In this document: in pieces, positions 1 to 59,356 of the stretch
Numbering within the stretch: position 1 is the first letter of the stretch
Layout: each line of letters starts with the position of its first letter
Assembly: GCA_030592655.1 (NCBI GenBank)
Contig: JAUVIQ010000001.1
Coordinates: 1-59,356 of the forward strand
From: Planctomycetales bacterium
GTDB lineage: Bacteria > Planctomycetota > Phycisphaerae > SM23-33
Direction of reading: 5' to 3'
DNA: 59,356 bases
Position numbers and translations under genes: made by a program
Notes under the pieces: model-generated
Databases searched by the model: none
The model's input: the letters and a program-made list of their open reading frames with translations, nothing else
What the model was told of the DNA's origin: nothing

Positions 1-504
1 GAGATGGTATTTGTAGATACGGCAACTTTCAGGGTAACTCACCGCTGGCCGTATTCATCTGATAGGACCGCAGGCATTCTGTTGAGTGACGACAACAAGA
101 CGCTCGCCATGTATTACACGAATATTGGCGATGATTGGCTGCACGCCGTTACCTTATGGGACGTTGCTTCCGGAAAACCGATCAGAAAGCTGTTTCTCCC
201 GCAACCGAGCAAGGAGCGTACCAGGATCATAAAAGAAGGTTACTATCAGAAAACTGGCTATGGTGATTTGGCGTTCACCCCCGATGGACGATTCCTGGCC
301 CTTTCAACCTACTGGTTCACAGGCGGCTGGAAAAAAGGAGAGGACCGACCCGATTGTCCACGTTTGCATCCATCCGGCTGCGTAGTGGTGTGGCGTACAT
401 CGGACGGAGCGGTTGTCTCTTTCCTTCTGAAGGATAGGCAGCAGCTACTCAGGGCAGTGGTCCCGGCCTTGTCCGTTTCGACAAAACCAGCAGGTGATCA
501 TTGA
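1..504 (+). CDS. WD40-like repeat protein, C-terminal part (5' end lies outside the window)
   Basis: The reading frame is open from base 1. WD-repeat-like strings are present (AVTLWDVASGKPIRKL, GCVVVWRTSDGAVV). Confidence 0.45.
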   Translation, partial: EMVFVDTATFRVTHRWPYSSDRTAGILLSDDNKTLAMYYTNIGDDWLHAVTLWDVASGKPIRKLFLPQPSKERTRIIKEGYYQKTGYGDLAFTPDGRFLALSTYWFTGGWKKGEDRPDCPRLHPSGCVVVWRTSDGAVVSFLLKDRQQLLRAVVPALSVSTKPAGDH

Positions 505-1232
505 CTATCCATGACATAATATCCAGCCCGATGTCGGCAGTTGTTTTATTCTCCTGGCTCGCCGGCCTCGCTATGTTCGTCGGCGCGGCCTTGGCCAAGT
601 TGGAACGATTCGGCGAAGGTGAATTGAAGGCCGAGATAGTGCATGGAATTGTCGCCTTCGGCGGTGGAGTTCTTGTCGCAGCCGTGGCGTTTGTGCTTGC
701 TCCTGCCGGACTGAAATCCCTGGACCTGCTTACGGCAAGCGTGCTTTTTTGCGCGGGTGCATTCGCGTTCATGCTTCTCGACAAGAGCGTCAGCCGTCGG
801 GGAGGTTCCAAAGCACAGTTCATGGCGATGCTCATGGACTTCGGTCCCGAAGCAATCGCGCTCGGCGCTGTTTTCGCCCATCAGCACAGCCTCGGAATAC
901 TCCTTGCCCTGTTTATCGGTGCACAAAATCTCCCGGAAGGTTTTAACGCCTACCGTGAACTGCGCAGCGGAGGGGCACGTCCAGCCCTGATACTCCGAAC
1001 CCTGTTGTTTTTGAGCGTGCTGGGGCCTGTCGCCGCGTTGTCCGGCTATGTCTTTCTGCAGTCCCATCCGCAGGTTGTGGGTGGGTTGATGCTCTTTGCA
1101 GCCGGCGGAATCCTTTACCTGGTCTTCCAGGACATCGCGCCGCAGTCCCGGATGCGTCGGCACTGGACCCCGCCGTTGGGCGCGACGCTCGGATTCCTCG
1201 TCGGAATGATAGGCGAGAAACTGCTCGGATAG
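501..1232 (+). CDS. ZIP-family divalent metal transporter (ZupT-like)
   Basis: Polytopic membrane protein with a GAQNLPEGF motif resembling the ZIP signature (HNxPEG). It overlaps the upstream ORF by 4 nt. Confidence 0.65.
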   Translation: MTIHDIISSPMSAVVLFSWLAGLAMFVGAALAKLERFGEGELKAEIVHGIVAFGGGVLVAAVAFVLAPAGLKSLDLLTASVLFCAGAFAFMLLDKSVSRRGGSKAQFMAMLMDFGPEAIALGAVFAHQHSLGILLALFIGAQNLPEGFNAYRELRSGGARPALILRTLLFLSVLGPVAALSGYVFLQSHPQVVGGLMLFAAGGILYLVFQDIAPQSRMRRHWTPPLGATLGFLVGMIGEKLLG

Positions 1233-1374
1233 GGATTTATACCGTTTGTGATTAATTAGTGCGCTGGCGGGATTATTGTTATTTCAAAGGTTACAGTTTT
1301 TCATCCAGGCGACCATATCCGGCCTTTGATCTTAGCGGTTAATCAACGCGAGGAAATCTGCGAGGAGGAAAATA

Positions 1375-2400
1375 TCAGTCTTTTACCGCCGGCTGCGGCG
1401 TTGCTGGTTGGAGTTTGATGACTTTCCCCATTTTTCGCCATCGTTCGTATCGTCGTTGGAGCAGGTCGTCGAGGTTGAATCGGCGGAGGTCGCGGAGGCT
1501 TCGGACGAAATATCGTTCGACGTTCGCAGCGGCTTCGGCGGCATTTCGGTGCGCGCCGCCGAGGGGTTCGGCAACGGCTTCGTCTATGATACCCAGTTCC
1601 TTCAGGTACTTTGATGTGATTTTCATTGCTTCGGCGGCTTCGGGCGCTTTTTCGCCGGTTTTCCACAGGATCGCGGCGCATCCTTCGGGGCTGATGACGC
1701 TGTAATACGAGTGTTCGAGCATCGCTACCCGGTCGCCGACGCCGATACCCAACGCCCCGCCCGATCCGCCTTCGCCGATGACCAGACAGACAATCGGCGT
1801 CCGAAGCCGGCTCATCTCGCGAAGATTTACAGCTATGGCTTCGGCGACTCCACGCTCCTCGCTCTCGACGCCCGGATATGCTCCGGGCGTGTCAATCAGG
1901 GTAACAATCGGGAGGGAGAATTTCTCGGCCAGTTTCATTACGCGGAGGGCTTTGCGGTATCCTTCCGGGTGGGCGCATCCGAAGTTGCATTTGATTTTTT
2001 CGTTGGTGTCCCGTCCCTTGTGCTGGGCGATGATCGCGACTTTTTCAGCGGATATTCGTCCCAGCCCGCATCTGATGGCGCTGTCGTCGCCGAAAGTGCG
2101 GTCGCCGTGCAGTTCCACGAAATCCTTGACGATCCGCTCGATGTAATCTCCCGCCAGCGGACGACGGGGATGGCGGGCGACCTGGACGGTCTGCCAGGAT
2201 GACAAGTTGCTGTAGGTCTTCTTCAGTTGCGACAGGTACTGTGCGCGGAGGTCGCGAATCTCGCCGCTGTGGTCGCGTCCGGTACCGGCCTGGTCGGCTT
2301 CCAGTTCGACGATATGACGCCGATTGGCAGCCAATGGCTTCTCGAACTCAAGCAGGTACTCGCTATCGCCGTTTTGCGAACCGTTTAGACCCGGAGGCAT
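1375..2400 (-). CDS. accA: acetyl-CoA carboxylase carboxyltransferase alpha subunit
   Basis: Full-length match to the AccA pattern: FGCAHPEGYRKALRVMKLAEKFSLPIVTLIDTPGAYPG and VIGEGGSGGALGIGVGDRVAMLEHSYYSVISPEGCAAILW. Confidence 0.92.
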   Translation of the reverse strand: MPPGLNGSQNGDSEYLLEFEKPLAANRRHIVELEADQAGTGRDHSGEIRDLRAQYLSQLKKTYSNLSSWQTVQVARHPRRPLAGDYIERIVKDFVELHGDRTFGDDSAIRCGLGRISAEKVAIIAQHKGRDTNEKIKCNFGCAHPEGYRKALRVMKLAEKFSLPIVTLIDTPGAYPGVESEERGVAEAIAVNLREMSRLRTPIVCLVIGEGGSGGALGIGVGDRVAMLEHSYYSVISPEGCAAILWKTGEKAPEAAEAMKITSKYLKELGIIDEAVAEPLGGAHRNAAEAAANVERYFVRSLRDLRRFNLDDLLQRRYERWRKMGKVIKLQPATPQPAVKD

Positions 2401-2549
2401 AACTCAATCTCAATAACGGCCCGGCACAAACACCAGACCCGTATGAATATATCCTATAATACCAAACAAGGACGCTCTCCAGCGCCCTTTCAACGCTCAA
2501 TCTCCACTACAACAGGATAAGTCCATTTGCCGAAACAGACAAGAAAAAA

Positions 2550-2629
2550 TTGCCGATTGCCGATTGCTCGGATATTCCGTTGAGCGATTCTTTCAATCGG
2601 CAATTGACAATAGGCAATTGGCAATTGCA
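2550..2629. repeat. heptamer-stutter hairpin in the tyrA leader
   Basis: The left arm is ttgccga ttgccga ttgc. The right arm is caatcgg caattga caatagg caattgg caattgc. The arms are roughly reverse-complementary tandem heptamers. Confidence 0.6.
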
Positions 2630-2639
2630 AAATGGTTTT

Positions 2640-3512
2640 ATGAAAAAACCTGTTCATAGGAAAATAACTGTCGTTGGTGTCGGGCTGCTTGGCGGGTCGA
2701 TCGGTCTTGGCGTCAAAGCCGCCGATGAGCGAATTACCGTTGTCGGCGTTGGCCGGCGAAAAATCTCCCTCGACCGTGCCCTGGCTGCCGGTGCGATTGA
2801 CGAGGCTACACTGTCTGTTGCCCAGGGCGTCGTCGGGGCGGACATGGTCGTGTTGGCCTCGCCGCTGGAGACCTACGAAGCACACCTGCTGGCGATGCGG
2901 GATGCCACTTCGTCCCGGACCGTCGTTACGGATGTCGGCTCGACCAAAGTAGTGGCTGTTCGCCTGGGCGAGTCCATTCTCGGCAGGGACGGCCTGTTCG
3001 TCGGTAGCCATCCCATGGCCGGCGGTGAGCGGCGTGGCGTGCAATTCGCCAGGGCCGACCTGTTCAGCGGGGCGACCTGTATCGTAACGCCGACCAAGCA
3101 CACCAACCCGTCGGCGATGCGAAAGGTCGAGCGGTTCTGGAAAATGCTCGGTGGGCTGACCGTTACTATGACCCCGTCGGCCCACGACAGCGCCGTCGCG
3201 CGGGTCTCGCACCTTCCGCACGTCCTGGCCGCTCTGATCGTCGCAGGTCAAAAGAAGGCTGAATTACCCTTGGCCGGCAGGGGTTTCCTCGACACTACGC
3301 GGATTGCGTCGGGCGACCCTGCCATGTGGCGGGAGATTATCCTGACCAATCGCAAGCCGCTGCTGGCGGCGATAGACGCAGCCGACGAGCAACTGATGCG
3401 CATCCGCGATCTTGTCGAGATCGGCGACGCACGCGGTATCGAGCGATACCTCCGAGCCGCCAAAAAACGCCGCGACGAACTTCTGACCCATCGGCTCAAG
3501 CGCGAAGAATAA
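2640..3512 (+). CDS. tyrA: prephenate/arogenate dehydrogenase
   Basis: Rossmann motif ITVVGVGLLGGSIGLG and a GSHPMAG motif. The start is moved to the ATG at 2640 (MKKPVHRK), because the longer ORF would run through the repeat hairpin. Confidence 0.8.
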   Translation: MKKPVHRKITVVGVGLLGGSIGLGVKAADERITVVGVGRRKISLDRALAAGAIDEATLSVAQGVVGADMVVLASPLETYEAHLLAMRDATSSRTVVTDVGSTKVVAVRLGESILGRDGLFVGSHPMAGGERRGVQFARADLFSGATCIVTPTKHTNPSAMRKVERFWKMLGGLTVTMTPSAHDSAVARVSHLPHVLAALIVAGQKKAELPLAGRGFLDTTRIASGDPAMWREIILTNRKPLLAAIDAADEQLMRIRDLVEIGDARGIERYLRAAKKRRDELLTHRLKREE

Positions 3513-3542
3513 CAAACTGTTCGCGCCGTAGCGGAATCATTA

Positions 3543-3654
3543 CGGGCCGAAACGGAACGAAACGGGCCAATTCGGGCCGAAACGGAACCATTGGGAACCA
3601 TTGGGGCCAATTGGGAACCGTTGGGGCCAATTCGGGCCAATTCGGGCCAATTGC
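3543..3654. repeat. degenerate decamer tandem repeat (about 11 units, GGGCCAATTC / GGGAACCATT / GGGCCGAAAC)
   Basis: Read directly from the sequence. It begins 30 nt after the tyrA stop. The AATT/AAAC cores recur about every 10 bp. Confidence 0.8.
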
Positions 3655-3766
3655 AAAATCCATAAGTCCTTTATGGGTAAGAACTTGCGGTTTTCGGGGT
3701 CGTTTTTTCGTCCATTTTGAAAAATTCACCTTTGCCTGTCTTGCCTAAACGGCCCAGCATACCATT

Positions 3767-3826
3767 GTGGATTGCGGATTGTGGATTGCGGATTCCTCGG
3801 TATTCCGGTAATCCGGTCTTCCGGTC
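3767..3826. repeat. heptamer-stutter hairpin
   Basis: gtggatt gcggatt gtggatt gcggatt is followed by attccgg taatccg gtcttcc ggtc, which is partially complementary. Confidence 0.5.
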
Positions 3827-3946
3827 TGTCTTCACTTGTCAAAGATTTCACTGGGGCGCTATATCGCCCCTTGCCACGGCGTAGTCCCTTGGCGTCTGCT
3901 CGCCGTCCCAGGGGGGACGAAGCCGGGTCTCTATATTAACTTTTGC

Positions 3947-3974
3947 GTTCGCGTTTGCGCGCGCAAACGCGAAC
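3947..3974. repeat. perfect 28-bp palindrome GTTCGCGTTTGCGC|GCGCAAACGCGAAC
   Basis: Read directly from the sequence. A half-copy (cgttcgcgtttgcgcgcgca) recurs near 4053-4072. Confidence 0.85.
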
Positions 3975-4239
3975 ACAAAACGGATTGCGACGACATAAGT
4001 CCTTGGTGGCTATGGGAAAAGTTTTTTTTGATTTTTTCGTCTCCCCGATTTTTACGTTCGCGTTTGCGCGCGCAGATTGGAGCGCAAGCGGAAATCCCCT
4101 GGGGACGTGAACGGATAGATTTTTATATTGGCGTGCTAGCCGCGACCGGTAGGAAGCGGGATATTTCGCCGACACCGTTGAGTCAAACCCGCTCGTTCCC
4201 ACTCGCGGCTAACCGTAGGCTTCAATTGCGCCTGAACGG

Positions 4240-4641
4240 TTACGTCCAGTTTTCGACCGTCAGTCCATCCACTCGGCTGAATTCTCGCTGGTTATTGGTT
4301 ACAAGCGTGCAGCCAACCGAAATGGCATGGGCGGCGATGAGAGTATCCAGCGGGCCGATGGGCCTACCCGCACGTTCGAGGGCAGCGCGGATTTGGCCAT
4401 ACACCGTTGCTGCCTGATTGGCAAAAGGCAAAATCGCCAACGGGGCACAGAAATCTGCGAGTAGCGAACTGTGCTTGGCGGGGTTTGCGGATTTCTCGAC
4501 GCCATACTGAAGTTCCGCCAGGGTAATGCTGGAGATAGCGATCTCGTCAATTGCAAATTGTTCCATTTTCCGCAGGAGGGCTTCGGCTCGACCACGGATC
4601 AGTTCAACGCAAATATTGGTATCGAGCATGAAGCGGCTCAC
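4240..4641 (-). CDS. vapC: type II toxin VapC (PIN-domain ribonuclease)
   Basis: MLDTNICVELIRG at the N-terminus and LVTNNQREF near the C-terminus. There is a 4-nt overlap with the upstream antitoxin gene. Confidence 0.85.
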   Translation of the reverse strand: MSRFMLDTNICVELIRGRAEALLRKMEQFAIDEIAISSITLAELQYGVEKSANPAKHSSLLADFCAPLAILPFANQAATVYGQIRAALERAGRPIGPLDTLIAAHAISVGCTLVTNNQREFSRVDGLTVENWT

Positions 4642-4874
4642 AGCGGTTCCCTTTGCTCGACAGGACCGCCCTGGTCACGACCATCGGCCATGAAGTCATC
4701 CGTTACCTGACCACACGCCTCGCGCATTAAATTCCACGCCTGATCCTTTTCAAAGAGGATCACCGACGAGCCGACCCGTTTGATGCAAACCTCGTCGCCT
4801 TCGAAGCGGAACTCTTTCGGCAGCCTGACGGCCTGGCTGCCCCCGTTCATAAACAACTTCGCCGTAGCAGTCAT
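4638..4874 (-). CDS. vapB: type II antitoxin VapB (AbrB/SpoVT-MazE fold)
   Basis: AKLFMNGGSQAVRLPKEFRF motif, 78 aa, located immediately upstream of vapC. Confidence 0.8.
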   Translation of the reverse strand: MTATAKLFMNGGSQAVRLPKEFRFEGDEVCIKRVGSSVILFEKDQAWNLMREACGQVTDDFMADGRDQGGPVEQREPL

Positions 4875-5010
4875 AACAATCTCCTGTCTATACTGAAGTA
4901 TAGACTATTTCGACCAATTTGTCAAGCCGCTTGATTTGCACGATAGTGTCTATCTTGACAAAACATCGTCAAAAGACGATAATGTTTATAGTGTGATTGC
5001 AGAATAAAGA

Positions 5011-5196
5011 ATGAAGATTCGGGAAATAATAAGGCTTGTCGAGAAAGACGGGTGGGTCCAGATAACGCAGAAGGGTAGCCATCGGCAGTACAAGCATCCG
5101 GTGAAAAAGGGGAGGGTAACAATTGCCGGCAAGCCCAAACAGGACGTACATCCCAAAACGCTGAATAGTGTGTTGAAGCAAGCAGGTTTGAGGTGA
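5011..5196 (+). CDS. hicA: type II toxin HicA (mRNA interferase)
   Basis: 61 aa with the GSHRQYKHP and GK...L..ILKQAGL pattern. Confidence 0.85.
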   Translation: MKIREIIRLVEKDGWVQITQKGSHRQYKHPVKKGRVTIAGKPKQDVHPKTLNSVLKQAGLR

Positions 5197-5438
5197 GAAA
5201 ACTAATGTGTCCTATGGAAAGAAAATACCTGATTTGTATTGAGAAGGCCGAAGGCAGTAACTACTCGGCGTATGTGCCGGACTTGCCGGGATGTATCGCT
5301 TGTGGGGATACTTTAGAGGAAACCAAGCGTCTTATCGCCGAAGCCATCGACCTGCACATCCGAGGCATGGATGAGGACGGTGAGCCTGTCCCGGAGCCTA
5401 CGACCGAAAGCGATTATGTTACAGTCCATGCGGCATGA
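5193..5438 (+). CDS. hicB: type II antitoxin HicB, short form (UPF0150-type domain only)
   Basis: YSAYVPDLPGCIACGDTLEE...AIDLHI pattern. It overlaps the hicA stop. The true start could be an internal Met at 5205 or 5214. Confidence 0.8.
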   Translation: MRKLMCPMERKYLICIEKAEGSNYSAYVPDLPGCIACGDTLEETKRLIAEAIDLHIRGMDEDGEPVPEPTTESDYVTVHAA

Positions 5439-5575
5439 TCAGAAGCAAGTGCCGTGGCCGATGCGTCCACGCCTTCACCCCTGCCCGCCATTTCGGTTCA
5501 ATCTGTTTTCAGACCCATCGGGTCGTCTTTCTTAGCCACGGGCGGGTAGCCCGTGGACAAATTCGCCCAGCAAAA

Positions 5576-5651
5576 CAAGCCCCATCGGGGCGTCTTATCT
5601 AATCGCAACGCATATTGCGTCAATGATGCCAAGACGCCCCGATGGGGCTTG
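5576..5651. repeat. REP-like palindromic unit (21-bp arms caagccccatcggggcgtctt / aagacgccccgatggggcttg)
   Basis: The arms are perfectly complementary, with an inner mini-hairpin acgca-tat-tgcgt. Smaller palindromes flank it at 5536-5556 (ccacgggcgggtagcccgtgg) and at about 5672-5691 (ccccaggcttccgcctgggg). Confidence 0.75.
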
Positions 5652-5752
5652 TGCATATTGTGCGTCCCTTCACCCCAGGCTTCCGCCTGGGGCTAAGAAA
5701 GGCACCGCTAACGCGGCTGGAAAGTCGGAAACCGTCCCGGTTGTTATCAGTA

Positions 5753-6223
5753 TTATTTCCCAGAGAGGGCCTCAATCGCCAGTTTGACGATATCATCAAA
5801 CTTATCCGTATCGTGCGGCACGATCAGCCCGGTCAGCCAGCCGACTTTGGCCTGATAATTGTTGCGAGGCCTTACTTCAAAACCACGTCGCCTCAAGTCG
5901 TCAGACAGGTCGGTGGAAAGCCTTATATCAATAAGAAGATTGTTTTTTCTGACGTACACGTACATGGCGTCGCTACGGCCCTTAGAGTATCCCAGATACC
6001 TGCTGTTGCGATTAATCTTCTCGCGGAGTTTCGGGAATTCATCCTCCAAACGCTTTCGTAGATTCCCCACTAACTTCTGTGGATAGTCCTTAAATACATC
6101 CCACAGGAATTCCTCCGGCAACAGACCAGCATCGGCGATGACCACGTTCTCCAGGTTCGTCTTATCATTCAGAGGTGGCTTCTTCACTTTAATCTCCCGT
6201 TGAATCATTTGCTTGTTCGGCAT
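5753..6223 (-). CDS. hypothetical protein (C-terminal half resembles the DUF5655-type pattern)
   Basis: The start is trimmed to MPNKQMIQ at 6223 to avoid overlap with the next gene. The region is visibly AT-richer than its flanks. The family assignment is from memory of the pattern only. Confidence 0.4.
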   Translation of the reverse strand: MPNKQMIQREIKVKKPPLNDKTNLENVVIADAGLLPEEFLWDVFKDYPQKLVGNLRKRLEDEFPKLREKINRNSRYLGYSKGRSDAMYVYVRKNNLLIDIRLSTDLSDDLRRRGFEVRPRNNYQAKVGWLTGLIVPHDTDKFDDIVKLAIEALSGK

Positions 6224-6246
6224 CGAGAAACCATATGCTGCTGATT

Positions 6247-6666
6247 CTATTGCGAGTAAGGACCGGGTGGCGTGGTCGCGCATGACCAGGCCACCCAATA
6301 TACAAGAAACAACAACGGCAGAGATAAAGCACCCAGGGCAATTTCCACCACGGCAAGCGTTGCGCGGCGTCCCCCGGCTTGCCGTAAGGCCAACATCGCA
6401 CAAATCAACGTAACGGCCGCCAATGTCGCAACAGCCATGCTTCCAAGGCGAATCCTGGCAACGCTGCCGATTTGCTCACCAGGAAAAGGAATCCCACCTG
6501 CAATGTGTACATTTAGATATATCTTCGCCGTCCAGAGGCATAAAAAGGCGAAAATAAAGGCGGAAATAACCGCCGAACCCAGGGCAATCCAGAGTAGCCG
6601 GTCGGTGCGGCGTTCAATATGTTTTGAGGTTCCTGTTTCCGCTGACATTCTTTCCTCTCCAAACAA
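6247..6666 (-). CDS. small polytopic membrane protein (tandem paralogue 1)
   Basis: Hydrophobic segments. It shares the pattern A.A.AA..LCA...R..G..A.A..EI......LL.YL with the neighbouring ORF. Confidence 0.4.
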   Translation of the reverse strand: MFGEERMSAETGTSKHIERRTDRLLWIALGSAVISAFIFAFLCLWTAKIYLNVHIAGGIPFPGEQIGSVARIRLGSMAVATLAAVTLICAMLALRQAGGRRATLAVVEIALGALSLPLLFLVYWVAWSCATTPPGPYSQ

Positions 6667-6692
6667 GCCGCCGCCTCTATTCTACGAGAAGG

Positions 6693-7106
6693 CTACCCGC
6701 CTGCCGGTACTTCTACACCGACCAGGGGCAGGAGCAGCGAAGCCGGCGACCACTCAGTTCGGGCGATCAGATAGAGCAAGACGAATGTTCCCGCCGCGAT
6801 GATTTCGATAATAGCGACGGCCCGATACTTTCCCCTGGCCCGCACCATCGCCACCACAGCACACAAAACCGAACCGGCCGCCAACGCCACAGCCGCACGA
6901 AGAAGCCAAGGTGTCCTGCTCACGTACTCCATTCTCTCGGGTGCCGCCATCTCTGCCATGAGGAGATAAAGCCCACACATGTCCCACGTGAACCACGCTG
7001 TCATTGCCGTCGCGGCGATGAGCAGGCCCGTGCCGATTCGCAATGGCAACCAACCCGGCGGCAGGCGGGTGGTAGTCACTGTCGATGCGGAGGGGATGTC
7101 TGTCAT
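6693..7106 (-). CDS. small polytopic membrane protein (tandem paralogue 2)
   Basis: See 6247-6666. It has similar length and topology. Confidence 0.4.
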   Translation of the reverse strand: MTDIPSASTVTTTRLPPGWLPLRIGTGLLIAATAMTAWFTWDMCGLYLLMAEMAAPERMEYVSRTPWLLRAAVALAAGSVLCAVVAMVRARGKYRAVAIIEIIAAGTFVLLYLIARTEWSPASLLLPLVGVEVPAGG

Positions 7107-7210
7107 TTACGTTATCTCTCCCAATGTCCTGTAGCGTAAAGGCGAGCCGCTGCTACGCCACCCGCCTAAAAAACCTTTAGACTCTGCGCTCTCTGTGTCT
7201 CTGTGGCCAA

Positions 7211-9919
<2,709 letters not shown>

Positions 9920-9946
9920 TTAAGTGCTTCATACCCTTAATCCCCA

Positions 9947-9971
9947 AGGTGGTCACAAATTGTGACCACCT
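9947..9971. repeat. 25-bp palindrome AGGTGGTCACAA-A-TTGTGACCACCT
   Basis: The arms are 12 bp and perfect. Related imperfect copies lie at about 10016-10044 and 10364-10391. Confidence 0.8.
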
Positions 9972-10016
9972 CTCAAGGCAAGATGCGGAGACGGAACACT
10001 TGGTATAAGTCACGCT

Positions 10017-10367
10017 TTGAGGTCACAAATTGCGACCTCAAAAGGAGGCCGTGGCGGCAGACGAACTTTACCCTACGCCTTCACCGAGCACGGGGCCATC
10101 ATGGCTGCAAGCGTGCTGAACACCGAACGGGCGGTCAAGGTGAGCGTGTACGTCGTCAGGGCATTCGTAAAACTCCGGGAAATGCTCTCGACCCACAAGC
10201 AATTGGCCCAGAAACTCGCAGAACTGGAACGAGGCCTCCAAAAACACGACCACCAGATTCTCGCCCTGGTCGAAGCCATACGACAACTCATGGAACCGCC
10301 GCCCGAACCCAAACGAAAACCCATCGGCTACGCTACAGAGTGCGAAGAACGCAAAAAGAAGCGATGA
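10017..10367 (+). pseudogene. ORF6N-family protein remnant (N-terminal domain missing, no ATG start)
   Basis: RSQIATSKGGRGGRRTLPYAFTEHGAIMAASVLNTERAVKVSVYVVRAFVKLREML matches the conserved central and C-terminal part of ORF6N proteins. The ORF begins at a TTG, and the usual N-terminal domain of roughly 60-70 aa is absent. Confidence 0.5.
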
Positions 10368-10398
10368 AGTCGCAGAATGCGACCTCAAAAACATCACG

Positions 10399-10411
10399 CC
10401 CCCCCCCCCCC
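10399..10411. repeat. homopolymeric C13 tract
   Basis: Counted directly. It lies about 130 bp upstream of the 816-aa SEC-C gene. Confidence 0.9.
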
Positions 10412-10454
10412 GATCCAACCAGAATGAGTCAAAGTTCCGGGGGCACCTCAATTC

Positions 10455-10483
10455 TTGACTTTCACTGGTTATCACCGTATTGA
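10455..10483 (+). promoter_or_regulatory. sigma70-like promoter candidate (TTGACT-17 nt-TATTGA)
   Basis: Hexamers read directly from the sequence. A GGGGGAGGGGA Shine-Dalgarno-like run precedes the ATG at 10540. Promoter rules for this lineage are not established. Confidence 0.25.
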
Positions 10484-10539
10484 ATTAAATAAGGTGTCCT
10501 CGGAACTCAGTCTTACGGGGTTTTCGGGGGAGGGGATAG

Positions 10540-12990
10540 ATGACAAAGAAAAAGAGCCACAAACGTAAGCGAAGGCGCAAGGCGATCAAGCCCGACGACT
10601 TCTTCGAAGCCGCCGGTATTACCATCGCCCGCTACGGTCGATTCATCCAATTCCAGAGCCATCGGACCACGGAGCAGCAGCGACAGATTGAGGCCCATCA
10701 GGCATCAATGTATCCCCAGGTTATTTCGGAGATCAACGACCGCGTCTCGCGCATCAGGCAGTTGGTCTCGCAATATGACCCACTCACTCTTCTGCAGCGC
10801 GGCTACTGGGCTATGAGCGCGTCCATGCTGGGCAAGATGTCGGAGCACGAATATTCCTTCGAAGACGGCATCATGGTCCGGATGATCGATTACGTCCAGG
10901 CCGTGATCGTTTCAACTCCCCCCGCTCAGGCCACCGTTGAACTGACCGACGAAGGATGGCAGCAACTGCACGACGAGGTTCAGGAACTCTACCAGTCATT
11001 GTTTTTGACGTTTCATATCGTCAATAGCGCACGGCTCAAAGCGACCCAGCCGGACTACGACATAGACTACGACTTCTTCTGCGTGCAGGCTCAGATGCAC
11101 GCTACGTTCGTCAGATCGCTGCGCTATCCGGCCCATGACTGGGAGTTCCTAGAGGACTTCCTTGGCCCACACGATGATGAATTCCGCAAGCTCTTTGGAA
11201 TCTCGGTGGGCAACTTCGTAGACGGAATTCGTAGAATCCATCACAGCCTGATGCGCAACAACATCGCCGCGATCAAGGACATGTATGAAGAGCACCAGAA
11301 AGCGATGCAGCAACTCGACGCGATGGAGGAACCTGACCTGCCCGGTCTGATGGCGCATCTTGCAGAGAACCCTGAATGGCAACAGCGCATGGAATCCATC
11401 GCGGGTCGTATCATGGGGCTGCATCTGTTCGAGCTTGAGCGGTTCACGAACTTGCCTCCGCAACTGCTGGATGAGTTGTCCTTGGAGCCAGGTAAGGACA
11501 AGACGTTCTTCGCACCCGGCGACTATACCGGTTGGCCGCTGCGCGTGTTCCCGACAAAATGGCGACCGTTCCTGAAGATTGACGGCAAGCATTACTGCTT
11601 TGAACTGATCAATATCATGGATGACGTGTATCGGGCCATGCAGCGGCTGATATGCCGGCTCGACCCAGACTATGTAAACAAGTGGAATGATCGTCAGAAA
11701 GAGGCATCAGAGCAACGCCCGATTGAACTGTTACAGGAACTTCTGCCGGGAGCCATAGTGTACCGGTCGCTGTACTATCCGTGGAAGCAAGACGAGACCG
11801 GGAAGGCCAAACGGTGTGAATTGGACGGGCTGCTCATTTACGACGACATGTTGCTTGCCGTAGAGGTCAAGGGCGGAGCCTTTACTTGGACCACACCGTT
11901 GACAGATTTTCCGGCGTATCTCAAGTCGATCAAGGATTTGCTGAAGAAGCCTGCCGACCAAGCGACCAGGTTCCTCCAGTACCTGCGTAGCAGTGAAACG
12001 GTCGCCGTGTACAATGAGCAGGATCACGAGGTTGCCACACTGTCGCATGGTCGGTTCAGAGTCGTCATCCCGCTCTGTGTTACTCTGGATGCGCTCACCA
12101 CCGCAGCCTATCAGATCAATGAACTGAAGGCTGTCGGGATCACAGTACCGGAGACTGTATGCTCCTTGGCGATAGATGATCTCCGTGTCTATCGAGACAT
12201 CTTCCCCTCAGCGATCTTCTTTGCCCATTTCATACAGAAGAGATACGAGGCTGAACATGATCCCCTAGTGCACGTCAACGACGAACTGGACCATCTAGGC
12301 CTTTACTTGGCACACTTAAACTATGTCAGACATGTTCAAGTGCTTACGAGCAACCTTGGTGCTGAGGTAAGGTCTTGGGACGGTTACCGTAAGGAGATTG
12401 ACGAGTACTATTTCCAGTCGCAATGCGAGCCCGAACAGGCGAAAAGGCCATACCCGGCCGTCAGCACGCGCATGAGCGAGATCATCGCCTGCCTGAATGC
12501 GAAGGGTTTACCGGGTCGGTGTCGTTGCGCCTCAGTTCTGTTGGACATGCCCAAGGAATCCAGGGATGACTTCGAAATCGCCTTTGAGAAGGCGCTGACA
12601 CGTAGCCTGGAGCGTGGGCAGCCGTCACCGTTTCACATCCAAGGCGAAAGCAGTGTCACGGTATTCTGTGATGCGCCAGGCATTCAGGCGTTGTCGGCGG
12701 ATGACAAGCGGGAGTATACCCTTGCGTGGATGACCAGAGCCAATGTAGCGAGTCGCCTACTGCTTAGCGTTTTTTGTGATGCTGAGGGCTGTGTGGAGAG
12801 TGTTGACTGGGAAGAACTGCGCCTCAAGGATATCCCACAGGAACAACGGTCACAAATCAAAGCAATGGCTGTCTCGCAAGCGAAGCGACGAATATCGAAG
12901 CATCTAAAGGAACACGGTAAGATTGGTCGAAACGACCTCTGTCCTTGCGGCAGTGGCAGGAAGTTCAAGCGGTGTTGTGGCAACCGTTGA
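10540..12990 (+). CDS. SEC-C motif protein with a central PD-(D/E)XK/NERD-like nuclease core
   Basis: C-terminal GRNDLCPCGSGRKFKRCCG (SEC-C zinc motif). A central ELDGLLIYDDMLLAVEVKGG string fits D...(D/E)xK. The N-terminus is highly basic. The rest is unrecognised. Confidence 0.6.
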   Translation: MTKKKSHKRKRRRKAIKPDDFFEAAGITIARYGRFIQFQSHRTTEQQRQIEAHQASMYPQVISEINDRVSRIRQLVSQYDPLTLLQRGYWAMSASMLGKMSEHEYSFEDGIMVRMIDYVQAVIVSTPPAQATVELTDEGWQQLHDEVQELYQSLFLTFHIVNSARLKATQPDYDIDYDFFCVQAQMHATFVRSLRYPAHDWEFLEDFLGPHDDEFRKLFGISVGNFVDGIRRIHHSLMRNNIAAIKDMYEEHQKAMQQLDAMEEPDLPGLMAHLAENPEWQQRMESIAGRIMGLHLFELERFTNLPPQLLDELSLEPGKDKTFFAPGDYTGWPLRVFPTKWRPFLKIDGKHYCFELINIMDDVYRAMQRLICRLDPDYVNKWNDRQKEASEQRPIELLQELLPGAIVYRSLYYPWKQDETGKAKRCELDGLLIYDDMLLAVEVKGGAFTWTTPLTDFPAYLKSIKDLLKKPADQATRFLQYLRSSETVAVYNEQDHEVATLSHGRFRVVIPLCVTLDALTTAAYQINELKAVGITVPETVCSLAIDDLRVYRDIFPSAIFFAHFIQKRYEAEHDPLVHVNDELDHLGLYLAHLNYVRHVQVLTSNLGAEVRSWDGYRKEIDEYYFQSQCEPEQAKRPYPAVSTRMSEIIACLNAKGLPGRCRCASVLLDMPKESRDDFEIAFEKALTRSLERGQPSPFHIQGESSVTVFCDAPGIQALSADDKREYTLAWMTRANVASRLLLSVFCDAEGCVESVDWEELRLKDIPQEQRSQIKAMAVSQAKRRISKHLKEHGKIGRNDLCPCGSGRKFKRCCGNR

Positions 12991-13093
12991 AGGGCGAGGA
13001 AGATACGGGCACGGAGCATTTAATTGCTCCGATTCCCTATCTTTTACCCGTCGTTATTGGATTGTTCCTGCGGGGTTTTGTAGAATGTGTGTG

Positions 13094-13627
13094 ATGAAAT
13101 TGTACACAAAAAGCGGTGATGGGGGGTTTGCGTCGCTGCCGGGGGCCGGCGAGAAGGTTAGGAAAGATGACCCACGCTTTTCAGCCGTCGGCAGTCTGGA
13201 CGAACTCAATGCCGCTGTCGGTTTCTGCCTGGCTGAAGCCAGACGCGTTAGGGACGCTTCGGTCGTCGATGCTCTTGGTCCCGTTCAGGCAGAATTGTTT
13301 TCTGTCGGTGCTGTGCCACCCGCTCCGCTTGACGCTGCGGTGGCTCGGATGGAGAAACGCATTGACGCAATCTGCGGGGAATTGCCGGAGTTGAAGGATT
13401 TTATCCTTCCGGGTGGGTGCGAACTCGCCTGCCGGCTGCACCTGGCGCGGACCATCGCCCGCCGGGCAGAACGCGCTGTCGTGGCGGCATTGGACCTGCG
13501 AGACGACGAGCCTCACGAGGCCTCGGACGCACTGCGATACCTCAACCGCCTTTCCGACCTCCTGTTCGCCCTGGCCCGCCAGGCCAATCACAATGTCGGC
13601 GAATCCGAGGTTGCCGCGAAGTCCTGA
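13094..13627 (+). CDS. ATP:cob(I)alamin adenosyltransferase, PduO type
   Basis: MKLYTKSGDGGFASL at the N-terminus and RYLNRLSDLLFALAR near the C-terminus. The start is trimmed to the ATG at 13094. Confidence 0.85.
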   Translation: MKLYTKSGDGGFASLPGAGEKVRKDDPRFSAVGSLDELNAAVGFCLAEARRVRDASVVDALGPVQAELFSVGAVPPAPLDAAVARMEKRIDAICGELPELKDFILPGGCELACRLHLARTIARRAERAVVAALDLRDDEPHEASDALRYLNRLSDLLFALARQANHNVGESEVAAKS

Positions 13628-13711
13628 CTCGTTTTTTGGCATGGTTCAATTCAGGGGAACACCAAGCACTGTCTGAACGGTTACATTTTTTATTCGTGCA
13701 ATTCGTGGACT

Positions 13712-16645
13712 CTACTTTTCCGCCAGGCGGATTATGCCGTCGAAGTCGGACTGGCCGGAGCCTTGGTCGCAGAGTTGCAGGTAGCGTCGAGCGGCAGGGT
13801 CGTCGCGTTCAGCCAGGACGGTCTGGAATTGCTTCCTCGATGCCTGGAAATCTCCGGCGGCGTAGAGTTCGACGCCTCGGGCGAATTCCTCGGCGAATTT
13901 GCGGAGTTTATCGTCGGCATCGGCCCGGCGGGCCAGCGGCTCCCAGACAGACACAGGTTCGGTCTTTCCGACAACGATGATTTTTCCCAAAGGCCGGCCG
14001 ACAAGTACATCCTCAACCGACTTCCAGGCCTGTTCGTTGATCATAATCCGCGAGCCGAAGAATTTATTTGCCGATTCAAGCCTGGCGGCAAGGTTCACCG
14101 CGTCGCCGATGGCTGTATATGCGACCCGCTGGGTCGAACCCATGTTCCCGACGAAGACTTCCCCTGCGGTGATTCCGATCCGGGCAGAAAGTTCAGCGCC
14201 TTCGGGCAGGAATTGCTCGCTATGCAGTTCGATATTCAGTTCCGGAAGGAACGCCTGGCAATCAATGGCCGAGAGTATCGCGCGGACGGCATGGTCGTCC
14301 TGGGGGATCGGCGCGCCGAAGAACGCGAAAATACCGTCGCCTTCGTACTTGCTGAGCGTCCCGCCGTATCGGCCCTGGAGGATTTCGCCGACGCGGTCGA
14401 GGTATCGGTTCAGCAGGCCGACGGTTCCTTCTGCCCCAAGCCGCTCGGAAATCGTGGTGAACCCCGCCAGATCGGAGAACAGGCAACTGAGTTGCCTTTT
14501 TTGCCCGCCGAGCGAGGCCTGTGTCGGGTCGTGAACCAGTTCATCGACCATCGCCGGCGACAGGTACTGTTTGAAGGTGCTGGTTATCTGCCTGCGCTGG
14601 CGCTGCTCGGTGAGTTGGCGATAGACGGTAACGACGGTGAAGACCATCAGCATCGCAACAAACGGTGTAGCCGCCACTATCCAGTAGTCCCATCCCTTCC
14701 ATACGCTGGCGTCGATGAAGGCATAACCCACAATCCCCGCCGCCAGCACAATAGCCGATTCGATCGGCCCGCGAGTGGCGGTAACCATCGCCATCAGCGT
14801 TCCAACCAGGATTATCAGGATCGCCGAGACCCACCCTGCGGGTGTGCGGACGAATTTTCCCGAGAGTATCGTATTGTATATATTGGCATGCATGACAACG
14901 CCGGGAGCACGTCGGTGTACCGGTGTTGGAATGAAATCGGCTGCTCCCGTCGCCGCCGAACCGACAAAACAGACCTTACCGTCCACTTCCTTTCGCACCC
15001 GACGGATTGAGTCGTTCAGTTGTCGTTGGATATGCTGCTGTTGTTGTTCGACCTGGCGGATTAATTTTCGCAACGAGCGAACCTTTTTTTCCATTTCATC
15101 AGGCCGGCCTCCGGCTTCGTCGGCTCCGACGAGCACCTCGTCGATGAATTCGAGCATTTTGCGGCAACCACGCTCTATTGTCTGATTAAGGTCAGCCTGT
15201 TGTTTCAGCAGTGTGGTGGGCTTTTCCGGTACGTCTGCCGGTCTGAACAGAAGGGCCGACCGACGTAACTGATGAGCCAGATGAATCTTTCTCGATATTT
15301 CAGTAGCCTCGACGAAATATTTTCGCATCGGCTTGCCTTCGAAAAGGTAGGGGGCCAACACGGATATTTTTTCACAGGCCATTAGATAGACACTCTTGTT
15401 ATGCCGGAGCGATTCGGTCGCCTGCCAGACCTCGGCGGGGGCTGTTGCGGGTATATGCCTTGCGGCAGGGTTGTCTGGACTGTCCGGCATCCAGTTGATG
15501 AGCATGTACCCTTTTGCATCGACCGGTATTTCCCTGCGGGCATCTCCGCTGGTAATGATGACTTTTCCGCTTTGGGACGATATTTCGTATTTTCCGCCGT
15601 GGTCGGCCGCCAGGGTTTCAGCGGCGGCGATCAGGGCAAGTTGCCCAAAGACGCCGCTATCGGTCTTTATCAGCAACGGGATTCGGCGGACAACGCCGTC
15701 GTCATCGGGCTTGATGGTCGTAAAACCTGTGTGGGTCATTGACTGGGCGAACGTTACCAGCGGCGGAACAGCCCGACCTGACGGGAAGGTCCCGCCCGAG
15801 AGAGGCGATTCCGGCAGGGTGAATCGCTTCAACACGTGCAGTGAACGCCGGCGAAGATAGGTCCGCCGGGCGATATCGAAATCCTTGCTTCCGGGGCTGA
15901 TTCGCTCGGTAAGCCTTGCGAGCACGTCTTTGAACGATCGTCCGGGTCGGTCTTGCAGCAATGCCTTGATTCGCCGGTCATATGCAATGGCCTTGGCGGT
16001 GGGGAGGGCTTCTTCGGCATCCGACAGGTCGAGGTTCAGTTCGGCGGCGATTTCGGCGGGCGTAACGGCGGGGCGTGTAGCCACAACGTCGGTGAAGGTT
16101 TCGGCGAGGTCTTTGTCCCGTCGCCGAGAGGCTTCGGCGGTGATGTCAACGTGCATTGCAAGAAAGAGGTTTGGGCTGTTCGACAATGCAGCGGCGAATT
16201 CCACGTCGTCCAGAATGAGTTTCGGCGGCGCGTCGGCGCTCAGGATCGTACCTGTCTGGGCCGTGTAGAGGTCGGTAAAACCTTCCTTGACATAACGCGG
16301 TTGCTGGGGTTCCGGAAGGATGATGTCAAACACGACGGCCTTGGCGCCACAGGTGTTGAGCACCTCGATCAGTTGCGCCAGTCGTCGTCTGGGCCAAGGC
16401 CAGCGACCGATTTGTTCCAGCGATTGATCGTCGATGTCTATGTGAACGATGTCGTCGCGCGGCGCGAGGGTCGGAAGGTTGCGGAAGCGGAAATCGAGCG
16501 CCCATCGTTCAGCCTGCTCGCCCACGCCTGCAAAGTGTGCTGCAGCGACGATGAGAGTTACCCCCAGGCCTAGAAGTATCCCTCGGACAGCCCTTCCGAG
16601 TTTCGGTGAACGGGACGACATGACACGAGTATATTCCGCTGCCAA
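13712..16645 (-). CDS. CHASE2 sensor domain-containing class III adenylate/guanylate cyclase
   Basis: N-terminal periplasmic CHASE2-like region, a TM block, and a cyclase core (FSDLAGFTTISERL...SKYEGDGIFAFFGAP...GITAGEVFVGNMGS). The start could be the internal Met at 16621. Confidence 0.85.
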   Translation of the reverse strand: MAAEYTRVMSSRSPKLGRAVRGILLGLGVTLIVAAAHFAGVGEQAERWALDFRFRNLPTLAPRDDIVHIDIDDQSLEQIGRWPWPRRRLAQLIEVLNTCGAKAVVFDIILPEPQQPRYVKEGFTDLYTAQTGTILSADAPPKLILDDVEFAAALSNSPNLFLAMHVDITAEASRRRDKDLAETFTDVVATRPAVTPAEIAAELNLDLSDAEEALPTAKAIAYDRRIKALLQDRPGRSFKDVLARLTERISPGSKDFDIARRTYLRRRSLHVLKRFTLPESPLSGGTFPSGRAVPPLVTFAQSMTHTGFTTIKPDDDGVVRRIPLLIKTDSGVFGQLALIAAAETLAADHGGKYEISSQSGKVIITSGDARREIPVDAKGYMLINWMPDSPDNPAARHIPATAPAEVWQATESLRHNKSVYLMACEKISVLAPYLFEGKPMRKYFVEATEISRKIHLAHQLRRSALLFRPADVPEKPTTLLKQQADLNQTIERGCRKMLEFIDEVLVGADEAGGRPDEMEKKVRSLRKLIRQVEQQQQHIQRQLNDSIRRVRKEVDGKVCFVGSAATGAADFIPTPVHRRAPGVVMHANIYNTILSGKFVRTPAGWVSAILIILVGTLMAMVTATRGPIESAIVLAAGIVGYAFIDASVWKGWDYWIVAATPFVAMLMVFTVVTVYRQLTEQRQRRQITSTFKQYLSPAMVDELVHDPTQASLGGQKRQLSCLFSDLAGFTTISERLGAEGTVGLLNRYLDRVGEILQGRYGGTLSKYEGDGIFAFFGAPIPQDDHAVRAILSAIDCQAFLPELNIELHSEQFLPEGAELSARIGITAGEVFVGNMGSTQRVAYTAIGDAVNLAARLESANKFFGSRIMINEQAWKSVEDVLVGRPLGKIIVVGKTEPVSVWEPLARRADADDKLRKFAEEFARGVELYAAGDFQASRKQFQTVLAERDDPAARRYLQLCDQGSGQSDFDGIIRLAEK

Positions 16646-16670
16646 CCGGTTCGTCCAGTCTGCTTTGAAA

Positions 16671-16725
16671 TAGTAGCCGGTAGCCGACCTTCAGCTCTGA
16701 GGCTCAGGCCGGCTACCGGCTACTA
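16671..16725 (-). terminator. hairpin with perfect 16-bp arms (tagtagccggtagccg / cggctaccggctacta)
   Basis: It lies downstream of the FecR-like gene on the minus strand and is followed by TTTC. The arms are themselves tandem heptamers. Confidence 0.45.
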
Positions 16726-16796
16726 TTAAAACAGACGCGGCGTCCCGATGGTCTCAGGACGCCGCGATATTGCAATTGCGATAGCGCCGTTGCGGG

Positions 16797-17660
16797 TTAC
16801 TGTCCGACACCCGTGTCCATACCCCCGACGTGCACACGGGGGATAGGCTTGCAGATTTTTTTGGCCAGCGGACGGGGAATTGAGCGAGTGATCCGTTTTC
16901 TGGTTAAACTGCCTCGTCCCCCGCCGCCATAGGTTACTATGAATTTGATTTCTTTCTTGCTGAGACCACCGGTAACATCCCAAACAACGGGCGTAGCCTT
17001 TCTTTTGGCTATCTTGATCGACGCCAGAAGTTCGTTATTGGTCCCTTCGCCTCTTTTCAGGTTCCGGTGTTTGCTCCCCTTTTTAACGCTCCATTTCCCT
17101 GATGCGCAAGTCATTTCGCTGCCGAAGTCGCCGCTGTGTGTAATCCGAAGTGTGCTTCCTCTCGCCGCAGCGGTGGCGGTCGGCGTGGAGATGCGGAAAT
17201 TGTTCGGACCGTCGGCCTTTTTAACGATGGCTCGCAACGAACCATACTTCAATCCCAGGGTTGTTTTAGTAACCTTCCCTTCCTTGCGAAATTCGCGGAT
17301 ACCCATTTTTGTAACCCTGTCAATGATTACTTCAGAGTTGTCGGCGAAGGTCAGCACCACTTTCGTGCGAAAACCGGTGCGGATAACGGTCAATTCATCC
17401 AGTTTGTCGCCGACCTTCAGGGCCACCCATTTTTTATCGTCCTTACCCGCCAGAAGACGGTGAGCGGAGCCTGAAACCTCTTTGACAGTAACGACCATCG
17501 GTTTGACCAGGTCGCCCGCCTGGTCTTTGGGTGCGGTTTTTGTTTGGGGTTTTGGGGCGGGTTTGGGCTTCGCGTCGGTTTTATCCTTTTGCGCAAAACT
17601 CGCGCCGGTAAGAACCATCACGACCATACCAATTAGACATGCGCGCAGGTAGATATTCAT
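16797..17660 (-). CDS. secreted FecR-domain-like protein
   Basis: Signal peptide, a Lys/Pro-rich linker, and a FecR-like beta-rich region (VKEVSGSAHRL...VGDKLDELTVIRTGFRTKVVLTFADNSEV). Confidence 0.55.
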   Translation of the reverse strand: MNIYLRACLIGMVVMVLTGASFAQKDKTDAKPKPAPKPQTKTAPKDQAGDLVKPMVVTVKEVSGSAHRLLAGKDDKKWVALKVGDKLDELTVIRTGFRTKVVLTFADNSEVIIDRVTKMGIREFRKEGKVTKTTLGLKYGSLRAIVKKADGPNNFRISTPTATAAARGSTLRITHSGDFGSEMTCASGKWSVKKGSKHRNLKRGEGTNNELLASIKIAKRKATPVVWDVTGGLSKKEIKFIVTYGGGGRGSLTRKRITRSIPRPLAKKICKPIPRVHVGGMDTGVGQ

Positions 17661-18205
17661 TACTCCAGACCTCCTTCATGGGCCGAAGCGCCGACTACGT
17701 CTCCTGTCTGGCGGAATTCGTCAATCCGCCCCAGAATAGCCAGATACTCCATTCCTGTAACTGTATTATACGTTATACCAGTGCTTAAGAGGCCTCTGTA
17801 TTGTAATTCTTTTAAACAATATCTTTGGGACGGTCCGGTCAGAAACAGCGTCAACCCGCCCTTGAGACCGCAGGCCTGGTAGGTCATATAAGCGACTCTA
17901 CCCTTGGTTATGGGTCTGTCTGCCTGAAAATCCCAGTTCCGGGCAATGATTTTCCGCTCCTGCAATGCGGCGACCGTCTCGGCGAATGTTGCCTTGTGCG
18001 GTTCGGCCAGGACCAGCATGATCCCTTTAAACGCCTCCGCCTCCGATACCGTTGGCATAGAGGAGATGCCGTCGAGATAGGTCGCAGAATCGACAGCGGC
18101 TAATTTTGCGTCCCCGCCCTGGACCTGAGGCCGGTTATTGGTGGCTTGGCATGAAGCCATCATCAGAACTGTTACCGATAGAAAGAAAATAAAAGTTCGG
18201 TTCAT
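17660..18205 (-). CDS. hypothetical lipoprotein
   Basis: Lipobox-like LMMASC after the signal peptide. No recognisable domain. Confidence 0.45.
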   Translation of the reverse strand: MNRTFIFFLSVTVLMMASCQATNNRPQVQGGDAKLAAVDSATYLDGISSMPTVSEAEAFKGIMLVLAEPHKATFAETVAALQERKIIARNWDFQADRPITKGRVAYMTYQACGLKGGLTLFLTGPSQRYCLKELQYRGLLSTGITYNTVTGMEYLAILGRIDEFRQTGDVVGASAHEGGLE

Positions 18206-18217
18206 TTTTGGTAATCC

Positions 18218-19642
18218 TTAGAAACTGTACGTCAGACCAGTGTACAGGAAGTGGCGCGAGTGGTCGTTTTGGAACGCCGCGCCCGGAAAGAACAGTCCGT
18301 AACGGATTGTGAACGACACATCCGATGTTAATCGCCAGTTGACATAGGTATCCCATTCCCATCCGACCCAGCTGGATGAAGCCGCTCCCTCCGTATCGGA
18401 AATTGCCCCGCCGCGAGCGTCTTTGGTATAAAAGAACGCCGAGGTTCCGACTTCCATCTTGCGGAACAGTTCAATATCCTCAAGCGGAATCACGCTGCAA
18501 TCCAATTGGAAAATATGCAGGTTGCTTATTGCCGGAGCGAATGCCAAACCGGTATTACGGTATCCGAAGGCATTGAAGGCCTTGTCTTTTGTTCCGGGCT
18601 GATTACCGCCGATTGTCGAGGTGCTGCTGATGCGACGGTCGGAGTCGCCGCTTCCCCAGAGATATTCAAACGCGACGCGGGGTTTTCGCTTTACAGGAAA
18701 GAGATACTCCAGCATCAAGTCGATGGCCATAGCGTCGATTTTTTCCTGCGAGTTGACGCCTTCGGGATATGAATATCCCGATTCGAAAACTATCTCCGCT
18801 CCGTACCGCAGGTTCGGGAGCGGCTCGATGCTACCCCGGCTTCCCATACCCAAATACCGACTGTCGTAGGAGTACTCCTGATTGTCGATATATCCGCGAA
18901 CATCGGTATGGTCGTTGGTCCAGAGGTAATAGGCATACGGCTCATGACGGTCGAAGCCGGAATACTTCACCTCGATACCATAGAAGCAGCGGTCCATACG
19001 GTTTTTGACGGAGGGGGAATCATCGATGTTGGGTGTGTCGTGGCCTATTGTCTGTCCCAGCAGACCTTCCACCCTCCAATCGCCGACCCTTCCGGTCAGT
19101 TTTACCGCATCCAGCGGCATCGCCAGGACCAGGCCTGAACCAATCTCGTAAAAATCGCGACCAACCTGCACCGTGAATCCGGCGGGCGGATCCTGGCCGG
19201 TCTGATTGCGGATCAGACGGTCGTAATCGAAGCGGTACCACGCCCGCTCCACGTCGGGTTTGTTGAAATCGTCGCCTGAATTGTTGCGGGGGTTGTCGCC
19301 GCTGTTCCAATCGTCGAAACCCATCTTACCGCGGAAATAAAACGTATGCACACCGGCTATGGTATAGTTCGCCCAAAGCCTCAATTCGTATTGTCGGAGT
19401 GTCCGCTGTTTCCGGGCGGCGGCGTCCTCGTAATCGAAGAAGGCGAAACTGAACCATCCGACGACGTCCAGACCCATCTGCTTGGCTGCCGCTTGCTGCT
19501 TGTCCAACTCGACCCGCAACTGCTCCTCGTACACGCGCCGACCACGCTCGACAGGCACCTGGGCCGATACCGTGCAGACAAGGAGGAACACCACCGCCAG
19601 GGACAATAATATACAACTGATACCCAGCCGTTTTCTGTGCAT
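18218..19642 (-). CDS. putative outer-membrane beta-barrel protein
   Basis: Signal peptide, alternating aromatic/polar beta-strand-like pattern, and C-terminal ...GLTYSF ending in Phe. Confidence 0.5.
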   Translation of the reverse strand: MHRKRLGISCILLSLAVVFLLVCTVSAQVPVERGRRVYEEQLRVELDKQQAAAKQMGLDVVGWFSFAFFDYEDAAARKQRTLRQYELRLWANYTIAGVHTFYFRGKMGFDDWNSGDNPRNNSGDDFNKPDVERAWYRFDYDRLIRNQTGQDPPAGFTVQVGRDFYEIGSGLVLAMPLDAVKLTGRVGDWRVEGLLGQTIGHDTPNIDDSPSVKNRMDRCFYGIEVKYSGFDRHEPYAYYLWTNDHTDVRGYIDNQEYSYDSRYLGMGSRGSIEPLPNLRYGAEIVFESGYSYPEGVNSQEKIDAMAIDLMLEYLFPVKRKPRVAFEYLWGSGDSDRRISSTSTIGGNQPGTKDKAFNAFGYRNTGLAFAPAISNLHIFQLDCSVIPLEDIELFRKMEVGTSAFFYTKDARGGAISDTEGAASSSWVGWEWDTYVNWRLTSDVSFTIRYGLFFPGAAFQNDHSRHFLYTGLTYSF

Positions 19643-19892
19643 AACGTTCTCGCTATTAAATGATAATGTCAGGAAACGCCGAAACTACTGATATACTGTC
19701 GGCGAAAAGCCCAAACTGCAATGAAAAAATCCTCAAGGCTTTTCCCGGGTGTGCGACTAATTTTTCCGGCACTGCATGTCGGCGTAAATCTTGTGCGAGA
19801 TTTGAACCAATTTTATACCAATTTCGGACCCTCGGTCCCGCGGGGATTGCCGGCGAACCGTCAAAGTATTGGGAATAATGTACATCTGTCCC

Positions 19893-22097
19893 CTACTTTA
19901 TGACCTTGCTATTGTTTCGCCACCACTTGGCCCACGCCTTCTTGTCAGGACCAAGATCGTGGCCTGTGATTTTGCGCAGAGAGGCCGCGATGTTTTTTCT
20001 GTACATATCGAGCGTGTATACACTCTTCTTCCAGTTACACTTGCCCTTGAAGTCAGCGTCGAAGCATTCGATGAGACCCTCAACGGCAGCCTTGTGCTTG
20101 AAGGCTGCCAACACCGTTATCGCCTGATCGGCCGCCACCCCATCGGGATCGGTTTTAATCTCCTTGATAAGATACGGAATTGCCCTGGGGTCTCGCTGGC
20201 CCCCCAGCCACCACACGACGTCGCTCCTTTGGAACTCGCTGAGGGACTTCTCGCTCAGAAGCGCGCACAAACGAGGTACGCAGTCTCCCTCTTCAAGGTG
20301 TGCCAGCGCGATCATTGCGGCTGCGACTCGCCGCTGTTCGAGGTTCGGGAGTATGCTCTTACCATTTCTGGTAATCTTTCCCTTCGCCGAAACCAACTCC
20401 CTGAATGGGCCGATGATACGAGGGTCCGCGATACGTTCGAGCGCCTCGATGACATCAGGATACTCGATCCGTTCAAGCAAAATCGGAACAGCCTCCTTCG
20501 CCTTCAGGCTCGCCAAAGCGTTAGCGGAGCGTATGAACTTGTCCGGCAGAAATGTTTCTTCATGGTTCACTTCGGCAGCGCCGATCTTCAGAAAGTGCAT
20601 CAGCATGGGAATGGCCCTTCGATCACCGGTCCACCCCAGCGCCGTAATCGGGCCGCGACGGCCTTTAGTCCTTTTGGCCATCTCGATCAGGAAGGGGACC
20701 GCTTTTCGGCATTCCACGTTGCCTAATGCATAGGTAAGATTTCCGTATTCATCCGCCAGGTACGATATCCTGAAATAGGTTTCCGACGACCAGTTCGTTT
20801 TTTTAAGTCCGGTAACGTAGCGACGGTCGGACAGCGACGCGATGACCAACTCGACAATCCAATCCGGCTGTTTCTTTCCGTAGGAATAGAACACATACCC
20901 CAGCGCGGAGTGGACGTTCCTGACGGCGTGGTAATCCGTGTCCTTCATGGACTCCAGCAGAAACAGCGCCGCCTTCTCGCTGCCCGACGAGGCGGCGACC
21001 GAAGCCAGCAGCAACTTCATCGGCAAATCCTTCTCGGCGATCATGCGTTTGTCGAATTCCTGGCGCACTTGTGCCGGGTCGTACTTTGTCAGTGTGCTCA
21101 ACAACTTCCGATTTGAAATGTGCAGGCATGTGAAATCCGACTCCATACCCGACATGTTCCCCCCCATGAAGCCAATACGGCTGAGTTTCGGAAAATCGTC
21201 GGGGAACGGGAGCGTTGCAGCGCGTTTTCTGGGCTGTCGGTCGGCGGGTTTCGAGGTGCTGGACGACGGCTTCGCGGGCTTGGGGCTGATCGTTTCCCTG
21301 ATCAGCCGCCGCAGGCGATTCTCGTTCTCCTTGCCGCCGAACGGCGCGACTCCCTTGTTCAGTTCCGCAAATGTCAGTCTTTTTGGTGGCGTGCCCAGAA
21401 TGAATCCGAAACTGACTTGCGCCGCCCCTTGGTACTCCTTCCGCGGCATGTTCATATCACGTTCGTCGAACTCGAAATGGAACATATAGTACCCGGGCTT
21501 ATCTATCTTGAACCAGTCGCGAAGGTCGAACGTGAAGGCCTTGAACGACTCTCCCGTTTTCAGCAGACGCCCCGGGTCTTTTGCGACGAAGCGTTCGCTG
21601 CGTGAAGGTTTGACCGGCTTGTAGTGATTGTCCCGGGGGTAATATGCGTAGGGTGTTCTCGGATCGAACGGCGCGCGAGCCAGACACAACTTTATCCCCT
21701 TGCGAAACGCCGGGCCGCCCTTTCCGGCATCACGGTACAGGAGGGACGGCATTCTTTTCGGTACCCCCCTCCTGTTGCGGATGTGGACCTCGACAGGAAG
21801 TGGATCGCCGACATCCAGACGCTTCTGACCAATCTTGCCGTTCTTTTTCCAGCGTGCCGGGCCGATAACTCCCCAATCAATACCCTTGGGCAGACCCTGC
21901 CAACATATTCGGCATGGATCAGGGCGAACTTCGGCCACGCCAATTGCCGTAGAAATAACGAGAAACATTACACCAACGAACCAACATCGTCCTGGAGATA
22001 TTGAGAGCATTGCGATGCCTCCAACCATATGACGCCACTCATTGAGAAAATAGGGAACAGTATCAGACCGGGACGAAGTCCCGGCAACCCTGCTCAT
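19893..22097 (-). CDS. HEAT-repeat protein with N-terminal signal/anchor
   Basis: Repeated patterns of the form AVPxL.......R..A..ALG...D.RAIP (for example RKAVPFLIEMAK..., KEAVPILLERIEYPDVIEALERIADPRII, DPRAIPYLIKEI). Confidence 0.65.
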   Translation of the reverse strand: MSRVAGTSSRSDTVPYFLNEWRHMVGGIAMLSISPGRCWFVGVMFLVISTAIGVAEVRPDPCRICWQGLPKGIDWGVIGPARWKKNGKIGQKRLDVGDPLPVEVHIRNRRGVPKRMPSLLYRDAGKGGPAFRKGIKLCLARAPFDPRTPYAYYPRDNHYKPVKPSRSERFVAKDPGRLLKTGESFKAFTFDLRDWFKIDKPGYYMFHFEFDERDMNMPRKEYQGAAQVSFGFILGTPPKRLTFAELNKGVAPFGGKENENRLRRLIRETISPKPAKPSSSTSKPADRQPRKRAATLPFPDDFPKLSRIGFMGGNMSGMESDFTCLHISNRKLLSTLTKYDPAQVRQEFDKRMIAEKDLPMKLLLASVAASSGSEKAALFLLESMKDTDYHAVRNVHSALGYVFYSYGKKQPDWIVELVIASLSDRRYVTGLKKTNWSSETYFRISYLADEYGNLTYALGNVECRKAVPFLIEMAKRTKGRRGPITALGWTGDRRAIPMLMHFLKIGAAEVNHEETFLPDKFIRSANALASLKAKEAVPILLERIEYPDVIEALERIADPRIIGPFRELVSAKGKITRNGKSILPNLEQRRVAAAMIALAHLEEGDCVPRLCALLSEKSLSEFQRSDVVWWLGGQRDPRAIPYLIKEIKTDPDGVAADQAITVLAAFKHKAAVEGLIECFDADFKGKCNWKKSVYTLDMYRKNIAASLRKITGHDLGPDKKAWAKWWRNNSKVIK

Positions 22098-22333
22098 TTA
22101 CCCAAAGGGATTTCCTGTCGATCTCCCCTGGCCTCGTTAATCAGAACAAGATTTCCTTCGTCTTCGGCATGTAATTGTTCGTTGGCGTTAAGCAGTTCAA
22201 TACCGTACACCATTCCGTCCGGGGCAATATCGACGTTGATTTCATCGCTTATGCGTATTGTCTCGACCTGTTCGGACTTTTCGTGCAGACGCATGTAGGC
22301 AATGTTGTAACGCGGGTCGTAAGTCAGTCTCAT
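22094..22333 (-). CDS. DUF2283-family small protein
   Basis: MRLTYDPRYNIAYMRL...DIAPDGMVYGIELLNA is the typical DUF2283 pattern. There is an ATGA overlap with the HEAT gene. Confidence 0.7.
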   Translation of the reverse strand: MRLTYDPRYNIAYMRLHEKSEQVETIRISDEINVDIAPDGMVYGIELLNANEQLHAEDEGNLVLINEARGDRQEIPLGK

Positions 22334-22352
22334 AACGCAATCTCTCCAATGG

Positions 22353-23225
22353 TCAGACTTTTACCACCGGCGTAACTTTTCCTGTCTTGACGGATTTTTC
22401 CATTGCTTCCAGGATTGCTACGGGGGCGAGGATTCGTTTGTGGTCCAGCGGCTCGACGCCGGTCTTGAACATCCGGCAGAAGGTGCGGATGCCGGTCAGG
22501 TAAGAGTCGGAGTCGGAGATTATTTTCCTGGCTACCGGGCCTTTATCCCTGACGGCGGAGATATGAAAACCCGACGACCATCCGCCCAGGCAGTGCATCG
22601 TCGCAACCGGGCCCGACCGGAAGAACAGCGTCGCGGTCGCGTCTTTGCCTTTGCTCGCCCTGGCTACGCTGACGGTCGATACGTCCGTGCCGAAGGCTTC
22701 GACCAGCATTTCGACCTGGTGGACGCCGTAGAAGAAAATCCCTCCGTAGGTCGAATCCAGGTCGCAAGGCCCGACGGAGGCGACGGCGCGGACGGCTCCG
22801 CCGCGCCTGGTATCACGCCGGAAATCCGCGAAGGATTTCTGCATCGGCATCGCGCCGAAGGAAGTTACCGGAACCTTCGCACGCCGGCAGCGCGCGAGGA
22901 ATTTTTTACCGGCATCGAGGCGATAGCAGAAGGGCTTGTCGATGAACATCGGAAGGCGCGCCTTCAGGAACGGTTCAGCCGCCGGCAGGTGATACTTCGC
23001 GTGCCGGTGGTCGATAATCACCGCGTCGATCTCGCCGATCATATCGGTTGGCCGCTTGACGATCTTCGGGATCGCGCCGGCCTTGGCGGCATCGGCGGCG
23101 AACTTGTCCGTCTCGCCCCAGATTACAACAATCCGAAAGCCGGGAACCTTCTTACCGATATTCAACGTCTTTGCAATGGCTGCACTGTGCGAATTTTCCG
23201 CGCCGACAATTCCAATCCGAATCAC
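22353..23225 (-). CDS. Gfo/Idh/MocA-family oxidoreductase
   Basis: IRIGIVGAENSHS Rossmann N-terminus. The start is set to the GTG at 23225, preceded by GAGGAG, which avoids an overlap with the upstream lyase gene. Confidence 0.65.
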   Translation of the reverse strand: MIRIGIVGAENSHSAAIAKTLNIGKKVPGFRIVVIWGETDKFAADAAKAGAIPKIVKRPTDMIGEIDAVIIDHRHAKYHLPAAEPFLKARLPMFIDKPFCYRLDAGKKFLARCRRAKVPVTSFGAMPMQKSFADFRRDTRRGGAVRAVASVGPCDLDSTYGGIFFYGVHQVEMLVEAFGTDVSTVSVARASKGKDATATLFFRSGPVATMHCLGGWSSGFHISAVRDKGPVARKIISDSDSYLTGIRTFCRMFKTGVEPLDHKRILAPVAILEAMEKSVKTGKVTPVVKV

Positions 23226-23244
23226 GTCTTTCTCCTCATTTTGG

Positions 23245-24642
23245 TTATTTGCCCGTCTGGGCGTGAACGTCCAACAATTTGTCCAATTCATCTTCGCTGA
23301 TAGCGCCTTGCTGAAGCGCGATTTGGCGAATGGTCATTCCGGTTTCGTGTGCCTGTTTTGCGATTTCGGCGGCGGCATCGTATCCGATTTTCGGCGCTAA
23401 CGCCGTCGCCAGCATTAGCGACCGCTCAACCAGTTCGGCGCAGCGGGCTTCGTCCACGTCAAGACCGTCGATACATTTCTGCTTAAAAACCTTCGCGGCA
23501 TTGGTCAGCAGCGATGCGCTTTCCAGCAGGTTGGCGGCAATTATAGACCAGGCGAGGTGCATCTCAAGGATGCTTCCGACCCCGCCGAAGGCCCCGGCAG
23601 CCACGGCGGCGTCCAGGCCTATGACCTGGCAGGCGACCTGGATAACGGCTTCGGGTATGACCGGATTGACCTTTGCCGGCATGATGCTGCTTCCTGGCTG
23701 GACGGCGGGGATGAGCAATTCGCCAAGCCCGCACCTCGGACCCGAACCAAGCCAGCGAATATCATTCGCGACTTTCGACAGGACAACTGCCGTCGTTTTC
23801 AAAGCTCCCGACGCCCGTACAGCGGCAATCGGAACAGTATGAGCGGCGAAGTGATTGGCTGATTCGCCGAACGGAAGGTGCGTCTTACCGGCCACAATTC
23901 GGCAAATTTCGCCGGCGAAACCTTCCGGGGCGTTCAGACCCGTCCCGACGGCAGTTCCCCCCATTGCCAGTTTGCACAACCCGTCAATCGCCCTTCCCAG
24001 AACTCTCGTCGCCTCGTCAACTGCGGCTGCATAGCCTGAAAATTCCTGCCCGAGACGAATCGGTACGGCGTCCTGGAGATGCGTCCTGCCGACCTTGACG
24101 ATCGCGTCAAACTGCTCCGCCTTTTCGGCCAGGGACGACGACAGCGATTTCAATGCCGGGATAAGTTCGTTATGAATCGCCAGCGCCGCCGAGATATGCA
24201 CCGCTGTCGGGATAACGTCATTGGAAGACTGGCCCATGTTGACGTGGTCGTTTGGATGGACGGGGCTTTTGGAGCCGACTTCGCCGCCGAGAATCTGAAT
24301 CGCGCGGTTGGCGATTACCTCGTTGGCGTTCATATTGCTCGATGTGCCCGAACCGGTCTGGAAGACATCGACGGGAAAATGCTCGTCGAGTTTCCCCTTG
24401 GCTACCTCTTCGGCGGCGGCGATGATGGCGTCGGCGATTTCGCCGTCAAGCCGGCCGGCCTTTTTATGAGCAACGGCGGCTGCGGACTTTATCAGTCCCA
24501 GCGCCGCGATGAAACCTTTCGGCATCGCCCGTCCGCTGATGGGGAAATTTTCTATCGCCCGCGCCGTTTGCGCGCCGTACAGCGCGTCGGCGGGAACGAA
24601 AACCTCGCCCATCGAATCACGTTCTTTTCGTTGTCCGGTCAT
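23245..24642 (-). CDS. aspA: aspartate ammonia-lyase (class II fumarase/aspartase family)
   Basis: TGSGTSSNMNANEVIANRA and GSSIMPAKVNPVIPE. The A-K-V-N-P-V form resembles aspartase more than FumC (GSSIMPGKVNPTQ). Confidence 0.7.
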   Translation of the reverse strand: MTGQRKERDSMGEVFVPADALYGAQTARAIENFPISGRAMPKGFIAALGLIKSAAAVAHKKAGRLDGEIADAIIAAAEEVAKGKLDEHFPVDVFQTGSGTSSNMNANEVIANRAIQILGGEVGSKSPVHPNDHVNMGQSSNDVIPTAVHISAALAIHNELIPALKSLSSSLAEKAEQFDAIVKVGRTHLQDAVPIRLGQEFSGYAAAVDEATRVLGRAIDGLCKLAMGGTAVGTGLNAPEGFAGEICRIVAGKTHLPFGESANHFAAHTVPIAAVRASGALKTTAVVLSKVANDIRWLGSGPRCGLGELLIPAVQPGSSIMPAKVNPVIPEAVIQVACQVIGLDAAVAAGAFGGVGSILEMHLAWSIIAANLLESASLLTNAAKVFKQKCIDGLDVDEARCAELVERSLMLATALAPKIGYDAAAEIAKQAHETGMTIRQIALQQGAISEDELDKLLDVHAQTGK

Positions 24643-25754
24643 TTCTTCGCACCCATCGCCGGAGCCGTCGCCGGAGTCGTCGTCGGGGTCGTCGTCGGGG
24701 CCGGAACCGGAGTCGGAATCGGGGTGGCAGGGTCCATCATCTTCAAAAGATGCTTCGCCGAAACCGTTTTGGGGTCATTGGGATATTCGCGAATAAAGTG
24801 TTCGAGGGTCGCTCGTGCGCCGGCCTCGTCGTCGAGCGCCTGAAACTCCAGAACGGCCTTGGTGTAATACGCACGTCCCACGGCAGGTCCAGCCGGGAAC
24901 GACTTGATGTAACGCCGGCAATAATCGTAGGCCTCTTTATAATGTTCGCCTTTCTCGGCGAGATACGCCAGTTCAAGAAGCGCCTCGCCTTCCGCCTGCT
25001 CGTCGCCGGAACCCAACTTCAATGCCTTTTTCAGGTCCTTGTCGGCTTGCGACGGTTTCTTGAAAATCAGCGCCTTGCCTCTCGCCAGAATCAGCCTGCC
25101 CCGAGTAGCGCCGGCAGGGAGTTTCCTGACCGGCACTTTCAACAGTTTGTCAATGGCCGGAACCGTCTTGATGCGGGTGGAAAGTTTCAGGCGCGACTGT
25201 ATCGCCTTCCATTGTGCCGCAGAGGTGAAGGGCTTCGCGCCGGAAGCGGCCCAGTAGTCCAACGAATACTCCAGCCTCCGCAGAAGCGTCGAAGCCGGGA
25301 TTATGCAGCCGGGGATACTATCCAGTAATTCGCCTTTCGGCGTGAAGACCCGCGTCAGCGGCGTTTCGGTAACGCCCGTTCCGGCGAAGCGTTTTCTTCC
25401 CTCGGCAGTAGTGATGTCCAGTTTCACCGCAGAGAAAGACGCCAGGAACCGCTTCACCGACACCCGCTTGAGCGAAAGACGCTCGAAGGCCTGGCAGGCG
25501 GGCGAACTGTTTTCCATATAGACCACCAGCAGAAGGGAATTATTTTTTCTCGCCTGCTGGACGGCAGACTTGCGTTGACTGTGCCAGTGAACCATCGGTA
25601 TCACCGGCGCGGTTGTCGGAGCAGTCGCCGTTGTCGGCATTGACGCCGGTTCGGTTGTCCCTGCGCCTGCGGTGAACGGAGGCCGCCACAAAACCAACAC
25701 AAAGATAACCGCCGACACCCCAGCCAGAAATTTCACCAGATGAATCCGCTTCAT
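24639..25754 (-). CDS. secreted thioredoxin-fold/TPR-like protein with Pro/Thr-rich C-terminal tail
   Basis: The start is trimmed to MKRIHLVKFLAG (signal anchor). The longer ORF reads through a palindromic repeat. There is an ATGA overlap with aspA. Confidence 0.5.
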   Translation of the reverse strand: MKRIHLVKFLAGVSAVIFVLVLWRPPFTAGAGTTEPASMPTTATAPTTAPVIPMVHWHSQRKSAVQQARKNNSLLLVVYMENSSPACQAFERLSLKRVSVKRFLASFSAVKLDITTAEGRKRFAGTGVTETPLTRVFTPKGELLDSIPGCIIPASTLLRRLEYSLDYWAASGAKPFTSAAQWKAIQSRLKLSTRIKTVPAIDKLLKVPVRKLPAGATRGRLILARGKALIFKKPSQADKDLKKALKLGSGDEQAEGEALLELAYLAEKGEHYKEAYDYCRRYIKSFPAGPAVGRAYYTKAVLEFQALDDEAGARATLEHFIREYPNDPKTVSAKHLLKMMDPATPIPTPVPAPTTTPTTTPATAPAMGAKK

Positions 25755-25848
25755 TTGATTCGCTCCCATATGACCAACCCGTAAAGACCCCATTATAGTA
25801 ATCGCCCCGCGAAAAATCTGCAATGGAGTAGTAGTAGTCGGTAGGCTG

Positions 25849-25934
25849 GGACGGAGCGAAGCGGAGTCCCCCCTTTTTTTTAAAGCGAGCAGGGCATAGG
25901 GCGTGAAAATTAAGGTGGGACTCCGCTTCGTTCC
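25849..25934. repeat. palindromic element (arms ggagcgaagcggagtccc / gggactccgcttcgttcc)
   Basis: Read directly from the sequence. It shares the agcgaagcggag core with the 44014 and 50022 elements. Confidence 0.7.
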
Positions 25935-26112
25935 AAATAGGGGGTGAATGGAAGAGTGTTCGACACACTTTGGCCGAACACAGAGGTACACATGTGTATG
26001 AGACGAAATCTTTGCTTGGGGGAGTTAACCCTTGGGATATGCGCAAAAGAAAACCGGGCAAAGCCTGTTAACTATGGCCTCGCCCGGTCAAATGTTTGGA
26101 TACAAAGACAGC

Positions 26113-27831
26113 TTACTTTCGCCTGCGACGAATCAACGCCAATCCGCCCAGCACCAGTAGCGACAGTGTGGCCGGCTCGGGAACAGGTTGGATAGTAATG
26201 TTATCCAGCAGTACTTGAGAACCTGCCTCGCCATTGAGTTGGAACTCAAATATGGCTTCCCCAAGATCAAGAATAGTCGGGTCCAAGACGTAGAGAGTGA
26301 ATGTCGATAGGTCTCCAGCAAGTTCATCGGGTGCCGTGATCTCCCCGAGAACGATTGAGTCTAAAGATATCTCAAGAGTCCCTGATGTTGTCGTAAATTC
26401 ATACTCGAAAATCAAATAAAAGGGCTGCGAAGGGGTTTCGAGTACTTGCGAGATCATCACTGGTGAGGCTGACGTTAGTTCTGCCACATAGTTATCTGGA
26501 TCGCTGTGGTAAGCCACAGTTTGAGCCAAACCAGTACCATAAGCATTCCAACCCGTTGCCAAAACTTGTCCAAAATCCGGGTTCACGATTTCGACTATCT
26601 TGACGAAAAGAGGTCTTACCGCATTAGCGGATATAACCTCGGCCCAAGTACCGTACTTATATTTAATCTCAAACTTGTTATAAGATGTTCTGTAGCTAAC
26701 TGTAATGAAGTTTCCTTCGACTTCCGGATCGTATGATCCTAAGTCATTGTCAGAATCGGCAATTGTGATGGTCTTGTTATCAGTGTCGATACTATAAATT
26801 GTCACACCATGATCGATGTCGGTCCCGATTATTCCGATTCCAACAGCGCTGCCTTCTGACAATCTCTTTGATATCCAAGTCTCTGCGGTTCCAATCCTGT
26901 CTAGAACTCCGGCTGACATCCAGCACGCAGGCCCTTTTGCACCATGACTATATTGATATCCTGCGTCCTTTAGCGCCCATCGTACATCCCCTTCATTCGC
27001 AAACGTCAGTGTTTCAGAATCGTGACGGATCCCTGCATTAAAAGCCCAGTCTTGGTAGTGATCATCTCCGCCATAGTTCCGAATCATATTATTAGCGACC
27101 GCCATCCAGCAGCTGTCGTCAGATGATGAACTTGGATGTGCCCATTCTGGCTGCTCCGATTCAGCATATTCCTCACCTGGCGTGTACTTTCCATCAACGT
27201 TCTCATCATTATAGTGGTTTGTACCCCAAGAACCCGCATGAAGTTCGGTAGGCAAATGTTTTTTATCTGTGTCGAACCACTCTCCAAAAGCACTAATTAC
27301 ACGGGGTGGCGGCGGGGCGACTTCGATGATTCCCATTAACATATCGTTATAATTCGTATTGTGAATGGAGTTGAAGCCCCATTTTCCTGGAACGACAGGA
27401 TGATGTGGTCCAATCAAGTACATGTGTTCACCATTGTCCCAGCGTGTGTCGGGATTCCAGTAGGTCGCCGGTGTACCGTCAGCCCATCCCCAAGAATTTA
27501 GATTTGTTTTGTCACCAGCATTCCACTTAAGACCGATCCAAGCACCATTATGGTTGTCGGCTGTATTATTACGGCAGTATGCGTCTCTGATATATTCCGT
27601 CAACCAAGCGTTCTCTCCGGAATCATTGATTGTGGCAAGATGCCCCCCAGCCGCCACAGCCTCTGCTTCGCACTCTGCCCAAGTACCATGGTTCGAGGTT
27701 AGTGCATACTGGTGACCATTATAACCTGTAAATAGATCGTCTCCTACGGCGGGAAGGGCCAACCAAGTCAGTAACGTAACACACGCTCCTACAATAACTG
27801 TAGTCTTCATCTCTAATAATCTCCTTTTCAA
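26113..27831 (-). CDS. C-type lectin domain protein with PEP-CTERM sorting signal
   Basis: N-terminal HQYALTSNHGTWAECEAEAVAAGGHLATINDSGENAWL...GAWIGL (C-type lectin-like). C-terminal VPEPATLSLLVLGGLALIRRRRK (PEP-CTERM). The gene is visibly AT-richer than its surroundings. Confidence 0.75.
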   Translation of the reverse strand: MKRRLLEMKTTVIVGACVTLLTWLALPAVGDDLFTGYNGHQYALTSNHGTWAECEAEAVAAGGHLATINDSGENAWLTEYIRDAYCRNNTADNHNGAWIGLKWNAGDKTNLNSWGWADGTPATYWNPDTRWDNGEHMYLIGPHHPVVPGKWGFNSIHNTNYNDMLMGIIEVAPPPPRVISAFGEWFDTDKKHLPTELHAGSWGTNHYNDENVDGKYTPGEEYAESEQPEWAHPSSSSDDSCWMAVANNMIRNYGGDDHYQDWAFNAGIRHDSETLTFANEGDVRWALKDAGYQYSHGAKGPACWMSAGVLDRIGTAETWISKRLSEGSAVGIGIIGTDIDHGVTIYSIDTDNKTITIADSDNDLGSYDPEVEGNFITVSYRTSYNKFEIKYKYGTWAEVISANAVRPLFVKIVEIVNPDFGQVLATGWNAYGTGLAQTVAYHSDPDNYVAELTSASPVMISQVLETPSQPFYLIFEYEFTTTSGTLEISLDSIVLGEITAPDELAGDLSTFTLYVLDPTILDLGEAIFEFQLNGEAGSQVLLDNITIQPVPEPATLSLLVLGGLALIRRRRK

Positions 27832-28353
27832 AAAGCGAACACACAGAAATCACAAACAGCGGGAACTTGACCAATGATGGCCTGAAGCAAATGTGAGTGA
27901 GCAAGAGCACTGCACAATCTCTCTTTACAGATTCAGCCTACTCCGCCGCTCCCAAAAACGGGCTGAAGTATTATGAATCATACAACAAATCCCGGATTTG
28001 TCAAGTCTTTTCCTTGACGCGAGATACGCGATTGTCCACAAAGACCCGTTTCAAAGTTCCGATGTTCTCGGTGTTCACTTCAATCACATCGCTTGGCTCA
28101 CGGCCGAACGGGTCGAAGTCGGCGACCTTGAATGCCCGGCAAAGGGCATCCACCCAAAGATGAATGATGGACGCCCCTTGCGCAGACCTCAATTGAACAG
28201 GGGGTTATGTAACACGCGATCCCTCTATTTTCACAGGAATGCACGTGATACGGTCGCCATCCTGCAAGACATACTCCCTGGAAACGGGTTGGCGATTGAC
28301 GCGGGAAACACGGAAATATGGGAGACTTTTTCAACAACCCCAGCGTCCCCATA

Positions 28354-29922
28354 TTAAAAATATCCTTCGTAGGATACTTTGGGCCTGGCGGAGATGAATT
28401 GTTCGAGTTGCCTTACAGCGAAGATTAAGGCGAAGACGCCCAAGGCCGCGGCAGCACCGGCGAGGTCCCAAGCGACGTCGGAAAGTTGTGGGCTGCGAGT
28501 GGAGAGAAATTTCTGTGCCAGTTCACCCATCGCCGCGGCTGTCGCGCCGACGGCGGTGCAGAATATCGCCCGCCGCCATGAACGGCAGCGGGTTTGCCAT
28601 AATAACACAGCCGTCAGGCCAAACGCGCCGAGCAGGTGCATTACCCCGTCGCTGCACTCTTTCAGCAACGGGCGCACCCATGCCGACCGACCGACCCGGC
28701 TCTCAAGACCAAGCACCACCATCACGGCCAGGAAGGCGACCATGACGGTCCACCCGTGGTACCGGCGAACGGGATGGGCGAAAATGTGCGGCATAAGCCC
28801 CCATGTAACAGCCGCGACGACGATGACAACCGGAGCCGCCAATCCGCCGCCGGCCAACAGTCCACAGCCAGCCAAAACGACAACGACCGACCAGATCGCG
28901 CCCCTGGCCTGATCCCCCGACGAAGCGCCGCGCGAAACGTACAGGCTCCAGATCAAGGCTGACAACATCCCACAAACAACCGCCGAAAACCCGACCCAAC
29001 CGGCAGAAACCACCAGAAGACCCGTTCCGGACATGCCGGCAGAAGGTAAAACATCCCCCAGCCCGCCGGTTCCGAATAAGGTCGCTTCGGAAATCCATTT
29101 ACCCGCTGCCGGGTCAAGCCGGCTCATGGCCACGATACCACTGATGCCAAGCACCGTTCCGATCAGCAGCAGTTTGAGACGATGGTTCCGTAAAAACACG
29201 CCCGACAGCAGCAAGGCTCCGCCGACGGCGCATGTCGCGAAAATCGCAGCGCCGGCGGCCCGGTGGTGCGAAACAATCAGCAGCGTCGCCAGCAGCGCCG
29301 CCGAGGTAACTCGCATCACCAATTCAACCCTGTTTTCCTTGCCCGGTCTTCGACCCTGAGGCTCAGACCCGAAGGGCAAGGCGCATGGCGTCAGCAATAT
29401 GCCAACCCCCGCCAAGCCGGCCAAAGCCACCGCCTCAACAGCGGGGCCTGGCGATTGGCTGGATATTTTCAATATCGCGCCGACAGCCACTATCAATCCG
29501 ACCGACGTCAACAGCCATCGCATTCGATGCACTCGCGACAGGACGTCCTGGGCGAGCAGCACCAACAGACCCAGCGTCATCATCCGTATCATCAGCCCGC
29601 TGTCGTTTTCGGCAAGGAGGTTAACCTTCCCGCTTTCGGAATCGAACCGGCCTGCGGCGAGAATGTGCATCAACAGGATAATTACCGGAACAGCCAGGAA
29701 CGGTTGAAGAACGTGCCCGGGGATAGCGGTCCGGCCCTCGGTTCCGCGCCAATACAACCAGCATACCCACAGCCCCATCCCGCAGAGGATAAGCGCTATC
29801 CACCCACCGGCAGAGGCGTCCATCACGCCCGCACCGGCGGCGACCGTCAGCGCGATCATCCCAGCCAGGACGACATGCCACAACCCCTCGGAAGTATGGC
29901 TACTGACAGAAGATAACGACAA
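28354..29922 (-). CDS. polytopic membrane protein (Wzy/O-antigen-ligase-like body, VanZ-like C-terminus)
   Basis: More than 10 hydrophobic segments. LFGTGGLGD resembles the Wzy_C family pattern. The C-terminal ...GELAQKFLSTRSPQLSDVAWDLAGA resembles VanZ. Both assignments are tentative. Confidence 0.45.
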   Translation of the reverse strand: MSLSSVSSHTSEGLWHVVLAGMIALTVAAGAGVMDASAGGWIALILCGMGLWVCWLYWRGTEGRTAIPGHVLQPFLAVPVIILLMHILAAGRFDSESGKVNLLAENDSGLMIRMMTLGLLVLLAQDVLSRVHRMRWLLTSVGLIVAVGAILKISSQSPGPAVEAVALAGLAGVGILLTPCALPFGSEPQGRRPGKENRVELVMRVTSAALLATLLIVSHHRAAGAAIFATCAVGGALLLSGVFLRNHRLKLLLIGTVLGISGIVAMSRLDPAAGKWISEATLFGTGGLGDVLPSAGMSGTGLLVVSAGWVGFSAVVCGMLSALIWSLYVSRGASSGDQARGAIWSVVVVLAGCGLLAGGGLAAPVVIVVAAVTWGLMPHIFAHPVRRYHGWTVMVAFLAVMVVLGLESRVGRSAWVRPLLKECSDGVMHLLGAFGLTAVLLWQTRCRSWRRAIFCTAVGATAAAMGELAQKFLSTRSPQLSDVAWDLAGAAAALGVFALIFAVRQLEQFISARPKVSYEGYF

Positions 29923-30033
29923 CGCGAAATTCTCCTTACATCCAGGACGATGATTTTGGTACGCTTATATAAGGTGTAGCCCACCTTAATCCTACAGCAA
30001 GATACTTATCGTCCACAGGCGGTGGCGAGTGAA

Positions 30034-31719
30034 ATGACAAAACATCGGTCTTTTCTATTATGTTGTCTTATGGCAACGGGCGTTCTTGCGCCGGCGACTG
30101 CAAAGGCGCTTAGGCCGGAGGAAGTCCTGGTTGTAACCAACGCCAACGCCAGAGGTTCGGAAAAACTGGGCAAATACTACTGCCTGGCCCGCAACATTCT
30201 CCCGAAACGAATGGTCGCCCTGAAGACCACCGCCGGGGCGATCGCCTCACGCAGGGAATACAACGACAACATCCGCGACCCGCTGCGAGAGTTCCTCACA
30301 CGAAACAAACTCAAGGGACAGATAAAGTGCATCGTGCTGATGTGGGGCGTACCGGTCCGCGTCCTCGGAACAAAAATGACCAAAGAGCAACAAGAACTCA
30401 TCTCCACATATAAATCCGTCCGAACGCGGCTCCACGGACGACTGGCGGTCAACGCCGAATTAATCAAGACCATCGGAAGGGATTTCCCGGTTCAGCGAAC
30501 AAAAACGCTTCGCCCGGTCGGGGCCTTGTTCGCGCCGCGTGCAGCCGAGAGACTCGACAACCCGCCGGCCTTTGCGAAACTCAAGCGAACCTTCGATAGC
30601 GAATTAAAGAAAAAACATACCGAGGTCAAAAAACTGACCGACAGAAAAAAACGCCGCATCGCCCTGCGACAGATCGCATCGCTTCAACTGGACACATACG
30701 GTGCAAGTCGCTGGTTGAAAAAAACGCCGGATGAATCAATCGTCAGCGGTACGGAGAAGGACCAGATAAAGCGGGAGAAGACGGCGGACAATGCCGAACT
30801 GGCCCGCTTGAAGGCCTCGGACGAAACTCCCAAAACAGCCCGCAGGATTACCGAATTGCTGGTTCGGACTCGCGGAATCAGCAACGCATACTCACACTGC
30901 GACAAGAGAATCAAGGCCGTTAACACCGATGTCGAAGACGCCTCGGTCGATAGCGAACTGGCGCTGCTTTGGGAACAGGGAAATCATTCGCTTCGCAACT
31001 GGAGGCCCAATCCGATGAACTGGCGAGTGGCGAATGCGACCAAACGCCCGCGCAACACGCCGGCCGAGATAATCATGACCGCGCGTATCGACGGGCCTTC
31101 CGCCGCCGACGCGCTCCGCATAATCAAAGATTCAATCGAGACCGAAAAGGTCGGCTTGAAGGGGAAGTTTTACATCGACGCCGGCGGGAAATATCCGCCC
31201 TACGACAAACACCTGAAGATTCTGGCAAAGATCGTCAAAAAGCACACAAAAATCCCCGTCGTGCTGGACACGAAGAAGGCGTTATTCGCTCGCGGCAAGT
31301 GTCCCGACGCGGCCTTGTACGTCGGATGGTACAGCCTGCGGAAATACATACCGGCGTTCAAGTGGTCTCGCGGCGCGGTCGCCTGGCACATTGCCAGTTT
31401 CGAGGCCCATCATTTACGCACGCCGACAGTCAACGAATGGTGCGTCAAGATGCTCCAGAACGGCGTCGCCGCAACGGTCGGAGCCGTCAACGAACCGTAC
31501 CTCCACGCCTTCCCCCTGCCGGAGGATTTCTTCAGCCTGCTGCTGACCGGAAACTTCACACTGGCGGAATGCTACTGGCGAACGATCCCGTCGGTGAGTT
31601 GGCGGATTACATTCATCGCCGACCCGCTGTATAATCCATTCAAGTTGCATCCGCAATTTTCAATGTACGCCCTGCCGGCGGCACTCACAGGACGAGCCGT
31701 AAAATCGAAAACCAAATAA
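30034..31719 (+). CDS. secreted hypothetical protein (possibly TIGR03790-like)
   Basis: Signal peptide followed by LRPEEVLVVTNANARGSEKLGKYYCLARNI. The family is recalled from memory and not verified. The start is set to the ATG at 30034 (the ORF track starts at the GTG at 30022). Confidence 0.45.
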   Translation: MTKHRSFLLCCLMATGVLAPATAKALRPEEVLVVTNANARGSEKLGKYYCLARNILPKRMVALKTTAGAIASRREYNDNIRDPLREFLTRNKLKGQIKCIVLMWGVPVRVLGTKMTKEQQELISTYKSVRTRLHGRLAVNAELIKTIGRDFPVQRTKTLRPVGALFAPRAAERLDNPPAFAKLKRTFDSELKKKHTEVKKLTDRKKRRIALRQIASLQLDTYGASRWLKKTPDESIVSGTEKDQIKREKTADNAELARLKASDETPKTARRITELLVRTRGISNAYSHCDKRIKAVNTDVEDASVDSELALLWEQGNHSLRNWRPNPMNWRVANATKRPRNTPAEIIMTARIDGPSAADALRIIKDSIETEKVGLKGKFYIDAGGKYPPYDKHLKILAKIVKKHTKIPVVLDTKKALFARGKCPDAALYVGWYSLRKYIPAFKWSRGAVAWHIASFEAHHLRTPTVNEWCVKMLQNGVAATVGAVNEPYLHAFPLPEDFFSLLLTGNFTLAECYWRTIPSVSWRITFIADPLYNPFKLHPQFSMYALPAALTGRAVKSKTK

Positions 31720-31746
31720 TCATCTGTCAGGCCGAAAAGGAATGAT

Positions 31747-32595
31747 ATGGGCAAGACATCCGCATACAAAGACTTTACAAGGCGATTGACCCTTCTTGTA
31801 AGCAAGCACCCCGATTTGATCACCACTACGTTAAGCAACATCTTCACGATGCGCCTTATTGGAAATAAAACACACGGCGATCTTGCTGAAATTGCCATTG
31901 CAGAGTTTATCAATCAGTATATGTATGATTTCCGGTCGATACACGTCGGTAAGGACCTATATCGAGCCAAATCACACGAAGAGGATATAAAGATCGTCAA
32001 CGAAATCACAGAAGCCGAATTTCCTGTGAGCCTCAAGGCTTATGGTGACGGCCCACTTCAGTTGTCAACGGACAAAAACTTTCGCATGTTTCCCCGCTTG
32101 GAGCAAGAGAAGGGAGTTGTTCAAAATCGAAAAAAGATACAAAGGATTTTCGCGGATCCGGCCTTTACCGATTTCGGCGAGATTAATGTACTGCCACTGA
32201 TATACGACGAGAAAAAACTACGTTGTAACATTTTCGTTTTTGATTATGATCGCGCAAAGCGTCGCACCGTTCGTATCGCACGAGAAGAGGCGGGAAGAGG
32301 GAGAAAACATCCTGTTTACCGTTTTTACGACAGTGACGGCGATTACATATGCGAAGTCCGATACGGTGATGCTGCTGCAAACGCGCTCCAGCGTGGACTG
32401 TGGACACACACAAAGAACGGGCTGAAGTACTTCGACAGTATCACGAATGGGTGGATTGACTATTCGCACAATCTTGTTCTGGTTAAACTGTTTTCTCATG
32501 CACTGGTTTCTTCGCAAGCCGGGCACTCGTCCGCGCTTGAAAAGATCAAGGAAGACATCGCTCTTCTGAAACAACGGTCTGGTTTGAAGCAATAA
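31747..32595 (+). CDS. putative type II restriction endonuclease
   Basis: It lies immediately upstream of a DNA methyltransferase, with a TAATG junction. It is AT-richer and has a possible PD-(D/E)XK-like string (HEEDIKIV...VSLKAYG). No family is recognised. Confidence 0.5.
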   Translation: MGKTSAYKDFTRRLTLLVSKHPDLITTTLSNIFTMRLIGNKTHGDLAEIAIAEFINQYMYDFRSIHVGKDLYRAKSHEEDIKIVNEITEAEFPVSLKAYGDGPLQLSTDKNFRMFPRLEQEKGVVQNRKKIQRIFADPAFTDFGEINVLPLIYDEKKLRCNIFVFDYDRAKRRTVRIAREEAGRGRKHPVYRFYDSDGDYICEVRYGDAAANALQRGLWTHTKNGLKYFDSITNGWIDYSHNLVLVKLFSHALVSSQAGHSSALEKIKEDIALLKQRSGLKQ

Positions 32596-33728
32596 TGGAA
32601 ACGATCTCGTTATTCAGCGACGTTGTTGTCGATGCTCCTCGTACGGAGGGCATCAAATATACGGGGTCCAAGCTGAAACTCCTTCCCCATATACTCCGAT
32701 TAGCAAGGCAAGTTGATGCCAAGACTGTATTGGACGGTTTCTCCGGCAGCACGAGGGTCTCGCAAGCATTCGCCAAAAGTGGATATCGAGTTCTGTGTAA
32801 TGACATATCCGTTTGGTCTAACGTCTTCGGTACTTGCTACCTTCTCAACGACAAGGGACGCGGAGCATATCAGGGTCTGATCGATCACCTGAATTCATTG
32901 CCGCCCATTGACGGATGGTTCACGGAGAACTACGGTGGCTGGCCCAATGGGGGCTGCGCGGTTCAAGCGGATGGACTTAAGAAACCCTGGCAAATTCACA
33001 ACACGAGAAAACTCGACGCCATAAGACAGGAAATCGAGAACCTCGCCCTCCCGACCGTGGAAAGGGCCGTTGCCTTGACCAGCCTGATCCTCGCTCTTGA
33101 CAAGGTGGACAGCACCCTTGGGCACTTCGTATCTTACCTCAAGGATTGGTCGCCAAGATCGTCAAACGATCTCGTTCTCAAGACACCGAGTGTCTTTGTT
33201 ACCGAGGAAGAGCACCAGGTCTTTCGGCGAGATATTTTCGATCTTGTACCTGACACGCCTGTGGACCTGGCGTATTTTGACCCGCCTTACGGTTCAAATA
33301 ATGAGAAGATGCCTCCCTCACGAGTAAGGTATGCTTCATATTACCACCTGTGGACCACAATATGCCTTTATGACAACCCTGAATTATTCGGTAAGGCCAA
33401 ACGAAGAAAAGACACTTCAGATAGGGTGGCAACCTCTGTATTTGAAGAATTCCGGCGGAATGATAATGGACGGTTTGTCGTCGTGGAAGCCATTGAACGA
33501 CTGATTCGTTCCGCAAAGGCCCGCTGGATTATACTTTCATACAGTTCAGGAGGGAGAGCCACCGCAGATGAATTGAACCAGGTGCTGACAGACAGCGGCA
33601 AACTCCTGGAAGTCGTGGAAGTTGACTACAAAAAGAATGTAATGGCCGGAATGAAATGGACAAATGAGTGGATTTGTGAGGCTGATGAACCCAATCGCGA
33701 GTTCCTCTTCCTTATCGAGAAACGATGA
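32595..33728 (+). CDS. DNA N6-adenine methyltransferase (DPPY type, Dam/D12-like motif order)
   Basis: YTGSKLKLLPHI, DGFSGSTRV (SAM-binding loop) and AYFDPPYG (catalytic motif IV). Confidence 0.8.
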   Translation: METISLFSDVVVDAPRTEGIKYTGSKLKLLPHILRLARQVDAKTVLDGFSGSTRVSQAFAKSGYRVLCNDISVWSNVFGTCYLLNDKGRGAYQGLIDHLNSLPPIDGWFTENYGGWPNGGCAVQADGLKKPWQIHNTRKLDAIRQEIENLALPTVERAVALTSLILALDKVDSTLGHFVSYLKDWSPRSSNDLVLKTPSVFVTEEEHQVFRRDIFDLVPDTPVDLAYFDPPYGSNNEKMPPSRVRYASYYHLWTTICLYDNPELFGKAKRRKDTSDRVATSVFEEFRRNDNGRFVVVEAIERLIRSAKARWIILSYSSGGRATADELNQVLTDSGKLLEVVEVDYKKNVMAGMKWTNEWICEADEPNREFLFLIEKR

Positions 33729-34804
33729 AAAAATCGAAGGAAAATCAAATTGAGTTATTTGTACCGGGGCGAGTATGCCTGCTTGGCGAGCACGCCGACT
33801 GGGCGGGTCAGTATGGCCGACACGTCGGATACTGCCTGGTCATCGGGACCGACCAGGGTATCGGCGCTACAGCGTTACCGGCGGACGAACTGATCGTCGA
33901 GACCCCTCTGCCTACACCGGACGGACGACCCTCCGGACGGCATCGCCGTATCCGATGCCGGCTGGAACCGGCGGACCTCCTGTCCGCTGCCACCGACAGC
34001 AGCGAGTTCTTCCGCCACTGCGCGGGCGTCGCACACGAGGTAATCAAACACTACAACGTCGGCGGAATCGAACTGAACATCCATAAAATGGACCTTCCGC
34101 TGAAAAAAGGCGTTTCCTCGTCGGCGGCTGTCTGCATCACCGTAGCCAAGGCGTTCGACGCCGTCTATGGTCTGAACCTCTTCCCGCACGAACTGATGGA
34201 CCTCGCCTATCGAGGCGAACGACTGACCGGAAGCCAGTGCGGAAGGATGGACCAGGCGTGCATCTTCGGAAAGACGCCGGTGCTGCTGAGTTTCACCGGC
34301 CCGGACGACGTGCGTATCGAACCGATCTTCCCGGAAGGGCTGATCGAGATGTTCATCGTCGATCTTTCCGGTGAAAAGGACACCGTTAAGATTCTGGCCG
34401 ACCTCCAGGGCGCTTACGCCGACAACGCCGACCTCCGCGACGCTCTTGGGGCAGACAACGAAACAGTCGTCCGTCGGGGGTGCGGTGCGATGGCCCGCGG
34501 CGATGCCGCCCAACTCGGCGAAATAATGACGGCAGCCCAGAAAAACTTCGACGCGAAAGTCGCACCGTCCTGCCCGGAACAACTCGCCGGCCCGCTACTT
34601 CACAAAGTCCTGTCATCCGAAAACATCGCCGAGCACATCTACGGCGGAAAAGGCGTCGGAAGCCAGGGCGACGGGACCGCCCAATTGGTGGCACGCTCGC
34701 CGCAAGACCGCGATGAGGCAATGAAAAAAATCACAACAGAATTCCCCGAGATGCGATGCTTCCCTTTGACAATTCGTCCACATTTGCCGCTTTCGCCCGT
34801 ATAA
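33725..34804 (+). CDS. GHMP-family sugar/metabolite kinase
   Basis: PGRVCLLGEHADW (motif I) and LPLKKGVSSSAAVCITVAKA (motif II). There is an ATGA overlap with the methyltransferase gene. Confidence 0.8.
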   Translation: MKKSKENQIELFVPGRVCLLGEHADWAGQYGRHVGYCLVIGTDQGIGATALPADELIVETPLPTPDGRPSGRHRRIRCRLEPADLLSAATDSSEFFRHCAGVAHEVIKHYNVGGIELNIHKMDLPLKKGVSSSAAVCITVAKAFDAVYGLNLFPHELMDLAYRGERLTGSQCGRMDQACIFGKTPVLLSFTGPDDVRIEPIFPEGLIEMFIVDLSGEKDTVKILADLQGAYADNADLRDALGADNETVVRRGCGAMARGDAAQLGEIMTAAQKNFDAKVAPSCPEQLAGPLLHKVLSSENIAEHIYGGKGVGSQGDGTAQLVARSPQDRDEAMKKITTEFPEMRCFPLTIRPHLPLSPV

Positions 34805-34843
34805 GTCATAGGTTATAATACCCAAGACAAGAGAAGTAAGGCA

Positions 34844-35035
34844 ATGCCGATAAAGGTCAGGGATACTATCAGGATGATTGAAAAAGACGGCTGGTACCTT
34901 GTCCCCGCTAGAGGCGGGCATAGGCAATACAAACATCCGACCAAGCGAGGCAGGGTTACTATCCCCGGCAAAGCCGGTAAAGATGTACCTCCCGGAACGT
35001 TGAACAGCATACTGAAACAGGCTGGTCTGAAATGA
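34844..35035 (+). CDS. hicA: type II toxin HicA (second copy)
   Basis: GGHRQYKHP and ...LNSILKQAGLK. It is clearly a paralogue of 5011-5196. Confidence 0.85.
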   Translation: MPIKVRDTIRMIEKDGWYLVPARGGHRQYKHPTKRGRVTIPGKAGKDVPPGTLNSILKQAGLK

Positions 35036-35067
35036 TCGTCATATTATAAAAAACGGCGAGATAAACC

Positions 35068-35307
35068 ATGGAACATGAACATAAATATCTGGAGTACCTG
35101 GTGGTGATCGAGCGTGCCGACGACGGTAGTTACAGCGCTTACGTGCCCGACCTGCCGGGATGTGTTGCCTGTGGACAGGATACGCCCGAACAGGCCAAGG
35201 AATTAATCCGCGAAGCAATCGATATCCATATTCAGGGTATGATCGAAGATGGCGATCCGGTTCCCGAACCGGTCTCGAAGGCCGAATATGTCAGCGCCTC
35301 AGCGTAA
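35068..35307 (+). CDS. hicB: type II antitoxin HicB, short form (second copy)
   Basis: YSAYVPDLPGCVACGQDTPEQAKELIREAIDIHI. It is a paralogue of 5193-5438. Confidence 0.8.
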   Translation: MEHEHKYLEYLVVIERADDGSYSAYVPDLPGCVACGQDTPEQAKELIREAIDIHIQGMIEDGDPVPEPVSKAEYVSASA

Positions 35308-35379
35308 AGACGATCCGGCGGCAACTATTCCATCACGTCAACACAACAGGCCTGACCCTTCTTCTACGGAGTTTGAATC

Positions 35380-35466
35380 GTGAATTTACGTAACCCCTTC
35401 ACCCCGCCGGGCAAGTGGTACAAGGCCAATTTCCACACTCACACGACGACCTCTGACAGGCTGTAA
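35380..35466 (+). pseudogene. remnant of a PHP-domain (polymerase/histidinol phosphatase-like) gene
   Basis: A GTG-initiated 28-codon ORF, NLRNPFTPPGKWYKANFHTHTTTSD, then a stop. The HTHT..SD string is the first metal-binding motif of PHP domains. An in-frame tail (VVVDHTGKKAWTNPIVL) follows the stop. Confidence 0.4.
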
Positions 35467-35579
35467 AGCCGCGTCGTCGTCGATCACACCGGAAAGAAGG
35501 CCTGGACCAACCCCATTGTCCTGTGAGGATTAAATGCAAAAACATCGTCGTAACGGTAGAATGTTTTAACCTAGTTGGT

Positions 35580-37643
35580 ATGAACGGAATCAAGATGTCC
35601 CCAAATAAGGTCAATCAAATCGACAAACTTGCCTCCATAATCGTTGACTGTCGCGACGGCGGGGATGAATTGCTTTCGCGCGAGTGGCTTATCACCAACA
35701 AACTCGGTGCGTATTGTTCTTCGACGATTTCAGGCTGCAATACCCGGCGGTATCACGGGTTGCTTGTGGCGGCGACAATTCCTCCGCTCGGAAAGGTCGT
35801 CGCGCTGAACTACCTGATGGACGAGTTGGTCCTTTCGGACGATTCCGGCAGCGAGAAGGTTTTCGACCTGGCGGCGTTCGAGTTTGACGCGGAGTTCTCG
35901 CCGGACGGGCGGGCGAACCTTCTCGAATTCCGCAACGACCTTGCCGCGACGTTCCTTTATCGATGCGGGAAGACCGAGATACTCAAGGAAATCATCCTCG
36001 CCGAATCCGTCAACGCGGTGGCCGTTCGCTATACGCTTGTCGCAGGCTCCGGTGGGACGCTGCGTCTCAAGCCGTTCGTTTCGCTGCGGGATTTCCACGC
36101 TCTTCGCTGTGCCGAGGAGTCGCCGCAACTGACCTACCTTCACTATCACGACGGTATCGGCATCGAAGACTGCATGAGCAATGCCGGCGCGTTGCATGTT
36201 TCCGTCAGCAGTTCCGCCGGTCCGGTCGGGGCGATACCCGGACAATTCCATCCCGATCCGCAGTGGTGGTATCGTTTTCGTTACCGCTATGATATTGCTC
36301 GCAGGCAGGAAGGATACGAAGACCTTTACACGCCCGGATGGTTCCAGGCCGGTCTGGCCGAAGGCGGCGCGGTGCAGTTCACCGCCTCGCTTCCCGAATC
36401 GGTGAAAATTGATTTTGACGCCGCCGTTGAGCGGAAGCGTCGAAGGATTGAGCGGCTCGTCGAGTCCGTCGGAGATAACGCCGACGAGGCATCGCGTCGT
36501 CTCGCTGCGGCCGGCGACGTCTTTATAGTTTCGCGGTCGCACGGCCGGCCCGCCCGAACCGACAGCACCATCATCGCCGGTTATCCCTGGTTCGCAGACT
36601 GGGGAAGAGACGCCATGATTTCCATTCCCGGCCTGATGCTGGAGACAAGGCAATACGAATCCGCCCTCGGCGTGCTGCGGACTTTCGCCGAGGCCGTGAA
36701 CGAAGGGATGGTCCCCAACTGCTTCGACGATTACGGCGGCGGGTCTCACTACAACAGTATCGACGCGTCGTTGTGGTTTATTATTGCCGCCGACCGCTAC
36801 GTCCGCACCACCGGCGACGAGGCCTCATGGCAAAGTACACTCGCCGAACCGGTCGAAGAAATCCTGCTGGCCTACCGCGACGGAACCCGCTTCGGTATCG
36901 GCGCTGAAACCGACGGACTACTGAGCGGCGGGGACGCCCAAACGCAACTTACCTGGATGGACGCGAAAGTCGATGACCGCGCCGTTACGCCGCGATGGGG
37001 AAAGTGTGTCGAGATTAACGCCCTCTGGCATGAAGCATTGCGAATAGCATCGGAACGATCCGGGCACCATGATCGCGTGCTTCTCTTCTCGGCGCTCGCC
37101 GATCGCGTAGCCGAGGCCTTCGAGCAGACATTCTGGAACGAACGGTCAGGCTGCCTCTACGATTGCGTCAACGACGACGGTAAAGACGCCTCGGTCCGCC
37201 CGAATCAGATATTCGCCGTCTCCGGACGCCACTGCCTCCTTCCGCCCGAAAAACAACGGTCGATTGTCCAGGTCGTCCGGGCTGAACTTCTGACGCCGTT
37301 CGGCCTGCGAACACTTTCACCGAACGATCCGAATTACAGGGGTCGATATGACGCCGACGATGCAGCGTACCATCAGGGAACGGTCTGGCCTTGGCTGATG
37401 GGACCGTTCATCGAGGCGTACCTGAAGGTCAATAATTTCTCACCGGTTTCGCTGGACCAGGCCCGGAATTGGATGGCGGCGTTCGACGGACATTTTTCCC
37501 GGGCCGGTATCGGGTTCGTCTCCGAAGTCTTCGACGGCGACCCGCCTTACGAACCGGGCGGGTGCATCGCGCAGGCGTGGTCGATAGCCGAACTCCTGCG
37601 AGTGAAACAACTGATCGCCCGCTGCCGCATCGACAACCGATAA
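35580..37643 (+). CDS. glycogen debranching enzyme (amylo-alpha-1,6-glucosidase, archaeal type)
   Basis: N-terminal REWLITNKLGAYCSSTISGCNTRRYHGLLV and catalytic-domain GYPWFADWGRDAMISIPGL. The start is ambiguous (35523, 35580 or 35595). Confidence 0.85.
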   Translation: MNGIKMSPNKVNQIDKLASIIVDCRDGGDELLSREWLITNKLGAYCSSTISGCNTRRYHGLLVAATIPPLGKVVALNYLMDELVLSDDSGSEKVFDLAAFEFDAEFSPDGRANLLEFRNDLAATFLYRCGKTEILKEIILAESVNAVAVRYTLVAGSGGTLRLKPFVSLRDFHALRCAEESPQLTYLHYHDGIGIEDCMSNAGALHVSVSSSAGPVGAIPGQFHPDPQWWYRFRYRYDIARRQEGYEDLYTPGWFQAGLAEGGAVQFTASLPESVKIDFDAAVERKRRRIERLVESVGDNADEASRRLAAAGDVFIVSRSHGRPARTDSTIIAGYPWFADWGRDAMISIPGLMLETRQYESALGVLRTFAEAVNEGMVPNCFDDYGGGSHYNSIDASLWFIIAADRYVRTTGDEASWQSTLAEPVEEILLAYRDGTRFGIGAETDGLLSGGDAQTQLTWMDAKVDDRAVTPRWGKCVEINALWHEALRIASERSGHHDRVLLFSALADRVAEAFEQTFWNERSGCLYDCVNDDGKDASVRPNQIFAVSGRHCLLPPEKQRSIVQVVRAELLTPFGLRTLSPNDPNYRGRYDADDAAYHQGTVWPWLMGPFIEAYLKVNNFSPVSLDQARNWMAAFDGHFSRAGIGFVSEVFDGDPPYEPGGCIAQAWSIAELLRVKQLIARCRIDNR

Positions 37644-37698
37644 ACGGATTTTCTACCACGACTTGTCGTTTAGCGACGTTTCTTCCATAATATAAACC

Positions 37699-38895
37699 GT
37701 GAAACAATTGCGCGTTATCCTGACGTTGATTCTTTTCGCCACCGGCGGCGCTTCGGCGGAGATAACCGCTTCGCTGGAGGTCTCAACGCAACAGGACGCC
37801 TCCGATAAAGCATATCGACGGGCGGAACTGACGATTAACAACTCGGCCGACGCTGCCGTTGAATCCGTCCTGCTCAAACCTGCCGGCGTCGGACTGACGG
37901 TTCGATACAAACTGACCGTCCCGCCGGGATCGACCGGTAAGCAGACCGTCGCGCTGCCGGCTGTCTCGCCCGTACAGGAATACGCCCTGACCGCGCTGGA
38001 CGCATCCGGCGAGACCATCGAGAAGGTTTCGGTTCCGATAACCTGGCCTGCGGAACTGGTTTCGGCCGACGCCTTCATCGACGACGCATTCGGAAAATGG
38101 ATCGACGAACCCGCTCGCCCGCCTGCGAAAACCCGCCGGAATTACCTGCTTGTCCTGGCGATGTTCGTAACGGCAGCGGCTGCGACGCTGTTTATCCGCA
38201 GACCGCTGCTTCGGGTCGGCGCTGTGGTAGTCCTGGTCGGTGGGGCAGCGGCGTTGTTACTGTTCGTCTATTTACCACGCGGGCCTGAGGATGTGCGGGT
38301 TCGTCGTTATGAGTTATTTCTGCACGACGGTATCGGCGGACTTGAATCCGACTCGTTCACGGTGTGCTCTTCCATGCGGACGAGACAGTGTTCCTACGTT
38401 ACCCGTCCCCAGGCGCCTCATCCGGTCTGGCTCGACCGCAAAGACGCCGCGAATGACGATGTCGTGGTGGAACCTGCTGACGGTACGATCCATCTGACGC
38501 TCCGTCCGGGATGGGTACGCGTTATCCGACCCGCCTGGCGAACAGGTCCAGAGGTGGAATTGCCCCCGCGACGTGGAAGCGCGCGGCGGACCGACGACGG
38601 CTTTACAATCGAGGCCGATTTTATTCACCAGGATTCATTGCTGATTCGCGGCGGTTCGGTCTGGGTTATCGACCCGGTTTCCGAGGGGCCGAAAGTTTCA
38701 GTTCGCAGCGACAAGGCACAATCTTACGGGGCGTTTATGAGCAGCGAGGGCGGGAAGTTACTCGACCGTAACACCCGCCGATTACTGGATTACTGGCGAA
38801 AGAAGCACCGGAAGGCAAAAGAATTCTACCTCATCGAATCGCACAGCGACGACGACAGCGTTCGCATGGAAGTTCTGCTGCTACCTTTGCGATAG
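37699..38895 (+). CDS. hypothetical exported/membrane protein
   Basis: GTG start, a signal peptide and two central hydrophobic segments. Its 3' end overlaps the convergent gene by 15 nt. Confidence 0.4.
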   Translation: MKQLRVILTLILFATGGASAEITASLEVSTQQDASDKAYRRAELTINNSADAAVESVLLKPAGVGLTVRYKLTVPPGSTGKQTVALPAVSPVQEYALTALDASGETIEKVSVPITWPAELVSADAFIDDAFGKWIDEPARPPAKTRRNYLLVLAMFVTAAAATLFIRRPLLRVGAVVVLVGGAAALLLFVYLPRGPEDVRVRRYELFLHDGIGGLESDSFTVCSSMRTRQCSYVTRPQAPHPVWLDRKDAANDDVVVEPADGTIHLTLRPGWVRVIRPAWRTGPEVELPPRRGSARRTDDGFTIEADFIHQDSLLIRGGSVWVIDPVSEGPKVSVRSDKAQSYGAFMSSEGGKLLDRNTRRLLDYWRKKHRKAKEFYLIESHSDDDSVRMEVLLLPLR

Positions 38896-39900
38896 TGCCC
38901 CGGTAGGGCATGCGGCGGCGCACTGCAAGGCGGTGGTCTTGAGACCTTCGGCTATGGAGCGGTCGAACGGTACAGTTACACGCACGTCAAATCCCCGCCC
39001 GATAAACGTCAGGCCCAGTTCCTCGCGGGCGTCTTCGGCGATTCGGACGCACAGGCCACAGGCGATGCACTTTCCCGGTTCGTAGATTACGTCGGGATGC
39101 TCGCGGTTTTGCACAAACGACCTCCGCTCGCCTTTATATCGCCTGGCCTTTGCGCCGTAGAGTTCGGCATAATAGCGGAGTTTGCAGGCGTCGGCCTTTC
39201 GGCAGTCGCAATGCATACAGCGGCGCGCTTCGTCGCGGGCCTGGTCTTCGGTCAGGCCGTCGTCGGACGGTTCGATTCGTCCGCCTCGATTCGTGCCGGC
39301 GAGGAATTGCTCGATTTCGCCTTCTTGCAATCGTCCGATGTGGACTGAAAACCGGCGGCGATTGTCCGGCCCTGAAGGTTGGACGACCAGGCCGGCAGCG
39401 GCTGCATATTGCATCAGGGCGCGGATTGAAACCGGCGAATCGAATTGTTTCCGTCGGCAGGCGCGCTCGCACGGAGCGGGGCAATCGTCGCAGGGGATTT
39501 CCGAAGCGCCGTCAGCGTCGCCGGTTTGGCCGGCTGCTATCTGCCGGAGCACAAGTGGGATGTTCAAGCCGGCGGGGCAAGCGCTTTGGCAGGTCGCTAC
39601 GCAGTCGCCGAGATGGTCGCTCAGCAGCAGTTCCAGCGCGTCTGTCCGTGCTGTGCGGATTTCGTCGGTATCGGTTTGGACCTTCATACCATCCCGAGCC
39701 AGAGTCGCGCAGGCCGGAACCAGGCCGGCGAGACCCTCAACCTTCACCACGCAGAGCATGCACGAAGCGTTCGCCCGGACGCCTTCGAGGAAGCACATCG
39801 TGGGAATCTCGATTCGGAGTTTTTTGGCGGCATCGAGGATCGTCTCGCCGTCGGCGACTTCCACCTTGCGATTGTCTATCATCAGATGCGGCATATTCAT
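38881..39900 (-). CDS. NuoG/HydA-N-terminal-like iron-sulfur protein (2Fe-2S plus 4Fe-4S domains, no catalytic domain)
   Basis: N-terminal 2Fe-2S ferredoxin pattern (IDNRKVEVADGETILDAAKKLRIEIPTMC...C..C...C). CMHCDCRKADACKLRYYAELYG resembles the N5-type cluster motif. CIACGLCVRI...CAAACPTGAL is 4Fe-4S. The protein ends after about 339 aa. Confidence 0.7.
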   Translation of the reverse strand: MNMPHLMIDNRKVEVADGETILDAAKKLRIEIPTMCFLEGVRANASCMLCVVKVEGLAGLVPACATLARDGMKVQTDTDEIRTARTDALELLLSDHLGDCVATCQSACPAGLNIPLVLRQIAAGQTGDADGASEIPCDDCPAPCERACRRKQFDSPVSIRALMQYAAAAGLVVQPSGPDNRRRFSVHIGRLQEGEIEQFLAGTNRGGRIEPSDDGLTEDQARDEARRCMHCDCRKADACKLRYYAELYGAKARRYKGERRSFVQNREHPDVIYEPGKCIACGLCVRIAEDAREELGLTFIGRGFDVRVTVPFDRSIAEGLKTTALQCAAACPTGALSQR

Positions 39901-42221
39901 TCAACCTTTATCGCATCGGCTGGGCATACTCTCATGCACGTTCCGCAGCGGATGCACTTTTCGACGTCGATTTCGTGTTTCTCATGCGGCTTCATTTCGA
40001 TGGCGTCGGCGGGGCAATGCTGGGCGCAGAGCGTACAGCCGATGCAATCGTCGGTAATCACGTACTTTATCAGGTCTTTGCATACTCCGGCGGGGCACAC
40101 CCCGGCCAGGTGCGCTTCGTACTCGTCGCGGAAGTATCGCAGCGTCGAGATGACCGGATTGGGCGCGCTCTTGCCGAGTCCGCAGAGGCTGGATTTACCG
40201 ACCGCGCCGGCAAGGTGCTCCAGTCTCTCCAGGTCGTCGCCGCGACCTTCGCCTGAGCAGATGCGGTTGAGTATGTCGAGCATTTGGCGTGTTCCGATTC
40301 GGCAGAAGGTGCACTTTCCGCATGACTGGTCCTGCGTGAACGCCAGGAAGTAGCGTGCGATATCGACCATGCAATCGGTCTCGTCCAGCACGACCAGTCC
40401 GCCCGACCCCATAAACGCCCCGACGCCGACGAGCGATTCGTAATCGATCGGCGTGTCGGCCAATGACGCCGGGATGCATCCGCCCGATGGTCCGCCGATC
40501 TGAACGGCTTTGAATGCTTTGGAGTCGATGATCCCGCCTCCGATTTGTTCGACTATTTCGTGGATGGTAATCCCCATCGGCACCTCGACGAGTCCGCCTC
40601 GAACGACCCTTCCGGCCAGGGCGAAGACCTTTGTGCCCTTGCTCAGGTCCGTCCCCGTATCCGAGAAGGCCCCGGCTCCGTTGCGGATAATCCAGGGGAC
40701 CATCGAGAATGTTTCAGTGTTGTTGACGAGGGTGGGTTTTCCGTTCAGCCCGCTTTGGGCAGGGTACGGCGGGCGCGGGCGAGGCATCCCCCGCCGACCT
40801 TCGATGGACGCGATAAGGGCGGTCTCTTCGCCGCAGACGAAAGCGCCGGCCCCCGGGACAATCCGCAAACGCAGTTTTGGGCCAAGCAAATTCCGCTGCC
40901 GGCACTGCTCGATTGCGTCTGTCATCCGTTTTATCGCCAGGGGATATTCGGCGCGGATATAGAAAATTCCCTCGTCGGCCCCGACGGCGTAAGCGGCGAT
41001 TACCACCCCCTCGATTATCCGATAAGGTTGACTTTCCAGCAGCAGGCGGTCCATGAACGCGCCGGGGTCGCCCTCGTCGCCGTTGCAGATGATGTATTTC
41101 TTTTCGCCATGCGCCTGACGGACGTGCAGCCATTTCAGACCCGTTACAAATCCCGCTCCGCCCCTTCCTCGAAGACCGCTGCGCGTAATCTCGTCGATGA
41201 CCTGTTCGGGCGATAATTCGTCGGTGCATTTCCGCAATGCCTCGAACCCGCCGCCGGAGATGTATTCGTCCAGGTCAGCCGGGTCGGCGCTTCCGGCCTG
41301 CTCGGTGGCGATCCGCTTCTGCGGGCCTGTGAACTCGGAAATAATCGCCTCGCGGACGTCCGTCGAATATCGCGTAACAGGCTCCCAGGCGTCGTCGGTG
41401 AGAATGTTTTCGAGGATGTGCGACGCAGACGTTTTGATTTTCCGCATGATTCCCCCGGGCCTGAAGTGTCGCAGGACGATTGCCTCGGCGTCTTCGGGTT
41501 TTACGCCCGCGTACAACGACGGCGGCAGGCCCGGAAGGACAACCTCCACCAGCGGCGTTATGTAACTCATGCCCGTGCATCCGACCCGCTTGACAGAGGC
41601 TCGCGCGCCGGAGCGTGCCACAGCCTCGCACAACGCCTCATACACCGCGCCGCATCCCCGCGCGATGCAGCACGTATCGAGACTGATGCGAATCTCCCCG
41701 ACTTCCGCGCCGGGTTCGACGGGGCGGGCCTTGCGATGAACCCGACGGGACTGAAGGTTCAGAAAATCCCGCACCGCATCGGCGGCGGTGTCGCCGGAAA
41801 GGTGGCCGTAGGTTACGTCGCCGATCTGCACCACCGGAGCGAGCGAGCAGCAGCCAAGGCAGGCGACCTTCTCGACGGTGAACACTCCCGCCGCGTCGGT
41901 GTCGTCGTCGGGCGGGATGTCCAGATGGCGGCAGAATCCGTCGTGAACCGCGCCGGCGCCCTGGACGTGGCAGGCGGTTCCCACGCAGACGCGGATTGTG
42001 TGCTCACCGGCAGGACGATGGCGAAACTGCGTATAAAACGTTGCGACGCCCTCAATCCGCGCCGGCGTAATCTCGCTAATCTCGCAGACCCGCTCCAGGA
42101 CCTCGCGCGGCAGGTAACGATAATGCTCCTGAATCGCCTGGAGGATCGGTATCACCGCGTCGGGATTTTGCCCGATTCGCTCGATAAGACCGTCCACAAA
42201 TGTCAAATCCGCCTGATTCAT
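39897..42221 (-). CDS. NuoE-NuoF fusion flavoprotein (NADH-binding, HydB/HydC- or Bfu-type) with C-terminal 2x[4Fe-4S]
   Basis: NuoE-like CVGTACHVQGAG...CLGCCSLAPV. NuoF motifs GLRGRGGAGFVTGLKW, ICNGDEGDPGAFMDR and SCGKCTFCRIG. C-terminal CIGCTLCAQHCP and CIRCGTCMRVCP. The start is set to MNQADL (42221), which makes an ATGA overlap with the upstream gene. Confidence 0.85.
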   Translation of the reverse strand: MNQADLTFVDGLIERIGQNPDAVIPILQAIQEHYRYLPREVLERVCEISEITPARIEGVATFYTQFRHRPAGEHTIRVCVGTACHVQGAGAVHDGFCRHLDIPPDDDTDAAGVFTVEKVACLGCCSLAPVVQIGDVTYGHLSGDTAADAVRDFLNLQSRRVHRKARPVEPGAEVGEIRISLDTCCIARGCGAVYEALCEAVARSGARASVKRVGCTGMSYITPLVEVVLPGLPPSLYAGVKPEDAEAIVLRHFRPGGIMRKIKTSASHILENILTDDAWEPVTRYSTDVREAIISEFTGPQKRIATEQAGSADPADLDEYISGGGFEALRKCTDELSPEQVIDEITRSGLRGRGGAGFVTGLKWLHVRQAHGEKKYIICNGDEGDPGAFMDRLLLESQPYRIIEGVVIAAYAVGADEGIFYIRAEYPLAIKRMTDAIEQCRQRNLLGPKLRLRIVPGAGAFVCGEETALIASIEGRRGMPRPRPPYPAQSGLNGKPTLVNNTETFSMVPWIIRNGAGAFSDTGTDLSKGTKVFALAGRVVRGGLVEVPMGITIHEIVEQIGGGIIDSKAFKAVQIGGPSGGCIPASLADTPIDYESLVGVGAFMGSGGLVVLDETDCMVDIARYFLAFTQDQSCGKCTFCRIGTRQMLDILNRICSGEGRGDDLERLEHLAGAVGKSSLCGLGKSAPNPVISTLRYFRDEYEAHLAGVCPAGVCKDLIKYVITDDCIGCTLCAQHCPADAIEMKPHEKHEIDVEKCIRCGTCMRVCPADAIKVE

Positions 42222-43996
42222 CGTTTCGCGCCGCTTATACAAAACAGATGCTTTTCACCTCGTATGTAAATCCGCCCGTCCATAAAGGCCGGGGTCGCAT
42301 AAACTTTTTCGCCCAGTTCGCTCCGGGCGATTTCCTTATATTTCCGGTCCGCCTCGATGATGATTGTTACGCCGTCGATGCTGATAAGATAAACCCGCTC
42401 GCCGACAATAGAGGGCGAGGCGTTGATTTCCATATCCAGTTCCCTGTCCCAGACCATGTTACCGGCTTGGATGTCGTAGCAGGTCAGCGTTCCGTAGGTC
42501 TCCATCAGCCAGAGGAGTTTTCCGTCGCTGACGGGTGAGCAGATGTCCGGCAGGCCGTCGATGGCCGTCCATGCGATGTGGGTTTTTGTAACGTCGCCAC
42601 TGCCGTCGGGCCTGATTGCGGCGACGACCGCGTTGGTGTTAACGGCGAAGACCATTCCACCGGCGTAGATCGGGCAGGGCGCTACGTCGCCGTCGAGGCA
42701 CTTCGCACGCCACAGTTCAGACCCGTCGGCGGGGCTGTAGGAAATCACCCACGGGTTGCCGCAGGTGATTACCTGTTCGCGTCCGCCGGCGTTGATAACA
42801 ATCGGCGAAGACCACGAATCGGGAACAGGCCGCTCTTTCGACCAGACATCATCACCGGTCAGTGCGTCCAGCGCGAGGAGTTCCGATTTGCCTTCTCCTT
42901 CCCGACCCTGGTCGAATTTCACCAGCAGCAGGTTCCGCCACATCGTCAGCGACGTGGAGTGGCCATACATATTGTCCGGCAGGCCGAGGTTCATCGCCCA
43001 AAGCCGCTCGCCGTCGAAATCGAAACATATCAAATCACCGTTGGCGAATATCGCATATACCCGCTGACCGTCAGCCACCGCTGTCGGCGCGGCATAGCAG
43101 GCCCCCAATTCCTCTGAAATCCTCGGCGCCTTTGCGACGCTGCCGGGAACGTTCGCTACGTCCCGCTGCCACAGCAACTCGCCCGAATCGGCGTCGAAAC
43201 AATAGACCTGGCGTTTGTCCATTGTCGCTCCGGTCAGGAAGATTCGATTACCCCAGACGACCGGGGAATTTTTACCCGCCAGCGGAACCGGCGCCTTCCA
43301 GAGAACACCCTCGCCGCTCTTCGCGTTCCATTTCGACGGCACGTTCGTATATGCCGATATTCCCAACCCGCCGGGTCCGCGAAATCGAGGCCAATTCCTG
43401 CCGATTTCCTCAGCCGAGCCGAAGCGGACAACCAGCGGAGGCGGTTTTTCGACATCCTTGACGGCAGTGGGAAAACCCTCTATCGGCACGATGAAGGCCA
43501 GCACCGTCGCACCGCCGAGAATCGCCAGCCCCGCCGCTGCGACCGACCATCGGGCAAACGTACCGGCGCGAACCTCCGCCCGTTCCTGATCGCCCGGCGG
43601 AGCGGGGCCGGAAATAGTCTTGCGACAACCGACAGCCACCCCAACCGACACCAGCAAAACCACAATGCCGCCAAGCAACAGCCACCCACCACGAACTCCG
43701 AACGCCTGCCTGCGGAAATACTCCTCGCGCAATTCCAAGTCCATCCGCCGGACTTTGCTCTTGAGTTGCTCGTCGTTCGGATAGGTCTGCAATTTGGCTT
43801 TGAGCGCCACGAACTGCTCGGAGTCCAGCGGGTCGGAGACGTCGCTGTGAAAATAGTTTTGGATAAGCCCAACGCAGACAACCACGCAAAAGACGCCCGC
43901 AACGATGGCGCACGCCACGCTAGCGCGATACCATGTGGAAGCAGGAACGGTATTTTCGGATTTGTCGTCAACCATTATATTCATTCGCATAAGCAC
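42218..43996 (-). CDS. membrane-anchored PQQ-like (BamB-type) beta-propeller repeat protein
   Basis: An N-terminal TM segment and a second TM, then repeated motifs of the form VYCFDADSGELLWQ. Confidence 0.75.
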   Translation of the reverse strand: MLMRMNIMVDDKSENTVPASTWYRASVACAIVAGVFCVVVCVGLIQNYFHSDVSDPLDSEQFVALKAKLQTYPNDEQLKSKVRRMDLELREEYFRRQAFGVRGGWLLLGGIVVLLVSVGVAVGCRKTISGPAPPGDQERAEVRAGTFARWSVAAAGLAILGGATVLAFIVPIEGFPTAVKDVEKPPPLVVRFGSAEEIGRNWPRFRGPGGLGISAYTNVPSKWNAKSGEGVLWKAPVPLAGKNSPVVWGNRIFLTGATMDKRQVYCFDADSGELLWQRDVANVPGSVAKAPRISEELGACYAAPTAVADGQRVYAIFANGDLICFDFDGERLWAMNLGLPDNMYGHSTSLTMWRNLLLVKFDQGREGEGKSELLALDALTGDDVWSKERPVPDSWSSPIVINAGGREQVITCGNPWVISYSPADGSELWRAKCLDGDVAPCPIYAGGMVFAVNTNAVVAAIRPDGSGDVTKTHIAWTAIDGLPDICSPVSDGKLLWLMETYGTLTCYDIQAGNMVWDRELDMEINASPSIVGERVYLISIDGVTIIIEADRKYKEIARSELGEKVYATPAFMDGRIYIRGEKHLFCISGAKR

Positions 43997-44013
43997 TTAA
44001 TTAATCATGCATT

Positions 44014-44126
44014 GGGTGGCACCTTCAACCGTAGCGAAGCGGAGGTTGTGGGTGCTGGATGGGCAAAATGTAAAGCACCCACAAGCTCCGCTCCACTTCG
44101 TTCCGCTGCGCTTGAAGGTGCCACCC
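44014..44126. mobile_element. 113-bp palindromic (MITE/REP-like) element, intergenic copy
   Basis: 15-bp perfect terminal arms gggtggcaccttcaa / ttgaaggtgccaccc and inner arms gcggaggttgtgggtgct / agcacccacaagctccgc. It is near-identical to 50022-50135 except for the loop. Confidence 0.75.
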
Positions 44127-44132
44127 GGTCAT

Positions 44133-45461
44133 TTATTTATTTTCCCTTATCCGTTTTAATCGCGCTTGTTCGCGCGGACAGTGGGCGAAGCATCGTCCGC
44201 AGGCAAGACAGTCGGCACGGTCGGCTTCGTAGTCGTCCCGCCTTCGACGGATGGAAAATCGAATCATCTTCAACATCACTACAAGCGCGATGAACGCGCC
44301 CAACAACCGGGCTCCGAGGAGAAACTCTCCACGTTTGCCCGAAGCCTCTTCGTAAAGTTCAGCCACAGGCCTGCGGCTTTCGCGAAAGACCTCACTGGCA
44401 TCGGTGGTCCCTTTGATTTTTCCTGCATCTTCGTCCCGGATGCGTTCGGCCAGGCGGATTGTCGGATTTCTGCGAGACAGAACGGGCGAGACCCGCCCGC
44501 CCAACCAGCCGCCGACAGCAACCATCACCGGCAGCAGGAGAATCAGCGCCGCCAGCCGGCCTTTGCCTTCGCTCCGGCTGACGTTTTTTCGGCGGGTTGG
44601 TTTATTTATGGCTCCGAACGGACAGGCGTCCTCGCACAAGCGGCACTGGATACACTCATCCGGCGTGATGGTTACTCGCCAACGGGAAAAGCGGCTGAGG
44701 ATACGCAACAACGCTCCGTAGGGGCAGACGAACCGGCAATAAACCCTGCCGATAAAGGCGCTTATCAATAAGACGCACGCGCCCAGCGCAAGGAGGTTGA
44801 AACGTCCGCCCAAATCCCACCCCGGCCAGGAACCGTCCTGGATAATCGCCTGTCCCCATTTACCAAGCGGAACCAGGCGGAAGAATCCGACGAACGGGTC
44901 GAGCCGGCAGATGATAAACGCGCTGCCGGTGGCCGCCATCAGAACCGCCAGACCAAGATAGACATACGGCAAAATCCCCAGCGCGTGGGCCAGCCAGGCC
45001 GGGACTTTGAGAGGTTTGACAAGCACGACGTCCTGGATCGCTCCAAGCGGGCAAACGGCTGCACAAAAGACCCGCCCGAAAAAGAGCGTGAACACCAGCG
45101 GCAGGGCGAAGAAGGCGATAATCGCCGCCGGGACGACATACCCGCTGTCGAACAGGCCCAGCGTAACATTCTGTATCGACCCGACCGGACAGACGCACCC
45201 GCCTCGCCAGAAGCCGAAATACAACAGCGAAAAAATCGTCAGCGCGAGCAAGCCTCGCCGCGAACGCCTTTTCAACGCCAGGTACGCCGCCAGCGCCATC
45301 GCCGCCGCCAGTACCGCTACGTCAATATATTCAAAAATATCGCTCTGCGGCGCCGGCGTTGTCGTATCGGGCCGGTCATACCATTTCGGCAGTTTCGCCG
45401 CAGCCAAGGCGACGCTCGCCGAAACAGTTAGCACAATCAGAAAGAGAATCAATCGTCTCAA
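44133..45461 (-). CDS. NapH/MauN/NosH-family membrane polyferredoxin
   Basis: CX3CP motifs at TM ends (FCAAVCPLGAIQD, YCRFVCPYGALL), GCVCPVGSIQ, and cytoplasmic CIQCRLCEDACPFGAI and CLACGRCFAHCP. Confidence 0.75.
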   Translation of the reverse strand: MRRLILFLIVLTVSASVALAAAKLPKWYDRPDTTTPAPQSDIFEYIDVAVLAAAMALAAYLALKRRSRRGLLALTIFSLLYFGFWRGGCVCPVGSIQNVTLGLFDSGYVVPAAIIAFFALPLVFTLFFGRVFCAAVCPLGAIQDVVLVKPLKVPAWLAHALGILPYVYLGLAVLMAATGSAFIICRLDPFVGFFRLVPLGKWGQAIIQDGSWPGWDLGGRFNLLALGACVLLISAFIGRVYCRFVCPYGALLRILSRFSRWRVTITPDECIQCRLCEDACPFGAINKPTRRKNVSRSEGKGRLAALILLLPVMVAVGGWLGGRVSPVLSRRNPTIRLAERIRDEDAGKIKGTTDASEVFRESRRPVAELYEEASGKRGEFLLGARLLGAFIALVVMLKMIRFSIRRRRDDYEADRADCLACGRCFAHCPREQARLKRIRENK

Positions 45462-45504
45462 ATCTCGTTACCCTTTATCCGTCACTTCGTTCCGGAAGAG
45501 AACA

Positions 45505-46071
45505 TTACTGTTTGGTTTTGAGCAGGTAAGGCTGGTCCGCCGGAACTCGTCTGAACGCATCGGATGGGCAGGCTGCCGCGATGGCGCATTCGTTACAGTT
45601 GATGCACAGGTCGTGGCGAACCTGGAGGAACAGCGCGCCCATACCGAACTGCCCGCACCCGGCTACGCATTTTCCACAGCCGATGCACAACTGCTCGTCA
45701 ATTTTGTATTCGTACTGGGGCCCGTGGACAACTCTTCGCCGGATCGCCCCGGTCGGGCAGAGTTGGTTCTCCGCGCCGGTCTCGACGTCCGGGGCATCGA
45801 GATCGAAATATCCGAAACATTTCTCGCAGTACTCGCAAATGTCGAATGCGTGTACGCACTTCACAGCCGAGGGTTTCAGAACGCAGTACGTCGCGCAGTT
45901 TCCACATGCGATGCACTTTTCCGGGTCAATTTGCCAGACGGTATCGCCGGCTCGGCTTCGCGCGAGAAGCCCGCCGGCAGCAGCGCCCACTCCCGCCAAC
46001 AACGCGCCGCGAACGCCTCCGCGAATAAAATCACGCCTGGTCAGACCGGATTCTTTTTCCTTCTCGCTCAT
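45505..46071 (-). CDS. Tat-exported multi-[4Fe-4S] ferredoxin (NapG-like)
   Basis: Twin-arginine signal GLTRRDFIRGG. Cluster motifs CIACGNCATYC, CEYCEKC, CIGCGKCVAGC and CINCNECAIAACP. The start is trimmed to MSEKEKE (46071), giving an ATGA overlap upstream. Confidence 0.75.
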   Translation of the reverse strand: MSEKEKESGLTRRDFIRGGVRGALLAGVGAAAGGLLARSRAGDTVWQIDPEKCIACGNCATYCVLKPSAVKCVHAFDICEYCEKCFGYFDLDAPDVETGAENQLCPTGAIRRRVVHGPQYEYKIDEQLCIGCGKCVAGCGQFGMGALFLQVRHDLCINCNECAIAAACPSDAFRRVPADQPYLLKTKQ

Positions 46072-46283
46072 CTTTTCGACATCCCGCGTTTGATGGTCAT
46101 CGCCTGGGGCAGTTCGCAATCGTCGAATGCCCGACAATCGCGGCAGAAGCCGCGAGAAATACATCTCTGCCCAGGCCGAAATCTTCGCTTCAGCAGAACA
46201 TACGAGACAGCCGCTACAGCCCCCATCGCTGCGCCGCGAACGACCCAGCCAAGAAAATCGCGCCGGTTTTGTTTGTCCTGCAC
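46068..46283 (-). CDS. small Tat-signal-like, membrane-anchored Cys-rich protein (71 aa)
   Basis: GTG start 1 nt after the NHL gene stop. NRRDFLGWVV followed by a hydrophobic helix, then CISRGFCRDCRAFDDC (4 Cys). The longer ATG-initiated version would overlap the NHL gene by more than 130 nt. Confidence 0.35.
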   Translation of the reverse strand: MQDKQNRRDFLGWVVRGAAMGAVAAVSYVLLKRRFRPGQRCISRGFCRDCRAFDDCELPQAMTIKRGMSKR

Positions 46284-46284
46284 C

Positions 46285-47298
46285 CTATTCACTTCCGTCC
46301 TTCTTTCGAATAAAGACACGCACCGCTTTTTCGGACGGGTCCAGTACGAGCACTCGCCCGCGCGAATCGACGGCAAGGTCGAGTCCGACGGTCCCCTTTG
46401 CGAACACCTCAGTACCGGCAACCACGCTCCTCAAACATCCCGTCTCGTCGCATATCTTCACCCGTGGCAAACCCTTCTCGCCGGTTATCAACCAGCCATT
46501 GGGAAGGACCGCAATGGCCGTCGGATTGCAGCAGCCACAGAAGCCCTCGATTTCCTGCGATTGCCTGCCCCAGTGGCGTTTGGGCTTTCCGTCGAACGAA
46601 TAGGCTTCGACGCGCCATCGTCCCGGATTTACAACCCACAAAACCTTCCCGTTCTCCACCGCCACATCGACACAAGGCTTACGAACGAGGAGTCCCGGAA
46701 TGCCCCTGCTTTTATCGACCTGACCGATACGATTCAGAAGCCGGCCGGCCTTGTCATAACGCAAGACGACGCTGTTGCCCGAATCGGCGACGAATACGTC
46801 GGAATCCGACAGTGCAATCGAGGTAATGACAGCCTCCTTGCCGAGGCTTGGCCATTTTGCCCGGCGATTGGCCCGTCGGCCTTTCTGCGAATAAATCTCC
46901 ACGTGGTCGATCATTCCCACATAAATTGTCCCATTGCCTTCGACGGCCAGACATTGGGGCGGGTCGTCCAGGGAAACTTGCAGGAATCCTTTGCCGTCGC
47001 GGTCAAAGGCGACGATTTTCTTGTCGCCGGCGACATATACGGCGGCGTCAGGGCGGACGGCTATGCCGCGAGCGACCTTCAAACCGGTTTCAATCGGCTG
47101 GAGTTCCTTGTAGTGAATCATGCCGGGGTCGGTTCTGCGGTATTGCTTGTCGTCATAGACGAACTGTTTTCCGAGTCCGCTACCGGCCTCGCCGAACGGG
47201 TCGAATCGCAGGATGACGACAACCGCCGCCGCAATCGCAACAACTATGACCACAGCAATAATCACGCCGGTCGTCGAGATGCTTCGTTTTTCGCTCAC
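46285..47298 (-). CDS. membrane-anchored NHL/six-bladed beta-propeller protein with CGCCNP motif
   Basis: N-terminal TM helix and repeated motifs of the form G.IAV..DG.VYVAD (for example ARGIAVRPDAAVYVAG, VFVADSGNSVVL). Unusual EGFCGCCNPTAIAV string. GTG start overlapping the upstream stop (GTGA). Confidence 0.6.
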   Translation of the reverse strand: MSEKRSISTTGVIIAVVIVVAIAAAVVVILRFDPFGEAGSGLGKQFVYDDKQYRRTDPGMIHYKELQPIETGLKVARGIAVRPDAAVYVAGDKKIVAFDRDGKGFLQVSLDDPPQCLAVEGNGTIYVGMIDHVEIYSQKGRRANRRAKWPSLGKEAVITSIALSDSDVFVADSGNSVVLRYDKAGRLLNRIGQVDKSRGIPGLLVRKPCVDVAVENGKVLWVVNPGRWRVEAYSFDGKPKRHWGRQSQEIEGFCGCCNPTAIAVLPNGWLITGEKGLPRVKICDETGCLRSVVAGTEVFAKGTVGLDLAVDSRGRVLVLDPSEKAVRVFIRKKDGSE

Positions 47299-48725
47299 TT
47301 TTTTCTAACATCCAGGCATATCATTGTCTTGGAATCCCGCACGATAAGCCTACCGCCGGCGATGGCCATCGGCGCCCAGGAATCTTTTCCCGAAAGCACC
47401 TTCGCCCGCGCCAATTGCCTGTAACCTTTCGGCGTCGCCTCAAGTAGCGTCAGCACGCCGTGATCGTCCGTAACAAAAATCTTTCCGTCGGCGATAATGT
47501 AAGGCCCGCCGAAGGGTCCGAAACGATTGGCCGCTCCGCTGGTCCAGACCTGCCGGCCTTGAAGGTTCAGGCAAACCATCTGTTCTTTTAACTCACCTGC
47601 GTCCTTGCTTGTTACGCCGAAAATATGGTCTCGATGGAAGATGGGCGTCTGCATCTCGGAGCCGAAGACCTTCTGCTTCAGTTCGAAGAGTTTCTTCGGG
47701 ACGATTTTACCGTCCCGCTCGGTCAGCCGGATCATCATGCTTCCCGCGCGGTATCCGCCGGTCAGGAATATCCGCCCATCCGGAACGATTACCGGCGAGG
47801 GGGCATTGGAGGTGGGGACCCGCCAGCCGGGGTACTCCCAGAGGATTTTCCCATCAGCCGCCGATACCCCAACCACTCCGCCGCTTGCGCAATAGACATA
47901 CATTCGCTTACCGCCCCACATCATCGGCGTAATAGACGAGTGTGTCATTTTCCACGAGTGCGGGTTGGGCGCTTTCCAGAGGACCTTACCCGTGGCGCAA
48001 TCGACGGCGATCATCATGCTGCTGCCGGCCGGGGCGATAATGGCTTTGCCGTCGTCAATCATCGGGCATTGGGAGGTGTACCACAGCGGGACTTTCGTAC
48101 CGTATTCATGCACCAGGTCGATCCCCCAGAGGAATTTTCCGCTTTGCGCGTCGGCGCACATGACATGGCATGCCGGGCCGATGGTTACGACGAATTTTTC
48201 GGTAACCGCCGGTACGGTCCGGCTGATACCGTGCTGACTGGAAAGAGGGACCTTATACCCAAGCCGCCATATTTCCTTCCCGTCGGCCAGCGACAGGCAC
48301 CGCAGCGTGTCGGCCTGTTCGTCCTCGTCGTAATCGAGGACATAGACCTTCCCGCCGAGAATTGCCGCCCCGGCGTACCCTTCGCCCATTTCGACCGACC
48401 AGAGCGCCGGCGGACCTGTCTTGTCCCAGGTCTTGGCCAGCGGGACGGTTTCGGTGCTTATGGTGTCGAAATTGCTCCCACGGAACCTCGGCCAAGCGCC
48501 GGGCAGGTTCGCCGCCTTTCCGGCCCCTGCGACAAAGACAGGCGGAAAAACCGGAACGTGCTCGATCAGGGCGGACTGTTCAACAACCGGTAATCTCGGA
48601 TCGACATCCATTCCGGGCCCGCCCCGGAGCCACAGATTCAACAGGACCGCCCCGGCAGCGGCGACCGAAGCCGGTATCAATATCCCGATAATGACGGAAA
48701 CGATTTTCATAATTGGTTTATTCAC
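47295..48725 (-). CDS. membrane-anchored PQQ-like beta-propeller repeat protein
   Basis: An N-terminal TM, then PQQ-type repeats (LRCLSLADGKEIWR, VMCADAQSGKFLWG, IAVDCATGKVLWK). Confidence 0.75.
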   Translation of the reverse strand: MNKPIMKIVSVIIGILIPASVAAAGAVLLNLWLRGGPGMDVDPRLPVVEQSALIEHVPVFPPVFVAGAGKAANLPGAWPRFRGSNFDTISTETVPLAKTWDKTGPPALWSVEMGEGYAGAAILGGKVYVLDYDEDEQADTLRCLSLADGKEIWRLGYKVPLSSQHGISRTVPAVTEKFVVTIGPACHVMCADAQSGKFLWGIDLVHEYGTKVPLWYTSQCPMIDDGKAIIAPAGSSMMIAVDCATGKVLWKAPNPHSWKMTHSSITPMMWGGKRMYVYCASGGVVGVSAADGKILWEYPGWRVPTSNAPSPVIVPDGRIFLTGGYRAGSMMIRLTERDGKIVPKKLFELKQKVFGSEMQTPIFHRDHIFGVTSKDAGELKEQMVCLNLQGRQVWTSGAANRFGPFGGPYIIADGKIFVTDDHGVLTLLEATPKGYRQLARAKVLSGKDSWAPMAIAGGRLIVRDSKTMICLDVRKK

Positions 48726-51700
48726 CTCTCAGCGCCGATAATATCTCCCCGCGCAATGCCGACGCGGTCGCCAGATATATCCACAATATCCCCCCGCAGG
48801 CCACTGCTGCAAGCGTCAGCAGCAGCGAAAGACCGGGCACAGCGCCGCCGGATGAACGAAGCACGGGTATAACCGCCACAAAACCGGACAACGAACCGCA
48901 CAATAAACCCATCGCCAGCAGGACAGAATGTTCGTAAAGCACCATCCGATATAGCACGGACCTGGAGAATCCCACAGCCTGAAGCAGCGCCAATTCGCCC
49001 CGGCGCTCCAACACATTCCGCAACACCACCACGCCAAGCCCCACGCTTCCCAACAGCAGCCCAAGTGAGCCCAAGGCCTGGAATATCGAAAGATAAGTAT
49101 TGCGAACGGCGTAAAAAGCGGCCAGCCTGTCGGTCGTCGGAGTCAATTCCAGACCGACGTCGGCGAGGCCGGGATCGGCGGTAAGCGTCCGTGTCAGGCT
49201 TTCGACCTCGCTGGGTGGGGCGTCTATCAGGAACGCGCGATAGCCGCTTTCGGAACCGAAATGCCCGGTGAAATTCCGCTCGGAAATTATCAGCCCGCCC
49301 TGAAGAATCGACCCTGCCAGCGCGCCGACCAGACGAATCCGAAATGTTTTTCCCCGCTCGTCGGTGTAAGCGAGCGTATCGCCGACGGATTTGCCCAATG
49401 CCCAGACGATAGTAGCCTGGTCGGCGACGGCGGGGGTCGCGCCGTCGGTCTCTATGCGGTTCAGAAGCCGCCACGGATCGTCGGTTTTTCCGATGGTCTT
49501 CGCGAAGGTGAACCGCCCACGCAGTTGTCCGGGTTCGACGCCCATAATCCTCGGCCTTTGCGGACGGTTGAGGTTGAGGCAGCTGGCGTCGTCGCCGTCG
49601 TGGATGCGGAACCGGACGCCTTCGGTCTCGTCGAGGTCGTCCGGAACCGGCAGCGCGCTCTCGCCGTACAGTGCGAACCCGCCGGTCGGCGAGGAAGATT
49701 TTCCGGTGTCCGTAAGGGGGTTTTTCCGATTAGCGCCGACAGCGACGATAAGAAAAACCCCGCACGCCAACAGCGCCACCGTCGCAAGCGACCGCCCCGG
49801 CCGACGGCCTGTATTTCGCATAGACAGACCGGCCAGTGTCATTTCCACAGAACGTGATAATCTTGATATCCACGCACGGACAAATGCCAAAGAGCCAATG
49901 AGCAGAACAGCGCCGGCCGCGAAGAAAACCGTCGGTGCATATCTGTCGTTCCCTGCGCTCACCGCAAGTATCGCAACCGCTGCGCCCACCGCAACCAAAC
50001 CGAACCATAAACCGAAATGTCGGGTGGCACCTTCAACCGGAGCGGAGCGGAGGTTGTGGGTGCTGGATGAACTGTGGAGCAGAGCACCCACAAGCTCCGC
50101 TTCACTTCGTTTCGCTCCGCTTGAAGGTGCCACCCGACCGCCGGTGAGCAACTGCCTTGCCGATAATGTCATCTGGCCTCGAAGCGTTATCCACATCGCC
50201 GCCAGCGCAATCAGCACGCCGGAGACACCTCCGACGGCAAGCGTCATCGGCTCGACGCCGAAGCGGATTGTCGATGTCCCCGCCGCTGCACCGGTCCAGA
50301 CGGTTCCCAGACCAAGGATAATCGCCTTTGTGTACATCAGCCCGGCAAACGTACCGATAACGCCGCCGATTAACGCCAGAACTCCACCTTCAGCCAGCAT
50401 CAGCCGGCGCACCTGGCCAGGCCTGAAGCCCATCGCCAGAAGCGTACCGACCTGCTCGGACCGCTGCTGGACGCCGAAGACGAACAGCAACCCCACCAGC
50501 AGCGCCGCCGATGCCATCAGGAAGAAACTCATCCCCAGGAACAGCGAACCAAAGTTCAGCGATTTTTTACCGGCGGCCACGGCTTCAGCGCGGACAGGGC
50601 GGAAGAACAGGCCCACCGATGCAGGATCAATCTCCGCCCGAAGCATGTCGCCCCGTACCCGGCTCGATACGGTGGACAGCGGGAAACGAATCGCCGTCAG
50701 GCCACCGAAGCGATTGGACCACATTTTCTTACCGGCCCGAAGTGTGACGAAGGCTTTGGGCGTGCCGCCGTAGCGGTTCCAGTAATCTTCGTCTTTGTCT
50801 CTGACCCTGCGCGGGTCGAAGTATTTCCCCGGCTTCCAGTCTTTGCAGTTTTTGACGCCGGTGATGCCGGGGAATTTCGGCATCAGTTCCCTGTCAGCAT
50901 CGCGTACATCCATCGAAGTGATGCGGCGAACGCGAAATTTACTTGTGCGAGTCTGAAGTTTCCGCGTCGGAGAGATAACGAAATACTCAAGTTCAATCTC
51001 ATCGCCGACCTTCGCTTGCAGATCGTCGGCGAGCCACTTGTTGATATTAATCTCATCGTCTTTGATGTCGAACGACAAACCGGGATGCTCTAAGCCCAGG
51101 GGTTCGAATCCCTGGGTTTCTTCTCGATTACCGAGCGGTCCCATCGCCGTTACCATCGAGTAAGGCGTCTTACGTTTTCCGCATCGAATTTCAGTAACGA
51201 AATATGTCAGTATGCCGTCGGCAGAGGGAATGATTTTCTTCGCCGCCTGCTCGACGGGATGCTCAATGAACACGCGGTCCGTGCGAAACTCGCCGTAACC
51301 GCCGGGTAATTCTCGCACTTCCAGTTCGGCGTCGGCGAGTTTCCAGTGCTTTCGCATAGCAGCGCCGGCCGACTTGGGATTTATTTTCGCGCCCTTGCCG
51401 AGAAGGAGCATATTCGCTCGCCCGGGGCGGTCTATCGCAGACTGTAATATCTCCAGCGGGACGAAAGCCGTCATTGGTGCGACCTGTTCCGCCCGGAGGC
51501 TGAAGCGTCCGAATTGGGATTCCGAAGCAACGGCTTTGACGGTCAGTCGCATCGCAACGGCGGTTTCGGCATCGCCCGACATTGGTGCATCGTTCGGCAT
51601 CAGGCCCGGCTTGCGGATGCGAAGGACGATACTGTCGCCGGGGCGAACGCCGAGCCTCCGGGCAAGCGGTTCGTTCAGGACAACCTCGCGGCTGGCCTTG

Positions 51701-52080
51701 CCGTCCAGCAGGACGTCTGCGCCCCCCAGGCGCCAGAACCGCTTATCGACTCCGAGGACACCAAGACGGTTGGCACGGGTATGGGTTTCGGAGTTGACGG
51801 CTGTGGCGTTCAGGTGAATTACCGGCGCGGCGCCGGCGTCCAGTTCGCCGGCGATCTCGTCGGCCAGTTCGGCGCGGAAGAACCTTTCCGGTGAAGCGAC
51901 GGCGAGAGTTACCTCTCCAAGGCGGCGTTCGGCGACGGCTTCGAGACTGAACTTCACCGAATCGCCGACTGCCAGCGCGCCGACCAGAACGGCCGTTCCG
52001 ACCGCGACGCCCGCGACGACGCCCAAATGCCCGCGCAGATAAAATCGCAGGCTGCGAAATATCAGCCTCCAGGTCGTCAT
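48718..52080 (-). CDS. ABC transporter permease with two FtsX domains (YbbP/MacB-type)
   Basis: 1120 aa. Two blocks, each of a TM helix, a large extracytoplasmic domain and three TM helices. It is coupled by ATGA to the ATPase gene. Confidence 0.85.
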   Translation of the reverse strand: MTTWRLIFRSLRFYLRGHLGVVAGVAVGTAVLVGALAVGDSVKFSLEAVAERRLGEVTLAVASPERFFRAELADEIAGELDAGAAPVIHLNATAVNSETHTRANRLGVLGVDKRFWRLGGADVLLDGKASREVVLNEPLARRLGVRPGDSIVLRIRKPGLMPNDAPMSGDAETAVAMRLTVKAVASESQFGRFSLRAEQVAPMTAFVPLEILQSAIDRPGRANMLLLGKGAKINPKSAGAAMRKHWKLADAELEVRELPGGYGEFRTDRVFIEHPVEQAAKKIIPSADGILTYFVTEIRCGKRKTPYSMVTAMGPLGNREETQGFEPLGLEHPGLSFDIKDDEININKWLADDLQAKVGDEIELEYFVISPTRKLQTRTSKFRVRRITSMDVRDADRELMPKFPGITGVKNCKDWKPGKYFDPRRVRDKDEDYWNRYGGTPKAFVTLRAGKKMWSNRFGGLTAIRFPLSTVSSRVRGDMLRAEIDPASVGLFFRPVRAEAVAAGKKSLNFGSLFLGMSFFLMASAALLVGLLFVFGVQQRSEQVGTLLAMGFRPGQVRRLMLAEGGVLALIGGVIGTFAGLMYTKAIILGLGTVWTGAAAGTSTIRFGVEPMTLAVGGVSGVLIALAAMWITLRGQMTLSARQLLTGGRVAPSSGAKRSEAELVGALLHSSSSTHNLRSAPVEGATRHFGLWFGLVAVGAAVAILAVSAGNDRYAPTVFFAAGAVLLIGSLAFVRAWISRLSRSVEMTLAGLSMRNTGRRPGRSLATVALLACGVFLIVAVGANRKNPLTDTGKSSSPTGGFALYGESALPVPDDLDETEGVRFRIHDGDDASCLNLNRPQRPRIMGVEPGQLRGRFTFAKTIGKTDDPWRLLNRIETDGATPAVADQATIVWALGKSVGDTLAYTDERGKTFRIRLVGALAGSILQGGLIISERNFTGHFGSESGYRAFLIDAPPSEVESLTRTLTADPGLADVGLELTPTTDRLAAFYAVRNTYLSIFQALGSLGLLLGSVGLGVVVLRNVLERRGELALLQAVGFSRSVLYRMVLYEHSVLLAMGLLCGSLSGFVAVIPVLRSSGGAVPGLSLLLTLAAVACGGILWIYLATASALRGEILSALRGE
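50022..50135. mobile_element. 114-bp palindromic element inserted in frame inside the permease CDS
   Basis: It belongs to the same element family as 44014-44126. 114 bp equals 38 codons, translated as RVAPSSGAKRSEAELVGALLHSSSSTHNLRSAPVEGAT, located between the two FtsX halves. Confidence 0.75.
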
Positions 52081-52808
52081 TTCAGACTATCTTTCTCGAC
52101 GAGCACGCCGTCGGTCAGTTCGAGCATTCGGTCCATCCGGCCGGCAAGGTCTGTCGAATGCGTTACGACGATCAACGCAGTTCCTTCTTCGCGGTTCAGT
52201 TCGACCATTAGTTCGGCGAGGTTATCCGAGGCGGCCTGGTCCAGCGAGCCTGTCGGCTCGTCGGCAAGCAGCAATTTCGGGGCGTTGATAAGCGCTCGAA
52301 CGACGGCGACTCGCTGGCGTTCGCCGCCGGAGAGTTGCCCGGGACGATATGAAACTCGCCCGGTAAGCCCGACCCGCTCCAGCAGCCTTTGGGCCCGCTC
52401 GGCAGCGCCGTCCCGGTCAGTTACAAGCGTCGGTACGAGGACATTTTCCAGAACAGTGCATTGCGGCAGAAGATGATGGAGTTGGAAGACGAAGCCTATT
52501 TGCCGGCTTCGGATGGCTGCGAGGGATTTTTCATCCTGTTGCGAGAGGTCCTGACCGTTCAACATTACCCGCCCGGAGGTGGGCTTATCCAGCGAACCGA
52601 TGATATTCAGCAGCGTGCTTTTACCCGAGCCGGAAGGACCGACAATCGCCACCGACTCGGCGGCATCGACCTGAAGCGAAAGACCCTTGAGAACCTCCGT
52701 CGCCGAAGCGATACCGGGAGAATCGTAACGTTTGTATATGTCAGTCAGTTCCAGAAGCGGGTTGGGCGACATGATTTTATCCTGATTGTCATTTTGGTCC
52801 GAAGGCAT
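52077..52808 (-). CDS. ABC transporter ATP-binding protein (LolD/MacB/YbbA-like)
   Basis: Walker A GPSGSGKSTLLN, signature LSGGERQRVAVVRAL and Walker B LLLADEPTGSLD. The start may be the internal Met at 52772. Confidence 0.9.
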   Translation of the reverse strand: MPSDQNDNQDKIMSPNPLLELTDIYKRYDSPGIASATEVLKGLSLQVDAAESVAIVGPSGSGKSTLLNIIGSLDKPTSGRVMLNGQDLSQQDEKSLAAIRSRQIGFVFQLHHLLPQCTVLENVLVPTLVTDRDGAAERAQRLLERVGLTGRVSYRPGQLSGGERQRVAVVRALINAPKLLLADEPTGSLDQAASDNLAELMVELNREEGTALIVVTHSTDLAGRMDRMLELTDGVLVEKDSLK

Positions 52809-54024
52809 ATACCGTCCCGTCCTCGCTTCCGACGATAATCGCCGAACCTGCCACGGCGGGCGAAGCCGTTATTGGCTGTCCTACTTCATAAGACCATAAT
52901 TTGGCTCCATCCGAAAGTCTCAGCAGGTACAGCCTGCCGTCGTCGCTGCCGACGACGACCTTGTCGCCGCAGACGACGGGGGAACTATCAACATTGCCGC
53001 CGGTCCTGAAGACCCAAACCCGCTTTCCGGTTTTACGGTCGATGCAATGGACCCACTCATCCTGTGAGCCGAACACGACGTAATCGTCCGTTACCGCCGG
53101 CGATGAAAAGACCGGGCCGTCCATATCATCGTACCGCCAGAGGATTTTGCCGGACAAGAGGTCCACGCAGACGATCTCGTTGTCGTAATGACCGACATAC
53201 GCCCGACTGCCCACTATCGCCGGCGAAGAGACGATGGGAGCATCGACCTCGATACTGCGCGAGAATGTGCCGTCGGCGATGTTGACGACATAGAGGCAAC
53301 TCCCACAGTTTCCGAAGACAGCCTTCCCGTCGGCCAGGGCGGGAGCGCCGTTTATAAATTGTTCCGTCTCGTATGCCCAGACGCCTTTACCGTCGGATGC
53401 GTCCACGCAGTGCAATTTTTTGTCGTAACTACCGAAGAGTATCCACGTTTTACCGGATGCGATGCGGACCCGGTTGGCTGAACCGAGGATTTGTCCGCCG
53501 GCTTTGTATTTCCATTTTTCACCGCCCGTTTCAGCGTCGATGGCGTAGAGAATCGAATCGGTCGAGCCGACCAGGACCATTCCGTCGGCGAGGATCGGCG
53601 GCGCTTCGATCTCCCCGCCGGTCGGGAATACCCAGACTCTTTTCCCGTCGAGCAGGTTGAGGGCATAGACGTTCGAATCTGCCGAAGCGACGAACACCTT
53701 CCCGCCGCCGACGGCGACCGACGATTTGACAAGCCCGTCAGTGTGGAATACCCAGATGAGTTTGAATGAATCACCGAGATTGCCCCCGGCGATACCCCGC
53801 AGCGCCTTTCCGCCGCGAAATATCGGCCAATGCGCGTCGGCGACGTCGGCCGGTGCGAAACTCCCGCCGCCCGGAGCGTCGCGAACGGGCCGGCTGGCGA
53901 CTGGAGCGGTCGTCGTTTCGGCGTCCGGGCCGAACGAACCGCTCATCACAACTATCGCCCACGCCGCAACGCCGACAACAACCGCAAGGATTATCTCTAT
54001 CGAAACGGACTTCATTGCTAACAC
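52789..54024 (-). CDS. PQQ-like (BamB-type) beta-propeller repeat protein
   Basis: A signal anchor, then repeats VYALNLLDGKRVWVF, LYAIDAETGGEKWKY, LHCVDASDGKGVWAY, VHCIDRKTGKRVWVF. Confidence 0.75.
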   Translation of the reverse strand: MLAMKSVSIEIILAVVVGVAAWAIVVMSGSFGPDAETTTAPVASRPVRDAPGGGSFAPADVADAHWPIFRGGKALRGIAGGNLGDSFKLIWVFHTDGLVKSSVAVGGGKVFVASADSNVYALNLLDGKRVWVFPTGGEIEAPPILADGMVLVGSTDSILYAIDAETGGEKWKYKAGGQILGSANRVRIASGKTWILFGSYDKKLHCVDASDGKGVWAYETEQFINGAPALADGKAVFGNCGSCLYVVNIADGTFSRSIEVDAPIVSSPAIVGSRAYVGHYDNEIVCVDLLSGKILWRYDDMDGPVFSSPAVTDDYVVFGSQDEWVHCIDRKTGKRVWVFRTGGNVDSSPVVCGDKVVVGSDDGRLYLLRLSDGAKLWSYEVGQPITASPAVAGSAIIVGSEDGTVYAFGPK

Positions 54025-54026
54025 CG

Positions 54027-54136
54027 GTAATTTGTAATTGGTAATTCGTAATTCGTAATTGGTGATTCGTGATTCTTAATTGGTAACAGAGCGTCGGTTT
54101 TTTTTACTAATTACCAATTACGAATTACCAATTCAC
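54027..54136. repeat. heptamer-stutter hairpin (GTAATTS units)
   Basis: Left arm gtaattt gtaattg gtaattc gtaattc gtaattg gtgattc gtgattc ttaattg gtaac. Loop with T8. Right arm ttaccaattacgaattaccaattcac, complementary to the left arm. The right arm overlaps the pseudopilin stop codon. Confidence 0.8.
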
Positions 54137-54891
54137 GGATTGAGCAGATCGGCGTATTCGAAGATTTCGTCTATACGTGGAAAAAGCGCCGGTTCGTCTC
54201 CGCTTCGCATCGTCATAGCGTCATTCGTGTTCGGAAAAATGGCGGCATGACCGGCAGCGAAACCTACGGAGACCTTCTCGGCATTGTGATTGACGCGTGT
54301 GTACCACGGCATGAACGGAATCTTCATCCGGCTGTTCATATCAAGAATCAGCGCGGTAACGCGATTACCCTGCGCATTGACGCCGAGGTCGTCGATGCAT
54401 CGACCGAAGTCTTCGGTTCCCGTTGCCCGCGCGTCGAGTTGACGGTACGAGTACGAGCTGTGAGCCGGTTCGCCGGAGCGCTCCTGAATCTTTACCAGGT
54501 CTTTTGCCGGTTCGTCCGAGTTATCGCTGGGGCAGAAGAGTATCTGCGGCTGGGGAAGGTACTTTTCCAGCAGCACGCCGTGCGCGTCGTAGGTTTTTCG
54601 GACGTCGCCGATCCAAATCCTGTGCGTCGCGACGTCGCAGATACGCGGACGGAATCCCGGCGGCGCGAGCATCAGTTCCGAATCAGGCCCGGTGGGAATC
54701 TTATCGTTCTCTTCTGTGGCGTACATTGCAATCGCCCGCAATTGCCCGCCGACGTTGGTTACGCAGATCGTCTGACGTGCAAGTTCCTTGGCCTTTCCGA
54801 GCGTCGGTAAAAGAATCGACACAAGCAGCGTGATAATCGCCACAACAACCAATAATTCCACAAGCGTGAACCCACGACGAGAAACCGACAT
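54133..54891 (-). CDS. prepilin-type N-terminal cleavage/methylation domain protein (DUF1559-like pseudopilin)
   Basis: [25 protein letters not shown] is the canonical G/FTLxE prepilin motif plus hydrophobic helix. Confidence 0.85.
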
Positions 54892-54896
54892 CCGTT

Positions 54897-56264
54897 TTAC
54901 TCCTTACCTATGCACCAGAGATTCTTGTAGCCTCGAATATAAAGGCGTTTGCCCCGGAATACGGGCGAGGAGCGGAACGTTTCCAGTCTGTTCCTGGCCA
55001 CTTCCTCGTATTCCCGTCCGGGTTTCAGCACGACGGTTCTCCCGTTGTCGCTGCTGACGTACAGATATTTACCGGCCAGTGTGATACTCGGGTAGGGCTT
55101 CCCTCCAAGACGGAGATTCTTCGTATAGACGACCGACCCGTCCTTTGAGTCGATAACGCTGAAGATACTCCCTTGCGTAACCGCATAGACAAGCCCTTGA
55201 TGCAACACGGGCGAAGCATAGTATCGGTCCTTCTTCAATGTTGCCCGCCAGAGAGGTCTGCGGCTTATTTTCTCGGAGGCGTCTTTGGGTAGTTTGAAAA
55301 CCTCGGACTTGGTCTGGATGAAATACGCCTTGTCGCTGTCAATAATCGGCGTGTTATATTTCAGTCCCGGCAGGCGATTGGTCAAAACCTCCCCGTCGGA
55401 GATGCGAATAACGCTGCCGCTGGAGTTAATTACTACGTCGGTCCGTCCGATTTTTGCGTGAACCAGCGAACCCCAGCATTGCCTCGCCTTGGCCTGCCAG
55501 AGAATCTCGCCGCTTTTCGCATCAAGAGCGAAAAGACCGATTATGTGAACGAGCAGTTTATCGCCTACCAGCAGGGGCGAGGCGCTGTGCCCGTATCCTT
55601 GCGTGGGCTTTTCTATCAACTTTATCCACTTGCGGTTTCCGGCCAGGTCGTAACATGCCGCTACGCCCGTACCGAAAAGCACATAGACGTGCTTACCGTC
55701 GCTGACCGGCGTGCTCGATGAGTATCCGTTGGTCTTGTGGGCCTTGGGCATGCGATACTTCGTAAAGGGCTTCATCTCGGCCTTGAGCGCCCGAATCTGT
55801 TTGTTCAGATTCTGGATTTTCTCTTTCAGTTCCGCGTCCTTTGGGGACTTTCCCAATTGGCGACGCGCCCGGCGACGCGAAAGGTCGAGCGGGGCGATTT
55901 TTCGGGAAATGGCTTCTGCTTTTGTGTTGTCGCTTTTGGCTTTGGCGGCTCCGGCTGCATCCAGCATGTCGAAATAGGTGTTCGTCCTGGTCCAGAAGAT
56001 TTTCCCGTCGGCGAGGTTGACGCAGACAAGCGTGGTCGGCTCGGAGCAGACGAAGAGTTTGTTACCGACGATTATCGGCGTGGCGTTGCTCCAGGAGGGC
56101 ATGGGCGTCTTCCAGACGATATTGGCGTCGGCCGACCATTTCATCGGCGGCGCAGCGGCGGGATACTTGCCCGTCCCGTCAGTCCGCCAACCGACCGGCC
56201 CGGCATGGGCCAAAGAAAAGATGATGAGCAGACATACAAGGCAAGTCAGAAACACTGTTCTCAT
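54897..56264 (-). CDS. secreted PQQ-like beta-propeller repeat protein with coiled-coil insert
   Basis: Signal peptide, PQQ-type repeats, and a charged insert ([15 protein letters not shown]...[19 protein letters not shown]). Confidence 0.75.
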
Positions 56265-56276
56265 TGTTTTTTTTCC

Positions 56277-57725
56277 TTATCTGATTTTTTTCAGCAGTTT
56301 TTTTGCATCACGTGCATACCGGGAGTCTTTGTGGTTCTCGACGATGTCCGTCAGGATGGCCTTGGCCTTTTCCTTCATACCTGCAGACAGATATGACTTC
56401 GCCATTCCAAGTTTCCCACGGGCCGGGTCCGAATCGTCCGGGGAAGACTTCTTCACGACCGGATCGACTTTGGGTTTCGGGTTTTTGACGGTCGGTTTGG
56501 GTGGTTTGGGGGCGACCTTAATGCAGACGAGTTCGCCCTGGTGGCTTCGGCAGAATACCCGCCCGCCGGAAAGGACCGGAACGGTCCAGCAGGTGCCCGA
56601 AAGCGCCTTGACGCGGGCCAGTTCCTTGTAGCCGGCCGGTGAAGGCTCTGCGACGACCAGCGTCCCACGCGCCTCCATGATAACCATCTTCCCACCGGCG
56701 ATCATAAGCGAACTTTGTCGCCCGAAGCCCCTTTGCGACCACTTGACCTTGCCGGTGGCGAAGTCCAGGCACTTGAACCGATTCGACCAGTCGAATCCGT
56801 AAAGGTGCCCCTTCCACAGCACGCAACTGTTGAAATGATTGGCCATCCTCTTGTGCTGCCAGAGGACGGTAAGTTTTTTGCCTTCGATCTTCAGCAGCGC
56901 GCAACCGTGGCCGTAGCCTGAGGATATGAAGACCTTATCGCCCGATATAATCGGGTCGGCGGCGTTGACGTTGGAGCCGGTTTTCCAGTGATGCCTGCAA
57001 ATGTTGTTTCCTTTCGCCGGGTCCACTATTTCAAGCGTCTTTTCAGCAAAGATGGCTACGCACTTTCGCTTGCCCAGCTCGAACGGTACGGGTGTTGCGT
57101 AACCGGACTTTCCGGAGCCGCTCTTCCAGGCGATTTCTCCGGCGCCTTTATCCAGCGCCACGCCGGCGGAACCGACGTTCAGTATCAACAGTTTACCGAA
57201 TACCAGAGGCGAACCGGAAAACCCCCATCCGGGAGGTCTGGCGTTGAGCTTCTTCTTCCAGCGTTCGGTCCCCGACTTGGCATCGAGACAGAATACGTGT
57301 CCTTCCCGGCTTAGGGTATAGACGTTTTTACTATCGACCGTCGGGGTCGCACGCGGACCTTTATAATCTTTGGCGGGCTTGCAGGTGTAGGTGTGTTTCC
57401 ATATCTCCTCGCCCGTGTCGGCGTTCAGGCACCAGATGGTGTCGGTTTTACCGTCGTTTCCCATCGTATAGACGCGGTCGCCGACGACTGCTACCGAAGA
57501 GTAACCCACGCCGACGGATTTTTTCCAGAGTTGCTTCGTACCGTTTTTCAGCCAGTGCTCCAGCCAGCCCTTCTCGTCGGAGATACCGTTATGATCAGGC
57601 CCGCGCCAGTTGGGCCAATCGGCAGCCTCGGCCCGGCCCGCCGTCAGAAGCACAAGCGTAACCGTCGCTGCGACAATCGCCACTGCCGTCAAAAGACGTC
57701 TGCCTGTAAATGTGGAAAAATCCAT
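56277..57725 (-). CDS. secreted PQQ-like beta-propeller repeat protein with Lys/Pro linker and TPR-like tail
   Basis: The start is trimmed to MDFSTFTGRRLL (57725), preceded by GGGAGGA. PQQ repeats are present (IWCLNADTGEEIWKH, VFCLDAKSGTERWKK). Confidence 0.75.
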   Translation of the reverse strand: MDFSTFTGRRLLTAVAIVAATVTLVLLTAGRAEAADWPNWRGPDHNGISDEKGWLEHWLKNGTKQLWKKSVGVGYSSVAVVGDRVYTMGNDGKTDTIWCLNADTGEEIWKHTYTCKPAKDYKGPRATPTVDSKNVYTLSREGHVFCLDAKSGTERWKKKLNARPPGWGFSGSPLVFGKLLILNVGSAGVALDKGAGEIAWKSGSGKSGYATPVPFELGKRKCVAIFAEKTLEIVDPAKGNNICRHHWKTGSNVNAADPIISGDKVFISSGYGHGCALLKIEGKKLTVLWQHKRMANHFNSCVLWKGHLYGFDWSNRFKCLDFATGKVKWSQRGFGRQSSLMIAGGKMVIMEARGTLVVAEPSPAGYKELARVKALSGTCWTVPVLSGGRVFCRSHQGELVCIKVAPKPPKPTVKNPKPKVDPVVKKSSPDDSDPARGKLGMAKSYLSAGMKEKAKAILTDIVENHKDSRYARDAKKLLKKIR

Positions 57726-57830
57726 TTTCGGCGTTCCTCCCATATAAAATGTCCGGAACTTGCCCAAAACTACCAATTCAACATATATAACCCACTCATT
57801 ACGGCGAAGGTGCGGTTTTTTTGTATTTTC

Positions 57831-57860
57831 AAAGCCGATGGATAGCTATCCATCGGCTTT
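57831..57860. promoter_or_regulatory. perfect 30-bp palindrome AAAGCCGATGGATAG|CTATCCATCGGCTTT
   Basis: Read directly from the sequence. It lies about 105-135 bp upstream of the first gene of the PQQ array and 17 bp downstream of the DUF502 gene stop. The U-tract geometry does not fit a canonical intrinsic terminator on the minus strand. Confidence 0.4.
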
Positions 57861-57876
57861 AGACGTCCGGCGTGGG

Positions 57877-58476
57877 TTACTTTTTGTCGGTGGTTTTTCC
57901 GGTCGATGCCCCGGCGATAGCGGCTACCTTCATCACCTCCTCGACACTCATATCGATCGGTTCGACAGATTCAGGATCCACATAAACCGTAGGCCCGCCG
58001 ATCATGTAACTCATAGGCAAATAGACCGCTACCTTGTCGGAACCTTCGGTTGCGACGGGGTTTGTGGAGGTTCGAATTCCCAGTAAGTCTATTTCCGTTC
58101 CGGGGACGCGATATCGAACGGCCTGGCCTGTCTTGCTCGCGTCGCCGCCGAAGAGGCTCAATATGTCACGCACCGATTCGTAGATGCTCTTGACTCCCGG
58201 CAGACGCGAAAATATCCGATCAATAAGCCCCAGCATCCAGCGAAACCCCCACAGGCGCGTCAGGAGGCCTATGAAATATATGCCAACAATGGCTAATATT
58301 ACCCCGAGTCCGCTGAACCACCAGTCCTCGACGCCTGACTTGGGAGACACCGCCTTGACGCTGCTTTTGACCAACCCGTCTATTGCGCCGCCCACCCACA
58401 AAATAACCCAGACCGTAACGATTAACGGCACTACGACCATTACACCGGCAAGGAATATCCCAAGTTGCTTTTTCAT
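57877..58476 (-). CDS. DUF502-family membrane protein
   Basis: Two N-terminal TM helices and LPGVKSIYESVRDI, typical of DUF502. Confidence 0.7.
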   Translation of the reverse strand: MKKQLGIFLAGVMVVVPLIVTVWVILWVGGAIDGLVKSSVKAVSPKSGVEDWWFSGLGVILAIVGIYFIGLLTRLWGFRWMLGLIDRIFSRLPGVKSIYESVRDILSLFGGDASKTGQAVRYRVPGTEIDLLGIRTSTNPVATEGSDKVAVYLPMSYMIGGPTVYVDPESVEPIDMSVEEVMKVAAIAGASTGKTTDKK

Positions 58477-58490
58477 CGTAATGCCTCTAT

Positions 58491-58556
58491 TCCACGAATT
58501 ACACGAATTATTTTTTGTATTCGCATCATTCGCGTTGATTCGCGCGAATTCGCGTT
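58491..58556. repeat. stutter hairpin (cacgaatta units) with embedded 12-bp palindrome cgcgaattcgcg
   Basis: cacgaatta cacgaatta, then T6, then gtattcgca tcattcgcg ttgattcgcg cgaattcgcg. It lies between the STAS and DUF502 genes. Pairing is better as minus-strand RNA, where G-U pairs replace C-A mismatches. Confidence 0.6.
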
Positions 58557-58559
58557 CTC

Positions 58560-58925
58560 TTACGTCGTATAGACCCCGAAACTGTTCAGGGCCTCCTCTT
58601 CGTCCTCGTAGAACTTGAACAACTTATCCAGGTGCGTGATCTTGAAGGGTTTTTTCAGGTCGGGCTTGAGGCTGCAAATAGCGACCTGCCCCTTGATGGT
58701 CTGGGCCTTCTTCTGAAGGCTTATCAGCACGCCCAGAAGGGATGAGGAAAGAAACCTGACCCGTGAGAAGTCCAGCAGGATTTTTCGCTGTGCCCGTTCA
58801 TCGACGAGTTCGTAGAGTTGCCGTCCGATGGCCTCGATTGCCTGGGCGTCCAGGATCGACGCTTCTCTGAAATTTGCGACCACCACGCCGCCGATATTCT
58901 GCACGACAAGTTGCGCCTCTGCCAT
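58560..58925 (-). CDS. STAS-domain anti-sigma-factor antagonist (SpoIIAA-like)
   Basis: 121 aa. ILLDFSRVRFLSSSLLGVLISLQKK fits the STAS pattern with the conserved Ser region. Confidence 0.8.
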   Translation of the reverse strand: MAEAQLVVQNIGGVVVANFREASILDAQAIEAIGRQLYELVDERAQRKILLDFSRVRFLSSSLLGVLISLQKKAQTIKGQVAICSLKPDLKKPFKITHLDKLFKFYEDEEEALNSFGVYTT

Positions 58926-58987
58926 ATCAGGTACTCCTGTTTAGAGACTGTTCTGGGCACTGTCTGAAAAGTCAGACATCGCCTCAA

Positions 58988-59181
58988 AGCATTCAGCATT
59001 CAGCAATCAGCAATCAGCAGTCAGCAGTCAGCAAAAACCCAATAAACAAATGGCCTGAACGCTGACGGCTGAACGCTCATTTAGCATTCAGCATTCAGGT
59101 GCAGGCCTTGTTTCTTTTCTTTATCTTTTGCTGACAGCCGAACGCTGACGGCTGAACGCTTTTTCTCCTGACCGCTGAATG
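58988..59181. repeat. nested heptamer-stutter hairpins (gcattca/gcaatca/gcagtca versus tgctgac/gaacgct/gacggct)
   Basis: Six tandem heptamers lie at 58988-59032. An inner hairpin pairs 59053-59076 with 59082-59098. A complementary array lies at 59126-59181. An additional hairpin ctgtctgaaa/tttcagacag lies at 59182-59205. Confidence 0.7.
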
Positions 59182-59356
59182 CCTGTCTGAAATAGTTTTC
59201 AGACAGAACCTAATAACCGCCCTTATTATGCTCCGTCCCGGCAAGCCTGACAAGACCAAATGGGCAATTGAAAAAAACTGCGATACGTTTTTTGTTCCGG
59301 CTGAATATGAATTGTAAGGTGCCGGTGGAACCAGAACTTCCCGCCCCGGCGAGTGC

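Follow-up and report, generated by a model that had tools for sequence, protein, structure and literature searches.

In the window, i.e. the whole analysed stretch of 59,356 nt from a Planctomycetales bacterium, 14 consecutive minus-strand open reading frames (ORFs) occupy positions 38881-57725. All of them were present where a first-pass annotation of this DNA had placed them, and the junctions given there could be read directly from the sequence: ATGA at 39897-39900, 42218-42221, 46068-46071 and 52077-52080, GTGA at 47295-47298, an 8-nt overlap at 48718-48725 (GTGAATAA), and gaps of 1 nt (46284), 5 nt and 12 nt. Coupling is tight, since start and stop overlap at five junctions and the short gaps measure 1-12 nt, which was counted in favour of a single machine being encoded. 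The features are:

38881..39900, minus strand: G1, BfuA/NfnA-like Fe-S subunit (Pfam, PRK12814, PDB)
39897..42221, minus strand: G2, fused BfuC (NuoE-like [2Fe-2S]) and BfuB (Pfam, PDB)
42218..43996, minus strand: G3, three transmembrane (TM) helices, then a periplasmic PQQ_2 propeller (100.5 bits)
44014..44127, no strand: 115-nt palindromic (REP/MITE-like) element in the G4-G3 spacer (inverted repeat I1)
44133..45461, minus strand: G4, NapH-type polytopic membrane Fe-S protein (Fer4_5, 56.9 bits)
45505..46071, minus strand: G5, Tat-signal polyferredoxin in a 'NapG-like' role (Fer4 family matches)
46068..46283, minus strand: G6, 71-aa protein with RR motif and four invariant Cys (conserved translations)
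46285..47298, minus strand: G7, six-bladed NHL propeller (alignment A1, model)
47295..48725, minus strand: G8, membrane-anchored eight-bladed PQQ_2 propeller (alignment A2, model)
48718..52080, minus strand: G9, duplicated FtsX permease (FtsX twice, MacB_PCD)
50022..50136, no strand: second copy of the 115-nt element (repeats D3, D6, I3)
52077..52808, minus strand: G10, ABC ATPase of LolD/MacB/YbbA type (ABC_tran, 127 bits)
52789..54024, minus strand: G11, membrane-anchored BamB-like PQQ_2 propeller (163 bits)
54024..54136, minus strand: AT-rich imperfect palindrome in the G12-G11 spacer (inverted repeats I8, I9, I11)
54133..54891, minus strand: G12, pseudopilin-like, prepilin-type N-terminal methylation motif (N_methyl, 28.8 bits)
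54897..56264, minus strand: G13, secreted PQQ_2 propeller, lineage-specific paralogue (78.7 bits)
56277..57725, minus strand: G14, secreted eight-bladed PQQ_2 propeller with TPR-like tail (100 bits)

Pfam and NCBIfam profile searches with the 14 proteins confirmed all previous domain calls. Five proteins are PQQ_2 propellers and one is an NHL propeller. N_methyl marks a prepilin motif, the permease is a duplicated FtsX with a MacB_PCD domain, and an ABC ATPase accompanies it. On the redox side are a membrane protein with Fer4_5 (NapH-type), a polyferredoxin with RR signal, a fusion of NuoE with NuoF, and a 2Fe-2S/4Fe-4S protein. None of the 14 proteins contains a CxxCH haem motif or has an HMM match for molybdopterin, H-cluster or cupredoxin (Cu) domains; by these searches, the statement that no recognisable terminal enzyme is encoded still stands. 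No array protein attained the curated cut-off set for any specific equivalog model, and matches were to generic domain and family models. Neither the profile databases nor full-text literature searches yielded a curated family or paper describing the array, which supports the earlier view that it corresponds to no characterised system.

The two long spacers had been described as each filled by a structured repeat, and folding indeed detected strong hairpins in both. The region 44010-44130 reached a folding energy of -72.7 kcal/mol (z = -9.5), and the terminal 15-mer of the 115-nt element occurs four times in the window (0.1 expected). The second copy, 94-96% identical, lies in frame inside G9, in the cytoplasmic linker joining the two FtsX halves (residues ~648-686; -85.9 kcal/mol, z = -10.9). 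The G9 orthologue of the closest relative (locus L005) has a gap at this position, and most of the 37 gap positions over the whole alignment fall there. The G12-G11 palindrome (54024-54136) is made of AATTACG/AATTACC heptamers and folds with -28.7 kcal/mol (z = -4.9).

Synteny in relatives had been named as a test that could refute the idea of a system, and the result was strongly favourable. Relatives of G7 are encoded by at least 587 matched stretches of GTDB species-representative genomes, the best 80 of which were scanned. The order G11-(GT4)-G10-G9-G8-G7-G6-G5-G4-G3-G2-G1-(G14) is found again in dozens of species belonging to Planctomycetota, Aminicenantes, Verrucomicrobiota, Kiritimatiellae, Spirochaetota, Bacteroidota, and Armatimonadota; therefore, the array is more than chance and not a local accident. 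Counted by species, the gene set extends to hundreds of hosts in many phyla, mostly uncultured anaerobic bacteria. In the 50 loci with at least 8.5 kb beyond the NHL gene, G5 was found downstream in 49, G4 in 47, G3 in 46, G2 in 45, G1 in 43, and a G14 orthologue in 25. In the 52 loci with at least 8 kb ahead of it, G8 was found upstream in 45, G9 and G10 in 36 each, and G11 in 33. From these comparisons, the conserved unit is taken to comprise 11-12 genes, with G11 as the first gene of the core and the pseudopilin G12 and the propeller G13 as lineage-specific additions. The canonical cluster, as in L029, leaves no room for a further enzyme gene.

Modules are also found separately, as in L001, L013 and L041. 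L001 carries G8-G7 alone, adjoining a malectin-domain gene, L013 carries G11 to G7 without redox genes, and no ABC pair was present in the examined stretch of the Aminicenantes and Bacteroidota versions. This was counted against a single machine, as was the derived look of the window's own version, in which G1 has lost its FAD domain, one Cys in the N-terminal domain of G2 is replaced by Ser, and the GT4 glycosyltransferase of the canonical cluster is missing; G1 is absent altogether from the closest relative.

The NADH module can be assigned more precisely than before. G2 matches 2Fe-2S_thioredx, Complex1_51K, NADH_4Fe-4S, and two Fer4 domains, and besides an N-terminal domain its BfuB part has the FMN/NADH site, the [4Fe-4S] cluster B1, and, at the C-terminus, a ferredoxin domain with 2x[4Fe-4S]. 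It aligns end to end with BfuB chains of solved Bfu-type complexes (~60% identity, E ~1e-205 to 1e-195; 9bov_B E = 3e-205, NfnB 9n5u_B E = 1e-204, 8oh5_B, 7t2r_B), whereas the non-bifurcating Nqo1 and FdsB reach only E ~1e-100. The Bfu core is defined by an FMN domain, cluster B1, a dicluster domain at the C-terminus, and a NuoE-type C1 domain (PMC9304861; PMC11829005); G2 retains the first three and carries the C1 domain in fused form. Thus, G2 is a fusion as first annotated, but of the BfuC-BfuB core of the electron-bifurcating family rather than of a generic NuoEF. Likewise, G1 is shortened as described, yet it is a BfuA/NfnA-like subunit where a NuoG-like one had been named. Its Pfam domains are 2Fe-2S, GltD-type Fer4_20, and a HydA/Nqo3-type ferredoxin; the N-terminus matches PRK12814 (211.8 bits) and resembles 9bov_A, StnA, and NfnA, and the C-terminus HydA residues 101-206. 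Orthologues of ~520 aa, bearing NAD_binding_8 and the ends of Pyr_redox_2, pair with G1 in just two segments, residues 1-185 and 182-339, and the FAD domain they carry is judged to have been lost in the window by internal deletion. G3, with TM segments at 27-45, 106-124, and 152-170 by hydropathy, is translationally coupled to this module and may dock it to the membrane.

G4 scored 48 bits against the NapH/MauN model TIGR02163, under the cut-off of 213. Two CX3CP and two CX2CX2CX3CP motifs lie on predicted cytoplasmic segments, and the conserved C89, C91, and C185 are in loops predicted to be at the outer face, topology being deduced from hydropathy and the positive-inside rule. Conserved Cys (in at least 90% of orthologues) number 15 in G4 and 17 in G5, the latter sufficient for four [4Fe-4S] clusters. 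The RR motif and Cys residues of G5 are conserved across 73 orthologues. Its NCBIfam matches include no NapG/MauM model, and G5 is read as a Tat-signal four-cluster ferredoxin that fills a NapG-like role. G6 has no Pfam or NCBIfam match. It combines a twin-arginine motif with a segment of weak hydrophobicity and a basic stretch, and its invariant Cx5Cx2Cx5C is followed by LPxAL. Of 74 loci, 62 have an ORF of this type (RR...Cx5Cx2Cx5C) in the interval from G7 to G5, and its translation is conserved in both L005 and L003, whose gene calls leave this gap empty. We regard G6 as a real gene, usually missed by public gene calls, whose product probably carries a single metal or Fe-S centre.

G8 is the most conserved propeller (mean column identity 56%, 32 sequences in alignment A2), equalling the Fe-S proteins (~52-56% identity across phyla), and has at least 3694 homologues with E<=1e-10. 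Its invariant residues include H165, G166, R169, C186, H187, Q219, C220, P221, N254, T261, H262, S263, and W301 and are located in the loops that precede the inner strands of blades 2-5 (H165, C186, H187, C220, and H262 in blades 2-4). In the predicted model (pLDDT 84.7), the invariant His and Cys would cluster on one face, judged from secondary structure. H165, C186, Q219, C220, T261, and H262 are not found in the window paralogues G3, G11, G13, and G14; H187 is also present in G14. Fold matches of G8 included BamB and, among the best, tetrathionate hydrolase (6l8a/7cqy; 14-17% identity), which offers a precedent as a cofactor-free propeller acting on sulfur compounds. G7, membrane-anchored in the window and a lipoprotein in some species, contains an invariant GF-x-GCCNP with vicinal Cys256-Cys257 and TxEKGxxRxK (alignment A1), and its relatives form 1766 clusters at 50% identity (E<=1e-30). 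The only fold matches of its model (pLDDT 85.9) were NHL domains, from TRIM2, Thin, and PknD. These invariant His/Cys residues are family-specific, and to see G8 and G7 as scaffolds, as the propellers had been described, is probably mistaken. The propellers, or something they bind at the cell surface, had also been called the obvious candidates; for the terminal site the propellers remain the best ones, with G8 as a candidate terminal or active-site subunit.

The ABC pair and the remaining propellers flank this core. G9 has ~10 TM helices by hydropathy and a large MacB-type periplasmic domain, matches the ADOP duplicated permease family weakly, and is assigned as a type VII ('mechanotransmission') ABC permease. 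G10 scored 267.8 bits against LolD TIGR02211 (cut-off 307.75). Translation of G10 probably begins at 52772, in agreement with the 231-aa orthologue of L005; with the other start, 52808, it would overlap G11 by 20 nt. G11 matched Beta-prop_ACSF4 (215 bits) and, under the cut-off of 285, BamB TIGR03300 (175 bits). Among 85 loci compared, a G12 orthologue (TIGR02532, 28.7 bits) was found only in L005, and G13 homologues only in L005 and L008. G14 has a Sec-type signal peptide (AEA|ADWPNWRGP) and a GGGAGG 8 nt ahead of its ATG (57725); its orthologue follows G1 in most other species.

With a probability of about one half, the array encodes one membrane-spanning NADH-to-periplasm electron-transfer machine, conserved across phyla and ending at the propellers. 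We infer a physical complex with electrons running outward. In the cytoplasm, the Bfu-type flavo-iron-sulfur module of G2 and the trimmed G1 would oxidise NADH at FMN and, by homology, may also exchange electrons with ferredoxin. G3 and G4 would hold this module at the membrane. Two ferredoxin-type clusters and the CX3CP motifs of G4 would face the cytoplasm, and electrons would pass from G4 to the exported G5. As a precedent, NapH-family proteins recur beside propeller enzymes of the periplasm (NosZ has NosR or NosGH next to it, NirS has NirI, and MauB has MauN); to our knowledge, the transmembrane electron route in NapH-type proteins has not been established. Since NapGH of E. coli is a quinol dehydrogenase, G4 may exchange electrons with quinone rather than with G1/G2.

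In the NADH-to-periplasm machine, G5 would hand electrons to G6 as periplasmic relay, and these would end on an assembly of membrane-anchored propellers, where a periplasmic or cell-surface acceptor would be reduced. Candidates for the reactive site are the His/Cys face of G8 and the vicinal Cys pair of G7. As for the acceptor, an oxidised sulfur species, or else some other thiol-reactive compound of fairly high potential, is our leading guess; it is tentative and drawn solely from the fold resemblance of G8 and from Cys chemistry. In Planctomycetota, G9/G10, G11, and in most species the GT4 glycosyltransferase would form an accessory module, which probably delivers, extracts or installs something at the periplasmic side. 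The conserved gene set has apparently never been studied. If the proposal is true, the cluster would be an NADH-regenerating electron sink for fermentative anaerobes.

Between positions 38881 and 57776, the six-frame ORF list of the window contains 14 consecutive ORFs on the minus strand, and the deduced proteins were searched with Pfam and NCBIfam HMMs. Both sets of models confirmed the domain content proposed in the first-pass annotation, i.e. PQQ-type and NHL propellers, an FtsX permease with its ATPase, a prepilin-like protein, and NapH-, NapG- and Nuo-like redox proteins. The genes, designated G1 (3′-most) to G14 (5′-most), are as follows.

Genes of the array and their domain content according to Pfam and NCBIfam
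38881-39900, minus: G1, the 3′-most gene; 2Fe-2S, GltD-type Fer4_20 and Nqo3-type ferredoxin domains
39897-42221, minus: G2; NuoE and NuoF fusion with a dicluster domain at the C-terminus
42218-43996, minus: G3; PQQ_2 (BamB-type) eight-bladed propeller with three TM helices
44133-45461, minus: G4; Fer4_5 (NapH-type) Fe-S membrane protein
45505-46071, minus: G5; polyferredoxin with a twin-arginine motif
46068-46283, minus: G6; 71-aa ORF
46285-47298, minus: G7; NHL propeller
47295-48725, minus: G8; PQQ_2 (BamB-type) eight-bladed propeller
48718-52080, minus: G9; duplicated FtsX permease with MacB periplasmic core domain
5′ of G9, minus: G10; ATPase of the LolD/MacB type
5′ of G10, minus: G11; PQQ_2 (BamB-type) eight-bladed propeller
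5′ of G11, minus: G12; protein with prepilin N-methylation motif
5′ of G12, minus: G13; PQQ_2 (BamB-type) eight-bladed propeller
56277-57725, minus: G14, the 5′-most gene; PQQ_2 (BamB-type) eight-bladed propeller

All of these matches were obtained with generic domain models, while the curated cut-off of a specific equivalog model was reached by none of the 14 proteins. The scans with Pfam and NCBIfam gave no match to molybdopterin, H-cluster, cupredoxin or Nos families in the 14 proteins, and the CxxCH motif was absent from all of them, which bears out the earlier statement that the array has no recognisable terminal enzyme. An Rfam scan of the whole window detected no known RNA element and hence no riboswitch as a clue to a ligand, and full-text searches of a literature library found no description of the cluster.

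The distribution of the cluster was followed with the NHL propeller G7. More than 1500 G7 homologues were found in the database, at least 587 matched stretches encoding G7 were obtained in a scan with one genome per GTDB species, and a profile search against 1.84 billion representative proteins yielded 1766 clusters of relatives at 50% identity (E ≤ 1e-30). Among the matches listed, the genomes bearing G7 are nearly all MAGs from anoxic habitats and belong to the Planctomycetota (Phycisphaerae, Sedimentisphaerales, Pirellulales, Brocadiia) and to Aminicenantes, Verrucomicrobiota, Kiritimatiellae, Armatimonadota, Spirochaetota, Bacteroidota and Aegiribacteria. For 85 loci, ORFs were called and assigned to the genes of the window by BLASTP, revealing the recurrent order G11-G10-G9-G8-G7-G6-G5-G4-G3-G2-G1-(G14). 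Where at least 8.5 kb of sequence 3′ of G7 was available (50 loci), G5 was present in 49, G4 in 47, G3 in 46, G2 in 45, G1 in 43 and G14 in 25 loci; where at least 8 kb was available on the 5′ side (52 loci), G8 was present in 45, G9 and G10 in 36 each and G11 in 33. Whether the genes stay together in related genomes, a point on which the first-pass annotation had made its proposal depend, was thus answered in the affirmative by loci of several phyla with the same gene order. The conserved core consists of G8-G7-G6-G5-G4-G3-G2-G1 plus G11 and G14, and the pseudopilin gene G12 and the propeller gene G13 were found solely in the closest relative(s). The cluster is large and expensive, with its 11-14 genes and a predicted number of Fe-S clusters well above a dozen. 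Since the canonical genes abut or overlap, e.g. in L029, there is no space for an extra enzyme gene.

In 29 loci (e.g. L013, L019, L025 and L026), a gene for a GT4 glycosyltransferase with an N-terminal CxxC is located between G11 and G10; Aminicenantes are included, where it follows G11. It is part of the canonical cluster, and by tblastn the window has no counterpart. A role in thiol cofactor synthesis (BshA/MshA-like) was considered for this protein and rejected, since it is a generic GT4 with all specific models far under their cut-offs. The ABC pair and the GT4 gene together make up an accessory module that occurs chiefly in Planctomycetota. In the stretches examined from Aminicenantes, Bacteroidota and Spirochaetota, the redox genes are accompanied by several additional propellers, and the ABC pair was not seen. 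Partial sets also occur: L001 has G8-G7 by themselves, adjoining a malectin-domain gene, and L013 has G11 to G7 without redox genes. L041, located on a complete Phycisphaerales MAG chromosome, has G8-G7-G6-G5, then at the place of G4 a fusion of a Fer4_5 NapH-type domain with an MnmE/Der/FeoB_N-like GTPase (11734-13500), and the NADH module is missing. A link to iron uptake via this fusion was discarded, because the FeoB_N match is weak, MnmE/Der-type models score better and it is a single case. In seven loci, squalene-hopene-cyclase (SHC)-like or prenyltransferase-repeat proteins are encoded 5′ of G11 or G8. The SHC-like proteins have 620-800 aa and are encoded on the same strand (L009, L011, L012, L022, L081, L085), with a second prenyltransferase-repeat protein just upstream in L009, L012, L081 and L085, while L030 has the latter without the cyclase-like protein. 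These neighbours hint at a hydrophobic or isoprenoid ligand or binding module.

Composition, motifs, homologies and synteny of the cluster are observations; for the direction of electron flow, the physical contacts, the terminal role of G7 and G8 and the acceptor, we infer a general scheme to which we assign a probability of about 0.5 and in which electrons would run from NADH via G2/G1, G4, G5/G6 and G7/G8 to a periplasmic acceptor. NADH would be oxidised at the FMN of G2, a core of the type found in the Bfu family of electron-bifurcating enzymes, with G1 as Fe-S extension, and G3 and G4 would hold this NADH module at the membrane. The cytoplasmic clusters of G4 would take up the electrons, which would then cross to G5 and G6, both exported via Tat, and be received by a G7/G8 propeller assembly that would reduce an acceptor in the periplasm or at the surface. 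In clusters that encode it, the type VII ABC transporter G9/G10 would, together with G11 and the GT4 protein, deliver, extract or install something on the periplasmic side. Our leading guess for the acceptor is an oxidised sulfur or thiol-reactive compound, based on the Cys-Cys motif of G7, the tetrathionate hydrolase among the fold neighbours of G8 and the sulfidic habitats.

At the cytoplasmic end, residues 176-774 of G2 could be aligned over their whole length with the B chains of electron-bifurcating complexes of known structure, and identity to solved BfuB chains is about 60%.

E-values of the alignments of G2 (39897-42221, minus)
9bov_B: 3e-205
NfnB, 9n5u_B: 1e-204
8oh5_B, deposited as 'NAD-reducing hydrogenase subunit HoxF': 9e-196
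NiFe-HydB, 7t2r_B: 1e-194
HydB chains: 1e-166 to 1e-182
Formate dehydrogenase beta subunits, Nqo1 and NuoF: about 1e-100

Schut et al. 2022 (PMC9304861) defined the Bfu family by its conserved BfuBC core, which contains FMN and Fe-S clusters, and Li et al. 2025 (PMC11829005) gave FMN, B1 and C1 as the minimal site, accompanied by a dicluster domain at the C-terminus that binds ferredoxin, and by Zn sites. The extra BfuB clusters and the C-terminal domain with two [4Fe-4S] clusters are missing from non-bifurcating NuoF homologues (PMC9304861). In G2, the FMN/NADH domain and the B1 cluster were identified by Complex1_51K (155 bits) and NADH_4Fe-4S (110.8 bits), and both regions align with 9bov_B and NfnB. 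The C-terminal dicluster domain is present with two CX2CX2CX3CP motifs (residues 720-772, Fer4 twice), and the alignment with NfnB and 9bov_B extends to the final residue. BfuC (NuoE-type; 2Fe-2S_thioredx with 154.7 bits, residues 11-151) is fused N-terminally to BfuB, whose own N-terminal domain aligns at residues 176-252. There, the window has GCTGMS and most orthologues have GCVGMC, i.e. the second Cys is replaced by Ser; in Csac NfnB, the region of this domain binds Zn and not an Fe-S cluster (PMC11829005). Judged by these alignments and motifs, G2 appears to have all defining features of the BfuBC core, and for this core the protein would be a member of the Bfu family.

G1 matches 9bov_A, StnA and NfnA with its N-terminus and the ferredoxin domain of HydA with its C-terminus, and no catalytic domain was found in it. 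Its orthologues elsewhere have about 520 aa and contain an FAD-type Rossmann domain without the NADPH subdomain. In a comparison with L029 (17317-18885) and about 40 other loci, G1 of the window aligned to the two flanks only and has therefore undergone an internal deletion of about 180 aa, by which the FAD-binding domain was lost. In L005, the closest relative, G1 is absent after G2. The deletion, the absence in L005 and the Cys-to-Ser exchange in G2 characterise the window's version of the cluster as derived and trimmed, and the cytoplasmic module seems to be eroding or under remodelling in this lineage.

In a stronger form of the main scheme, G2 would split the electrons of NADH and send one downhill via G4/G5/G6 to a high-potential periplasmic acceptor and the other uphill to ferredoxin, which would then serve energy conservation via Rnf or a hydrogenase. 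We regard such a bifurcating, respiratory-type sink as tentative and of low probability. G2 is far nearer to BfuB chains for which bifurcation is proven than to NuoF proteins that do not bifurcate, and it has kept the ferredoxin-binding dicluster domain. It is precisely this core by which the Bfu family is defined; the third substrates assigned to it range up to quinones and H2O2, membrane-bound forms have been predicted, and 17 BfuB clades had no assigned function in the 2022 survey, in which PQQ, propeller and NapH partners do not occur (PMC9304861). Bifurcation, however, is not readable from sequence, the BfuA-like subunit is trimmed in the window and missing from the closest relative, and the cluster lacks a ferredoxin gene.

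For the passage across the membrane, 15 Cys of G4 are conserved in at least 90% of the orthologues, which constitute two CX3CP and two CX2CX2CX3CP motifs plus C89, C91 and C185. In E. coli NapH, the ferredoxin and CX3CP motifs are cytoplasmic, and for G4, hydropathy and the positive-inside rule suggest a cytoplasmic location of these motifs and a location of C89, C91 and C185 at the outer face. With 48.2 bits against NapH/MauN TIGR02163 (cut-off 213) and 42 bits against PRK09477 (cut-off 234), G4 scores far under the NapH/MauN cut-off and is therefore NapH-like, not NapH; by hydropathy, it has two extra TM helices between the ferredoxin motifs. PDB searches with G4 and with the permease G9 returned no informative relative. 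In G5, the twin-arginine pair is invariant and 17 Cys are conserved, which should suffice for four [4Fe-4S] clusters, and among the NCBIfam matches at E ≤ 0.01 there was none to NapG/MauM.

The 71-aa protein G6 follows the pattern of a twin-arginine pair, a weakly hydrophobic stretch, a basic stretch, Cx5Cx2Cx5C and LPxAL. In 62 of 74 loci from different phyla, the interval from G7 to G5 holds an ORF of this pattern, with sizes of 71-79 aa (46068-46283 in the window, 11007-11246 in L003 and about 11030-11247 in L005), and G6 is a real gene. Gene callers left this gap empty in both public annotations inspected (L003 and L005), pointing to a systematic annotation gap. G5 and G6 have related N-termini, and the relation is visible even in the DNA, as a repeat. 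An assignment of the Cys motif to the endonuclease III type (Cx6Cx2Cx5C) was rejected, as the actual spacing is Cx5Cx2Cx5C, and apparent NHL-G6 fusions could not serve as a Rosetta stone, as the longer family members are read-throughs or have low-complexity tails.

On the periplasmic side, each propeller has a TM anchor, a lipobox or a Sec signal, and all propellers were therefore assigned to the periplasm. The best-conserved one is G8, with 52-57% identity across phyla and a mean column identity of 56%, for which an eight-bladed propeller was modelled (pLDDT 85). Its invariant residues include H165, G166, R169, C186, H187, Q219, C220, P221, N254, T261, H262, S263 and W301, and M260 is nearly invariant. 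With the exception of H187, which is shared by G14, they are missing from the paralogues G3, G11, G13 and G14 of the window. According to the secondary structure, they would be located on one face around the central channel, in the loops into the innermost strands of blades 2-5. G7 was modelled as a six-bladed NHL propeller (pLDDT 86), for which a fold search of the PDB gave generic NHL domains only; family-specific invariants are GF-x-GCCNP and TxEKGxxRxK, with an absolutely conserved vicinal Cys pair. With regard to the electron sink and the ABC substrate, the first-pass annotation had named the propellers, or something bound by them at the cell surface, as obvious candidates, and the invariant His/Cys residues of G8 and the Cys-Cys pair of G7 single out these two as the best candidates for the terminal site. 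Fold neighbours of G8 are BamB (TM about 0.73 on target) and tetrathionate hydrolase (TM about 0.6), both at an identity of 14-21%, and these matches are suggestive but not diagnostic. A sequence-profile search of the PDB with G8 returned designed propellers and BamB only. Tetrathionate hydrolase is a cofactor-free PQQ_2-type enzyme of sulfur metabolism.

Ranking next, as an unlikely alternative, the cluster could encode a machine for envelope biogenesis or maintenance that handles a lipoprotein, a glycolipid or a surface polymer, with the redox chain as a mere helper providing periplasmic reducing power, e.g. for cysteine reduction or disulfide isomerisation in anaerobes. The BamB-like propellers, the LolCDE/MacB-like ABC transporter, the GT4 protein and the pseudopilin of the window would be its parts. 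The top fold matches of G8 are BamB in BAM complexes, G10 is nearest to LolD (267.8 bits), and G7 and G11 are lipoproteins in some species. Genomic context also points this way, i.e. the GT4 gene between G11 and G10 in 29 loci, the G8-G7 pair of L001 without redox genes beside malectin and PDZ proteins, and the SHC-like or prenyltransferase-repeat proteins upstream in seven loci. However, all BamB and Lol equivalog scores are far under the cut-offs, the invariant His/Cys residues of G8 are not features of BamB, and several phyla keep the redox and G8/G7 genes without ABC and GT4 genes. A dozen or more Fe-S clusters and a Bfu core would also be very costly for housekeeping thiol reduction.

Whether the array constitutes one system can also be judged from its junctions, which had been described from the sequence in the first-pass annotation and were all found as described by direct reading.

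Junctions between the genes of the array
39897-39900, minus: ATGA junction
42218-42221, minus: ATGA junction
46068-46071, minus: ATGA junction
47295-47298, minus: GTGA junction
48718-48725, minus: overlap GTGAATAA
52077-52080, minus: ATGA junction
54892-54896, minus: gap of 5 nt
56265-56276, minus: gap of 12 nt

Furthermore, the stop codon of G7 and the GTG start codon of G6 are one base apart, and GGGAGG is located 8 nt 5′ of the ATG at 57725. Both spacers of more than 100 nt hold a strong inverted repeat, with RNA folds of -72.7 kcal/mol (z = -9.5) for 44010-44130 and -28.7 kcal/mol (z = -4.9) for 54024-54136, and no T-tract follows either of the two hairpins. Sites resembling promoters or terminators were not enriched in the region over shuffled sequences, which gives no argument for internal transcription units and equally no evidence for a single transcript. 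It is very unlikely that the ABC transporter with its propellers, the NapGH-like pair and the NuoEF-like dehydrogenase are independent operons located side by side. The modules do occur separately, and the hairpins in the two long spacers could divide transcription units, but these hairpins are mobile REP-like elements without T-tracts, one of which is also present within the G9 ORF, and site enrichment is lacking. Also, gene order is kept in several phyla, and stop/start overlaps extend across the borders G8/G7, G7/G6/G5 and G4/G3/G2.

The element in G9 is one of several repeats and other features observed in the window.

Repeats and other features of the window
50022-50136, within G9 (48718-52080, minus): 115-nt palindromic REP/MITE-like element, -85.9 kcal/mol, z = -10.9
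44014-44127, spacer between G4 and G3: copy with 94-96% identity to the element in G9
25853-25934: hairpin, 34-nt arms with 82% complementarity, with the GGAGCGAAGCGGAG core of the 44014 and 50022 elements
9948-10390: 26-nt palindrome (TGAGGTCACAAATTGCGACCTCAAAA-like), present three times in a divergent intergenic region
7211-9754, minus: gyrB, flanking this region
10540-12990, plus: gene with SEC-C motif, flanking it on the other side
3544-3653: 10-nt periodic repeat tract (GGGCCGAAAC, GGAACGAAAC, GGGCCAATTG)
3941-4087: pair of GC-rich palindromes (TTTTGCGTTCGCGTTTGCGCGCGCAAACGCGAAC)
26001-28000: low-GC island, 47% versus 55-60% around it
26113-27831, minus: 572-aa ORF in the island, weak C-type lectin match

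The copy in G9 is in frame and encodes part of the cytoplasmic linker between the FtsX halves, leaving the ORF intact. It adds residues that are missing from the 82%-identical orthologue of L005 (37 gap positions overall, most of them there) and is reminiscent of the Rickettsia palindromic elements in coding sequences. Together with the hairpin at 25853-25934, these copies suggest a related family of REP-like elements in this genome. The 26-nt palindromes could be operator or origin-proximal sites, and the low-GC island may stem from horizontal transfer.

In Hox and Fds enzymes, a NuoEF-type module works towards NAD+ reduction. Least probable, nevertheless, is an inward flow in which the propellers would oxidise an external low-potential donor and the electrons would pass G5 and G4 to a Bfu core reducing NAD+ and ferredoxin: Bfu enzymes are reversible and several run towards NAD/ferredoxin reduction (PMC9304861), but no hydrogenase, formate dehydrogenase, CODH or other low-potential oxidase domain was found with Pfam and NCBIfam, sufficiently reducing periplasmic donors are few, and the hosts, judged by record titles, are mostly predicted fermentative heterotrophs of anoxic sediments and digesters, which need sinks and not reductant.

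Compared with known systems, the outward-directed chain of our main scheme would work like a hybrid of a Bfu enzyme core and an electron supply of the NapGH/NosGH/NosR type to periplasmic propeller enzymes. The cluster is not a Nap, Nos, Lol, Bam or quinoprotein member, because the defining HMM or cofactor features failed. With NapGH, NosGH and NosR it shares the pair of a polytopic CX3CP/[4Fe-4S] membrane protein and a Tat-exported polyferredoxin, whereas the input would seemingly be an NADH-oxidising Bfu module and not quinol. G4 has NapH motifs and G5 an RR signal and about 16 cluster Cys, but both fail the NapH/NapG models, NapA, NapB and NapC are absent, and the 14 proteins have neither a molybdopterin domain nor CxxCH. 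In clade II nos clusters, the membrane Fe-S/polyferredoxin pair adjoins periplasmic beta-propeller proteins and an ABC transporter, as the G4/G5 pair does here. In contrast to these, NosZ with CuZ/CuA, NosD and NosL are absent, the ABC transporter is of the FtsX type VII and not NosFY, and no propeller matches a Nos or cupredoxin family in Pfam or NCBIfam. With the type VII ABC transporters MacB, LolCDE, YbbAP and ADOP, the cluster shares the FtsX domains (61 bits), the MacB periplasmic core (MacB_PCD, 34.7 bits) and an ATPase resembling LolD, MacB and YbbA (ABC_tran, 127 bits), and G9 is, like YbbP and ADOP, a duplicated permease with 10 TM helices. Differences are the very large first periplasmic domain of G9 (about 480 aa), the location in a redox/propeller cluster and the absence of an adaptor or TolC-like partner. 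The Lol and MacB equivalogs failed with 267.8 bits for LolD (cut-off 307.75), 20 for lolCE (cut-off 362) and 220 for MacB (cut-off 966). G8 has an eight-bladed PQQ_2 propeller of a fold similar to BamB and tetrathionate hydrolase, but differs by its N-terminal TM anchor and the family-specific invariant His/Cys residues. The BamB model TIGR03300 (cut-off 285) was reached neither by G11 (175 bits) nor by G3, G8, G13 and G14 (43.5-70 bits), and the best score with the quinoprotein dehydrogenase models TIGR03075 and TIGR03074 was 84 bits (cut-off 480).

Among Bfu members, HydABC, NfnABC/StnABC and NiFe-HydABCSL as well as the predicted membrane-bound Nuo-Bfu and Mbh-Bfu were compared. G2 corresponds to the BfuBC core in its NuoE-type [2Fe-2S] domain, FMN/NADH domain, B1 cluster and C-terminal 2×[4Fe-4S] domain and may do so in the N-terminal BfuB domain, G1 is similar to NfnA/StnA in its N-terminal part and to HydA in its ferredoxin domain, and many 'third substrate' modules are taken up by the family (PMC9304861). 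In contrast to these enzymes, BfuC and BfuB are fused in G2, BfuA consists here of Fe-S domains alone, with an FAD-only domain lacking the NADPH subdomain in the orthologues of other species, and the partners are a NapH-type membrane protein, Tat ferredoxins and periplasmic propellers without a recognisable catalytic domain for the third substrate. By its sequence, the cluster thus appears as a Bfu-type module with a new membrane-spanning, periplasm-directed partner set, and its terminal chemistry may be categorically new.

Taken to its full extent, and then to be held with considerable doubt, this reading would comprise a membrane-docked, bifurcating Bfu core that sends one electron of NADH to ferredoxin and the other through an Fe-S wire free of haem and quinone to a new propeller reductase in at least seven phyla. 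The wire would be formed by the NapH-type protein, the Tat polyferredoxin and the 71-aa Cys4 protein, and the reductase by G8 with its His/Cys residues and G7 with its Cys-Cys pair. In this form, the acceptor could be an environmental compound, for instance polysulfide, tetrathionate or some other thiol-reactive or oxidised sulfur species, and the type VII ABC transporter would handle a poorly soluble substrate or product.

Among the hosts of the cluster are Phycisphaerae and Sedimentisphaerales, Pirellulales, Aminicenantes and Kiritimatiellae, groups that are dominant in many anoxic sediments, seeps and digesters. The conserved 71-aa Cys4 gene G6 is a concrete gap in annotation. If the cluster is an electron sink, redox-balance models of these abundant 'fermenters' would change, including their coupling to sulfur, iron or humic cycles, and one of the 17 unassigned Bfu clades would gain a new kind of partner that spans the membrane and is directed to the periplasm. 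The long-standing problem of NapH/NosR-type electron passage across the membrane would thereby receive another case. If the full reading with bifurcation and a new propeller reductase is true, the cluster would represent a hitherto unrecognised type of energy metabolism, used by fermentative anaerobes from at least seven phyla.

Follow-up and report, generated by a model that had tools for sequence, protein, structure and literature searches.

A co-directional cluster of 13 genes (about 19 kb) lies on the minus strand of the window, the 59,356-nucleotide stretch of DNA analysed here. The cluster is large, uncharacterised and common to many anaerobic bacterial phyla, and we found no literature on it. 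On balance (probability of roughly 55%), we favour the reading that it encodes a haem-free, NADH/ferredoxin-linked transmembrane electron chain, which leads to a set of propellers and probably ends at the dithiol of an NHL propeller.

The central section (44133-47298) encodes four proteins: a NapH-type membrane protein, a Tat polyferredoxin, a 71-aa mini-protein and the NHL propeller (Table 1). The original prediction had read these genes alone as a quinol- or NADH-linked redox module without its reductase. All four ORFs proved real and the partnership with the NHL propeller was borne out, but the unit is much larger, the quinol option and the proposed cysteine cluster have become less likely, and the NapH-like and NapG-like proteins stay below the HMM cut-offs of these families. 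The rest of the cluster encodes four PQQ/BamB-like propellers, an ABC machine of the MacB/FtsX type and, as a Bfu/Stn-type flavoprotein module, a NuoE-NuoF fusion with a truncated NfnA/StnA-like subunit.

Table 1. Features of the gene cluster and their positions in the window
Feature	Position	Strand	Assigned by
Truncated BfuA/NfnA/StnA-like Fe-S subunit, 339 aa	38881..39900	-	Fer2_4 1e-16, Fer4_20, Fer4_Nqo3
Cytoplasmic NuoE-NuoF fusion, Bfu/Stn type, 781 aa	39897..42242	-	Pfam, PDB matches
PQQ/BamB-like propeller after three-helix membrane domain, 592 aa	42218..43996	-	PQQ_2 1.5e-28, three TM
Palindromic repeat element, ~114 nt	44014..44127	.	Spacer between NapH-like and 592-aa propeller genes
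NapH-type (Fer4_5) polytopic Fe-S membrane protein, 442 aa, TTG start	44133..45461	-	
Tat-signal periplasmic polyferredoxin, 188 aa, four [4Fe-4S] motifs	45505..46071	-	Fer4 families
Tat-type signal-anchored mini-protein, 71 aa, GTG start	46068..46283	-	Orthologue alignment
Membrane-anchored six-bladed NHL propeller, 337 aa, GTG start	46285..47298	-	Pfam NHL
Codons C254-G-C256-C257-N-P259 with invariant vicinal Cys pair	46522..46539	-	
PQQ/BamB-like propeller, N-terminal anchor, 476 aa	47295..48725	-	PQQ_2 1e-26
Duplicated FtsX/MacB-type permease, large periplasmic domains, 1120 aa	48718..52080	-	FtsX 1.5e-16, MacB_PCD 2.9e-8
ABC ATPase, LolD/MacB/DevA type, 243 aa	52077..52808	-	ABC_tran 1e-36
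PQQ/BamB-like propeller, N-terminal membrane anchor, 411 aa	52789..54024	-	Beta-prop_ACSF4 2e-63, PQQ_2 1e-47
PQQ/BamB-like propeller, less conserved paralogue, 455 aa	54897..56264	-	PQQ_2 6.9e-22
PQQ/BamB-like propeller, 499 aa	56277..57776	-	Pfam PQQ_2 1.6e-28

Conservation of the cluster

Synteny was followed forward from the NHL gene in 80 species genomes of more than 10 phyla; for the reverse direction, we took the NapH-like protein as the starting point and used 80 metagenome contigs. In 57/58 of the genome loci, the polyferredoxin and NapH-like genes come after the NHL gene. In the metagenome contigs, the NapH-like gene is preceded by the polyferredoxin gene in 63/63 loci and by the NHL gene in 49/49. 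These data confirm the co-occurrence of the pair with NHL genes and indicate that it is a dedicated NHL partner rather than an orphan of a nap, nos or mau system. The 592-aa propeller gene follows the NapH-like gene in 45/48 (forward) and 49/54 (reverse) loci, and the NuoE-NuoF fusion was present in 44/48 and 37/41 loci, respectively. On the 5' side of the NHL gene, the 476-aa propeller gene is directly adjacent in 61/66 forward loci and an FtsX-type permease gene was found in 36/52. Loci L008 and L081 have only the left half of the cluster or just the propeller-NHL pair, with no electron module next to it; thus, the Cys pair may not need a dedicated electron input, or the module may be encoded elsewhere. 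Malectin and terpene-cyclase-like genes adjoin some loci.

Junctions of 1-4 nt had been proposed throughout the central section. This applies to the GTGA overlap between the 476-aa propeller and NHL genes, the 1-nt spacer between the NHL gene and the mini-ORF and the ATGA overlap between the mini-ORF and the polyferredoxin gene, but the polyferredoxin and NapH-like genes are 43 nt apart. As predicted, the window contains no nap, nos or mau catalytic genes, and a domain search of its sizeable ORFs detected no molybdopterin oxidoreductase, NosZ or methylamine dehydrogenase domain. No reductase gene was found beside the NapH-like/polyferredoxin pair in 160 loci, and loci L001-L084 contained no ORF with at least two CxxCH motifs.

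The NHL propeller

The NHL propeller carries EGFCGCCNPTAIAV, which contains FCGCCNP, and matches Pfam NHL with 21.7 bits (cut-off 20). It starts with a single, very hydrophobic helix, in agreement with the predicted membrane anchor. Its AF2 model (pLDDT 86) has six blades, with a pLDDT below 50 for the Cys loop (residues 249-255), and Foldseek retrieved the NHL domains of TRIM2/3, Thin, Brat and PknD (TM up to 0.80). These structural neighbours are non-enzymatic NHL domains. The F-x-G-C-C-N-P loop replaces the canonical G-x-F-x-x-P turn, which precedes the inner strand of a blade.

The protein has more than 1500 homologues, whose signals are mostly Sec-type anchors and in a minority Tat signals. 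Among 351 homologues, the GCCNP motif is essentially invariant, as anticipated: every sequence has C256 (351/351) and almost every one C257 (348/351), with little or no variation at G255, N258 and P259. Position 254 is a Cys in only 71%, and loci with S, T or Q in its place still contain the full cluster. C254, C116 and H132 vary independently of one another, each being absent from 19-29% of these homologues, and the core therefore appears to be the vicinal Cys-Cys and not a four-Cys cluster site. This pattern argues against a fixed Fe-S or metal-cluster site with three to four Cys and makes the suggestion that the clustered cysteines bind a metal or cluster less likely. Loss of C254 was enriched in loci without the mini-protein (Fisher p=0.006, uncorrected for phylogeny), which may reflect a functional contact of the NHL propeller with the mini-protein.

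The iron-sulfur proteins

The mini-protein consists of NRRDFL, one helix and then C-x5-C-x2-C-x5-C; the predicted layout was correct except for the first spacing, which is x5 rather than x6. It matched no model in Pfam or NCBIfam. The mini-ORF is a real gene: it is present in 104/124 loci (and missing from 16%), and an alignment of 56 orthologues from as many loci shows that its four Cys are conserved along with the RR motif and the helix. The polyferredoxin carries the expected TRRDFI signal (LTRRDFIRG, with R12 and R13 invariant) and 17 invariant Cys, which form four [4Fe-4S] motifs. It did not match the NapG/MauM model.

The NapH-type protein matches Pfam Fer4_5 (PF12801, 2e-15) and 4Fe-4S domains. 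It carries C89-x-C91-P, C133-x3-C137-P, C185-x2-D-P and C242-x3-C246-P as well as two CX2CX2CX3CP motifs (C270..C280P, C418..C428P), and none of the 15 motif Cys varies among 59 orthologues. The latter two motifs had been predicted, but in place of three CX3CP motifs we found two plus one CXCP. With the NapH/MauN model (TIGR02163) the protein scored 48 bits (cut-off 213). By HMM cut-offs, neither this protein nor the polyferredoxin belongs to the NapH or NapG family proper. The 2x[4Fe-4S] ferredoxin domain is interrupted by a two-helix insertion (AF2 helices). We found neither a structural neighbour in the PDB nor a solved NapH-type structure. The topology that we infer would place C133, C137, C242 and C246 inside and C89, C91, C185 and D188 outside. 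NapH-like proteins are regarded as modular transmembrane electron conduits, which accompany oxidases and reductases alike (PMC8238504).

The cytoplasmic flavoprotein module

The NuoE-NuoF fusion comprises a BfuC-like 2Fe-2S domain, a second 2Fe-2S, the FMN/NADH site, a 4Fe-4S and a C-terminal 2x[4Fe-4S] domain (Pfam 2Fe-2S_thioredx, Complex1_51K, NADH_4Fe-4S and Fer4_21). It matched the PDB entries 9bov_B, 9n5u_B (NfnB), 8oh5_B and 7t2r_B with E-values of 1e-195 to 1e-205; the alignment spans residues ~183-781 for three of them and starts at 287 for 8oh5_B. The truncated A-like subunit contains a 2Fe-2S, a GltD-type 2x4Fe-4S and an Nqo3-type ferredoxin domain and lacks the Rossmann segment. 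With the long orthologue, residues 2-300 of 9bov_A, 8oh5_C and 9n5u_A were matched, and the last gene corresponds to the N-terminal third of NfnA/StnA. Since short forms occur both in the window and in locus L084 (332 aa), the Rossmann part is dispensable. Because the adjacent, co-conserved fusion is of the Bfu/Stn type (E ~1e-205), the electron input is most likely NADH/ferredoxin and not quinol. From the same family ties we infer ferredoxin involvement, bifurcation and the electron direction.

The other propellers and the ABC machine

The 476-aa propeller conserves C143, H165, C186, H187, C190, C220, H262, C385 and C470. The 411-aa propeller has one TM helix, and its position at the 5' end of the cluster is conserved. 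Orthologues of the 499-aa propeller (350-600 bits) lie at the 3' end in about 25 loci, after the BfuA-like gene; in the window, this gene is found at the 5' end. The 455-aa propeller was the best match in only 3 loci, and its membership in the system is uncertain. The ABC ATPase scored 6.5e-80 with LolD and 4.6e-65 with MacB, both under the cut-off, and its gene overlaps by 4 nt with that of the permease, for which 10 TM helices were predicted. The permease gene is interrupted in frame by a second copy (50021-50136) of the palindromic element, which is outside the functional system.

Proposed mechanism and alternatives

In the favoured electron chain, the fusion and the truncated subunit, which has lost its NADP(H)-binding part, would form a cytoplasmic Bfu/Stn-type flavoprotein, with NADH as its electron donor and ferredoxin as a probable exchange partner. 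The electrons would enter the NapH-type protein at its two cytoplasmic [4Fe-4S] clusters, be relayed outward via its conserved Cys on both membrane faces and reach the four-cluster polyferredoxin and the single-site four-Cys mini-protein. The membrane-anchored β-propellers would be the terminus. In the NHL propeller, a candidate periplasmic reductase, the Cys256-Cys257 pair is the most probable redox end-point; it would cycle between dithiol and strained disulfide and be fed single electrons by an Fe-S centre, analogous in principle to ferredoxin:thioredoxin reductase. The 476-aa propeller, with its invariant Cys and His, could also be the real end-point. The MacB/FtsX-type machine is part of the unit and may serve in assembly, in handling of the substrate or in mechanical coupling; most genomes also have a GT4 glycosyltransferase in this unit. 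Any catalytic activity of the NHL and PQQ-like propellers is putative.

We consider it rather unlikely that the cluster encodes a Nos-like metalloenzyme, with a periplasmically assembled metal or metal-sulfur cofactor held by the Cys-Gly-Cys-Cys loop and backbone amides of the NHL protein or by the invariant Cys/His of the 476-aa propeller. The MacB/FtsX machine would then be the assembly motor, like NosDFY, and the NapGH-like pair the donor, like NosGH. Clade II nos clusters do combine a propeller, an ABC machine and a NapH/NapG-type pair, the Sec/Tat split of the NHL homologues mirrors the dichotomy of NosZ clades I and II, the FtsX gene is frequently co-located, and the 476-aa propeller conserves C186-H187-x2-C190, H165, H262 and C220. 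However, several Cys of this propeller occupy the equivalent repeat position of successive blades, which suggests a structural role, and the NHL protein has only two invariant Cys. Moreover, no His-rich site, cupredoxin domain or NosD, NosL or NosY homologue was found, and the ABC/FtsX genes are not adjacent in every locus. Somewhat less probable still is a role in envelope biogenesis, in which the propellers, GT4 and MacB/FtsX make or export a glycoconjugate or lipid, or handle envelope proteins, while the Fe-S chain merely keeps periplasmic thiols reduced and the Cys pair has no catalytic function but serves as a regulatory or structural switch. The presence of a specific GT4 orthologue (500-600 bits) inside 32 loci, the similarity of the ATPase to LolD, MacB and DevA, the BamB-type scaffolds as best matches of the PQQ-like proteins, the module-free loci and the malectin and terpene-cyclase-like neighbours are consistent with this. 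However, the window lacks GT4 and keeps all other cluster genes, and a module with at least 11 Fe-S clusters and a flavoprotein would seem costly for housekeeping, given how strictly it is conserved together with the NHL gene and coupled to it in translation.

The chain might also run in reverse, with a periplasmic low-potential donor oxidised at the propellers and the Bfu module bifurcating to NAD+ and ferredoxin. Bfu/Stn enzymes are reversible (PMC9304861, PMC10482914), and NapH-like modules also serve oxidases (PMC8238504). Yet the periplasmic proteins of the cluster contain no recognisable oxidase, hydrogenase or formate dehydrogenase domain. Moreover, a dithiol/disulfide couple is too positive to reduce NAD+ and ferredoxin, and we regard this direction as improbable. 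Least credible of all, and very improbable, is a quinol dehydrogenase of the classical NapGH type, with a reductase gene at some other site and with propeller neighbours that are unrelated to it. Fer4_5, the CX3CP motifs and the Tat polyferredoxin would fit, but the NapH score far under the cut-off, the missing NapG/MauM match, the near-perfect two-way synteny with NHL and Bfu genes across phyla and the 160 loci devoid of a reductase gene argue against it.

Comparison with known systems

The cluster shares with NapGH (periplasmic nitrate reductase) and MauMN (methylamine dehydrogenase) a Fer4_5 membrane protein with CX3CP and two cytoplasmic [4Fe-4S] motifs and a Tat ferredoxin with four. In contrast to NapH and MauN, its NapH-like protein has an additional N-terminal signal and helix, the two-helix insertion that splits the ferredoxin domain and conserved C89, C91 and C185 on the predicted periplasmic side. 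NapAB and MauAB are lacking, and the co-conserved partner on the cytoplasmic side is not the quinone pool but a Bfu-type NADH/ferredoxin module. With clade II nos (NosZ, NosG/NosH, NosDFY, NosL) and NosR it has in common a periplasmic propeller, a NapG/NapH-type module, an ABC-type machine and the use of both Sec and Tat export by the propeller family. However, the propeller is a six-bladed NHL protein without CuZ histidines or cupredoxin domain, the ABC system is of the MacB/FtsX and not the NosFY/NosD type, and the FMN-binding domain of NosR is missing. The NHL propeller is not of the lactonase type (clade III) of N2O reductase (PMC13477213).

Compared with the Bfu family (NfnABC, 9n5u and 9bov; Stn, 8oh5; HydABC), the 781-aa protein is a BfuC-BfuB fusion with a near full-length match to NfnB/StnB/HydB (E ~1e-200) that takes in its N-terminal 2Fe-2S and C-terminal 2x4Fe-4S domains, and the last gene matches the N-terminal Fe-S part of NfnA/StnA. 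The A subunit, however, is truncated and without formate-dehydrogenase-like or hydrogenase domain, and most orthologues have a reduced GltD-type NADPH/FAD part, which is missing altogether in the window. The Bfu 'third substrate' site appears to be replaced by a membrane conduit, an arrangement not described in the Bfu survey (PMC9304861).

TRIM2/3, Brat, the PknD sensor and ScyD/E/F share the six-bladed NHL fold and lack both the F-x-G-C-C-N-P loop and a link to an Fe-S chain. The propeller matched the ScyE and ScyF models weakly; in scytonemin biosynthesis, ScyE, which is periplasmic and of the NHL type, has been implicated in a redox step. In ferredoxin:thioredoxin reductase and heterodisulfide reductase an Fe-S cluster cleaves a disulfide in one-electron steps, and PQQ methanol dehydrogenase has a vicinal Cys-Cys disulfide in its β-propeller active site, coupled to electron transfer. 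There is no sequence or fold kinship to these enzymes, and the likeness would be one of mechanism only; unlike in the two reductases, the Fe-S cluster and the dithiol would sit on separate periplasmic polypeptides.

Organization of the gene cluster

The four ORFs encoding the NHL propeller protein, the 71-aa mini-protein, the Tat-signal polyferredoxin and the NapH-like membrane protein lie on the minus strand exactly where the original prediction had placed them. Three of their junctions are as tight as proposed (overlaps of the GTGA and ATGA types and a spacer of 1 nt), but the gap between the polyferredoxin and NapH-like genes measures 43 nt rather than 1-4 nt. Two motif descriptions had to be corrected: the first cysteine spacing of the mini-protein is five and not six residues, and instead of three CX3CP motifs the membrane protein carries two CX3CP, one CXCP and one C-x2-D-P. 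Both the polyferredoxin (LTRRDFIRG) and the mini-protein (NRRDFLGW) combine a Tat-type motif with a moderately hydrophobic helix, and these features are conserved. In the public annotation, the NHL protein (P0001, 326 aa) begins 11 codons past the GTG that overlaps the upstream stop codon (window 47266-47298). This start would drop 11 residues before the membrane anchor, a K-R pair included, and the longer form is backed by homologues.

Features mapped in the window and their properties
Feature	Position	Strand	Properties
Low G+C segment	26001-28000		G+C 0.47 vs ~0.56-0.60 elsewhere; coincides with a 572-aa ORF bearing a C-type lectin domain
Large ORF	28354-29922		No Pfam match; near the G+C dip
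Large ORF	30022-31719		No Pfam match; near the G+C dip
D12 adenine methyltransferase	32595-33728
BfuA-like gene, short form	38881-39900	minus	339 aa
Palindromic element, copy 1	44014-44127		~114 nt; fills the gap between the NapH-like and 592-aa propeller genes
NapH-like protein	44133-45461	minus	442 aa, TTG start; Pfam Fer4_5 (NapH-type membrane Fe-S domain) 2e-15 and several 4Fe-4S families
Polyferredoxin	45505-46071	minus	188 aa; N-terminus MSEKEKESGLTRRDFIRG; four ferredoxin-type Cys motifs
Mini-protein	46068-46283	minus	71 aa, GTG start; NRRDFL, one hydrophobic helix, C-x5-C-x2-C-x5-C
NHL protein	46285-47298	minus	337 aa, GTG start; single very hydrophobic N-terminal helix; contains EGFCGCCNPTAIAV
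Palindromic element, copy 2	50021-50136		~114 nt; in frame in the FtsX permease gene
499-aa propeller	56277-57776	minus	PQQ_2/BamB-like

The unit far exceeds four genes. From position 57776 to 38881 all genes are co-directional and closely spaced or overlapping. They encode, in this order, two PQQ_2/BamB-like propellers (499 and 455 aa), a pilin-like protein (outside the 13-gene count of the cluster), a 411-aa PQQ-like propeller, an ABC ATPase of the LolD/MacB type, a duplicated FtsX/MacB permease (1120 aa), a 476-aa PQQ-like propeller, the NHL protein, the mini-protein, the polyferredoxin, the NapH-like protein, a 592-aa PQQ-like propeller that has a membrane domain of three helices, a 781-aa NuoE-NuoF fusion (NuoEF) with a C-terminal 2x[4Fe-4S] domain and, finally, a 339-aa protein with 2Fe-2S, GltD-type 4Fe-4S and Nqo3-type ferredoxin parts. 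The 499-aa propeller has changed place: its orthologues at other loci follow the BfuA-like gene on the 3' side, whereas in the window it stands at the 5' end, beside its less conserved 455-aa paralogue and the prepilin-type (N_methyl) protein.

All five PQQ-like propellers match the BamB-type PQQ_2 family. When they were scored against PF01011, four stayed under the cut-off and the 411-aa protein exceeded it (52.6 vs 26.7 bits), though just along a short stretch; with TIGR03075 the 411-, 476- and 592-aa propellers, which were the ones tested, were all far under the cut-off. Judged by PF01011 or TIGR03075 at cut-off, the cluster propellers do not classify as PQQ-dependent dehydrogenases. Domains of molybdopterin enzymes, NosZ or methylamine dehydrogenase are lacking from the sizeable ORFs of the window, in line with the absence of a reductase that had been noted originally. 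Scans for riboswitches, RNAs, promoters and terminators yielded nothing informative.

The two copies of the palindromic element are 94-96% identical and consist of inverted arms of 34-46 nt around a spacer of ~51 nt. The copy in the permease gene adds ~30 extra residues to the inter-half linker when compared with the orthologue at locus L001. The element looks like a MITE/REP-type repeat that is tolerated within a coding region.

Distribution and conserved gene order

Relatives of the NHL protein are abundant. More than 1500 were found in the protein collection, and a profile search of 1.84 billion representatives gave 1855 matches at E<=1e-30, the best 150 of which all scored above 350 bits. 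In a scan of one genome per species, they were encoded in at least 575 species. The 80 genome loci that were kept include members of Planctomycetota (Phycisphaerae, Sedimentisphaerales, Pirellulales, Brocadiia), Aminicenantes, Armatimonadota, Verrucomicrobiota, Kiritimatiellae, Spirochaetota, Bacteroidota, Aegiribacteria and Anaerolineales.

For these 80 loci, ORFs were labelled by comparison with the window proteins and counts were limited to loci with sufficient flank. Gene order was nearly identical throughout. Downstream of the NHL gene we found the polyferredoxin and NapH-like genes in 57/58 loci, the 592-aa propeller in 45/48 and the NuoEF fusion in 44/48; the 476-aa propeller lies directly upstream in 61/66 and the FtsX permease upstream in 36/52. 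In the reverse analysis, the NapH-like protein served as query on 80 metagenome contigs. Here, the polyferredoxin (63/63) and the NHL gene (49/49) were upstream, and the 592-aa propeller (49/54) and the NuoEF fusion (37/41) downstream. Each sample comprises the 80 closest loci per scan, and these are phylogenetically non-independent. The proposed co-occurrence of this NHL subfamily with NapGH-like genes was borne out from the NHL side and from the NapH-like side. The mini-protein was present in 104/124 loci. Two exceptions were seen: locus L008 holds the left half of the cluster only, through the NHL gene, and L081 has nothing but the NHL gene, a propeller of the 476 type and a gene for a malectin-domain protein. 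None of the genome loci L001-L084 contains an ORF with two or more CxxCH motifs, and c-type cytochromes are therefore absent from the system.

Several additional genes were observed at these loci. In 32 of them, for example at L020:3107-4501, the cluster includes an orthologue of one specific GT4 glycosyltransferase (500-600 bits between loci); the window has no copy. This gene usually separates those of the 411-aa propeller and the ABC ATPase, and in Aminicenantes and Bacteroidota it is at the 3' end. Recurrent flanking genes (examples at L083:1-1635, L153:2264-4144 and L080:5150-6097) are of two kinds. Immediately upstream of the cluster, two families of terpene-cyclase/prenyltransferase-repeat proteins (SQHop_cyclase-like, alpha/alpha-toroid) are encoded, one in 8 loci and the other in 6; past the BfuA-like gene, 13 loci have an oppositely oriented gene for a Cys-rich membrane protein of 194 aa. 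Uma2-family and PD-(D/E)XK nuclease genes occur as single-locus insertions between cluster genes (L003:11234-11866, L007:17689-18174). An 816-aa PQQ-NHL protein (P0361) might have pointed, as a fusion, to a complex, but it was discarded: it retains the second membrane helix, so that a read-through or an artefact of gene calling is more likely.

The NHL protein and its cysteine motif

The NHL signature of the protein is detectable (PF01436, 21.7 bits vs a cut-off of 20), and profile matches to TRIM2/3 NHL domains range from 1e-16 to 1e-20. The AF2 model (pLDDT 86) consists of an N-terminal helix and six four-stranded blades, with residues 249-255 below pLDDT 50, and Foldseek gave TM values up to 0.80. 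Both profile and Foldseek searches retrieved only the NHL domains of TRIM2/3, Thin, Brat and PknD and designed propellers, and no enzyme. Clear Tat signals occur in ~10 of ~270 homologues (12 were flagged, some spuriously). Tat-type members include P0096, P0119, P0249, P0253, P0298, P0305 and P0364, with motifs such as TRREFIGK, SRRHFLKRG and TRRLFLRR; some family members have lipobox-like signals and the majority a very hydrophobic Sec-type anchor.

Conservation of the CGCCNP motif had been suggested as a check, and it held for all but the first residue. G-C-C-N-P was invariant in 30 diverse homologues and remained essentially so in 351 sequences (G255 350/351, C256 351/351, C257 348/351, N258 and P259 351/351), but position 254 has Cys in no more than 71% of them and Ser in 15%. 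F253 is retained in 349/351 sequences, and W243, T272, E274, K275, R279 and K281 in at least 346/351 each. The positions of E274 and R279 are conserved in the generic NHL repeat too; on our reading of sequence and alignment, the CC-N-P turn alone is clearly family-specific. C116 is Cys in 81% and H132 His in 77% of the 351 sequences, and C116, C254 and H132 are lost without co-variation. At positions 116/254/256/257/132, for instance, the pattern C/S/C/C/H is found in 32 sequences and A/C/C/C/H in 19, and the S, T and Q variants at 254 still reside within complete clusters. Since C116, C254 and H132 vary independently and the variants at 254 occur in complete clusters, the functional core is taken to be the vicinal Cys-Cys pair and not a 3-4-Cys cluster site. 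A fixed four-Cys Fe-S or metal site (C116, C254, C256 and C257) was rejected because C116 and C254 are lost independently. Likewise, maturation of the motif by a radical SAM enzyme was dismissed, as radical SAM genes break the cluster in two loci only (L049, L080) and are mutually unrelated.

C254 is lost in 7/16 loci without the mini-protein vs 13/103 with it (Fisher p=0.006, with no correction for phylogeny), which no more than hints that the two are in functional contact. In the AF2 model, the Cys motif comes immediately before strand 259-264. This strand is probably the innermost one of blade 5, which would place the motif in the D-A loop before it. Judging from NHL topology and the DSSP string of the model, the Cys pair is predicted to lie near the axis on the 'top' face, which carries the D-A and B-C loops.

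The NapH-like protein and the polyferredoxin

PF12801 matches the NapH-like protein at 2e-15 in two stretches. The NapH/MauN models scored far below their thresholds (TIGR02163, 48.2 bits vs 213; NF007013, 42.3 vs 234) and aligned with the ferredoxin region only. The NosR model reached 35 bits vs a cut-off of 1000, and there is no FMN_bind domain. For the polyferredoxin, the NapG/MauM model TIGR00397 was absent among 21 NCBIfam matches at E<=0.01; R12 and R13 are invariant in this protein, and 17 conserved Cys are distributed over four motifs. In 160 related loci the conserved neighbours are the NHL protein, the PQQ-like propellers and NuoEF, and nap, nos or mau enzymes are not among them. Classical nap/nos/mau membership was rejected on the basis of these HMM cut-offs and of gene context.

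In the NapH-like protein C133x3C137P, C242x3C246P, C270..C280P and C418..C428P are invariant, and the ferredoxin motifs are split by an insertion of ~130 aa that holds two helices. Its AF2 model (pLDDT 71) shows a signal-like helix and seven more long helices. From hydropathy and AF2 secondary structure, with the basic loops set inside, C133/C137, C242/C246 and both ferredoxin motifs are predicted on the cytoplasmic side, and C89/C91 and C185/D188 on the periplasmic side. Searches for a solved relative of the membrane domain gave generic ferredoxin matches by sequence and none in Foldseek at E<0.001.

The cytoplasmic Bfu-type module

Residues ~183-781 of NuoEF align with full-length 9bov_B, NfnB (9n5u_B) and NiFe-HydB (7t2r_B), residues 287-781 with StnB (8oh5_B), and shorter stretches with FeFe-HydB. 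The E-values against these Bfu-type B subunits range from 1e-162 to 1e-205, whereas matches to complex I NuoF were much weaker (~1e-100). Residues 18-158 form a NuoE/HydC-type 2Fe-2S domain (2Fe-2S_thioredx) and Pfam places Fer4_21 at 730-779. The NuoF core carries extra N-terminal 2Fe-2S and C-terminal 2x[4Fe-4S] domains, as is typical of the bifurcating Bfu family (PMC9304861). The full-length HydB/NfnB-type alignment together with the NuoE-type 2Fe-2S domain therefore identifies NuoEF as a BfuC-BfuB fusion that includes the Bfu cluster domains.

The BfuA-like gene encodes the N-terminal ~300 residues of NfnA/StnA and an Nqo3-type ferredoxin domain, and no catalytic domain. Most orthologues are long forms (520-545 aa) with a partial Rossmann (FAD/NAD) segment, for example L020:17236-18801. 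Because the short forms of the window and of L084 (332 aa, 12982-13980) lack this segment, NADP(H) binding is not essential. The subunit looks like an Fe-S wire, and we infer that it contacts the NapH-like protein. Given a Bfu BC core and such a wire-like A subunit, the cytoplasmic partners are likely NADH and probably ferredoxin, rather than quinol.

Discussion

The gene set is strictly co-conserved and partly translationally coupled. Its products are a Bfu-type flavoprotein of the cytoplasm, an Fe-S membrane protein of the NapH type, two Tat-type proteins of the periplasm that are Cys-rich or carry Fe-S motifs, an ABC machine of the MacB type and several propellers with membrane anchors. Haem motifs are absent. 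Electrons from NADH, with or without ferredoxin, would enter the truncated BfuA-like wire and reach the cytoplasmic clusters of the NapH-like protein, cross the membrane through its conserved Cys sites and pass via the four-cluster polyferredoxin and the mini-protein to the propeller assembly. Vicinal Cys256-Cys257 would most likely be the terminal redox site and, by analogy with ferredoxin:thioredoxin reductase, may work as a dithiol/disulfide couple that undergoes one-electron reduction by an Fe-S centre.

A more far-reaching reading, to which we assign a probability of roughly 0.3, is that the cluster encodes a widespread and previously unrecognised respiratory-type complex, in which a flavin-based bifurcating NADH/ferredoxin module would feed, via a NapH-type Fe-S conduit, a new class of periplasmic beta-propeller reductase. 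This complex would work without quinones or haems, with a vicinal dithiol or a MacB-assembled cofactor, and would be an extracytoplasmic sink that also regenerates reduced ferredoxin in Planctomycetota, Kiritimatiellota, Aminicenantes, Armatimonadota and other groups that are supposed to live by fermentation alone.

Other explanations have to be weighed against the proposed electron path. The system may be Nos-like, with a metal cofactor assembled in the periplasm and the ABC/FtsX machine as assembly motor. Clade II nos clusters have the nearest overall layout (propeller, ABC machine and NapGH-type pair), and the Sec/Tat dichotomy of their propeller is also alike (~10 of ~270 NHL homologues are of the Tat type); however, our cluster lacks a CuZ-type site, a cupredoxin domain, NosD, NosL and NosY. 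The lactonase-type (clade III) N2O reductase was discarded as a counterpart, as its fold class, phyla and context are different and a His-rich site is missing from the NHL protein. Alternatively, the unit could be an envelope-biogenesis machine in which the redox module merely serves thiol maintenance, or the electron flow might be reversed. A classical quinol dehydrogenase working for a distant reductase is strongly disfavoured, since HMM cut-offs and synteny contradict it.

If the respiratory-type reading is true, thousands of uncultured anaerobes of at least 10 phyla, living in sediments, aquifers and digesters, would share a quinone- and cytochrome-free export of NADH/ferredoxin electrons to the periplasm, and the carriers could no longer be modelled as strict fermenters. 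The Bfu bifurcating family would gain a membrane-coupled member. For NapH-type proteins, of which our searches turned up no solved structure, a donor and an acceptor would be defined that are amenable to experiment. Even on the more conservative view, thiol maintenance for an envelope machine, a role would be assigned to very abundant proteins that are now called 'hypothetical/NHL/PQQ-like/4Fe-4S binding'.

In full-text searches of the literature, the motif included, we found no description of the cluster or of the motif, and the source annotations read 'hypothetical', 'NHL repeat-containing', '4Fe-4S binding' and 'NosR/NirI family'. NapH-like proteins are regarded as modular transmembrane electron conduits on various oxidoreductases, including PQQ alcohol dehydrogenases and NirS (PMC8238504); that survey covers flavinylation-associated clusters only, and NHL, propeller and Bfu partners are unmentioned. 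The NapH-like/polyferredoxin pair is functionally similar to NapGH, NosGH and MauMN, but by curated thresholds (48 vs 213 bits; no NapG/MauM match) it falls outside these families, and their enzymes are missing. The cytoplasmic part has the genuine BC core of the Bfu family, and its A subunit is unusual in being truncated. A categorically new enzyme is conceivable, and we rate the system as a new combination of known kinds of module, the NapGH-type conduit and the Bfu core, with a putative terminal protein.

Follow-up and report, generated by a model that had tools for sequence, protein, structure and literature searches.

An in-frame palindromic segment in an ABC permease gene of Planctomycetota is probably one copy of a dispersed repeat built like a REP doublet

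How did a 114-nt palindrome come to lie within an ABC permease gene of a Planctomycetales bacterium, and what does it do to the protein? The gene (positions 48718–52080 of the window, i.e. of the whole 59,356-nt stretch of DNA analysed here; minus strand) encodes a full-length MacB_PCD/double-FtsX ABC permease of 1120 residues that is colinear with its orthologues and gives Pfam matches to MacB_PCD and two FtsX stretches. Its start is overlapped by the gene of the partner ABC ATPase (52077–52808, minus strand). The palindrome itself, to which no strand is assigned, occupies positions 50022–50135. These boundaries are fixed by unrelated Logan contigs, which have loose ends beginning at 50022 and at 50135/50136. 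In the minus-strand direction the segment provides exactly 38 codons without a stop (RVAPSSGAKRSEAELVGALLHSSSSTHNLRSAPVEGAT, permease residues 649–686), as the first-pass annotation had described.

Whether orthologous permeases share a homologous 38-residue segment was set beforehand as the test of an insertion. The segment is missing from all 19 aligned orthologues, and the insertion reading stands. The closest orthologue (73% identity) lacks it, though its genome carries the repeat family. AlphaFold assigns a pLDDT below 50 to exactly residues 648–686, and a hydropathy and positive-inside model predicts ten transmembrane segments (TM) with the insert in the cytoplasmic loop between TM4 and TM5. 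Both predictions fit the earlier proposal that a cytoplasmic loop tolerates the insert. According to these models, the in-frame repeat adds a floppy cytoplasmic loop of 38 residues and the permease gene stays intact. The net gain over the three closest orthologues is 30 residues rather than 38. These orthologues have a 12-residue TM4–TM5 linker between 'LL(T/A)G' and 'GLW', of which only G...RHF (four residues) is left outside the element in the window permease. Since the linker outside the element is eight residues shorter than in the orthologues, either this was no clean insertion of 114 nt or the linker had already diverged; linker length differs among the orthologous permeases. A word-indexed search of a 5.8-billion-protein index yielded no candidate for the element-encoded peptide. 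A phmmer search with the 42-residue window peptide against 1.84 billion representatives gave no match at E ≤ 0.001, but a query of this length is too short for such a database, so that the null result is no argument against in-frame copies.

A second copy of 113 nt with the same architecture is located in an intergenic spacer (44014–44126), and both copies form nested palindromes. In the intragenic copy the outer 5' arm of P1 (GGGTGGCACCTTCAA including the GTGG head, 50022–50036) is followed by the 17-nt module A (CCGGAGCGGAGCGGAGG, 50037–50053), the inner 5' arm of P3 (TTGTGGGTGC, 50054–50063), a variable central loop or spacer that differs from that of the intergenic copy (50064–50083), the inner 3' arm of P3 (GCACCCACAA, 50084–50093), the 27-nt module B (50094–50120) and the outer 3' arm of P1 (TTGAAGGTGCCACCC, 50121–50135). 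Module B is the complement of module A plus a 10-nt bulge, CACTTCGTTT, which is missing in 104-nt variants of the family. In the window's subfamily the two modules pair with each other and form no separate hairpins. The intergenic copy has its outer arms at 44014–44028 and 44112–44126 and its inner arms at 44046–44055 and 44075–44084. The 15-nt terminal arm occurs exactly four times in the window, namely at the two ends of each copy. The copies agree at 96% of 48 nt in their left arms and at 94% of 54 nt in their right arms; the reported pattern of common terminal and inner arms around different loops is therefore borne out at an arm identity of about 95%. Predicted folds of the window copies reach −71 to −81 kcal/mol as RNA (z −9 to −12) and −44 to −49 kcal/mol as DNA (z about −11). 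This fold check, which had been recommended with the annotation, places the hairpin stability of both copies far above chance, since none of 200 shuffles folded as well.

The intergenic copy is flanked by a 4Fe-4S (Fer4) protein gene upstream (44133–45461, minus strand) and a PQQ_2 beta-propeller gene downstream (42218–43996, minus strand). On the minus strand it begins 6 nt past the stop codon of the Fer4 gene and is followed by AATGCATGATT. In a relative (locus L058) the element is absent from this position and the PQQ_2 and Fer4 genes share a 4-nt overlap; the syntenic loci L058–L062 carry no copy at either window site, and the intragenic copy is missing from the syntenic operon of a relative that does have the family. 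Consensus scans detected neither an intrinsic terminator (GC-rich hairpin and T run on the transcribed strand) at either window copy nor a sigma-70-type promoter associated with one. The intergenic copy would be transcribed within the operon. Its hairpin of roughly −70 kcal/mol so close to the stop codon probably modulates mRNA decay or translational coupling, as REPs do in enterobacteria; the RNA stabiliser or attenuator role suggested in the first-pass annotation is a candidate function. In metatranscriptomes from the same study the family was represented by arm fragments of other copies alone and the operon genes by low-identity relatives, material unsuitable for 3'-end mapping.

The repeat is not confined to the window. 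At least 92 copies make up the family; they come from six Planctomycetota MAGs, one further MAG with the label FCB group and numerous metagenome contigs. Paired arms were retrieved in 57 genome and 46 metagenome loci, and chance pattern matches that lacked the inner motifs were discarded (L017, L020, L052, L066, L078, L080, L087, L088, L090–L092, L097, L098, L101, L106 and L108). The inner motifs are present in 92 copies, distributed over 88 loci of other genomes and metagenomes; the search for further copies suggested earlier thus shows that local gene conversion cannot account for the similarity of the two window copies. The order GTGGCACCTTCAA–module A–TTGTGGGTGC–loop–GCACCCACAA–module B–TTGAAGGTGCCAC (O5-I5-I3-O3) is found in every copy. 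Modules A and B are unrelated in sequence and are mostly self-complementary hairpins; 122 distinct modules were found, with several pair types at each position. The outer six module positions are paired to 82% in the 67 modules outside the window's subfamily and to 72% in all 115 modules scored, compared with a mean of 49% and a maximum of 54% in a shuffled-partner control over the 115 modules (500 shuffles). Spacers are 11–54 nt long and unlike one another. Copies occur in both orientations, inside genes as well as between co-directional, convergent and divergent ORFs (crude calls), and protein clustering of the neighbouring genes revealed no family that recurs beside them. In Logan contigs from the source habitat the element has 10–20 times the depth of its flanks and joins many different flanks, as a multi-copy sequence does. 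Rfam 15 gave no match in the window at the gathering or the E-value threshold except microRNA-like hairpin noise, and GGTGGCACCTTCAA as an exact string did not occur in the literature text searched.

About 5 of the about 55 MAG copies are intragenic, counting only those with homology evidence on both sides. This rule was applied because crude ORF-based context calls over-call 'inside' in loci above 60% G+C, the element being open in most frames. The arms are open in two of three frames on either strand and, consequently, about half of all frames are open (54% in elements, 38% in shuffles; four of six frames in 27 of 54 elements). The mnmA copies of L010 and L014 represent an orthologous in-frame insertion in two species at the same codon. 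The MnmA proteins retain all three Pfam domains and have about 34 residues that E. coli MnmA (2DER) does not. The Wzy_C/TPR gene of L033 carries a copy in the same frame, RVAPSS...VEGATR. The ORFs spanning the copies of L050 and L041 were rejected as coding, having no Pfam support, and were treated as non-coding.

Since in-frame copies recur in other genes, the likeness to the Rickettsia palindromic elements drawn in the first-pass annotation holds as an analogy; family membership is not claimed. RPE-1 to RPE-10 (reviewed in PMC10969869, cited in PMC3733652) are likewise palindromes of about 100–150 nt that lie in frame in functional genes, whose proteins gain a surface or loop peptide and are not destroyed by it. 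They belong to another phylum, no common sequence was noted, and RPE-1 is frequently intragenic, in contrast to the small intragenic share found here; the likeness is one of behaviour only. The type of event, a palindromic repeat inserted in frame, is real yet already documented for Rickettsia RPEs and intragenic REPs.

Orthologous sites allow the elements to be compared with their surroundings. At the L010/L014 site the arms are identical at 92 of 92 positions versus 83% in the flanks, and at the L044/L094 site the cores are identical at 46 of 46 positions versus a mean column identity of 85% for the whole alignment. Over three such sites the arms show 0/92, about 4/92 and 0/46 changes at a flank divergence of about 17%. 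At one orthologous site a module was replaced and the core left untouched. Arm conservation at orthologous sites exceeds the expectation for a decaying selfish insert.

With moderate confidence, we regard the 114-nt segment as a copy of a non-coding repeat with nested palindromes that is dispersed in Planctomycetota. Its layout resembles a tail-to-tail REP doublet (REPIN), and it presumably spreads in an HUH Y1-type manner. Each half has a GTGG head; the imperfect palindrome behind it reads GCACCTTCAA–variable hairpin–TTGTGGGTGC and conserves a 2-nt TT/TG mismatch, and it is these GTGG-headed imperfect palindromes that make the whole resemble a REP doublet. GT directly precedes GGCACC, which gives the GTGG head, at 171 of 176 ends, and two conserved positions distinguish the outer from the inner arm motif. 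Half-elements of 37–43 nt alone fold as imperfect hairpins with one internal mismatch and an unpaired GTG head (DNA folds of −15 to −20 kcal/mol, z −5.6 to −7.8). The two halves are inverted relative to each other, with a variable spacer between them, which allows one strand to fold as two REP hairpins, as a four-way junction or, in the window's subfamily, as one long hairpin. The form with two REP hairpins is weak in this subfamily, because its modules form no hairpins of their own. We infer that the family is mobile. Spread would proceed by single-strand, hairpin-recognising cutting and rejoining without target duplication, of the HUH Y1 (RAYT or IS200-like) type, and intragenic insertions would persist only if they were in frame, stop-free and placed in a tolerant loop. 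In about 0.7 Mb of sampled loci (the DNA around copies) we found no cognate transposase. A single Y1_Tnp gene is present there (L018, 3571–4170, Pfam E 2e-8); it lies 270 nt from a copy, but the four repeat copies that flank it belong to another REP with a GTAG head, GTAGGGCGTGCAAC. Logan contigs from six DNA runs, which are too short to show absence, contained no empty-site allele or excision joint.

REPINs and REP doublets (BIME-like) are mobilised by RAYTs (TnpA_REP) (Bertels & Rainey 2011, PMC3116915, PMC3337134; Di Nocera et al. 2013, PMC3733652). The present element shares with them two short imperfect palindromes in inverted arrangement with a GT[AG]G-type head (here GTGG), the heads pointing outward as in a 'TT dimer', and a variable spacer. 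It further shares the long single-strand hairpin, tens of mostly intergenic copies per genome, the lack of target duplication and persistence at orthologous sites. Variable spacers are described for REPINs (PMC3337134), GTGG variants of the head are reported, with GTGG in most GTAG-20 units of Opitutus terrae (PMC3733652), and occasional intragenic REP units are documented. In contrast to REPINs, no RAYT flanked by the present units was found in the sampled loci. Moreover, each REP unit bears a large variable apical hairpin module, most members fold as four-way junctions, and the two halves usually bear heterologous modules. REP families tend to be lineage-specific, but the 13+10-nt core recurs across very different lineages. 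The class 3 TnpA_Y1 'REPtron-like' systems of Planctomycetes and Acidobacteria (Quentin et al. 2018, PMC6006769) come from the same host phylum and also have high-copy atypical secondary structures with presumed HUH-Y1 handling. However, their structures show a 5' CnGA foot and no GT[AG]G (PMC6006769), and the surroundings of the present element showed no class 3 gene.

Other origins are less probable. A classical MITE, i.e. a deletion derivative of a DDE-transposase IS mobilised in trans via its 15-nt terminal inverted repeats, would explain why these repeats are perfect in a non-coding, multi-copy element of about 100–130 nt. Known MITEs (Correia/NEMIS, ERIC, RUP, Nezha) are similarly small and non-coding with terminal inverted repeats, are co-transcribed with their neighbours and occasionally form in-frame fusions. 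Nevertheless, we consider this origin improbable. No target-site duplication, including the 2–9 nt of a MITE, was present in 87 copies at any boundary offset or length; direct-repeat counts lay at or near the permutation mean throughout and always inside the permuted range. Neither a full-length element with the same termini nor a transposase recurs in the sampled loci, in which no unpaired arms occur beside a transposase; the collection pattern search spanned gaps of 70–100 nt. In addition, the inner arm repeats the outer-arm motif (GCACCTTCAA and GCACCCACAA), which is a trait of REP doublets and not of MITE terminal repeats. A mis-assembly, in which the assembler collapsed a repeat into the permease gene, has very little probability. 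It is true that MAG contigs can be broken or wrongly joined at repeats; L042 and L043 have ends close to copies, and the element is where many Logan contigs terminate. Yet independent Logan contigs from other runs reproduce both the gene-element and the spacer-element junctions with zero differences, so that the window copies are no assembly artefact of this record. Likewise, the reading frame and the downstream protein alignment are preserved, and the common mnmA codon was recovered in two independently assembled MAGs. The odds are smaller still for a lineage-specific linker expansion without any insertion, its likeness to 44014–44126 arising from local duplication or gene conversion. The two copies are just 6 kb apart in one operon and orthologue linkers vary in length, but the segment occurs in no orthologue, and this reading is refuted by ninety further copies of the same architecture in other genomes and contexts with arms within 1–2 nt of the window's.

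A host-maintained structured RNA or DNA device or binding site is unlikely as well, albeit less so than a MITE. Here the P1/P3 core would be kept by purifying selection at each locus, and mobility would be secondary or extinct. Lineages with loci of about 49% to 72% G+C and entirely different modules share invariant core motifs, the hairpin character of the modules survives sequence turnover, the arms at three orthologous sites change far less than adjacent coding DNA, and family arms are present in metatranscriptome contigs of the same study. We likewise consider it unlikely that the invariant core with its exchangeable hairpin modules forms a selected four-way-junction device, recognised by a putative conserved Planctomycetota protein and kept copy by copy even within coding sequence, instead of being a decaying selfish insert. 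The element is palindromic and lies in both orientations and varied contexts without a consistent neighbour gene, and no Rfam family was matched. Gene conversion among copies could equally produce the arm conservation, and RNA libraries may carry DNA contamination.

The favoured reading as a REP-doublet-like repeat extends the REP/REPIN/RPE phenomenon to uncultivated Planctomycetota of cold seeps and other sediments. A MacB-type double-FtsX permease, MnmA and a Wzy_C/TPR protein all tolerate in-frame palindromic insertions. Masking is advisable when these genomes are annotated, since the repeat both fragments MAG assemblies and inflates predicted proteins. With its invariant core, swappable hairpin modules and orthologous copies, the family is a clean natural data set for a standing question about REPINs, namely whether selection, gene conversion or continuing transposition preserves individual copies.

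Two copies of the same element lie in the window, one within the permease gene (50022–50135) and one between a Fer4 and a PQQ gene (44014–44126). As the first-pass annotation had noted, they share terminal and inner arms and differ in their central loops; sequence comparison confirms this. The outer arms GGGTGGCACCTTCAA and TTGAAGGTGCCACCC (15 nt, perfect) form the ends of both copies, and the terminal arm has exactly four matches across the 59-kb window even if up to three mismatches are allowed. The inner arms TTGTGGGTGC and GCACCCACAA are separated from them by 17 nt on one side and 27 nt on the other, and the central loops are unrelated. Read on the minus strand, the intragenic copy (114 nt) encodes residues 649–686 (RVAPSS...VEGAT) of a 1120-aa ORF (48718–52080) with one MacB_PCD domain and two FtsX stretches, i.e. 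38 codons without a stop, as originally read. Both copies form very stable hairpins as RNA on either strand, including the minus-strand transcript (-71 to -81 kcal/mol), and reach -44 to -49 kcal/mol as DNA; z-scores range from -9 to -12, and not one of 200 shuffles is as stable. Logan contigs assembled independently from other sequencing runs span both types of junction, gene-element and spacer-element, with 0 differences, which argues against mis-assembly. Paired palindromic copies, one of them in frame, are confirmed.

In five copies (0.9 expected) the palindrome runs 3 nt past GGGTGG...CCACCC into the flanks, among them the copies of the window (50019–50138, with GTC...GAC) and of the retrieved loci L033 (1311–1430), L036 (1963–2083) and L002 (610–729). 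In-frame copies within genes account for three of the five (window, L033 and the candidate L036). In locus L013 the extension is 14 nt, the limit of the flank count.

A scan of one genome per GTDB species with the pattern GGCACCTTCAA-N70-100-TTGAAGGTGCC gave 57 loci, and the same pattern found 46 loci in JGI metagenome contigs. After chance palindromes without inner motifs had been dropped, 92 copies in 88 loci remained. Copy numbers per source are lower bounds, because exact 11-nt arms were demanded: at least 14 in each of the MAGs CSMAG_2421 (Planctomycetales) and Zod_Metabat.1221 ('Phycisphaerae'), at least about 12 in Zod_Metabat.26 ('Phycisphaerae'), at least 11 in CSMAG_3057 (Planctomycetales), at least two in each of CSMAG_1454 (Planctomycetales) and binchicken_co65_125 (Planctomycetaceae), and at least one in an 'FCB group' MAG. 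The rest of the family comes from many sediment and soil metagenome contigs; the loci have 49–72% G+C. In the cold-seep runs holding the window, the depth of the element is 10–20 times that of its flanks, and many contigs match the arms alone before continuing into unrelated sequence, with breaks exactly at 50022 and 50135/50136.

The protein index contains 2891 relatives of the permease at E <= 1e-20, the closest of which are 73%, 69% and 68% identical and 1103–1112 aa long. The 38-residue segment is absent from all other sequences, the orthologues included, in a 20-sequence permease alignment, and the three closest permeases have a 30-column gap opposite it. At the codon level, orthologues contain 12 residues from LL(T/A)G to GLW, whereas the window retains just G and RHF outside the element; hence, the net gain is 30 residues. 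This means either that the insertion was accompanied by a loss of about 24 nt or that the linker was shorter beforehand. The closest orthologue (P0002) is encoded on DAOWOP010000059.1 of CSMAG_3057. Since this MAG carries its copies of the repeat at other places, the empty site in P0002 is not due to a lack of the family in that genome. The gene order ABC ATPase, permease, PQQ propeller, NHL, Fer4, Fer4, PQQ, NuoF-like is common to the window and five operon loci of relatives (L058–L062), and these syntenic loci hold no repeat copy at all.

A hydropathy scan assigns 10 transmembrane segments to the permease: two sets of four FtsX-type helices, each set bearing a large external domain, and two extra helices that link the sets. 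The insert lies in a 57-residue loop (632–688) after TM4. In MacB-type proteins the exit of TM4 is cytoplasmic, and this position, together with 7 Lys and Arg versus 3 Asp and Glu, predicts a cytoplasmic loop. AlphaFold2 on the 20-sequence alignment yielded a mean pLDDT of 67 and a pTM of 0.55, with pLDDT below 50 at exactly residues 648–686 and helices modelled on either side. Low confidence is expected there, since the alignment contains only gaps, and the model is consistent with a floppy loop but no proof of it. The proposal of a tolerated cytoplasmic loop fits hydropathy, charge pattern and pLDDT alike. Most likely, the protein simply tolerates the intragenic copy and gains no function from it.

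In-frame cases were counted among MAG copies spanned by a long ORF that shows homology on either side of the element. MnmA of the loci L010 (CSMAG_3057) and L014 (CSMAG_2421) contains an in-frame copy and retains all three Pfam domains. The insert (GWHLQAERNEVERSLWV...LRLKVPP) follows the PRC-barrel domain and precedes the C-terminal barrel, in a region about 34 residues longer than that of E. coli MnmA (2DER). A Wzy_C + TPR membrane protein in L033 carries RVAPSSVAERSEAELVGAS...VEGATR in the same frame as the window permease, and a 275-aa membrane-like ORF in L036 without a Pfam hit is a candidate only. Including the window copy, 4–5 of about 55 copies are in frame, corresponding to 3–4 independent events. 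On both strands, two of the three reading frames through the arms are free of stops (GWHLQ...LKVPP and (R)VAPS...EGAT), and the remaining one hits TGA in TTGAAGG. Overall, 54% of frames are open versus 38% in shuffles, so it is not improbable that a copy survives in frame. REPs, MITEs and RPEs within genes have been documented before (PMC3733652, PMC10969869). The likeness to Rickettsia RPEs drawn in the first-pass annotation holds for the in-frame behaviour, and no membership of the RPE families is claimed for the Planctomycetota repeat. The interpretation given in that annotation is supported.

All copies are built in the order GTGGCACCTTCAA - module A - TTGTGGGTGC - spacer - GCACCCACAA - module B - TTGAAGGTGCCAC, in which the four conserved motifs are near-invariant in all lineages. 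The modules are unconserved (122 distinct, 7–41 nt) and mostly self-complementary: their outer six positions are paired to 82% in 67 modules outside the window's subfamily and to 72% in all 115 scored modules, compared with a mean of 49% and a maximum of 54% in 500 shuffles that dealt the 3' ends among all 115. Several pair types occur at each module position. Hence, the majority of members should fold as a four-way junction (P1, P2, P3 and P4, with the outer arms as P1 and the inner arms as P3). In the window's subfamily, found in the CSMAG MAGs, module A pairs with module B, resulting in a single long hairpin with a 10-nt bulge. This bulge resembles a 10-nt duplication, since there are 104-nt variants without it.

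The outer motif is a version of the inner one (GCACCTTCAA and GCACCCACAA). Consequently, each half forms a palindrome that is imperfect at a conserved 2-nt mismatch and has an unpaired GTG(G) before it, which is the anatomy of a REP; half-elements fold alone with -15 to -20 kcal/mol as DNA. The whole element has the anatomy of a REPIN or tail-to-tail REP doublet. By definition, a REPIN comprises a pair of inverted REPs with a variable spacer and forms a single-strand hairpin (PMC3337134), and GT[AG]G heads including GTGG variants, TT dimers with variable spacers and heterodimers have been described (PMC3733652). The family is best described as REPIN-like (REP-doublet) repeats of Planctomycetota with occasional in-frame intragenic survivors.

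Complex variants were also observed. Two or three tandem 5' arms with the start of module A (period 24–27 nt) head the element in L008 (4108–4255), L051 (7097–7218) and L077 (11676–11801), and L067 (205–547) holds two whole elements 233 nt apart inside a tandem duplication. The heptamer GCGAAGC, as d(GCGAAGC) an exceptionally stable DNA mini-hairpin, is the entire module A in L075, L085, L099, L103 and L109 and also occurs inside the window's intergenic module (44034–44040). It has no strand bias, because its complement is on the opposite strand. Apices of the cGAAg type are common in modules and would fit a single-stranded DNA form. A further inverted repeat at 25853–25934 of the window (arms GGAGCGAAGCGGAGTCCC and GGGACTCCGCTTCGTTCC) shares the GGAGCGAAGCGGAG module of the element, and GGGACTCCGC-type modules are found in the family members L079 and L089, which suggests an exchange of modules between repeat families. 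Other short repeats of the window, at 3544–3653, 3941–4087, 5575–5652, 9948–10390, 54026–54133 and 58990–59098, comprise a 10-nt periodic GGGCCGAAAC/GGAACGAAAC array, TTTTGCGTTCGCGTTTGCGCGCGCAAACGCGAAC palindromes, a perfect 22-nt inverted repeat, three TGAGGTCACAAATTGCGACCTCA palindromes, a AATTGGTAATTCGTAATT inverted repeat and CATTCAG heptamer runs. Two 80-nt stretches (5226–5305 and 35095–35174) are 70% identical and by eye encode YL..IE.A..G.YSAYVPDLPGC, which we take to resemble the N-terminus of a HicB-type antitoxin.

The element had been proposed as a mobile or formerly mobile MITE/REP-like repeat. Its anatomy agrees with the second term, but a MITE of the DDE type is argued against by the lack of a target duplication: at 87 copies no flanking direct repeat of 2–9 nt was detected for any assumed boundary, and counts equal or approach the permutation mean and never leave the permuted range. 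Position -1 avoids A (3/115), and no wider target motif is visible around the copies. HUH-Y1 chemistry leaves no duplication, as established for IS200/IS605 and presumed for RAYTs. Duplication-free insertion fits this chemistry, and the transposase step is putative. A motif scan of all loci found no cognate transposase, and no protein family recurs near the copies. The sole Y1_Tnp gene in the scanned loci (L018 3571–4170, Pfam E 2e-8) is located 270 nt from a family copy, but it is embedded in four copies of another GTAG-headed REP, GTAGGGCGTGCAAC, which is dispersed in the Zod_Metabat.1221 genome. This RAYT-like gene and its four flanking REPs form a typical REPtron (L018 3560–4870) that adjoins an apparent 3' remnant of an AraC-type gene; the same REP is also present in L012, L045 and L037.

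Both window copies lie inside one long minus-strand operon and are thus presumably transcribed. No sigma-70-like promoter or T-tailed terminator signature was found at either copy. Family arms are present in metatranscriptome contigs of the same study, where DNA carry-over is possible. The Fer4 and PQQ genes have a 4-nt overlap in L058, whereas a 136-nt spacer lies between them in the window. This spacer holds the 113-nt copy, beginning 6 nt past the stop codon of Fer4; a translational overlap has been replaced by a -71 kcal/mol hairpin. Enterobacterial REP hairpins shield upstream mRNA from 3' exonucleases, and REPs near stop codons can lower upstream translation. By analogy, the intergenic copy probably uncouples the Fer4 and PQQ genes and shifts their relative mRNA stability, and the intragenic hairpin could delay ribosomes on their way from one FtsX half to the other. 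On the minus strand, TAAATGACC (44127–44135), which lies upstream of the intergenic copy, keeps a stop-start (TAA then ATG) equivalent to the ATGA overlap in L058. Since the frame from this ATG leads into the element and ends at a TGA within its 3' arm, and the PQQ gene now seems to start about 35 nt past the element, the insertion may have displaced the original PQQ start codon.

Three orthologous site pairs were found (L010/L014, L002/L029 and L044/L094). In the mnmA pair L010/L014 the arms are identical at 92 of 92 positions, seven changes fall in the 22-nt spacer, and identity in the flanking coding DNA is 83%; at this divergence the chance of zero arm changes is about 4e-8 (0.83^92). In L002/L029 the element is 95% identical versus 81–85% for the flanks. 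L044 (3104–3203) and L094 (1–121) share a core identical at 46 of 46 positions, with a mean column identity of 85% over the whole alignment; their module B is symmetrically extended or replaced and the spacer differs, which suggests in-situ module turnover or re-insertion. Thus, the arms are kept far better than adjacent codons. This could be caused by purifying selection per copy or by gene conversion among copies anchored on the invariant cores. Long vertical persistence is also reported for REPINs. Two features of the family go beyond the routine: a phylum-wide invariant core with swappable hairpin modules, and strong conservation of the arms at orthologous sites, even within mnmA.
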